From NCBI GenBank assembly GCA_009914755.4, contig CP068257.2, forward strand, positions 6,848,001 through 6,912,000: DNA of 64,000 nucleotides, written 5' to 3'. Both the position numbers and the translations under genes were made by a program. Numbering within the stretch: the stretch's first letter is position 1; every line of letters starts with the position of its first letter. Shown piece by piece: positions 1 to 64,000 of this stretch. The notes under the pieces were generated by a model, which saw only the letters and a list, made by a program, of their open reading frames with translations, made no database searches and was not told the origin of the DNA. The stretch is from the human T2T-CHM13v2.0 reference genome, Homo sapiens.

Positions 1-3000
1 GAGTGGAATGGAATATAATGGAATGAGTGGAATGGAATGGAATGGAATGGAATGGAGTGGAATGGAATGTAATGGAATGGAATGGAATGGAATCATCACG
101 AATGGAATGGAATGGAATGGAATGGAATGGAACGGAACGAAACGGAATGGAATGGAATGGAATGGAATGAACCCGAATGGAATGGAATGGAATGGATTGG
201 AAAGGAATGGAATGGAATCAACTCGAGTGGAATGGAATGTAATGGAATGGAGTGGAATGGAATGTAATGGAATGTAATGTAATGGAATGGAATGGAATGG
301 AATGGAAGGGAATCATCCCGAATGGAATGGAATGGAATGGAATGGAATAGAATGGAATGGAATCAACGCGAATGGAATGTAATGGAATGGAATGGAATGG
401 AATGGAATTGTACGGAATGACCTGAGCGGAATGATATAGAATGCAATGGAATGGAACGGAATGGAATGGAATAAAATGGAAAGGAATGGAATGGAATCAA
501 CCCGAGTGAAATGGAATGGAATGGAATGGAAAGGAACTGAATCAACCTGAGGGGAATGGAATGGAATGGAATGGAATGGAATGGAATGGAATGGAATCAA
601 CTAGAATGGAGTGGAATAAAATGGAATGGAATGGAATGGAATCAACCCGATTAGAACGGAATGGAATGGAATGGAATGGAATGGAATGGAATGGAATGGA
701 ATCAACCCGAGTGGAATGGAATGGAAAGGAATGGAACTGAACTGAATGGAATGCAATGGAATCAAATGGAATGGAATGGAATGGAATGGAAAGGCATCAA
801 CCCGAGTGGAGTGTAATAAAATGGAATGGAATAGAATGGAATGGAATCAAGCCGAGTGGAATGGAATGGAATGGAATGGAATGGAATGGAATCAACCCGA
901 GTTGAATGGAATGGAATGCAATGGAATCAACTGGAATGGAATGGCATGGATTGGAATGGAACGGAATCAACATGAATCAAATGGAATGGAATGGAATGGA
1001 ATACAATGGAATGGAATGGAATGGAATGGAACGGACGGAATGGAATGGAATGGAATGGAATGGAATGAAGCCGAATGGAATGGAACAGAATAGATTGGAA
1101 TGGAATGGAATAGAATCAACCGGAGTGGAATGGAATGTTATAAAACCGAATGGAATGGAATGGAATTGAATGGAATGTAACGGAATGGAATGGAATGGAA
1201 ACGAATCAACCCGAGTGGAATGGAATGCAATGGAATTTAATGGCATGGAATGGAATGGAATGGTATGGAATAAACCCGAGTGGAATGGTGTGGAATGGAA
1301 TGGAATGGAACGGAATGGAATGGAATAAAATGGAATGGAATGGAATGGAATCAACCCGAGTGAAATGGAAAGGAATGGAATGGAATGGAATGGAATGGAA
1401 TGGAATGGAATGGAATGGAATCTACCGGAGTGGAGTGGAATGGAATGGATTTCAATGGAATGGAATTTAATGGAATGGAATGGAATGGAAAGGAACGGAA
1501 TGGAAAGGAACGGAATGGAATCAACCCGAGTGGAATGGAGTGAAATGGAATGGAATGGAATGGAATGGAATGGAATGCAAAGGAATGGAATGGAATGGAA
1601 TGGAACGAAATGGAATGGAATGGAATGGAATGGAATGAACCCGAATGGAATGGAATGGAATGGAATGGATTGGAATGTAATGGAATGGAATCAACTCGAG
1701 TGGAATGGAATGGAATGGAATGGAGTGGAATGGAATGGAATGGAATGGAGTGGAATGGAATGGAATGGAATGGAACGGAACGGAATGGAATGGAATGGAA
1801 TGGAATCAACCCGAGTGGAATGGAATGGAATGGAATGGAATGGAATGGAATGGAATGGAATCAACCCGAATGGAATGGAATGGAATGGAATGGAATGGAA
1901 TGGAATGGTATGGAATGACCCCAGTGGAATTGTATAGAAAGGAATGGAATGGAACAGAATGGAATGGAATAAAATGGAAAGGATTGGAATGGAACTGACC
2001 CGAGTGAAATGGAATGGAATGGAATGGAATGGAAAGGAAGTGCATCAACCTGCGTGGAATGGAATGGAATGGAATGGAATGGAATGGAATCAACTAGAAT
2101 GGAGTGGATTAAAATGGAATGGAATGGAATGGAACCAACCCGATTAGAAGGGAATGGAATGGAATGGAATGGAATGGAATCAACCCGAGTGAAATGGAAT
2201 GGAATGGAATGGAACTGAACGGAATGGAATGCAATGGAATCAACTGGAATGGAATGGAAAGGAATCAACCAGAGTGGAGTGTAATCAAATGGAATGGAAT
2301 GGAATGGAATGGAATCAACCCGATTGGAACGGAATGGAATGGAATGGAATGGAATGGAATGGAATTTAATGGAATGGAATGTAATGGAATTGAATCAACC
2401 CGAGTTGAATGGAATGGAATGGAGTGGAATGGAATGCAACGGAATGGAATGCAATGGAATCAACTGGAATGGAATGGAATGGATTGGAATGGAACGGAAT
2501 CAACATGAATCAAATGGAATGGAATGGAATGGAATGCAATGGAATGGAACGGAATGGAATTTAAACTACTGGAATGGAATAGAAACGACCCAACTGGAAT
2601 GGAATGCAATGGAATGGAATGGAATGGAATGAAATTCAATCATCACTAGTGGAATGAATGGAATGGAATGGAAAGGAATGGAATTGAATGGAACAGAAAG
2701 TAATGGTATGGAATCAATCCGAGAGGAATGGTATGGAATGGAATGGAGTGGAATGGAATGGAATGGAATAAAATGGAATTGAATGGAATGGATTCAACCC
2801 GAGTGAAATGGAATGGAATGGAATGGAATGGAATGGAATGGAATGGAATGGAATGCAATCAACCCTAGTGGAATGCAATGGAATAGAATGGAAGGGAATG
2901 GAATGGAATGGAATCAACCAGAGTGGAATGGAATGGAATGGAACGGAATCACCCCGAGTGGAATGAAATGGAATATCATGCAATGAAATGGAATGGAATC

Positions 3001-5058
3001 AACACTAGTGGAATGGAATAGAATGGAATGGAATGGAACGGAATGGAAGGCAATGTAATCAACTGGAATGGAATGGAGTGGAATGGAATGGAATGGAATC
3101 AATCCGGGTGGAATGGAATGGAATGTAATGGATTGCAATGGAATGGAATGGAGTGGAATGGAATGGAATGGAATGGCGTTTAATGGAATATACCCGAATG
3201 GAATAGAATGGAATGGAATGGAATGGAATGGAATGGAATGGAATGGAATGGAATCAACCCAAAAGTGATGGAATGGAAAGGAATGGAATCGAATGGAGTC
3301 AAACCAAGTGGAATGGAGTGGAATGAAACGAAGCGGAAGCAACCCGAGTTGAATGGAATGGAAAGGAATGGAATAGAATGGAATGGAATGGAATGGAATG
3401 GAATGGAATGGAATGGAATCAACCGGACTAGAATGGAATGGAATTGAATGGTATGAATGGAATGGAATTGTATGGAATCAACCCTAGTGGAATGGAATGG
3501 AATGGACTGGAATGGAATGGAATGGAATGGAATGGAATGGAACGGAATGGAATGGATTGGAATGGAATGGAAGGGAACGGAACGGAATGGAATGGAATGG
3601 AATGGAATGGAATGAACCTGAATGGAATGGAATGGAATGGAATGGAATGGAATTGAATCAACACAAGTGGAATGGAATGGAATGGAATGGAATTGAATCA
3701 ACACGAGTGGAATGGAATGTAATGGATTGGAGAGCAACTGAATGGAATTTAATCGAATGGATTGGAATGGATTAGAATCAACCCAAATGGAATGGAATGG
3801 AATGGAATGGAATGGAATGGAATGGTATGGAAAGAACCCGAGTGGAATGGTATGGAATGGAATGGTATGGAATCAACCTTAGTGGAATGGTATGGAATTT
3901 TATGGAATGGAATGGAATGGAATTCAATGGAATGGAATGGAAAAAATGGAACGGAATGGAATGGAATCAACCTGAGAGGAATGGAATGGAATGGAATGGA
4001 ATGGAATCGAATGGAATGGAATGGAATGGCATGGAATGGAATCAACCCAAGTGGAATGGAAAGGAATGGAATGGAATGGAATGGAATGGAATGGAATGGA
4101 ATGGAATGGAATTGAATGGAATGGAATGCAATGGAATGCAATGGAATCAACTGGAATGGAATGCAATGGAATGGAATGGGAAGGAACTGAATCAACCTGA
4201 GTGGAATGGAATGGAATGGAATGGAATGGAATGGAAATTAATGGAAAGGAATGGAAAAAACCTGAGGGGAATGGAATGCAATGGAATGGAATGGAATGGA
4301 ATCGAATGGAATTCAACGGAATGGAAACGACCCCGTTGCAGTGCAATGGAATGGATTGAACTGGAATGAAATGGAATGGATTGTAATCAACCCGTATCGA
4401 ATGCAATGGAATGGAATGGAAGGGAATGGAATGGAAAGGAATGGAATAAAATCAAATGGAATGGAATGGAATGGATTGGAATCAACCCGAGTCAAATGCA
4501 ATGGATAGGAATGGAATGGAATGGAATGGAATGGAATGGAATGGAATGGAATGGAATCAATTCGAGTGGAATGGAACTGAAAGGAAGGGAATTGACTGGA
4601 AACGTAACTACCCGAGTGGAGCGGAATGGAATGGAATGTAATAGAATGGAATGAGCCCCAGTGGAATGGAATGCAATGGAATGGAATGGAATGGAATCAA
4701 ACATGAGTGGAATGAAATGGAATGGAATCAACATAAGTGGAATGGATTGGAATGGGACGGAATGGAATGAAATGGAATGGAATGGAATGGAATGGAACGG
4801 AATGGGACGGAATGGAATGAAATGGAATGCAATGAAATGGGACGGAATGGAATGAAATGGAATGGAATGGAATGGAATGGAATGGAATGGAATGGAATGG
4901 AATGGAATAGACTGGAAAGGAAAGTAATGGAATGAAGTGAAATGGAAGGGATTCAACCCGAGCGGAATGGAATGCAATGAAATGGAATGCAATAGAAAGT
5001 AATGGAATGGAATCGATTGGAAACAACCTGAGTGGAATGGAATGGAATGGAATGAAAT
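1..5058 (+). repeat. Human satellite III (HSat3): (GGAAT)n pentamer array with interspersed CAACCCGAGT / CAACCCGAAT decamers
   Basis: GGAATGGAATGG runs continuously on the + strand, interrupted every ~50-100 bp by 'atcaacccgagtgg' / 'aacccgaatgg'. These are the reverse complement of the classic satellite III ATTCGGGTTG decamer. The array ends abruptly at 'ggaatggaatgaaatatcaaagtacc' (~5058). The MEWNG/IPFHS ORF-track peptides are translations of this repeat. Confidence 0.93.
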
Positions 5059-8000
5059 ATCAAAGTACCATAACTAATATTATATACTGTTCATAAAATA
5101 TCAAAGTACCCAAACATATATTATATACTGTACATAAAATAACAAAGTACCCAAACTATATATTACATATAGTACATAAAATATCAAAGTACTAAAAGTA
5201 TATATTATATACTGAATATAAAATAACAAATTACCCAAACTATATATTGTATATTGTATATAAAATAAAAATTACACAAAATATATATTATATAATGTAC
5301 ATAAAATATCAAAGAACCCAAATTACATCTTATATACTGTACATAAAATATCAAAGTACCCAAAATATATATTCTATACTGTACATAAAATATAAAATAC
5401 GAAAAATATATATTCTATACTGTGCATAAAATATCAAAATACACTAAATATATATTATATACTGTACAGAAAATATCAAAGTAACCAAACTATATATTAT
5501 ATACTGTACATAAAATATCAAAGTACCCAAACTATATATTATATACTGTACATATAATATCAAATTACACAAACTATATATTATATACTGAACATAAAGT
5601 ATAAAATTACCCAAACGATATATTATAAACTGTACATAAAATATCAAAGTACACCAAATATATATTCCGTACTCTACATAAAATATTAAAGTACATCAAA
5701 TATATATTCTATACTGTACATCAATTATCAAAGTACATTAAATATATATTCTATAATTTAGATAAAATATAAAAGTACAACAAATATATATTCTATACTG
5801 TATATCAATTTTCAAAGTACATGAAATATATATTATATACTGTCCATAAAATATCAAAGTACACCAAATATATATTCTATCCTGTACATAAAATATCAAA
5901 TTACCCATACGATATATTATATACTGTACATAATATATCAAGGTACCCAAACATTATATTATATACTGTTCATAAAATATGAAAGTACACCAAATATATA
6001 TTCCATACTCTACATAAAATATCAAATTACATCAAATATAAAACCTATACTGTACAAAAAATATCAAAGTACACCAAATATATATTCTATACTGTACATA
6101 AAATATCAAAGTATGCAAAGTATATATCATATAATGTACATAAAATATCAAAGTATCCGAAGTATATATTATGTACTCTACATAAAATATCAATGTACAC
6201 AAATTTTATATTATATACTGTACAAAAAGTCAAAGCACACAAACTATATATTATATACTGTACATAATGTATCAAACTACACAAAATATATATTTTATAC
6301 TGTATATAAACTATCAAATTACCCAAACTATATATTATATACTGTACATAAAATATGAAAGTACACAAATTTTATATTATATACTGTACATAAAGTATCA
6401 AAGTACCCAAACTTTATATTATATACTGTAGATAAAACATCAAAGTACACCAAATATATATTATATACTGTACATAAAATATCAAAGTACCCAAACTATA
6501 TATTATATACTGTACATAAAATATCAAAGTACCCAAAGTATATATTATATACTATACATAAAATATCAAAGTACCCAAACTATATATTATATACTGTACA
6601 TAAAATATCAAAGTAGCAACACTATATATTGCATACTGTACATGAAATATCAAAGTACCCAAAATATATATTATGAACTGTACATAAAATATCAAAAGAC
6701 CCAAAATATATATTATATACTGTATGTAAAATATCAAAATACCAAAAATATATATTATATACTGTACATAAGATATCAAAGTACCAAAAATATATATTAT
6801 ATACTTTACCAAAAACCTCAAAGTATCCAAAATATATATGATATCCTCTACATAAAATATCACACTACTCAAATTATATATTATATACTGTATAAAAAAT
6901 ATCAAAGTACCCAAAATATATATTCTATACTGTACATAATATATCAAAGTACCCAAAGTAGATATAATATACTGTACATAAAATATCATAGTACACCAAA
7001 TATATATTATATACTGTACATAATATATCAAAGTACAACAAATATATATTATATACTGTACATAAAATATCAAAGTACTTAAAACATATATTACATACTG
7101 TCCATAAAATATCAATGTACCCAAAATATATTTTATATACTGTACTTAAAATATCAAAGTATGCAAACGATATATTATACACTGTACATAAGATATCAAT
7201 GTACCCAAACTATGTATTATATACTGTACATAAAATATCAAACTACGCAAAATATATATTATATACTATACATAAAATATCAAAGTTCCCAAAATATATA
7301 TTATATACTGTACATAAAATTTCAAAGTAACCAAAATATATATTAAATACTGCACATAAAATATCAAAGTACAAAAACTGTATATTACACACTATACATA
7401 AAATATCAAAGTACACATACTATATTTTATATACTGTACATAAAATATCAAAGTAGTATAACTATATTTTATATACTGTACATAAAATGCAAAGTACACA
7501 AACTACATATTATATACTGTACATAACATATCAAAGTACCCACAATATATATTATATACTGTACATAAAATATGAATGTACCCAAACTATATATTATATA
7601 ATGTATATAAAATATCAAAGTATCCACACTATATATTGTATGCTGTACATAAAATATCAAACTACCAAACTATATATTATATACTGTACATAAAAAATCA
7701 AACTTCCCAAAATATATATAATATACTGTACGTAAAATATGAAATTACCCATTATATATATTATGTACTGTACGTAAAACTTCAAAGGACCCAAAATATA
7801 TATTATATACGGTACATAAAATATCAAACTACCCCAACTATGTATTCTATACTGTACAAAAAATATCAAAGTTCACCAAATATATATTCTATACTGTACA
7901 TAAAATATCAAAGTACACCAAATTTATATTCAATACTTTACATAAAATATCAAAGTACGCAAAGTATATATTATATAATGTACATAAAATATCAAATTAA

Positions 8001-11000
8001 CTGAAGTATATATTATGTACTGTAGATAAAACATCAATGTACACCAAGTATATATTGTATATTGTACAAAAAATATCAAAGCATACAAAGTATATATTAT
8101 ATACTGTACATAACATATCAAAGTACGCAAAGTATATATTATATACTGTATATAAAATATCAAATTACTCAAACTATATACTATATACTGCACATAAAAT
8201 ATCAAACTGCCGAAACTTTATATTATATACTGTACATAAAATATCAAATTACCCAAACTTTATATTTTATACAGTACATAAAATATTAAAGTACACCAAA
8301 TATATATTATATAGTGTACATAAAATATAGAGGTAAACAAACTATACATTATATACTCTACATAAAATATGAAAGTACAAAACTATATATTATATACTGT
8401 ACATAAAATATCAAAGTACCCACACTACATATTATATACTGCACATAGAATATCAATGTACCCAAACTATATATTATATACTGAACATAAAATATCAAAG
8501 TACCCACACTATATATTATATACTGTACATAAAATATCAAATTACACACAATATATATTATATACTGTACATAAAATATCAAAGTACACAATGTTTATAA
8601 TGTATATTGTACATAAAATATGAAAATACCCTATATATTATATACTGTACATAAATATCAAAGGACCAAATATATATATTATATACTGTACATAAAATAT
8701 CAATCTACAAAAACTACATATTCTATACTCTACATAAAATATCAAAGTACACCAAATATATATTCTATACTGTACATAAAATATCAAAGTACACCAACTA
8801 TATATTATATAATATACATAAAATATCAAAGTACACCAAATATATATTCTATACTGTACAACAAATATCAACATTTCCACACTATATATCTTATACTGTA
8901 CATAAAATATCAAAGCACACAAACTGTATATTATACTCTGTACATAAAATATCAAAATACACAAACTACATATTTTATACTGTACATAAAATATCAAGGT
9001 ACAAAAAATATATATTATATACTGTACATAAAATGTCAAAGGACACAAAATATATATTATAAACTGTACATAAAATATCAAAGGACCCAAAATATATATT
9101 ATATATTATAAACAAAATATCAAAGGACCCAAAATATATATTACATACTGTACATAATATATCAAAGTACCCAAAATACATATTATATACTTAACATAAA
9201 ACATCAAAGGACCCAAAATACATATGATATCCAGTACATAAAATATCACACTACTCAAATTATATATTATATACTGTACATAAAATATCAAACTACACAA
9301 ATTGTATATTTTATACTCTACATAAAATATAAAGGTACCCAAACTATATATTATATACTGTACATAAAATATCAAAGAACACAAACTGTATATTATACAC
9401 TATACATAAAATATCAAAGTACACAAACTACATATTATATACTGTACATAAAATATCAAATTACCAAAAATATATATTTTATACTGTACATAAAATATCA
9501 AAGGAACCAAACTATATATTATAAACTGTAGATAAAATATCAAAGAACCCAAAATATATATTACATACTGTAAACAAAATATCGAAGGACCCAAAATATA
9601 TATTGTATACTGTACATAAGATATCAAAGTACCCAAAACACATATTATATACTTTACATAAAACATCAAAGTACCCAAAATATACAAGATATACTGTACA
9701 TAAAATATCACTCTACTCAAATTATAAATTATATACTGTACATAAAATATGAAAGTACCCAAAATTTATATTACATACTCCACATAAAATATCAAAGTAC
9801 ACAAACTGTATATTATACACTGTACATAAAATATCAAAGTACACAAACTATATTTTATATACTGTACAGAAAATATGAAAGTACCCAAACTATACTTTAT
9901 AACTGTACATAAATATCAAAGTAACCAAACTAAATATTATATACTGTACATAAAATATCAAACTCCTCCAACTATATATTCTATACTGTACATAAAATAT
10001 CAAAGTACAGCAAATATATATTCTATACTGTACATAAAATATCAAAGTACACCAAATATATATTCAATACTGTACATAAATCTCAAAGTATGCAAAGTAT
10101 ATATTATATAATGTACATAAAATATCAAAGTATCCGAAGAATATATTATGAACTCTACATAAAATATCAAAGTCAACAAACTTTATATTATACACGGTAC
10201 ATAAAAAATCAAAATACATCAAATATATAGTATATACTGTACATAACATATCAAAGTACCCCAACTATATATTATATACTGTACATAAAATTTCAAAGTA
10301 CCAAAAATAAATATTATATACAGTACATAAAATATAAAATACCCACACTATATATTATATACTGTACATAAAACATCAAAGTACCCAATATTTTTATTGT
10401 ATACTGTACATAAAATATCAAAGTACCCAAAATATATATTATAAACTGTACATAAAATATCAAAGGACCCAAAATATATATTATATACTGTACATAAAAT
10501 ATAAAATTAACCTAAATATATATTATAAACTGTACATAAGATACCAAAGTACCCAAAATATGTATTATATACCTAAGATAAAACATCAAAGCACCCAAAA
10601 TATATATGATATCCTGAACATAAAATATCACACTACACAAATTATATATTATATAATGTACATAAAATATCAAAGTGCCCAAAATATATGTTATGTACTG
10701 TACATAAAATACCAAAGCACACAAACTGTATATAAAACACTGTACTTAAAATATCAAAGTACACAACTAAATATTGTATACTCTACATAAAATATTAAAG
10801 TACCCAATATATATATTATATACAATACATAAAATATCAAAGGACACAAAATATATATTATAAACTGTATATAAAATTTCAAAGGACCCAAAATATATAT
10901 TATATACTGTACAGAATATATCAAATTACCCAAAATATCTATTATATACTGTACATAAGTTATCAAAGTACCCAAAATATGTATTATGTAGTTTACATAA

Positions 11001-11956
11001 ATCATCAAAGTACCCAAAATATATATGATATCCTATACATAAAATATCACATTATTCCAATTATATATTATATGCTGTACATAAATTATCAAAGAACCCA
11101 AAATTTATATTATATACTGTACATAAAATATCAAAATACACAAACTGTATATTATACACTGTATATAAAATATCAAAGTACACAAGCTACATATTATATA
11201 CTGTACATAAATTATCAATGTACCCAATATATATATTATACACTGTATGTAAAATATCAAAGTACACAAACTCTATATTATACACTGTACATAAAATACC
11301 AAAGTACAAAACTATGTTTTATATACTGTACATGAAATGTGAAAGTACACTAATTATTTTACATACTATACATAAATATCAAAGGACAGAAACTATATAT
11401 TATATACTGTACATAAAATATCAAAGTACCTAAAATATATATTAAATACTGTACATAAAATATCAATGTACACAAACTATATATTACATATCGTACATAA
11501 AATATCAAAGTATGCAAAATATGTAGTATAGACTGTACATAAAATATCAAAGTACCCAGAATATATATTATATACTGTACATAAAATATCAAAGTACACA
11601 AAATATATATTATATAATATACATAAAATATCAAAGTTCCCAGAATATGTATTATATACTGTACATAAAATTACAAAGTAACCAAAATATATATTAAATA
11701 CTGTACATAAAATATCAAAGTACAGAAACTGAATACTATACACAGAACATAATATATCAAAGTACACAGACCATGTTTTACATACTGTACATAAAAAAAC
11801 AAAGAACCCAAACTATATTTTATATACTGTACATAAAATATCAAAGTACCCAAACTATATATTATATACAGTACATAAAATATCAAAGTACCCAAAATAT
11901 ATATTATATACTGTACATAAAATATGAATGTACCCAAACTATATATTACATACTGT
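5059..11956 (+). repeat. Human satellite I 42-bp AT-rich monomer array (HSat1A / SAR-type), ~164 monomers in one orientation
   Basis: Strict 42-bp periodicity of 'acataaaatatcaaagtacccaaactatatattatatactgt' with variants (ttctatactgtaca, caccaaatatat). Composition is A+T-rich (~75-80%). Orientation is constant across the block. This matches the published 17+25-bp organisation of satellite I. The family name is from memory, not a database hit. Confidence 0.8.
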
Positions 11957-13870
11957 ATATAAACATTGAATGCAGCAACACAGGTTCCCCATGAGAAAAA
12001 TGAAACTCAGGGAAAATAAAACCACAAAGGTTTAATCTCTTCTGACTTTTGAGAAACACAACACAGAGAGTGGCCCTTAGGACCAAGAGCAGGAGATCCC
12101 TAATCCCGTCACCAAGGCGATAGGGCACAAACATTGCAGGGTGAGGGCACAATCCACATTGTGAGGTCCAACTGCTGCCGGGAAGAGAGGAGTGTTTTTA
12201 CATATACCCAAAGGTCATTGAAGGCTCAGTGATTTGTTTCAAAAACTGAATCCCAAGCCCACACATTATTATGCTGCGCTTCTTAAAACAAGTTATGAGA
12301 TGGGAAATAGGGCACCCACAAATGTATCTATACATTATGTATATAATAATATATAGAATCATATATATAATATATGTAACTTATATATATATAATATTGT
12401 TTTACATCATGTTCTTATATTATATATATTATATGTAAGGTAATAATTGATAATATATAAGTATTATATTTATACAATATGACATATAATAATTGAATTT
12501 TGTGACATATATAATATATATTATATATGATACATAGAATATATTATATGGTTAATATACGAATTAAATATATAATATGCATAATATATATTACATATAT
12601 TATATCTATGTTATATATAACATACATTATAGATAATATATATATTGTATCTACGTTATATATAATATAAAATAACACAAAATGATATATAAATGTATAT
12701 ATATAATATGACATATAATATACATTATATTTTATGACATATATATAATATATATTATATATTATATATGTAAGACGTTGTATGTATAATGCATATATTA
12801 AATATATATGATATGTCTACGTTATTAATTATATGTAATATATGTTATATATTATATATTTCACATGGAATACACATGTTACCTATAATATATACTATGG
12901 TACCTATAACGTATAATTTATGATATGTAATATACTGTATGTCATATATTATATATAATTCATAATATACAGTATGTGGAATGTGGTATATATGACATAT
13001 AATATATAATATATATAACATACAATATATCATATATAACAAAGAATATATGATACATAATATATATGGTATACAAAATATATATTATGATATATATTAT
13101 ATATGTTTTATATCATATTATATATAACTATTTAAAATTATATATAACTGTATAATAGTATACGTAAATATATAATATAATAAACATGACTATATATTAT
13201 GTTATATATAATTTTATTACATACGTTACATAATATATGATAATATAATGCATATATTATATTATTTTATATTCCATAATATATATTATATATCACATAA
13301 TATATGCTGCATACATAATATTAAAATATATATTATATTATGATATATGAAATATCGTATATATTATGTATCCTATATTGTATAATATACATTATATATT
13401 ATATAACATGAATGTTGTCTATCATATGATATATAAAATTATATATATGATTATATTGTTATACATATAACGATATAAATATGTAATTATATGTATCATT
13501 ATTTATATTATATATTATTATATAATCATTTATAATTATTTATATTATATAAATAATTTTATGATTATATAAATTATAATATATAAATTATACTATGTAA
13601 TAAAAAATATATATATTATATATCATATATGATATAGTATATATGTTATATATCATATTATATATAAATATATGTTATGTTATATACAATTATATATTTT
13701 CATATATAAGATGTATAATATGTATTATCTATTATATATGTTATGTAGTATATATAATGTAAATAAGCTGACACAGGATAAATATTACATATTATGATAT
13801 ATAATATATATGAGGTTATATATTACATATAAAGCATATTACAAAACTTATAATATATATCATGTATAAT

Positions 13871-14163
13871 TTTTTTTTAGACAGAGCCTTGTCCTGTTGC
13901 ACAGCGTGAGGTACAATGGCGCCATCTTTACTCACTGCAACATCTGCCTCACGGGTTCAAGCGATTGTCCTCCCTCAGCCTCCCAGGTAGCTGGGAGTAC
14001 ACCACACTGGGACTACACCAGCTGCCACCATGCCTAGCTAAACTTTTGGATTTTTAGTAGTGACAGCGTTTCACTGTATTGGCCAGGATGGTCTTGATCT
14101 CTTCACCTTGTGATCCCCTTGCCTTGGCCTCCAAATTTCCTGGGATTACAGGCCTGAGCCAAG
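13871..14163 (-). mobile_element. Alu-derived segment embedded in HSat1B unit 2 (antisense, old/diverged)
   Basis: 'ttttttttagacagagccttgtcctgttgcacag...cctcccaggtagctgggagtacacc...cctgggattacaggcctgagccaag' is the reverse complement of an Alu. The same segment recurs once per 2.4-kb unit. Confidence 0.85.
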
Positions 14164-16270
14164 ATACATGTTTTTTAAATGAAAAAGAATTTCAAAGCTA
14201 CTCTGCTTGGGACAAGAATCAAATATATAAACTGAGGAATAAAACATAACCATGAAACATATTTATAACTGCATATGGAAAATACAGAGGATAATTTTTT
14301 AAATAACATATTTTGAAAGCATTAACTAGTAATTTGAAGAGTTGGCATTTGAAAGGCCCGTATGAATATACCTTCAAAGCAGCAACACAGGTTCCCCATG
14401 AGAAAAATCAAACTCAGGGAAAATAAAACCACAAGGGTTCACTCTGTTCTGACCTTTGAAAAACACAGCACAGACAGTGGCCCTTAGGACCAAGAGCAGG
14501 AGATCCCTAATCCCGTCACCACGGCGATAGGGCACAAACATTGCAGGGTGAGGGCACAATCCACATTGTGAGGTCCAGCTGCTGCCGGGAAGACAGGAGT
14601 GCTTTTACATAGACCCAAAGGTCATTGAAGGCTCAGTGTTTTCTTTCAAAAACTGAATCCCAAGCCCACACATTATTATGCTGCGCTTCTTAAAACAAGT
14701 TATGAGATGGGAAATAGGGCACCCACAAATATATCTATACATTATGTATATAATAGTATATAGAATCATATATATAATATATGTAACATATATATATACT
14801 ATTCTTTTACACCCTGCATCTTATATTGTATATATTATATGTAATATAGTAACTGAAAATATATAAGTATAATATTTATACAATATGACATATAATAATT
14901 ATATATTATGACATATATAGTATATATTATATATCATATATAGAATATATTATATGGTTAATATACGTACTAAATATATAATATACATTATATATAATAT
15001 ATATATTATATCTATGTTATATATAACATACATTATAGATAATATATATATTATATCTATGTTATATATAATATCAAATAACATAAAAAATAAAATTGTA
15101 TATATATAAAATGACATATAATATATATTATATTTTATGACATATATAATATATATTATATATTATATATGTAATACGTTGTATGTATAATGCATACATT
15201 AAATATATATGATATGTGTACGTTATTAATTATATGTAATATATGTTATATATTATATATTTTACATGGAATACACATGTTACATATAATATATACTATG
15301 TTACCTATAACGTATAATTTATTATATATAATATACTGTATGTCACATATTATATATAATTCATATTATACAGTATGTGGAATGTGGTATATATGACATG
15401 TAATATATGATATATATAACATACAATATATCATATATAACATACAATATATGATACATAATATATATGGTATACAAAATATATATTATGGTATATATTG
15501 TATATGTTTTATATTATATGATATATAACTATTTAAAATTATATATAACTGTATAATATTATACGTAAATATATAATATAATAAACATGACTATATATTA
15601 TGTTATATATAATTTTATTACATACGTTACATAATATATCATAATATACTGCATATATTATATTATTTTATATTCCATAATATATATTATATATCACATA
15701 ATATATGCTGCATACATAATATTAAAATATATATTATATTATGATATATGAAATATCGTATATATTATGTATCCTATATTGTATAATATACATGACATAT
15801 TATATAACATGTATGTTGTCTATCATATGATATATAAAATTATATATATGATTATATTGTTATACATATAACGATATAAATATGTAATTATATGTATCAT
15901 TATTTATATTATATATTATTATATAATCATTTATAATTATTTATATTATATAAATAATTAAATGATTCTACAAATTATAATATATAAATTATACTATGTA
16001 ATAAAAAATATATATATTATATATCATATATGATATAGTATATATGTTATATATCATATTATATATAAATATATGTTATGTTATATACAATTATATATTT
16101 TCATATATAAGATGTATAATATGTATTATCTATTATATATGTTATGTACTATATGTAATGTAAATAAGCTGACACAGGATAAATATTACATATTATGATA
16201 TATAATATCTATGAGGTTATATATTACATATAAAGCATATTACAAAACATATAATATATATCATGTATAA

Positions 16271-16564
16271 TTTTTTTTTAGACAGAGCCTTGTCCTGTTG
16301 CACAGCGTGGGGTACAATGGCGCCATCTTTACTCACTGCAACATCTGCCTCACGGGTTCAAGCGATTGTCCTCCCTCAGCCTCCCAGGTAGCTGGGAGTA
16401 CACCACACTGGGACTACACCAGCTGCCACCATGCCTAGCTAAATTTTTGGATTTTTAGTAGTGACAGCGTTTCACTGTATTGGCCAGGATGGTCTTGATC
16501 TCTTCACCTTGTGATCCCCTTGCCTTGGCCTCCAAATTTCCTGGGATTACAGGCCTGAGCCAAG
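16271..16564 (-). mobile_element. Alu-derived segment of HSat1B unit 3
   Basis: Same antisense Alu sequence, one period (~2400 bp) after the previous copy. Confidence 0.85.
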
Positions 16565-18660
16565 ATACATGTTTTTTAAATGAAAAAGAATTTCAAAGCT
16601 ACTCTGCTTGGGACAAGAATCAAATATATAAACTGAGGAATAAAACATAACCATGAAACATATTTATAACTGCATATGGAAAATACAGAGGATAATTTTT
16701 TAAATAACATGTTTTGAAAGCATTAACTAGTAATTTGAAGAGTTGGCATTTGAAAGGCCCGTATGAATATACCTTCAAAGCAGCAACACAGGTTCCCCAT
16801 GAGAAAAATCAAACTCAGGGAAAATAAAACCACAAGGGTTCACTCTGTTCTGACCTTTGAAAAACACAGCACAGACAGTGGCCCTTAGGACCAAGAGCAG
16901 GAGATCCCTAATCCCGTCACCACGGCGATAGGGCACAAACATTGCAGGGTGAGGGCACAATCCACATTGTGAGGTCCAACTGCTGCCGGGAAGACAGGAG
17001 TGCTTTTACATAGACCCAAAGGTCATTGAAGGCTCAGTGTTTTGTTTCAAAAACTGAATCCCAAGCCCACACATTATTATGCTGTGCTTCTTAAAACAAG
17101 TTATGAGATGGGAAATAGGGCACCCACAAATATATCTACACATTATGTATATAATAGTATATAGAATCATATATATAATATATGTAACATATATATATAC
17201 TATTCTTTTACACCCTGCATCTTATATTATATATATTATATGTAATATAATAATTGAAAATATATAAGTATAATATTTATACAATATGACATATAATAAT
17301 TATATTTTATGACATATATAATATATATTATATATCATATATAGAATATATTATATGGTTAATATACGTACTAAATATATACTATACATTATATATATTA
17401 TATCTATTATATCTATGTTATATGTAACATACATTATAGATAATATATATATCATATCTATGTTATATATAATATAAAATAACAAAATAATATAATTATA
17501 TATATATAATATGACATATAATATATATTATATTTTATGACATATATAATATATATTATATATTATATATGTAATACGTTGTATGTATAATGCATACATT
17601 AAATATATATGATATGTGTACGTTATTAATTATATGTAATATATGTTATATATTATATATTTTACATGGAATACACATGTTACATATAATATATACTATG
17701 GTACCTATAACGTATAATTTATGATATGTAATATACTGTATGTCATATATTATATATAATTCATAATATACAGTATGTGGAATGTGGTATATATGACATA
17801 TAATATATGATATATATAACATACAATATATCATATATAACAAAGAATATATGATACATAATATATATGGTATACAAAATATATATTATGATACATATTA
17901 TATATGTTTTATATCATATTATATATAACTATTTAAAATTATATATAACTGTATAATATTATACGTAAATATATAATATAATAAACATGACTATATATTA
18001 TGTTATATATAATTTTATTACATAAGTTACATAATATATGATAATATAATGCATATATTATATTATTTTATATTCCATAATATATATTATATATCACATA
18101 ATATATGCTGCATACATCATATTAAAATATATATTATATTATGATATATGAAATATCGTATATATTATGTATCCTATATTGTATAATATACATTATATAT
18201 TATATAACATGTATGTTGTCTATCATATGATATATAAAATTATATATATGATTATATTGTTATACATATAACGATATAAATATGTAATTATATGTATCAT
18301 TATTTATATTATATATTATTATATAATCATTTATAATTAATAAATAATTTTATGATTATATAAATTATAATATATAAATTATACTATGTAATAAAAAATA
18401 TATATATTATATATCATATATGATATAGTATATATGTTATATATCATATTATATATAAATATATGTTATGTTATATACAATTATATATTTTCATATATAA
18501 GATGTATAATGTGTATTATCTATTATATATGTTATGTACTATATATAATGTAAATAAGCTGACACAGGATAAATATTACATATTATGATATATAATATAT
18601 ATGAGGTTATATATTACATATAAAGCATATTACAAAACATATAATATATATCATGTATAA

Positions 18661-18954
18661 TTTTTTTTTAGACAGAGCCTTGTCCTGTTGCACAGCGTGA
18701 GGTACAATGGCGCCATCTTTACTCACTGCAACATCTGCCTCACGGGTTCAAGCGATTGTCCTCCCTCAGCCTCCCAGGTAGCTTGGAGTACACCACACTG
18801 GGACTACACCAGCTGCCACCATGCCTAGCTAAATTTTTGGATTTTTAGTAGTGACAGCGTTTCACTGTATTGGCCAGGATGGTCTTGATCTCTTCACCTT
18901 GTGATCCCCTTGCCTTGGCCTCCAAATTTCCTGGGATTACAGGCCTGAGCCAAG
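18661..18954 (-). mobile_element. Alu-derived segment of HSat1B unit 4
   Basis: Same antisense Alu sequence at unit periodicity. Confidence 0.85.
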
Positions 18955-21062
18955 ATACATGTTTTTTAAATGAAAAAGAATTTCAAAGCTACTCTGCTTG
19001 GGACAAGAATCAATTATATAAACTGAGGAATAAAACATAACCATGAAACATATTTATAACTGCATATGGAAAATACAGAGGATAATTTTTTAAATAACAT
19101 ATTTTGAAAGCATTAACTAGTAATTTGAAGAGTTGGCATTTGAAAGGCCCGTATGAATATACCTTCAAAGCAGCAACACAGGTTCCCCATGAGAAAAATC
19201 AAACTCAGGGAAAATAAAACCACAAGGGTTCACTCTGTTCTGACCTTTGAAAAACACAGCACAGACAGTGGCCCTTAGGACCAAGAGCAGGAGATCCGTA
19301 ATCCCGTCACCACGGCGATAGGGCACAAACATTGCAGGGTGAGGGCACAATCCACATTGTGAGGTCCAACTGCCTCCGGGAAGACAGAAGTGCTTTTACA
19401 TAGACCCAAAGGTCATTGAAGGCTCAGTGTTTTGTTTCAAAAACTAAATCCCAAGCCCAGACATTATTATGCTGCGCTTCTTAAAACAAGTTATGAGATG
19501 GGAAATAGGGCACCCACAAATATACCTATACATTATGTATATAATAGTATATAGAATCATATATATAATATATGTAACATATATATATAATATTCTTTTA
19601 CACCCTGCATCTTATATTATATATATTATATGTAATATAATAATTGAAAATATATAAGTATAATATTTATACAATATGACATATAATAATTATATTTTAT
19701 GACATATATAATATATATTATATATCATATATAGAATATATTATATGGTTAATATACGTACTAAATATATACTATACATTATATATATTATATCTATTAT
19801 ATCTATGTTATATATAACATACATTATAGATAATATATATATCATATCTATGTTATATATAATATAAAATAACAAAATAATATAATTATATATATATAAT
19901 ATGACATATAATATATATTATATTTTATGACATATATATAATATATATTATATATTATATATGTAATACGTTGTATGTATAATGCATACATTTAATATAT
20001 ATGATATGTGTACGTTATTAATTATATGTAATATATGTTATATATTATATATTTTACATGGAATACACATGTTACATATAATATATACTATGGTACCTAT
20101 AACGTATAATTTATTATATATAATATACTGTATGTCACATATTATATATAATTCATATTATACAGTATGTGGAATGTGGTATATATGACATGTAATATAT
20201 GATATATATAACATACAATATATCATATATAACATACAATATATGATACATAATATATATGGTATACAAAATATATATTATGACATATATTGTATATGTT
20301 TTATATTATATGATATATAACTATTTAAAATTATATATAACTGTATAATATTATACGTAAATATATAATATAATAAACATGACTATATATTATGTTATAT
20401 ATAATTTTATTACATACGTTACATAATATATCATAATATACTGCATATATTATATTATTTTATATTACATAATATATATTATATATCACATAATATATGC
20501 TGCATACATAATATTAAAATATATATTATATTATGATATATGAAATATCGTATATATTATGTATCCTATATTGTATAATATACATGACATATTATATAAC
20601 ATGTATGTTGTCTATCATATGATATATAAAATTATATATATGATTATATTGTTATACATATAACGATATAAATATGTAATTATATGTATCATTATTTATC
20701 TTATATATTATTATATAATCATTTATAATTATTTATATTATATAAATAATTAAATGATTCTACAAATTATAATATATAAATTATACTATGTAATAAAAAA
20801 TATATATATTATATATCATATATGATATAGTATATATGTTATATATCATATTATATATAAATATATGTTATGTTATATACAATTATATCTTTTCATATAT
20901 AAGATGTATAATATGTATTATCTATTATATATGTTATGTACTATATATAATGTAAATAAGCTGACACAGGATAAATATTACATCTTATGATATATAATAT
21001 CTATGAGGTTATATATTACATATAAAGCATATTACAAAACATATAATATATATCATGTATAA

Positions 21063-21356
21063 TTTTTTTTTAGACAGAGCCTTGTCCTGTTGCACAGCGT
21101 GGGGTACAATGGCGCCATCTTTACTCACTTCAACATCTGCCTCACGGGTTCAAGCGATTGTCCTCCCTCAGCCTCCCAGGTAGCTGGGAGTACACCACAC
21201 TGGGACTACACCAGCTGCCACCATGCCTAGCTAAATTTTTGGATTTTTAGTAGTGACAGCGTTTCACTGTATTGGCCAGGATGGTCTTGATCTCTTCACC
21301 TTGTGATCCCCTTGCCTTGGCCTCCAAATTTCCTGGGATTACAGGCCTGAGCCAAG
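21063..21356 (-). mobile_element. Alu-derived segment of HSat1B unit 5
   Basis: Same antisense Alu sequence at unit periodicity. Confidence 0.85.
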
Positions 21357-23460
21357 ATACATGTTTTTTAAATGAAAAAGAATTTCAAAGCTACTCTGCT
21401 TGGGACAAGAATCAAATATATAAACTGAGGAATAAAACATAACCATGAAACATATTTATAACTGCATATGGAAAATACAGAGGATAATTTTTTAAATAAC
21501 ATGTTTTGAAAGCATTAACTAGTAATTTGAAGAGTTGGCATTTGAAAGGCCCGTATGAATATACCTTCAAAGCAGCAACACAGGTTCCCCATGAGAAAAA
21601 TCAAACTCAGGGAAAATAAAACCACAAGGGTTCACTCTGTTCTGACCTTTGAAAAACACAGCACAGACAGTGGCCCTTAGGACCAAGGGCAGGAGATCCC
21701 TACTCCCGTCACCACGGCGATAGGGCACAAACATTGCAGGGTGAGGGCACAATCCACATTGTGAGGTCCAACTGCTGCCGGGAAGACAGGAGTGCTTTTA
21801 CATAGACCCAAAGGTCATTGAAGGCTCAGTGTTTTGTTTCAAAAACTGAATCCCAAGCCCACACCTTATTATGCTGCGCTTCTTAAAACAAGTTAGGAGA
21901 TGGGAAATAGGGCACCCACAAATATATCTATACATTATGTATATAATAGTATATAGAATCATATATATAATATATGTAACATATATATATACTATTCTTT
22001 TACACCCTGCATCTTATATTATATATATTATATGTAATATAATAATTCAAAATATATAAGTATAATATTTATACAATATGACATATAATAATTATATTTT
22101 ATGACATATATAATATATATTATATATCATATATAGAATATATTATATGGTTAATATACGTACTAAATATATAATATACATTATATATATTATATCTATT
22201 ATATCCATGTTATATATAACATACATTATAGATAATATATATATTATATCTATGTTATATATAATATAAAATAACATAAAATAATATAATTATATATATA
22301 ATATGACATATAATATATATTATATATAATGACATATATATAATATATATTATATATTATATAGGTAATACGTTGTATGTATAATGCATATATTAAATAT
22401 ATATGATATGTCTACGTTATTAATTATATGTAATATATGTTATATATTATATATTTTACATGGAATACACATGTTACATATAATATATACTATGTTACCT
22501 ATAACGTATAATTTATTATATATAATATACGTAAGTCATATATTATATATAATTCATAATATACAGTATGTGGAATGTGGTATATATGACATGTAATATA
22601 TGATATATATAACATACAATACATCATATATAACAAAGAATATATGATACATAATATATATGGTATACAAAATATATATTATGATATATATTATATATGT
22701 TTTATATTATATTATATATAACTATTTAAAATTATATATAACTGTATAATATTATACGTAAATATATAATATAACATGACTATATATTATGTTATATATA
22801 ATTTTATTACATACGTTACATAATATATGATAATATAATGCATATATTATATTATTTTATATTCCATAATATATATTATATATCACATAATATATGCTGC
22901 ATACATAATATTAAAATATATATTATATTATGATATATGAAATATCGTATATATTATGTATCCTATATTGTATAATATACATTATATATTATATAACATG
23001 AATGTTGTCTATCATATGATATATAAAATTATATATATGATTATATTGTTATACATATAACGATATAAATATGTAATTATATGTATCATTATTTATCTTA
23101 TATATTATTATATAATCATTTATAATTATTTATATTATATAAATAATTAAATGATTCTAAAAATTATAATATATAAATTATACTATGTAATAAAAAATAT
23201 ATATATTATATATCATATATGATATAGTATATATGTTATATATCATATTATATATAAATATATGTTATGTTATATACAATTATATCTTTTCATATATAAG
23301 ATGTATAATATGTATTATCTATTATATATGTTATGTACTATATATAATGTAAATAAGCTGACACAGGATAAATATTACATCTTATGATATATAATATCTA
23401 TGAGGTTATATATTACATATAAAGCATATTACAAAACATATAATATATATCATGTATAAT

Positions 23461-23753
23461 TTTTTTTTAGACAGAGCCTTGTCCTGTTGCACAGCGTGGG
23501 GTACAATGGCGCCATCTTTACTCACTTCAACATCTGCCTCACGGGTTCAAGCGATTGTCCTCCCTCAGCCTCCCAGGTAGCTGGGAGTACACCACACTGG
23601 GACTACACCAGCTGCCACCATGCCTAGCTAAATTTTTGGATTTTTAGTAGTGACAGCGTTTCACTGTATTGGCCAGGATGGTCTTGATCTCTTCACCTTG
23701 TGATCCCCTTGCCTTGGCCTCCAAATTTCCTGGGATTACAGGCCTGAGCCAAG
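23461..23753 (-). mobile_element. Alu-derived segment of HSat1B unit 6
   Basis: Same antisense Alu sequence at unit periodicity. Confidence 0.85.
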
Positions 23754-25857
23754 ATACATGTTTTTTAAATGAAAAAGAATTTCAAAGCTACTCTGCTTGG
23801 GACAAGAATCAAATATATAAACTGAGGAATAAAACATAACCATGAAACATATTTATAACTGCATATGGAAAATACAGAGGATAATTTTTTAAATAACATG
23901 TTTTGAAAGCATTAACTAGTAATTTGAAGAGTTGGCATTTGAAAGGCCCGTATGAATATACCTTCAAAGCAGCAACACAGGTTCCCCATGAGAAAAATCA
24001 AACTCAGGGAAAATAAAACCACAAGGGTTCACTCTGTTCTGACCTTTGAAAAACACAGCACAGACAGTGGCCCTTAGGACCAAGGGCAGGAGATCCCTAC
24101 TCCCGTCACCACGGCGATAGGGCACAAACATTGCAGGGTGAGGGCACAATCCACATTGTGAGGTCCAACTGCTGCCGGGAAGACAGGAGTGCTTTTACAT
24201 AGACTCAAAGGTCATTGAAGGCTCAGTGTTTTGTTTCAAAAACTGAATCCCAAGCCCACACCTTATTATGCTGCGCTTCTTAAAACAAGTTAGGAGATGG
24301 GAAATAGGGCACCCACAAATATATCTATACATTATGTATATAATAGTATATAGAATCATATATATAATATATGTAACATATATATATACTATTCTTTTAC
24401 ACCCTGCATCTTATATTATATATATTATATGTAATATAATAATTCAAAATATATAAGTATAATATTTATACAATATGACATATAATAATTATATTTTATG
24501 ACATATATAATATATATTATATATCATATATAGAATATATTATATGGTTAATATACGTACTAAATATATAATATACATTATATATATTATATCTATTATA
24601 TCCATGTTATATATAACATACATTATAGATAATATATATATTATATCTATGTTATATATAATATAAAATAACATAAAATAATATAATTATATATATAATA
24701 TGACATATAATATATATTATATATAATGACATATATATAATATATATTATATATTATATAGGTAATACGTTGTATGTATAATGCATATATTAAATATATA
24801 TGATATGTCTACGTTATTAATTATATGTAATATATGTTATATATTATATATTTTACATGGAATACACATGTTACATATAATATATACTATGTTACCTATA
24901 ACGTATAATTTATTATATATAATATACGTAAGTCATATATTATATATAATTCATAATATACAGTATGTGGAATGTGGTATATATGACATGTAATATATGA
25001 TATATATAACATACAATACATCATATATAACAAAGAATATATGATACATAATATATATGGTATACAAAATATATATTATGATATATATTATATATGTTTT
25101 ATATTATATTATATATAACTATTTAAAATTATATATAACTGTATAATATTATACGTAAATATATAATATAACATGACTATATATTATGTTATATATAATT
25201 TTATTACATACGTTACATAATATATGATAATATAATGCATATATTATATTATTTTATATTCCATAATATATATTATATATCACATAATATATGCTGCATA
25301 CATAATATTAAAATATATATTATATTATGATATATGAAATATCGTATATATTATGTATCCTATATTGTATAATATACATTATATATTATATAACATGAAT
25401 GTTGTCTATCATATGATATATAAAATTATATATATGATTATATTGTTATACATATAACGATATAAATATGTAATTATATGTATCATTATTTATATTATAT
25501 ATTATTATATAATCATTTATAATTATTTATATTATATAAATAATTTTATGATTATATAAATTATAATTTATAAATTATACTATGTAATAAAAAATATATA
25601 TATTATATATCATATATGATATAGTATATATGTTATATATCATATTATATATAAATATATGTTATGTTATATACAATTATATATTTTCATATATAAGATG
25701 TATAATATGTATTATCTATTATATATGTTATGTAGTATATATAATGTAAATAAGCTGACACAGGATAAATATTACATATTATGATATATAATATATATGA
25801 GGTTATATATTACATATAAAGCATATTACAAAACATATAATATATATCATGTATAAT

Positions 25858-26150
25858 TTTTTTTTAGACAGAGCCTTGTCCTGTTGCACAGCGTGAGGTA
25901 CAATGGTGCCATCTTTACTCACTGCAACATCTGCCTCACGGGTTCAAGCGATTGTCCTCCCTCAGCCTCCCAGGTAGCTGGGAGTACACCACACTGGGAC
26001 TACACCAGCTGCCACCATGCCTAGCTAAATTTTTGGATTTTTAGTAGTGACAGCGTTTCACTGTATTGGCCAGGATGGTCTTGATCTCTTCACCTTGTGA
26101 TCCCCTTGCCTTGGCCTCCAAATTTCCTGGGATTACAGGCCTGAGCCAAG
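25858..26150 (-). mobile_element. Alu-derived segment of HSat1B unit 7
   Basis: Same antisense Alu sequence at unit periodicity. Confidence 0.85.
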
Positions 26151-28258
26151 ATACATGTTTTTTAAATGAAAAAGAATTTCAAAGCTACTCTGCTTGGGAC
26201 AAGAATCAAATATATAAACTGAGGAATAAAACATAACCATGAAACATATTTATAACTGCATATGGAAAATACAGAGGATAATTTTTTAAATAACATATTT
26301 TGAAAGCATTAACTAGTAATTTGAAGAGTTGGCATTTGAAAGGCCCGTATGAATATACCTTCAAAGCAGCAACACAGGTTCCCCATGAGAAAAATCAAAC
26401 TCAGGGAAAATAAAACCACAAGGGTTCACTCTGTTCTGACCTTTGAAAAACACAGCACAGACAGTGGCCCTTAGGACCAAGAGCAGGAGATCCCTAATCC
26501 CGTCACCACGGCGATAGGGCACAAACATTGCAGGGTGAGGGCACAATCCACATTGTGAGGTCCAACTGCTGCCGGGAAGACAGGAGTGCTTTTACATAGA
26601 CCCAAAGGTCATTGAAGGCTCAGTGTTTTGTTTCAAAAACTGAATCCCAAGCCCACACATTATTATGCTGCACTTCTTAAAACAAGTTATGAGATGGGAA
26701 ATAGGGCACCCACAAATATATCTATACATTATGTATATAATAGTATATAGAATCATATATATAATATATGTAACATATATATATACTATTCTTTTACACC
26801 CTGCATCTTATATTATATATATTATATGTAATATAGTAACTGAAAATATATAAGTATAATATTTATACAATATGACATATAATAATTATATATTATGACA
26901 TATATAGTATATATTATATATCATATATAGAATATATTATATGGTTAATATACGTACTAAATATATAATATACATTATATATATTATATATATTATATCT
27001 ATGTTATATATAACATACATTATAGATAATATATATATTATATCTATGTTATATATAATATAAAATAACAAAAAAAAATAAAATTGTATATATATAAAAT
27101 GACATATAATATATATTATATTTTATGACATATATAATATATATTATATATTATATATGTAATACGTTGTGTGTATAATGCATACATTAAATATATATGA
27201 TATGTGTACGTTATTAATTATATGTAATATATGTTATATATTATATATTTTACATGGAATACACATGTTACATATAATATATACTATGTTACCTATAACG
27301 TATAATTTATTATATATAATATACTGTATGTCACATATTATATATAATTCATATTATACAGTATGTGGAATGTGGTATATATGACATGTAATATATGATA
27401 TATATAACATACAATATATCATATATAACATACAATATATGATACATAATATATATGGTATACAAAATATATATTATGATATATATTGTATATGTTTTAT
27501 ATTATATGATATATAACTATTTAAAATTATATATAACTGTATAATATTATACGTAAATATATAATATAATAAACATGACTACATATTATGTTATATATAA
27601 TTTTATTACATACGTTACATAATATATCATAATATACTGCATATATTATATTATTTTATATTACATAATATATATTATATATCACATAATATATGCTGCA
27701 TACATAATATTAAAATATATATTATATTATGATATATGAAATATCGTATATATTATGTATCCTATATTGTATAACATACATGACATATTATATAACATGT
27801 ATGTTGTCTATCATATGATATATAAAATTATATATATGATTATATTGTTATACATATAACGATATAAATATGTAATTATATGTATCATTATTTATATTAT
27901 ATATTATTATATAATCATTTATAATTATTTATATTATATAAATAATTAAATGATTATACAAATTATAATATATAAATTATACTATGTAATAAAAAATATA
28001 TATATTATATATCATATATGATATAGTATATATGTTATATATCATATTATATATAAATATATGTTATTTTATATACAATTATATATTTTCATATATAAGA
28101 TGTATAATATGTATTATCTATTATATATGTTACGTACTATATATAATGTAAATAAGCTGACACAGGATAAATATTACATATTATGATATATAATATCTAT
28201 GAGGTTATATATTACATATAAAGCATATTACAAAACATATAATATATATCATGTATAA

Positions 28259-28551
28259 TTTTTTTTTAGACAGAGCCTTGTCCTGTTGCACAGCGTGGGG
28301 TACAATGGCGCCATCTTTACTCACTGCAACATCTGCCTCACGGGTTCAAGCGATTGTCCTCCCTCAGCCTCCCAGCTAGCTGGGAGTACACCACACTGGG
28401 ACTACACCAGCTGCCACCATGCCTAGCTAAATTTTTGGATTTTTAGTAGTGACAGCGTTTCACTGTATTGGCCAGGATGGTCTTGATCTCTTCACCTTGT
28501 GATCCCCTTTCCTTGGCCTCCAAATTTCCTGGGATTACAGGCCTGAGCCAA
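28259..28551 (-). mobile_element. Alu-derived segment of HSat1B unit 8
   Basis: Same antisense Alu sequence at unit periodicity. Confidence 0.85.
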
Positions 28552-30660
28552 GATACATGTTTTTTAAATGAAAGAGAATTTCAAAGCTACTCTGCTTGGG
28601 ACAAGAATCAAATATATAAACTGAGGAATAAAACATAACCATGAAACATATTTATAACTGCATATGGAAAATACAGAGGATAATTTTTTAAATAACATAT
28701 TTTGAAAGCATTAACTAGTAATTTGAAGAGTTGGCATTTGAAAGGCCCGTATGAATATACCTTCAAAGCAGCAACACAGGTTCCCCATGAGAAAAATCAA
28801 ACTCAGGGAAAATAAAACCACAAAGCTTCACTCTGTTCTGACCTTTGAAAAACACAGCACAGACAGTGGCCCTTAGGACCAAGAGCAGGAGATCCCTAAT
28901 CCCGTCACCACGGCGATAGGGCACAAACATTGCAGGGTGAGGGCACAATCCACATTGTGAGGTCCAACTGCTGCCAGGAAGACAGGAGTGCTTTTACATA
29001 GACCCAAAGGTCATTGAAGGCTCAGTGTTTTGTTTCAAAAACTGAATCCCAAGCCCACACATTACTATGCTGCGCTTCTTACAACAAGTTATGAGATGGG
29101 AAATAGGGCACCCACAAATATATCTATACATTATGTATATAATAGTATATAGAATCATATATATAATATATGTAACATATATATATAATATTCTTTTACA
29201 CCCTGCATCTTATATTATATATATTATATGTAATATAATAATTGAAAATATATAAGTATAATATTTATACAATATGACATATAATAATTATATTTTATGA
29301 CATATATAATATATATTATATATCATATATAGAATATATTATATGGTTAATATACGTACTAAATATATACTATACATTATATATATTATATCTATTATAT
29401 CTATGTTATATATAACATACATTATAGATAATATATATATCATATCTATGTTATATATAATATAAAATAACAAAATAATATAATTATATATATATAATAT
29501 GACATATAATATATATTATATTTTATGACATATATATAATATATATTATATATTATATATGTAATACGTTGTATGTATAATGCATACATTTAATATATAT
29601 GATATGTGTACGTTATTAATTATATGTATTATATGTTATATATTATATATTTTACATGGAATACACATGTTACATATAATATATACTATGGTACCTATAA
29701 CGTATAATTTATTATATATAATATACTGTATGTCACATATTATATATAATTCATATTATACAGTATGTGGAATGTGGTATATATGACATGTAATATATGA
29801 TATATATAACATACAATATATCATATATAACATACAATATATGATACATAATATATATGGTATACAAAATATATATTATGACATATATTGTATATGTTTT
29901 ATATTATATGATATATAACTATTTAAAATTATATATAACTGTATAATATTATACGTAAATATATAATATAATAAACATGACTATATATTATGTTATATAT
30001 AATTTTATTACATACGTTACATAATATATCATAATATACTGCATATATTATATTATTTTATATTACATAATATATATTATATATCACATAATATATGCTG
30101 CATACATAATATTAAAATATATATTATATTATGATATATGAAATATCGTATATATTATGTATCCTATATTGTATAATATACATGACATATTATATAACAT
30201 GTATGTTGTCTATCATATGATATATAAAATTATATATATGATTATATTGTTATACATATAACGATATAAATATGTAATTATATGTATCATTATTTATATT
30301 ATATATTATTATATAATCATTTATAATTATTTATATTATATAAATAATTAAATGATTCTACAAATTATAATATATAAATTATACTATGTAATAAAAAATA
30401 TATATATTATATATCATATATGATATAGTATATATGTTATATATCATATTATATATAAATATATGTTATGTTATATACAATTATATCTTTTCATATATAA
30501 GATGTATAATATGTATTATCTATTATATATGTTATGTACTATATATAATGTAAATAAGCTGACACAGGATAAATATTACATCTTATGATATATAATATCT
30601 ATGAGGTTATATATTACATATAAAGCATATTACAAAACATATAATATATATCATGTATAA

Positions 30661-30954
30661 TTTTTTTTTAGACAGAGCCTTGTCCTGTTGCACAGCGTGG
30701 GGTACAATGGCGCCATCTTTACTCACTGCAACATCTGCCTCACGGGTTCAAGCGATTGTCCTCCCTCAGCCTCCCAGGTAGCTGGGAGTACACCACACTG
30801 GGACTACACCAGCTGCCACCATGCCTAGCTAATTTTTTGGATTTTTAGCAGTGACAGCGTTTCACTGTATTGGCCAGGATGGTCTTGATCTCTTCACCTT
30901 GTGATCCCCTTGCCTTGGCCTCCAAATTTCCTGGGATTACAGGCCTGAGCCAAG
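30661..30954 (-). mobile_element. Alu-derived segment of HSat1B unit 9
   Basis: Same antisense Alu sequence at unit periodicity. Confidence 0.85.
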
Positions 30955-33060
30955 ATACATGTTTTTTAAATGAAGAAGAATTTCAAAGCTACTCTGCTTG
31001 GGACAAGAATCAAATATATAAACTGAGGAATAAAACATAACCATGAAACATATTTATAACTGCATATGGAAAATACAGAGGATAATTTTTTAAATAACAT
31101 ATTTTGAAAGCATTAACTAGTAATTTGAAGAGTTGGCATTTGAAAGGCCCGTATGAATATACCTTCAAAGCAGCAACACAGGTTCCCCATGAGAAAAATC
31201 AAACTCAGGGAAAATAAAACCACAAGGGTTCACTCTGTTCTGACCTTTGAAAAACACAGCACAGACAGTGGCCCTTAGGACCAAGAGCAGGAGATCCCTA
31301 ATCCCGTCACCACGGCGATAGGGCACAAACATTGCAGGGTGAGGGCACAATCCACATTGTGAGGTCCAACTGCTGCCGGGAAGACAGGAGTGCTTTTACA
31401 TAGACCCAAAGGTCATTGAAGGCTCAGTGTTTTCTTTCAAAAACTGAATCCCAAGCCCACACATTATTATGCTGCGCTTCTTAAAACAAGTTATGAGATG
31501 GGAAATAGGGCACCCACAAATATATCTATACATTATGTATATAATAGTATATAGAATCATATAAATAATATATGTAACATATATATATACTATTCTTTTA
31601 CACCCTGCATCTTATATTATATATATTATATGTAATATAATAATTGAAAATATATAAGCATAACATTTATACAATATGACATATAATAATTATCTTTTAT
31701 GACATATATAATATATATTATATATCATATATAGAATATATTCTATGGTTAATATACGTACTAAATATATAATATACATTATATATATTATATCTATTAT
31801 ATCTATGTTATATATAACATACATTATACATAATATATATTATATCTATGTTACATATAATATAAAATAACATAAAATAATATAATTGTATGTATATAAT
31901 ATGACATATAATATATATTATATTTTATGACATATATATAATATATATTATATATTATATATGTAATACGTTGTATGTATAATGCATATATTAAATATAT
32001 ATGATATGTCTACGTTATTAATTATATGTAACATATGTTATATATTATATATTTCACATGGAATACACGTTACATATAATATATACTATGATACCTATAA
32101 CGTATAATTTATTAAATATAATATACTGTATCTCATATATTATATATAATTCATAATATACAGTATGTGGAATGTGTTATATATGACATGTAATATATGA
32201 TATATATAACATGCAATATATCATATAGAACATACAATATATGATACATAATATATATGGTATACAAAATATATTTTATGATATATATTATATATGTGTT
32301 ATATTATATTATATATAACTATTTAAAATTTTATATAACTGTATAATATTATACGTAAATATATAATATAATAAACATGACTATATATTATGTTATATAT
32401 AATTTTATTACATACGTTACATAATATATCATACTATAATGCATATATTATATTATTTTATATTACATAATATATATTATATATCACATAATATATGCTG
32501 CGTACATAATATTAAAATATATATTATATTATGATATATGAAATATCGTATATATTATGTATCCTATATTGTATAATGTACATTATATATTATATAACAT
32601 GTATGTTGTCTATCATACGATATATAAAATTATATATATGATTATATTGTTATACCTATAACGATATAAATATGTAATTATATGTATCATTATTTATATT
32701 ATATATTATTATATAATCATGTATAATTATTTATATTATATAAATAATTATATGATTATATAAATTATAATATATAAATTATACTATGTAATAAAAAATA
32801 TATATATTATATATCATATATGATATAGTATATATGCTATATATCATATTATATATAAAAATATGTTATGTTATATACAATTATATATTTTCATATATAA
32901 GATGTATAATATGTATTATCTATTATATATGTTATGTACTATATGTAATGTAAATAAGCTGACACAGGATAAATATTACATATTATGATATATAATATCT
33001 ATGAGGTTATATATTACATATAAAGCATATTACAAAACATATAATATATATCATGTATAA

Positions 33061-33354
33061 TTTTTTTTTAGACAGAGCCTTGTCCTGTTGCACAGCGTGG
33101 GGTACAATGGCGCCATCTTTACTCACTGCAACATCTGCCTCACGGGTTCAAGCGATTGTCCTCCCTCAGCCTCCCAGGTAGCTGGGAGTAGACCACACTG
33201 GGACTACACCAGCTGCCACCATGCCTAGCTAATTTTTTGGATTTTTAGCAGTGACAGCGTTTCACTGTATTGGCCAGGATGGTCTTGATCTCTTCACCTT
33301 GTGATCCCCTTGCCTTGGCCTCCAAATTTCCTGGGATTACAGGCCTGAGCCAAG
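33061..33354 (-). mobile_element. Alu-derived segment of HSat1B unit 10
   Basis: Same antisense Alu sequence at unit periodicity. Confidence 0.85.
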
Positions 33355-35455
33355 ATACATGTTTTTTAAATGAAGAAGAATTTCAAAGCTACTCTGCTTG
33401 GGACAAGAATCAAATATATAAACTGAGGAATAAAACATAACCATGAAACATATTTATAACTGCATATGGAAAATACAGAGGATAATTTTTTAAATAACAT
33501 ATTTTGAAAGCATTAACTAGTAATTTGAAGAGTTGGCATTTGAAAGGCCCGTATGAATATACCTTCAAAGCAGCAACACAGGTTCCCCATGAGAAAAATC
33601 AAACTCAGGGAAAATAAAACCACAAGGGTTCACTCTGTTCTGACCTTTGAAAAACACAGCACAGACAGTGGCCCTTAGGACCAAGAGCAGGAGATCCCTA
33701 ATCCCGTCACCACGGCGATAGGGCACAAACATTGCAGGGTGAGGGCACAATCCACATTGTGAGGTCCAACTGCTGCCGGGAAGACAGGAGTGCTTTTACA
33801 TAGACCCAAAGGTCATTGAAGGCTCAGTGTTTTGTTTCAAAAACTGAATCCCAAGCCCACACATTACTATGCTGCGCTTCTTAAAACAAGTTATGAGATG
33901 GGAAATAGGGCACCCACAAATATATCTATACATTATGTATATAATAATATATAGAATCATATATATAATATATGTAACATATATATATAATATTCTTTTA
34001 CACCCTGCATCTTACATTATGTATATTATATGTAATATAATAATTGAAAGTATATAAGTATAATATTTATACAATATGACATATAATAATTATATTTTAT
34101 GACATATATAATATATATTCTATATCATATATAGAATATATTATATGGTTAATATACGTACTAAATATATAATATACATTATATGTATTATATATATTAT
34201 ATCTACGTTATATATAACATACCTCATAGATAATATATATGATATCTCTGTTATATATAATATAAAATAACATAAAAAAATATATAATTGTATATATAAA
34301 ACATGACATATAATATATATTATATTTTATGACATATATAATACATATTATATATTATATATGTAATACGTTGTATGTATGATGCATATATTAAATATAT
34401 ATGATATGTCTACGTTATTAATTATATGTAATATATGTTATGTATTATATATTTTACATGGAATACACATGTTACATATAATTTATACTATGTTACCTAT
34501 AACGTATAATTTATTATATATAATATAATATATGTCATAAGTTATATGTAATTTATAATATACAGTATGTGGAATGTGATATATATGACATGTAATATAT
34601 GATATGTAACATACAATATATCATATATAACATACAATATATGATACATAATATATATGGTATACAAAATATATTTTATGATATATATTATATATGTTTT
34701 ATATTATATTACATATATCTATTTAAAATTATATATAACGGTATAATATTATACGTAAATATATAATATATATGACTATATATGAAGTTATATATAACTT
34801 TATTACATACTTTACATAATACATCATAATATAATGCATATGTTATATTATTTTATATTACATAATATATATTACATATCACATAATGTATACTACCTAC
34901 ATAATATTAAAATATATATTATAATATGATATATTAAATATCATATATATTATGTATCCTATATTGTATAATATACATTATATATTATATAACATGTATG
35001 TTGTCTATCATATTATATATATAATTATATATGATTATATTGTCATACATATAACGATATAAATATGTAATTATATATATCATTATTTATATTATATGTA
35101 ATTATATAATCATGTTTAATTATTTATATTTTATAAATAATTATATGATTTTATAAATTATAATATATATAAATTATACTATGTAATAAAAATATATATA
35201 TTATAGATCATATATGATATAGTATATATGTTACATATCATATTATATAGAAATATATGTTATGTTATATACAATTATATAATTTCATATATAAGATGTA
35301 TAATATGTATTATCTATTATATATGTTATGTAATATATATAATGTAAATAAGCTGACACAGGATAAATATTAAATATTATGATATATAATATATTTGAGG
35401 TTATATATTACATATAAAGCATATTACAAAACATATAATATATATCATGTATAAT

Positions 35456-35748
35456 TTCTTTTTAGACAGAGCCTTGTCCTGTTGCACAGCGTGGGGTACA
35501 ATGGCGCCATCTTTACTCACTGCAACATCTGCCTCACGGGTTCAAGCGATTGTCCTCCCTCAGCCTCCCAGGTAGCTGGGAGTACACCACACTGGGACTA
35601 CACCAGCTGCCACCATGCCTAGCTAATTTTTTGGATTTTTAGTAGTGACAGCGCTTCACTGTATTGGCCAGGATGGTCTTGATCTCTTCACCTTGTGATC
35701 CCCTTGCCTTGGTCTCCAAATTTCCTGGGATTACAGGCCTGAGCCAAG
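35456..35748 (-). mobile_element. Alu-derived segment of HSat1B unit 11 (variant 'ataatttctttttagacagag')
   Basis: Same antisense Alu sequence. The poly-T is shortened and interrupted in this diverged distal unit. Confidence 0.85.
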
Positions 35749-37844
35749 ATACATATTTTTTAAATGAAAAAGAATTTCCAAGCTACTCTGCTTGGGACAA
35801 GAATCAAATATATAAACTGAGGAATAAAACATAACCATGAAGCTTATTTATAACTGCATATGGAAAATACAGAGGATAATTTTTTAAATAACATCTTTTG
35901 AAAGCATTAACTAGTAATTTGAAGAGTTGGCATTTGAAAGGCCCGTATGAATATACCTTCAAAGCAGCAACACAGGTTCCCCATGAGAAAAATCAAACTC
36001 AGGGAAAATAAAACCACAAAGGTTCACTCTGTTCTGACCTTTGAAAAACACAGCACAGACAGTGGCCCTTAGGACCAAGAGCAGGAGATCCCTAATCCCG
36101 TCACCACGGCGATAGGGCACAAACATTGCAGGGTGAGAGCACAATCCACATTGTGAGGTCCAACTGCTGCCAGGAAGACAGGAGTGCTTTTACATAGACC
36201 CAAAGGTCATTGAAGGCTCAGTGTTTTGTTTCAAAAACTGAATCCCAAGCCCACACATTACTATGCTGCGCTTCTTAAAACAAGTTATGAGATGGGAAAT
36301 AGGGCACCCACAAATCTATCTATACATTATGTATATAATAATATATAGAATCATATATATAATATATGTAACATATATATAATATTCTTTTACACCCTGC
36401 ATCTTATATTATGTATATTATATGTAATATAATAATTGAAAATATATAAGTATAATATTTATACAATATGACATATAATAATTATATTTTATGACATATA
36501 TAATATATATTCTATATCATATATAGAATATATTATATGGTTAATATACGTACTAAATATATAATATACATTATATATATTATATATATTATATCTACGT
36601 TATATATAACATACCTTATAGATAATATATATATGATATCTCTGTTATATATAATATAAAATAACATAAAAAATATATAATTGTATATATAAAACATGAC
36701 ATATAATATATATTATATTTTATGACATATATAATACATATTATATATTATATATGTCATACGTTGTATGTATGATGCATATATTAAATATATATGATAT
36801 GTCTACGTTATTAATTATATGTAATATATGTTATGTATTATATATTTTACATGGAATACACATGTTACATATAATTTATACTATGTTACCTATAACGTAT
36901 AATTTATTATATATAATATAATGTATGTCATATGTTATATGTAATTTATTATATACAGTATGTGGAATGTGATATATATGACATGTAATATATGATATGT
37001 AACATACAATATATCATATATAACATACAATATATGATACATAATATATATGGTATACAAAATATATTTTATGATATATATTATATATGTTTTATATTAT
37101 ATTATATATAACTATTTAAAATTATATATAACTCTATAATATACGTAAATATATAATATATATGACTATATATGATGTTATATATAATTTTATTACATAC
37201 TTTACATAATATATCATAATATAATGCATATATTATATTATTTTATATTACATAATATATATTATATATCACATAATGTATGCTACATATATAATATTAA
37301 AATATATATTATATTATGATATATTAAATATCACATATATTATGTATCCTATATTGTATAATATACATTATATATTATATAACATGTATGTTGTCTATCA
37401 TATTATATATAATTATATATATGATTATATTGTCATACATATAACGATATAAATATGTAATTATATATATCATTATTTATGTTATATGTAATTATATAAT
37501 CATGTATAATTATTTATATTATATAAATAATTATATGATTTTATAAATTATAATATATATAAATTATACCATGTAATAAAAATATATATATTATATATCA
37601 TATATGATATAGTATATATGTTATATATCATATTATATAGAAATATATGTTATGTTATATACAATTATATATTTTCATATATAAGATGTATAATATGTAT
37701 TATCTATTATATATGTTATGTAATATATATAATGTAAATAAGCTGACACAGGGTAAATATTAAATATTATGATATATAATATATATGAGGTTATATATTA
37801 CATATAAAGCATATTACAAAACATATAATATATATCATGTATAA

Positions 37845-38138
37845 TTTCTTTTTAGACAGAGCCTTGTCCTGTTGCACAGCGTGGGGTACAATGGCGCCAT
37901 CTTTACTCACTGCAACATCTGCCTCACGGGTTCAAGCGATTGTCCTCCCTCAGCCTCCCAGGTAGCTGGGAGTACACCACACTGGGACTACACCAGCTGC
38001 CACCATGCCTAGCTAATTTTTTGGATTTTTAGTAGTGACAGCGCTTCACTGTATTGGCCAGGATGGTCTTGATCTCTTCACCTTGTGATCCCCTTGCCTT
38101 GGCCTCCAAATTTCCTGGGATTACAGGCCTGAGCCAAG
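37845..38138 (-). mobile_element. Alu-derived segment of HSat1B unit 12
   Basis: Same antisense Alu sequence, carrying the same variants as unit 11. Confidence 0.85.
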
Positions 38139-40250
38139 ATACATATTTTTTAAATGAAAAAGAATTTCAAAGCTACTCTGCTTGGGACAAGAATCAAATA
38201 TAAAAACTGAGGAATAAAACATAACCATGAAACTTACTTATAACTGCATATGGAAAATACAGAGGATAATTTTTTAAATAACATCTTTTGAAAGCATTAA
38301 CTAGTAATTTGAAGAGTTGGCATTTGAAAGGCCCGTATGAATATACCTTCAAAGCAGCAACACAGGTTCCCCATGAGAAAAATAAAACTCAGGGAAAATA
38401 AAACCACAAAGGTTCACTCTGTTCTGACCTTTGAAAAACACAGCACAGACAGTGGCCCTTAGGACCAAGAGCAGGAGATCCCTAATCCCGTCACCACGGC
38501 GATAGGGCACAAACATTGCAGGGTGAGGGCACAATCCACATTGTGAGGTCCAACTGCTGCCAGGAAGACAGGAGTGCTTTTACATAGACCCAAAGATCAT
38601 TGAAGGCTCAGTGTTTTGTTTCAAAAACTGAATCCCAAGCCCACACATTACTATGCTGCGCTTCTTAAAACAAGTTATGAGATGGGAAATAGGGAACCCA
38701 CAAATCTATGTATACATTATGTATAAAATAATATACAGAATCATATATATAATATATGTAACATATATATATAATATTCTTTTACACCCTGCATCTTATA
38801 TTATGTATATTATATGTAATATAATAATTGAAAATATATAAGTATAATATTTATACAATATGACATATAATAATTATATATTATGACATATATAGTATAT
38901 ATTATATATCATATATAGAATATGTTATATGGTTAATATACGTACTAAATATATAATATACATTATATATATTATATATATAATATCTACGTTATATATA
39001 ACAAACCTCATAGATAATATATATATGATATCTCTGTTATATATAATATAAAATAACATAAAAAAAATATAATTGTATATATAAAACATGACATATAATA
39101 TATATTATATTTTATGACATATATATAATACATATTATATATTATATATGTAATACGTTGTATGTATAATGCATATATTAAATATATATGATATGTCTAC
39201 GTTATTAATTATATGTAATATATGTTATATATTATATATTTTACATGGAATACACATGTTACATATAATTTATATTATGTTACCTATAACGTATAATTTA
39301 TTATATATAATATAATGTATGTCATATATTATATATATTTTATAATATACAGTATGTGGAATGTGATATATATGACATGTAATATATGATATGTAACATA
39401 CAATATATCATATATAACATACAAGATATGATACATAATATATATGGTATACAAAATATATTTTATGATATATATTATATATGTTTTATACTATAATATA
39501 TATAACTATTTAAAATTATATATAACTGTATGATATTATACATAAATACATAATATAATATATATAACTATACATTATGTTATATATAATTTTATTACGT
39601 ACTTTACATAATATATCATAATATAATGCATATATTATATTATTTTATATTACATAATATATATTATATATCACGTAATATATGCTACATACATAATATT
39701 AAAATATATATTATATTATGATATATTAAATATCGTATATATTATGTATCCTATATTGTATAATATACATTATATATTATATAACATGTATGTTATCTAT
39801 CATATGATATATAAAATTATATATATGATTATATTGTCATACATAAAACGATATAAATATGCAATTATATATATCATTATTTATATTATATATAATTATA
39901 TAATCATGTATAATTATTTATACTATATAAATAATTATATGATTATATAAATTATAATATATATAAATTATACTATGTAATAAAAAATATATATACTATA
40001 TATCATATATGATATAGTATATATGGTATATATCATATTATATATAAATATATGTTATGTTATATAGAATTATATATTTTCATATATAAGATGTATAATA
40101 TGTATTATCTATTATATATATTTTATGTAATATATATAATGTAAATAAGCTGACACAGGATAAATATTAAATATGATGTTATATAATATATATGAGGTTA
40201 TATATTACATATAAAGCATATTACATAACATATAATATATATCATGTAAA

Positions 40251-40544
40251 ATTTTTTTTTAGACAGAGCCTTGTCCTGTTGCACAGCGTGGAGTACAATA
40301 GCGCCATCTTTACTCACTGCAATATCTGCCTGACGGGTTCAAGCGATTGTCCTCCCTCAGCCTCCCATGTAGCTGGGAGTACACCACACTGGGACTACAC
40401 CAGCTGCCACCATGCCTATCTAATTTTTTGGATTTTTAGTAGTGACAGCGTTTCACTGTATTGTCCAGGATGGTCTTGATCTCTTCAACTTGTGATCCCC
40501 TTGCCTTGGCCTCCAAATTTCCTGGGATTACAGGCCTGAGCCAA
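40251..40544 (-). mobile_element. Alu-derived segment of HSat1B unit 13
   Basis: Same antisense Alu sequence, with further substitutions. Confidence 0.85.
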
Positions 40545-42624
40545 GATACATATTTTGTAAATGAAAAAGAATTTCAAAGCTACTCTGCTTGGGACAAGAA
40601 TCAAATATATAAACTGAGGAATAAAACATAACCATGAAACTTATTTATAACTGCATATGGAAAATACACAGGATAATTTTTTAAATAACATGTTTTGAAA
40701 GCATTAAATGATAATTTGAAGAGTTGGCATTTGAAAGGCCAGTATGAATACACCTTCAAAGCAGCAACACAGGTTCCGCATGAGAAAAATCAAACTCAGG
40801 GAAAATAATACCACAAAGGTTCACTCTGTTCTGACGTTTGAAAAACACAGCACAGACAGTGGCCCTTAGGACCAAGAGCAGGAGATCCCTAATCCCGTCA
40901 CCATGGCGATAGGGCATAAACATTGCAGGGTGAGGGCACAATCCACATTGTGAGGTCCAACTGCTGCCAGGAAGACAGGAGTGCCTTTACATAGACCGAA
41001 AGGTCATTGAAGGCTCAGTGTTTTGTTTCAAAAACTGAATTGCAAGCCCACACATTATTATGCTGTGTTTGTTAAAACAAGTTATGAGATGGGAAACAGG
41101 GCACCCACAAATATATATATATACATTATGTATACAATAATATATAGTATCATAAATATAATATATATAACATATATATAATATTGTTTTACATCCTGCA
41201 TCTTATACTACATATATTATATGTAATATAATAATTGATAATAAATATTATATTTATACAACATGACATATAATATATAATAATTTATGACATATATAAT
41301 ATATTGTATATATTATATATAGAATATATTATATGGTTAATATACGTATTAAATATATAATATACATTATATATATTATATATATTATATCTATGTTATA
41401 TATAATATACATTATATATAATGTATATATTATATCTATGTTATATATAATATAAAATAATATATAATAATATATAATTGTATATATAAAATGTGACATA
41501 TAGTATATATTATACTTTGTGACATATATATAATATATATTATATATTATATATATAATACGTTGTATGTAGAATACATATATTAAATATATATTATATG
41601 TCTATGTTATTAATTATATGTAATATACGTTATATATTATATATTTTACATAGAATATACATGTTACATATAATATATATTGTTACATATAATGTATAAT
41701 TTATTATATATAATATAATGTATGTCATATATTATATATAATTTATAATGTACAATATGTGGAATGTGATATATATAACATATAATATATGATATATGAT
41801 ATACAATATATGATATATAACATACAATATATGATACATAATATATATGGTATACAATATATATTTTATGTTTTATATCATATATGTTTTATATTATATT
41901 ATATATAACTATTTAAAATTATATATAACTGTATAATATTATATGTATATATATAATATAATATATATAACTATATATTATGTTATATATAATTTTATTA
42001 CATACTTTACATACTACATAATAGTATAATATATATTATATTACATTATTTTATATTACATAATATATATTATATATCACATAATATATGTTACATACAT
42101 AATATTGAAATATATATTATGACATATTAAATATCATATATATTATGTATCCTATATTGTATAATATATATTATATATTATATAATATGTATGTTGTCTA
42201 TTCTGTGATACATATAATTATATATATAATTATATTATTATGCATATAACTATATAAACATGTAATTATATATATTATTATTTATATTATATAAAATTAT
42301 ATAATCATATATAATTATTTCTATTTTATAAATAATCATATCATTATATAAATTATAATATATATAAATTATAATATGTAATAAATATATATATTATATA
42401 TCATATATGATATAGTATATATGTTATATATCATATTATATATAACTCTATATTATGTTACCTATAATTATATATTTTCATATGTAAGATGTATAATATG
42501 TATTATATATTTTATATGTTATGTAATATATATAACATATATAATATGACGTAGGATAAATATTATATATTATGACATATAATATATATGAGGTTATATA
42601 TTACTTATAAAGCATATTACATAA

Positions 42625-42942
<318 letters not shown>

Positions 42943-45021
42943 TACATATTTTTTAAATGATGAAAAATTTCAAAGTTACTCTGCTTGGAACAATAATGAA
43001 ATATATTAACTGAGGAATAAAACATAACCATGAAACATATTTATAACTGCATATGGAAAATACAGAGGATAATTTTTTAAATAACATGTTTTGAAAGCAT
43101 TAACTAGTAATTTGAAGAGTTGGCATTTGAAAGGCCAGTATGAATATACCTTCAAAGCAGCAACACAGGTTCCCCATGAGAAAAATCAAACTCAGGGAAA
43201 ATAAAACCTCAGAGGTTCACTCTGTTCTAACCTTTGAAAAACACAGCACAGACAGTGGCCCTTAGGACCAAGAGCAGGAGATCCCTAATCCCGTCACCAT
43301 GGCGATAGGGTATAAACATTGCAGGGTGAGGGCACAATCCACATTGTGAGGTCCAACTGCTGCCAGGAAGACAGGAGTGCTTTTACATAGACCGAAAGGT
43401 CATTGAAGGCTCAGTGTTTTGTTTCAAAAACTGAATCCCAAGCCCACACATTATTATGCTGTGCTTCTTAAAACAATTTATGAGATGGGAAACAGGGCAC
43501 CCAGAAATATATATATACATTATGTATATAATAATATATAGTATCATATATATAATATATATAACATATATATAATGTTGTTTCACATCCTGCATCTTAT
43601 ATTGTATATATTATATGTAATATAATAATTGATAATATATAAGTATTATATTTATACAATATGATATATAATATATATTATGTTTTATGACATATATAAT
43701 ATATATTATATATCATATATAGAATATATTATATGGTCAATATAAGTATTAAATATGTAATATACATTATATATAATACATATATTATATCTATGTTATA
43801 TATAATATAAAATAATATATAATAATATATAATTGTATATATACAATATGACTTATAATTATATATTATATTTTTTGACATATATAATATATATTATATA
43901 TTTTATATATATAATACATTGTATGTATAATACATATATTAAATATATATTATATGTCTATGTTATAAATTATATGTAATATATATTATATATTATATAT
44001 TATATATTTTATATACAATATATATGTTGTTCAACTTCTCCTTTTAAAGAAAAATGAGAAAAAATATCTCTAAAATCGAGGACAGGCAAGGAGAATGTCC
44101 CCCTTTGGGCACCCCTGCTTGTTTTATGTGTGATAATTATAGCACCTCTTCTTGCAAACATTTATGTAAAGTGAGGATTTTACTAAGGACGACCAACATC
44201 TAAGGTTCCCAAAGTGAAGAACTTTAAATATTCCCAACCTGGTCTTCTCGTATGCTAAATTAGAGAAGTTAGGTTTCTGCATCAAGGAAAATAAATGAGG
44301 GTTGTATTTTAGCTGGCACCTAAAAACATCCAAAATTAGAAATGATAAACTTATTTCTTTCCAGAAAGGTAACAACAAAATATTTGAAACTACCTCAGAA
44401 TTAAAGAAAAGTAGCAAAATCAGTTTCTAAAATCAGGAAACTGCGAGAAACTGTCTCTTCTTTTTCTTCTCCTAAACCTCTGCTTTCTAAACTTCCTTGC
44501 CTGGATGATTTCATTTTTTTTCTCTTTCTCCTCCCTGTATTCCTTCTTAAACCACAAAGGGTCCAGAAATAGCTACAGGAGAAGACAAAATAGTAGTCAT
44601 TTCTTTTAAAACAAAACCCACAGGATGAGTGGGTTCAAACATAAGATATACACCTTACACCAAGTCAGAATTAAATGCTCTGATGTTTGGATTTCCTGAT
44701 CTGACTCAAGACACCTTAGGTTTGCCAAGGAATTCCAAATAATGCTTAAGACCTATGATTCAGGGTTTTCAAACCAATATCAGCTAACTGATTTACTAGT
44801 CCTCCAAAACAAAGCCAAAGATTGCTACAAAGTAGTGAATTAGAAACAGCTTTAGCAGATTTTAACAAACTAAAGTGCAAATGGGAGAGAGAAGCGTAGG
44901 GAGTTTTGCAACTGCCTCTGTGGGAATTTACCACAGCTATTCCCCCTAATCCTATAGACTAGGCAAAATACAACAATGTAATACATACCCCAGCAAAACC
45001 ATACCTGATTATTATATCACA

Positions 45022-46965
45022 TTTATTTTTATTTTTTGTGGGTATACAGTAGTTGTGTGTATAAATGTGGTATATGAGATACTTTGATACAGGCATGCAA
45101 CATGTAACAATCACAGCATGGTAAATGGGGTATCCATCTCCTCAAGCATTTACTCTGTATTACAAAAATTGAATTATATGATTTCAGTTATTTTAAAAGG
45201 TACAACTAAATTATTATTGATTATAATAATTGTCAATTATTGACAATTGCAGTGTTGTGGTATCAAGTACTACTGTTGTGCTACCAGTACAAACTGTGTT
45301 ATCGGTACAAATACTACTGTTGTGCTATCAGCACAAATATCCTGTTGTGCAATCAAATAGTACCTCTACCTCTTATTCATTCTTTTTAACTATTTCTTGT
45401 ACCCATTAGCCATCTTCACTTCCCTCCATGGCCCTACCAAACTGCCCCCCTACTATGCTTCTCAGCCTCTGGTAACCATCCTTCTACTCTCTATCTCCAT
45501 TGAATTCAACTCAGTGGGATCCTTAGCGCCCATAAATAAATGAGAACATGCAAAGTTTGTCTTTCTGTGCCTGGCTTATTTCATTTAACATAATAACCCA
45601 CATCCATGTTGTTAAAAATGACAGAATCTCATTCTTTTTTTCTGGTTCCACTGTGTATACATACTACATTTTCTTTATCCATTCATCTGTTGATTGACAC
45701 TTACGTTGCTTCCAAATCTTGGCTATTTTCAACAATGCTGCAACAAACATGGGAATGTAGACATCTCTTCAACATACTGAGTTCCTTTCTTGTTAGTATA
45801 TACTTAGCAGTGAAATTGCTGGATTATATTGAAGCTCTAGTTTAGTTTTATGAGGAACCTCCAAGCTGTTTTCCATAGTGGTTGTACTAATTTACATTTC
45901 CACCAACAGTGTACCAGGCTTCCCATTTCTCCACATTCTCACTAGCATTTGCTGTTGCCTGACTTTTGGACATAATTCATTTTAATTGGGATAAGATGAT
46001 ATCTCATTGTAGTTTTGATTTGCATGTTTCTGATAATATAACTGCTTGCAATTCATATGCCTTCTTTTAAGAAAGGTTTATTGAAATATTTTGCCCATTG
46101 TAAAGATCAGATTACTAGATTTTTTTCCTATACAGTAGTTTGAGCTGCTTATCTGTTCTAGTTATTAATCTTTTGTCAGGTGAATAGTTTGCAAATATGT
46201 TCTCCTATTCTGTGGGTTGCCTCCTCACTTTATTGATCATTTCCTTTGACATACAGAAGATTTTTAACTTGATGTAACTTCATTTGTCCATATTTGCTTT
46301 GGTTGCCTGTGCTTGTGGGGTATTACTCAAGACATTTTTGCCAAGACCTGGAGAGACTTTCCCCAATGTTTTCTTGCAGTAGTTTTTTATTCGAGGTCTT
46401 AGATTTAAGTATTTAATCCATTTTGATTCGACTTTTGTATATGGCAAGAGTTGGGGTTATAATTTCATTCTTTTGCATGTAGATATCCAGTTTCCAAGCA
46501 TGATTTATTGAAGAGATTGTCTTTTCCCTAATTTAAGTTCTTGGCACCTTTGTTGAAAATGAGTTCAGTGAAAATGTATAAAATTTTTTTCTGGGTTATC
46601 TGTTCAATTCCATTGGTTTATGTGTCTATTTTTATGCCAGTACCAGGCTGCTACAGTTACTATAGCTTTGTAATATAATTTGAAGTCAGTTAATGTGATT
46701 CCTGCATTTAATCTGTGAATTGCTTTGGATAATATAGACATTTTAACATACTAACACTATCAATCCATGAACATGGAATATCTTTCAATTTTTGTGTCTT
46801 CAATTTATCTTATGATTGTGTTACAGTTTTTGTTGTAGAAATCCTTCACTCCTTTGGTTGATTTCTATGTATTTAGTTCTATTTGTGGCTATGATGAATG
46901 GTATTTCTTTTTAAATTCTTTTTCAGACTGTTCACTCTTGGCATATAGAAATGTTACTGATTCCT
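45022..46965 (-). mobile_element. LINE-1 fragment, older primate subfamily (L1PB/L1MA-like): 3' UTR and ORF2 3' portion, antisense. Left part, interrupted by an Alu
   Basis: Begins with antisense poly-A/ATAAA ('tttatttttattttttgtgggtatacagtag...gatactttgatacaggcatgcaacatgtaacaatcac...ggggtatccatctcctcaagcatttac'). Canonical antisense L1 strings follow: 'ccatagtggttgtactaatttacatttccaccaacagtgtacc', 'gtttgcaaatatgttctcctattctgtgggttgcc', 'atgccagtaccaggctgctacagttactatagctttgtaatataatttgaagtcag', 'ctttggataatatagacattttaacatactaacactatcaatccatgaacatggaatatc'. Confidence 0.85.
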
Positions 46966-47263
46966 GCCGGGCGCGGTGGCTCACGCCTGTATTCCCAGGA
47001 CTTTGGGAAGGTGAGGTGGGCACATCACGAGGTCAGGAGATCGAGACCATACTGGCTAACACGATGAAACCCCGTCTCTACTAAAAATACAAAAAAAAGT
47101 TAGTCAGGCGTGATGGTGGGTGCCTGTAGCCCCAGCTCCTCGGGAGGCTGAGGCAGGAGAATGGTGTGAACCCAGGAGGCGGAGCTTGCAGTAAGCCAAG
47201 ATTGCATCACTGCACTCCAGCCTGGGTGACAAAGTGAGACTCTGTCTCAAAAAAAAAAAAAAA
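46966..47263 (+). mobile_element. Alu (full length, + strand) inserted into the L1, with ~9-10-bp target-site duplications
   Basis: 'gccgggcgcggtggctcacgcctgtattcccaggactttggg...gcactccagcctgggtgacaaagtgagactctgtctcaaaaaaaaaaaaaaa'. The flank 'gttactgatt' lies immediately 5' and 'tctactgatt' immediately after the poly-A. L1 sequence continues in register on both sides. Confidence 0.92.
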
Positions 47264-48150
47264 TCTACTGATTTTTATATATTGATTTGTATCCTGAAAC
47301 TCTACTGAATTTATCAGTTCTAGTAGTTTTTTGTGGAGTCTTCAGGTTTTTTACAAATATAAGATTATATCATCTGCAAAACAAAGATAATTTGTCTTCC
47401 CTTTAGATGCCCTTTATTTCTCTCTCTTGTCTGATTGCTTTTGCTAGGACTTCCGGTACTGTGGAGAATAACAGTGGTGAAAGTAGGTATCCTGGTCATG
47501 CTCCAGATCTTAGAGAAGGGGATTTCAGTGTTTCCCTTGTCAGTATGATACTAGCTGTGGGTATGTCATATATGGCTTTCATTATGTTAATAATGTTCTT
47601 TCTCTACCCAGGTTTCTGAGGGTTTTTAATCATGATGGGATGTTGAATTTTATCAAATGCTTTTTTAAAATACCTTAATTTAAATGATTATATAATCTTT
47701 TCCCTCATTTTGGTGATGTGATGTATCATTTGGATTGATTTGCAACCATTCTTGCATCCTTGTGATAAATCACACATGATCATGAAGAATGATATTTTTA
47801 ATGTATTGCTTAAAGGTTTGCTAGCATTTTGTTGAGGATTTTTGCATCAATATTAATTGGAGATATTGTAGTTTTCTTTTTTTAAAGTGTCTTTGATTTT
47901 GGTATAAAGGTAATTCTGGTGTTATAGCATGAGTTTGGAAGTATTCCCCATCTGTATTTTGTGGAATAGTTTCAGTAGGATTGGTATTAGTTCTTTAAAT
48001 ATTTGTTAGAATTCAGTAGTGAAGCCATAGAATATTGGGGCTTTTCTTTCCTGGGAGACTTTTTATTACAGCTTTGTTCTCATTATTTGTTATTGGTCTG
48101 TTCATGTTTTGTATTTCTTTGTGTTTCAATTTTGGTGTGTTTCTTGGCCC
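47264..48150 (-). mobile_element. LINE-1 fragment (continuation of the same antisense L1, ORF2 region), 5'-truncated at ~48150
   Basis: Antisense L1 ORF2 strings: 'tatcctgaaactctactgaatttatcagttctagtagttttttgtggagtcttcagg', 'ctgcaaaacaaagataatttgtcttccctttagatgccctttatttc', 'gaattcagtagtgaagccatagaatattggggcttttctttcctgggagactttttattacagctttgttctcattatttgttattggtctgttcatg'. Confidence 0.85.
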
Positions 48151-48778
48151 TAGTCTGGTCCACTCAGACCTGCTCCATGCTCACCATCAGGCAGCTGGTG
48201 GTCCTTCTTGAGGAGTGAGTGCAGCAGGGACCAGTGGTTGGGCTGAAGCCCCTTCACCTCATGCGGACTTTCCAATACTCATTGAACTTCATGGTGAGGG
48301 ACAGAGGACCCACCCTGGCTCTCAGCGGGAGAGCAGGGAATTCTTGTTCAAGGAAGCCCCTGGGGCAGCCGCAGGAGGCAGCCCTTGGGAAAAAGTGCCC
48401 AAGGCCCCCCTCAACCGGCCATCCTGCCTCCTCTGCAGGACCTTCTCTTCCCCTCTTTCCCTCCCTCCTGAGGTGAAAAGGAGGGGAGGAGACCATGGAG
48501 CCCTCTGTGTCAGGGAAACCTGGCCCTTCCTTTTGAGCGTCCAGGGGACTCGCATGGGTCTCGCCCCTTCTCCAGGACCTGGAAGCTTCTCTCTCTGAAG
48601 AGCCCTGAGTTCCAGTCTCAAGTGCCTCGTTCCCCATTGCCTCCTGCTTCTCCTTTCATCCCCTCCCACCACCACTTGGGGCTCACACTCCCTGCCTTTG
48701 GGCTTCAAATGTTGTACTACGTGCTTGACCCACTAGCCTGCTTAATCTTCAAAATCACTCTATCAAAAAGACATTTAA

Positions 48779-49081
<303 letters not shown>

Positions 49082-49589
49082 TTAAAAAGCAAAATTGCCA
49101 AAATCATTCATTTAACCAATAAGATGAGCACCTACCTATCAGGGACAATAAAAATTTAAAGGTGCCAACAATTATGAAGGCAGTATTGAATTTACTTGAA
49201 ATATGAAGAACACCACATTTGGTGAATTTAGATAGGAACGCCAAGGAGATATTCCTAGGAATATCATTATATATGGAAAACACTGAAAAAAGACACTGCA
49301 GTGTTTGAGAAAATAATGGCCATAGAAAGAGATTTCATGGACCTTCCAGCTTATGAAAAAATCAACTGAAATTGCTCGACATTAGGTTAGAACATTAAAA
49401 AGGAAAATAAGCCATTATAGAAGGTGAGAATTGGAATAGGGGACAGGAATGACCCATTTCCCAGTCTCTGCCTAGAACAGGGCTGGGGAAAAATCTATGG
49501 TCATCACATTCACCATTGCATAAACACATATTCTTTCTATATGTCAGCAAGGAGCAAGTGCTACCAAGACAAGGCAAGGAAAAGGAATA

Positions 49590-63120: not shown

Positions 63121-63750
63121 CTGTCTCTCTCCCCCCTCTCTCTTCCCTGTCTCTCTCTCTCTCTCCCCTCTCTCTCCTCTCTCTGTCTCTCTCTCTCTCT
63201 CCCCTCTCTCTCCTCTCTCTGTCTCTCTCTCTCCCCTCTCTCTCTCCCCTCTCTGTCTCTCTCTCTCCTCTCTCTCTCTCCCTCTCTGTCTCTCTCTCTC
63301 TGTCTCTGTCTCTCTCTCTCCTCCCTCTCTCCCGTCTCTCTCTCTACTGTCTCTCTCTCTCTGTCTCTCTCTCCCATCCCTCTCCCATCTCTCTCTCTCT
63401 TCCCTGTCTCTCTCTGTCTCTCTCTCCCCTCCCTCTCCCGTCTCTCTCCCCTCCCTCTCCCCTGTCTCTCTCTCTCTCCCCCTCTGCCTCTCTCCTGTCT
63501 CTCTCCCGTCTCTCTCTCTCCCCCCCTCTGTCTCTTTCTCTCCCCCCTCCCCTCTCTTTCTCTCTCTCTCTCCCCTCTCTCTTCCCGCTCTCTGTCTCTC
63601 TCTCTCCCCTCTCTCTCCCCATCTCTCTCTCTCTCCCCTCTCTGTCTCTCTCTCTCTCTTCCCTGTCTCTCTCTCTCTCTTTCTCTCTTCCCTGTCTCTC
63701 TCTCTCTCCCCTGTCTCTCTCTCTCTCCCCTGTCTCTCTCTCTCTCCCCT
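63121..63750 (+). repeat. ~630-bp polypyrimidine (CT-rich) low-complexity tract, (CTCTCTC/CCCTCT/TGTCTCT)n
   Basis: Almost pure C/T on the + strand with only occasional G: 'ctgtctctctcccccctctctcttccctgtctctctctctctcccctctctctcctctctctgtctc...'. The 311-aa and the 124-aa and 92-aa minus-strand ORFs (RERE/GERE peptides) are translations of the complementary purine strand. Confidence 0.95.
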
Positions 63751-64000
63751 AACCAGAGCAGCTGTGGGACCGCCCGTCACAAGAGGCCACAAAACTTCCC
63801 TTCATCAATTTCCAGCAATCAGCTGGGAAAATTGTCCCATATGTGGGAGTGCCAAGCGGGGTGCAGGGTTAGGGTTGGGACACAGGCCACAGCGAGGCTA
63901 CTGTCTGGCTGCAATTACGTGCATGCTGCGGGAATCCGGGGGTGCCTTGGGGAGCTGTTGCACTCGGTTCTTTATAATTGCTCGCTCGGAAATTACTCAA

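What the first reader, a model, noticed from the sequence alone, without database searches (positions are those of the whole stretch)
1..44025. Three classical human satellites meet at abrupt junctions: HSat3 | 42-bp satellite I | 2.4-kb HSat1B-type composite array
Three different heterochromatic families lie head to tail: 5.06 kb, 6.9 kb and 32 kb. Both junctions are sharp to the base pair, with no mosaic transition zone. The first is at 5058/5059, 'ggaatggaatgaaatatcaaag'. The second is at 11956/11957, where a 42-mer runs straight into the middle of the HSat1B non-AT segment, 'tgtatataaacattgaatgcagcaacacaggttcccc'. The second junction falls inside a HSat1B unit rather than at a unit boundary. 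The AT-rich third of each HSat1B unit resembles degenerated 42-mer sequence. Together these suggest HSat1B arose by amplification of a junction-containing segment made of satellite I, an Alu and unique DNA. HSat3, HSat1A and HSat1B together are what is described for acrocentric short arms and for Yq12 (DYZ1/DYZ2). The exact location is unresolved here.
Basis: partly seen in the sequence, partly recalled or inferred. Interest (0 to 1): 0.5.

Follow-up and report, generated by a model that had tools for sequence, protein, structure and literature searches.

The report
Three known human satellites abutting
This is an ordinary patch of human heterochromatin in which three already catalogued satellite DNA families (HSat3, the 42-bp HSat1A and the 2.4-kb HSat1B) lie side by side with clean breaks, most likely on an acrocentric short arm. 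The idea that one family gave rise to another is not supported.

Summary
A (GGAAT)n HSat3 block covers 1-5058. A 42-bp HSat1A/SAR array of about 165 copies covers 5059-~11963. From ~11959 to ~44025 there are 13.4 units of a 2.4-kb composite repeat with the published HSat1B/DYZ2 anatomy: a 559-bp GC-richer part, a diverged minus-strand Alu and an 88%-AT part.

Both junctions are abrupt, and marker words of each family never occur in another block. The exact break can only be placed within 4 bp (junction 1) and about 13 bp (junction 2).

The evolutionary reading fails. The AT-rich part is 64% of the unit, not a third. It has 7/9/16-bp periodicity and no 42-bp periodicity. It shares only the palindromic word ATATATTATATA with the 42-mer. 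The 42-mer/HSat1B junction occurs once and simply truncates an edge unit.

HSat1B copies recovered as human contamination show that the window's units form a separate variant. They are about 5% from the dominant type, which I presume is the Y type. Together with HSat1A and 20 kb of Alu-rich flank, this favours an acrocentric short arm over Yq12.

All of this is already described and annotated in T2T work. Interest is low.

The parts
1..5058 (+). HSat3-type (GGAAT)n array. It runs off the window start, so 5.06 kb is a minimum.
   Evidence: TRF period 5, 1012 copies, score 4511. 578 GGAAT, no ATTCC, and 16 CAACCYGAGY decamers. GC 0.41 with GC skew +0.6 to +0.7. Weak ~1.5-kb nested periodicity.
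5055..5058 (.). Junction 1: 4 bp (AAAT) that can be assigned to either the HSat3 variant GAATGAAAT or the 42-mer ...AAAATATCAAAG.
   Evidence: The TRF arrays overlap at 5055-5058. Sequence read. The GAATGAAATGGAATG variant occurs 5 times in the HSat3 block.
5059..11963 (+). HSat1A / SAR 42-bp array, about 165 monomers in a single orientation. The consensus ACATAAAATATCAAAGT + ACCCAAACTATATATTATATACTGT splits into 17 + 25 bp.
   Evidence: TRF period 42, 165 copies, 82% matches. 124 of 164 monomer spacings are exactly 42 bp, and mean identity to the consensus is 88%. GC 0.21, with marker words on the + strand only.
11959..11971 (.). Junction 2: a 13-bp zone (ATAAACATTGAAT) with partial matches to both registers. 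The breakpoint lies somewhere inside it.
   Evidence: Three-way alignment. BLAST homology of 77 independent HSat1B copies to the window starts at 11959. The 24-mer spanning it is unique in the window and absent from metagenome contigs.
11972..14378 (-). First HSat1B unit. The array starts at consensus position ~2391, within the GC-richer segment. The first ~1.2 kb is more diverged than the rest.
   Evidence: 96% identical to the other units. Differences per 100 bp are 9, 1, 4, 2, 12, 7, 6, 9... and fall to 0-2 in the second half. They are a mix of private and dominant-type states.
14379..43156 (-). Twelve full HSat1B units of 2390-2409 bp. The strand is given as that of the Alu subunit.
   Evidence: Anchor spacing. 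Identity matrix is 94-99% in the core and falls to 91% for unit 13. Period spectrum.
14729..16271 (.). Example AT-rich subunit (unit 2): about 1.55 kb, 88% AT, 7/9/16-bp periodicities, rich in imperfect inverted repeats.
   Evidence: Consensus bins. Composition. TRF periods 7 and 9. Top autocorrelation lags 7, 2, 14, 9, 16. DNA fold z = -3.8. 49 inverted-repeat pairs of at least 30 nt.
16272..16562 (-). Example Alu subunit (unit 2): near full-length, minus strand, with its poly(A) end abutting the AT-rich part.
16563..17129 (-). Example GC-richer 'HSATI-proper' subunit: about 559 bp, 40% GC. It spans my arbitrary unit boundary.
   Evidence: Consensus 2196-2404 plus 1-350. This segment plus the Alu is 89-99% identical to 77 independent loci.
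43157..44025 (-). Last, partial HSat1B unit, 89% identical to the consensus. The array ends inside the AT-rich part at consensus ~890.
   Evidence: BLAST of the consensus to the tail: 1-892 maps to 43157-44007 at 89%. Sequence read.
44026..64000 (.). Non-satellite right flank: Alu-rich DNA with several unrelated tandem repeats. It is not part of the three arrays.
   Evidence: No marker words of any of the three families. 13 or more Alu hits. TRF rows. No Rfam family. No Pfam domain in 10 ORFs.

Best explanation
The window is a piece of primate, almost certainly human, constitutive heterochromatin. Three known and independently evolving satellite families have been brought side by side by non-homologous rearrangement. 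The location is most likely an acrocentric short arm. None of the three has a coding or RNA-family signal.

Shown:
- HSat3, HSat1A and HSat1B arrays abut with no transition zone.
- The HSat1B array is a local variant with a homogenised core (units 2-9, 97-99% identical).
- Both of its edges are progressively more diverged. The right edge increasingly retains states shared with the commonest HSat1B type.

Inferred:
- Each array grew and is homogenised by unequal exchange or gene conversion within itself. This process reaches edge units poorly, so the edges preserve older sequence.
- The two HSat1B ends (one in the GC-richer part, one in the AT-rich part) are breakpoints of a seeding or rearrangement event that placed a few units next to a 42-mer array and next to unique DNA. 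Local expansion followed.
- The 4-bp and roughly 5-13-bp ambiguous overlaps are compatible with end joining that used microhomology. They are also within chance for such AT-rich sequence.
- The junction with the 42-mer array is therefore a secondary truncation. It is not the ancestral junction from which the HSat1B unit was built.
For: - Family identities: TRF; marker motifs; 2.4-kb period.
- The tripartite unit matches the published description of an ancient Alu, a >85% AT region and a GC-richer region in a ~2.5-kb repeat (10.1101/2022.12.01.518724). The window has a 295-bp Alu, a 1550-bp part at 88% AT and a 559-bp part at 40% GC.
- 77 independent HSat1B copies, found as human contamination in bacterial genomes and metagenomes, align at 89-99%.
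- Abruptness.
- Edge effect: identity matrix; per-100-bp profiles. At 41 diagnostic sites, dominant-type states number 0-2 in the first nine segments and then 4, 5, 8 and 15 in the last four.
- Distinct variant: the window consensus is 95.2% identical to the dominant cluster, whose within-cluster divergence is 0.87%. Over the whole unit the identity is ~91%.
- Another HSat1B junction, to a GGAAT satellite in L053, lies at a different unit position and is equally abrupt.
- Acrocentric short arms are described as patchworks of HSat1A, HSat1B, HSat3, beta satellite and segmental duplications.
Against: - No human reference genome could be searched, so the chromosomal location, the uniqueness of the junctions and their read support are untested.
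- Equating the dominant contaminant cluster with the Y-type DYZ2 is an inference from abundance and homogeneity. It is not a labelled result.
- The microhomologies are short and AT-rich, so no repair mechanism can be established.
- The edge divergence gradient shows only that the edges are not recent or artefactual. It does not prove the order of events.
Confidence: 0.85

Rival explanations
1. One reading: the HSat1B unit was created by amplifying a segment containing a satellite-I (42-mer)/Alu/unique-DNA junction, so its AT-rich part is decayed 42-mer sequence.
For: - k-mer sharing between the AT-rich part and the real 42-mer array exceeds dinucleotide shuffles (12-mers 18.6% against 10.1%, z = 6.7).
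- The best nhmmer score, 6.8 bits, is matched by only 1-2 of 100 Markov simulations.
- The two families are physically adjacent here.
Against: - All shared 12-mers map to one palindromic word (phases 18-23, ATATATTATATA). There are no matches to the ATCAAAGTACCCAAAC stretch and almost none to the CTGTACATAAAA stretch.
- There is no lag-42, lag-17 or lag-25 signal.
- The Smith-Waterman score is no better than shuffles.
- 6.8 bits compares with 66.9 bits for genuine 42-mer sequence.
- The junction is not repeated.
- None of 77 other HSat1B loci contains 42-mer sequence.
- The literature treats the families as distinct and the AT part as (TATATTA)n or (TA)n.
Confidence: 0.05
2. The window lies in Yq12 or at its border, and the arrays are DYZ1 (HSat3) and DYZ2 (HSat1B).
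For: HSat3 and HSat1B are the two Yq12 satellites, and DYZ2 blocks can be as small as 20 kb.
Against: - A 6.9-kb HSat1A array sits between them. Yq12 is described as almost entirely DYZ1/DYZ2, and HSat1A is not mentioned at all in that paper (0 occurrences in the term count).
- Y units are mostly >98% identical. The window consensus is 95% from the dominant homogeneous cluster, and 41 of 41 diagnostic sites differ in the core units.
- The HSat3 block shows ~1.5-kb nested periodicity. The 3.6-kb DYZ1 periodicity is barely testable in 5 kb.
- 20 kb of Alu-rich non-satellite flank follows.
Confidence: 0.07
3. One or both junctions are assembly misjoins rather than real genomic joins.
For: AT-rich HSat1 arrays have depleted HiFi and ONT coverage, so such regions are error-prone. 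No reads were available here.
Against: - A misjoin would be expected to land in a typical homogenised unit.
- Instead, the unit next to junction 2 shows a divergence gradient decaying over ~1.2 kb.
- The right end shows a four-unit gradient, as expected for genuine long-standing array edges.
- Abrupt HSat1B junctions exist in independent assemblies (L053).
Confidence: 0.04
4. The window comes from a non-human African ape, which also carries HSat1A, HSat3 and autosomal HSATI-type modules.
For: - HSat1A is reported on chimpanzee, bonobo and gorilla acrocentrics.
- A review citing Babcock 2007 says the tripartite repeat is autosomal in non-human primates.
Against: - A metagenome contaminant contig (L051) is 98% identical over 2.3 kb to window units 10-11 and 99.1% identical to the core consensus in the non-AT part. 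Such contamination is normally human.
- All other recovered variants lie within 5-11% of the window's units.
Confidence: 0.05

Closest known systems
HSat1B (RepeatMasker HSATI; DYZ2 on Yq12; smaller arrays on acrocentric short arms and chr10)
   Same: - Tandem unit of ~2.4 kb.
- One diverged Alu per unit, an >85% AT region rich in inverted repeats, and a GC-richer ~560-bp segment.
- Direct sequence homology of 89-99% to 77 independent copies.
   Different: - The units are a separate variant, ~5% (non-AT part) to ~9% (whole unit) from the commonest, presumably Y, type.
- The array is only 13.4 units long.
- It is flanked by HSat1A and unique DNA rather than by DYZ1.
HSat1A (Dfam SAR; classical satellite I 42-bp A+B repeat)
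   Same: - 42-bp period.
- The consensus divides into 17 + 25 bp.
- 79% AT, single orientation.
- The family is known on acrocentrics and on chromosomes 3 and 4.
   Different: - Small (6.9 kb) and rather diverged (82-88% to its consensus).
- No clear higher-order repeat, whereas the large arrays have 378-6330-bp HORs.
- The match to the Dfam consensus rests on my memory and was not tested.
HSat3 (classical satellite III, (CATTC)n-derived)
   Same: GGAAT pentamer array interspersed with CAACCYGAGY decamers.
   Different: - The subfamily (A1-6, B1-5) was not determined.
- Only 5 kb is visible.
- Nested periodicity is ~1.5 kb, not the 3.6 kb of DYZ1.
HSATI/Alu/AT-rich modules of 22q11.2 low-copy repeats (TBTA/PATRR22) and FAM230C on chr13
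   Same: Same order of HSATI (~505-566 bp), Alu and (TA)n/(TATATTA)n simple repeat (PMC5906017). The AT part is palindromic.
   Different: Those are 1-3 copies with variable and often shorter AT parts inside segmental duplications. Here there is a regular 13-unit tandem array. No sequence comparison was possible.

Membership tests
HSat3 | Array derived from the pentamer CATTC/GGAAT | tested here: met
   TRF period 5, 1012 copies. 578 GGAAT out of 1011 possible pentamers.
HSat3 | Interspersed CAACCCGAGT-type decamer. This distinguishes satellite III from II; I recall it from Prosser et al. 1986. | tested here: met
   16 CAACCYGAGY sites. HSat2-like words are rare: 6 ATCGA and 0 GATGATG. That the feature is defining rests on my memory.
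HSat3 | Subfamily-specific k-mers (Altemose classification) | not testable with these tools
   No k-mer library or human reference was available.
HSat1A (SAR) | 42-bp tandem unit made of a 17-bp A part and a 25-bp B part | tested here: met
   Period 42, 165 copies. 124 of 164 spacings are exactly 42 bp. The consensus splits as ACATAAAATATCAAAGT / ACCCAAACTATATATTATATACTGT. The A/B definition is taken from PMC9909926.
HSat1A (SAR) | Extreme AT richness (~77% or more) | tested here: met
   79% AT. For comparison, ~77% is reported for cloned HSat1A.
HSat1A (SAR) | Sequence match to the Dfam SAR consensus DF0001062 | not testable with these tools
   No Dfam or RepeatMasker was available. No paper in the library printed the consensus.
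HSat1B (HSATI / DYZ2-type) | Tandem unit of ~2.4-2.5 kb | tested here: met
   Spacings of 2390-2409 bp between 14 anchors. Period spectrum.
HSat1B (HSATI / DYZ2-type) | Tripartite unit: one ancient Alu, a >85% AT region, and a GC-richer region | tested here: met
   Alu of 291 bp at 75-76% identity to AluY, once per unit. AT part of 1550 bp at 87.8% AT, and a 559-bp part at 40% GC. Definition.
HSat1B (HSATI / DYZ2-type) | Sequence homology to independent HSat1B copies | tested here: met
   A 22-mer conserved in all 14 window units retrieved 17 bacterial-genome and 60 metagenome loci. Their non-AT 854 bp is mostly 89-99% identical to the window consensus.
DYZ2 proper (Y-chromosomal HSat1B) | More than 98% identity to the Y consensus, and alternation with DYZ1 blocks | tested here: inconclusive
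   95.2% identity to the dominant homogeneous cluster, with 41 fixed differences in 854 bp. The neighbours are HSat1A and unique DNA. However, the cluster is only presumed to be the Y type.
Acrocentric short-arm satellite patchwork | Co-occurrence of HSat3, HSat1A and HSat1B with segmental-duplication-like DNA | tested here: met
   All three are present with an Alu-rich flank. Co-occurrence is suggestive only and does not prove location.
Acrocentric short-arm satellite patchwork | Mapping to chr13/14/15/21/22 p-arm in a T2T assembly | not testable with these tools
   No human genome collection was available. Exact-protein look-ups of 4 window ORFs found nothing.

The most novel reading that the evidence does not exclude
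The window may capture, at base-pair resolution, both breakpoints of a seeding event. In that event a few HSat1B units were joined by microhomology to an HSat1A array on one side and to unique DNA on the other. They then expanded into a distinct autosomal HSat1B subfamily whose edges still carry the ancestral (Y-shared) variants. If so, this would give a direction and relative date to exchange of HSat1B between the Y and the acrocentrics. A still weaker possibility is that the shared ATATATTATATA core reflects very old common ancestry of the HSat1B AT-rich part and the 42-mer.
Probability: 0.12. Interest if true: 0.3.

Novelty: already known. Interest (0 to 1): 0.12.

Why it matters
It matters little beyond bookkeeping. 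All three families, the composite HSat1B unit and the satellite patchwork of acrocentric short arms are published and annotated in T2T-CHM13/CenSat. The useful outcome is negative: physical adjacency of HSat1A and HSat1B here is not evidence that one derives from the other. A minor positive point is that the edge-to-core gradient in a small non-Y-type HSat1B array could inform the published question of whether acrocentric HSat1B was seeded from the Y or the reverse. That needs whole-genome data.

Tried and rejected
- Exact-product look-ups of two ORFs spanning junction 2 and two ORFs in the right flank, intended to pull matching public contigs and locate the window. Nothing was on record.
- Scan of metagenome contigs for the 24-mer across junction 2. 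There were 0 hits. This is uninformative, because human contamination there is sparse.
- BLAST of the 77 recovered HSat1B loci against the 42-mer, the junctions and the right flank. There was no 42-mer, no junction, and only Alu matches to the flank.
- Rfam on the whole window: 0 families, so no rRNA or 7SL call.
- Pfam on 10 right-flank ORFs: nothing.
- Search for a clean higher-order repeat among the HSat1B units. There are only scattered close pairs (u2/u7 at 99.1%, u4/u8 at 99.2%, u5/u6 at 99.4%) and no regular HOR.
- Attempts to read Frommer 1984 (PMC318713) and Babcock 2007 (PMC1832092). Neither is held. I used secondary descriptions instead.
- Literature search for the printed 42-mer consensus. 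It returned only an unrelated siRNA.
Full report
**Observation.** Composition divides the window into four domains:
- 1-5 kb: GC 0.41 with strong G-over-C skew.
- 5-12 kb: GC 0.21.
- 12-44 kb: GC oscillating between 0.13 and 0.40.
- 44-64 kb: ordinary mixed sequence.

Tandem Repeats Finder reports a period-5 TGGAA array at 4-5058 (1012 copies, score 4511) and a period-42 array at 5055-11963 (165 copies, 82% matches, score 8539). TRF's period limit hides the third array. A 20-mer distance spectrum over 11-47 kb is dominated by 2390-2407 bp and its multiples. The word GCAGCAACACAGGTTCC recurs 14 times at 2390-2409-bp spacing between 11972 and 43157. A BLAST of the unit consensus against the tail ends at 44007-44028, after which unrelated sequence begins.

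**What each block is.**

*Block 1* has 578 GGAAT, no ATTCC and 16 CAACCYGAGY decamers. HSat2-type words are almost absent. This is the satellite III/HSat3 pattern, although the decamer criterion comes from my memory of Prosser et al. 1986.

*Block 2* has the consensus AAATATCAAAGTACCCAAACTATATATTATATACTGTACATA. Rotated, it reads as a 17-bp part plus a 25-bp part, which is the published definition of satellite I/SAR/HSat1A (PMC9909926). It is 79% AT and lies in a single orientation.

*Block 3* has a 2404-bp consensus made of three parts:
- A 559-bp, 40%-GC segment.
- A 1550-bp, 87.8%-AT segment.
- A 295-bp minus-strand Alu, 75-76% identical to an AluY consensus, whose poly(A) end abuts the AT segment.

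[quoted passage not shown] It is also the HSATI / Alu / simple-repeat pattern that RepeatMasker gives for GenBank X00470 and related modules (PMC5906017).

Membership was also tested directly. A 22-mer conserved in all 14 window units retrieved 17 contigs from bacterial genome assemblies and 60 metagenome loci. This is the human HSat1B contamination that the T2T-Y paper reports. Their Alu plus GC-richer 854 bp is mostly 89-99% identical to the window consensus.

**The junctions.** Marker words of each family occur only in their own block, so nothing is interleaved. The first 42-mer is 90% identical to the consensus, and the last two scored monomers are 98%.

At junction 1 the four bases AAAT (5055-5058) fit both the HSat3 variant GAATGAAAT and the 42-mer.

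At junction 2 the 42-mer register is clear to 11963 and the HSat1B register is clear from 11972. The 13 bases between 11959 and 11971 partly match both. BLAST homology to all other HSat1B copies starts at 11959.

The joins are therefore abrupt, but "to the base pair" is a little too strong, and 11956/11957 is off by 2-15 bp. In the other 13 units the sequence preceding this point is GC-richer non-satellite-like DNA. This confirms that the array starts in the middle of the GC-richer subunit. Its other end lies in the AT-rich subunit.

**Are the junctions real and old?** Units 2-9 are 97-99% identical to each other. Units 10-12 are ~95% identical to that core, unit 13 is ~91% identical to all other units, and the final partial unit is 89% identical to the consensus.

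Unit 1 is almost identical to the core in its distal half. In the ~1.2 kb nearest the 42-mer array it carries 4-12 differences per 100 bp. About a fifth of these are states shared with the commonest external HSat1B type, and the rest are private.

At the 41 sites that separate the window core from that external type, external-type states number 0-2 in the first nine segments. They then number 4, 5, 8 and 15 in the last four.

Array edges that escape homogenisation and keep older variants are the expected signature of genuine, long-standing boundaries. This argues against misassembly, although read support could not be checked. An independent contig (L053) shows HSat1B joined just as abruptly to a GGAAT satellite, at a different position in the unit. 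Such joins are therefore not unusual.

**Test of the origin hypothesis.**
- The AT-rich part is 64% of the unit.
- Its strongest self-similarity lags are 7, 2, 14, 9 and 16 bp. Lag 42 is at background. TRF finds TTATATA, TATATTATA and 16-mer units.
- 12-mers within one mismatch of the 42-mer consensus map almost only to phases 18-23, the near-palindromic word ATATATTATATA, and do so equally on both strands.
- There are no matches to the ATCAAAGTACCCAAAC stretch and almost none to the CTGTACATAAAA stretch.
- k-mer sharing exceeds dinucleotide shuffles (z about 4-7). The best Smith-Waterman score does not (53 against 53.4 +/- 5.7).
- A profile HMM of 42-mer dimers scores 6.8 bits on the AT-rich part. 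It scores 66.9 bits on true 42-mer sequence and 2.5-3.5 bits on Markov simulations, of which 1-2 in 100 reach 6.8.
- The junction 24-mer occurs once in the window.
- None of the 77 external HSat1B loci contains 42-mer sequence.

The resemblance is therefore limited to one low-complexity word, and the junction is not part of the amplified unit. This agrees with Altemose et al., who describe HSat1A and HSat1B as "two distinct sequence families" that merely co-purified in the same AT-rich fraction (10.1101/2021.07.12.452052).

The AT-rich part is instead rich in imperfect inverted repeats: the DNA fold z-score is -3.8 and there are 49 pairs of at least 30 nt. This matches published descriptions of palindromic AT-rich repeats in this module.

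**Location.** No human reference could be searched. The indirect evidence is as follows.
- The external copies fall into one dominant, homogeneous cluster of 28 sequences, 0.87% divergent within the cluster. Given 14 Mb of >98%-identical DYZ2 on the Y, this is most simply the Y type.
- The window's units form their own cluster together with one metagenome contig, L051. L051 is 99.1% identical to the core consensus in the non-AT part and 98% identical over 2.3 kb.
- That cluster is 95.2% identical to the dominant type in the non-AT part and ~91% over the whole unit.
- Yq12 is described as almost entirely DYZ1 and DYZ2. Here a 6.9-kb HSat1A array and 20 kb of Alu-rich non-satellite DNA flank a 32-kb HSat1B array.
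- Acrocentric short arms are described as patchworks of HSat1A, HSat1B, HSat3, beta satellite and segmental duplications. HSat1B is said to occur off the Y essentially only there and on chr10.

I rate an acrocentric short arm, or a similar autosomal pericentromeric site, as the most likely location. Yq12 and a non-human ape each get well under 10%.

**Mechanism.** The shown facts are the three homogeneous-core arrays, the abrupt joins and the edge gradients. The rest is inference from established models of satellite dynamics. Each array expands and is homogenised by unequal exchange and conversion within itself. The joins come from non-homologous or microhomology-assisted rearrangement. [quoted passage not shown] The overlaps of 4 bp and roughly 5-13 bp are compatible with microhomology use, but they are not beyond chance in such AT-rich sequence.

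**Verdict.** The family assignments are correct. The origin hypothesis is not supported. The Yq12 alternative is unlikely. Everything present belongs to kinds that are already described and routinely annotated (CenSat, RepeatMasker). Novelty: already known. Interest: low.

Noticed in passing
window 50240-50849: A 45-bp minisatellite of about 12 copies, also readable as a 90-bp dimer, about 80% matches. Consensus ATGCGTGCCCAGGTACACTTGAATTCGAGGTAAACAGCAGAACAG. Family not identified.
   Followed up: no
window 52951-55579: A 2.6-kb TCTA/TATC-rich block with nested units of about 119, 258 and 295 bp (82-84% matches) and strong C-over-G skew. A smaller CTAT block lies at 59686-59987.
   Followed up: no
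window 56763-59021: Six same-strand Alus packed into 2.3 kb, 75-91% identical to AluY. TRF reads them as a 335-bp repeat. They look like a pile-up of separate insertions rather than a tandem duplication.
   Followed up: partly
window 59145-59467 and 63124-63746: A 110-bp repeat of 2.9 copies at 93% identity, and a (TC)n tract of about 620 bp that creates long artificial Arg/Glu-rich ORFs on the minus strand.
   Followed up: no
window 1-5058: The HSat3 block shows a weak nested periodicity of about 1.5 kb (16-mer distances 1498/1503). This might help assign its subfamily.
   Followed up: no
window 33570-44025: Towards the right edge, the HSat1B units carry more and more states of the commonest external HSat1B type (4, 5, 8 and 15 of 41 diagnostic sites), and identity falls to 89-91%. 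The array edge appears to preserve older sequence.
   Followed up: yes
L006 5897-6920 (NZ_HF570958.1, Nostocoides japonicum T1-X7, 5.16-Mb scaffold): A 1-kb HSat1B fragment (GC about 0.4) sits between runs of N inside GC 0.7-0.77 actinobacterial sequence. It is a human contaminant contig scaffolded into a RefSeq bacterial genome.
   Followed up: partly
L053 1-1841 (PKQM01000722.1): An HSat1B unit (consensus 98-1268) is joined abruptly, inside its AT-rich part, to a GGAAT-type satellite. This is a different junction position from the one in the window.
   Followed up: partly
L018, L032, L033, L039, L040, L066, L070, L072, L076 (BNJT01002008.1, 54 kb) and L028 (BNJU01004413.1, 54.6 kb): Long metagenome contigs carry HSat1B arrays with very heterogeneous units, 70-94% identical to the window consensus. 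They are probably other non-Y arrays present as host contamination.
   Followed up: no
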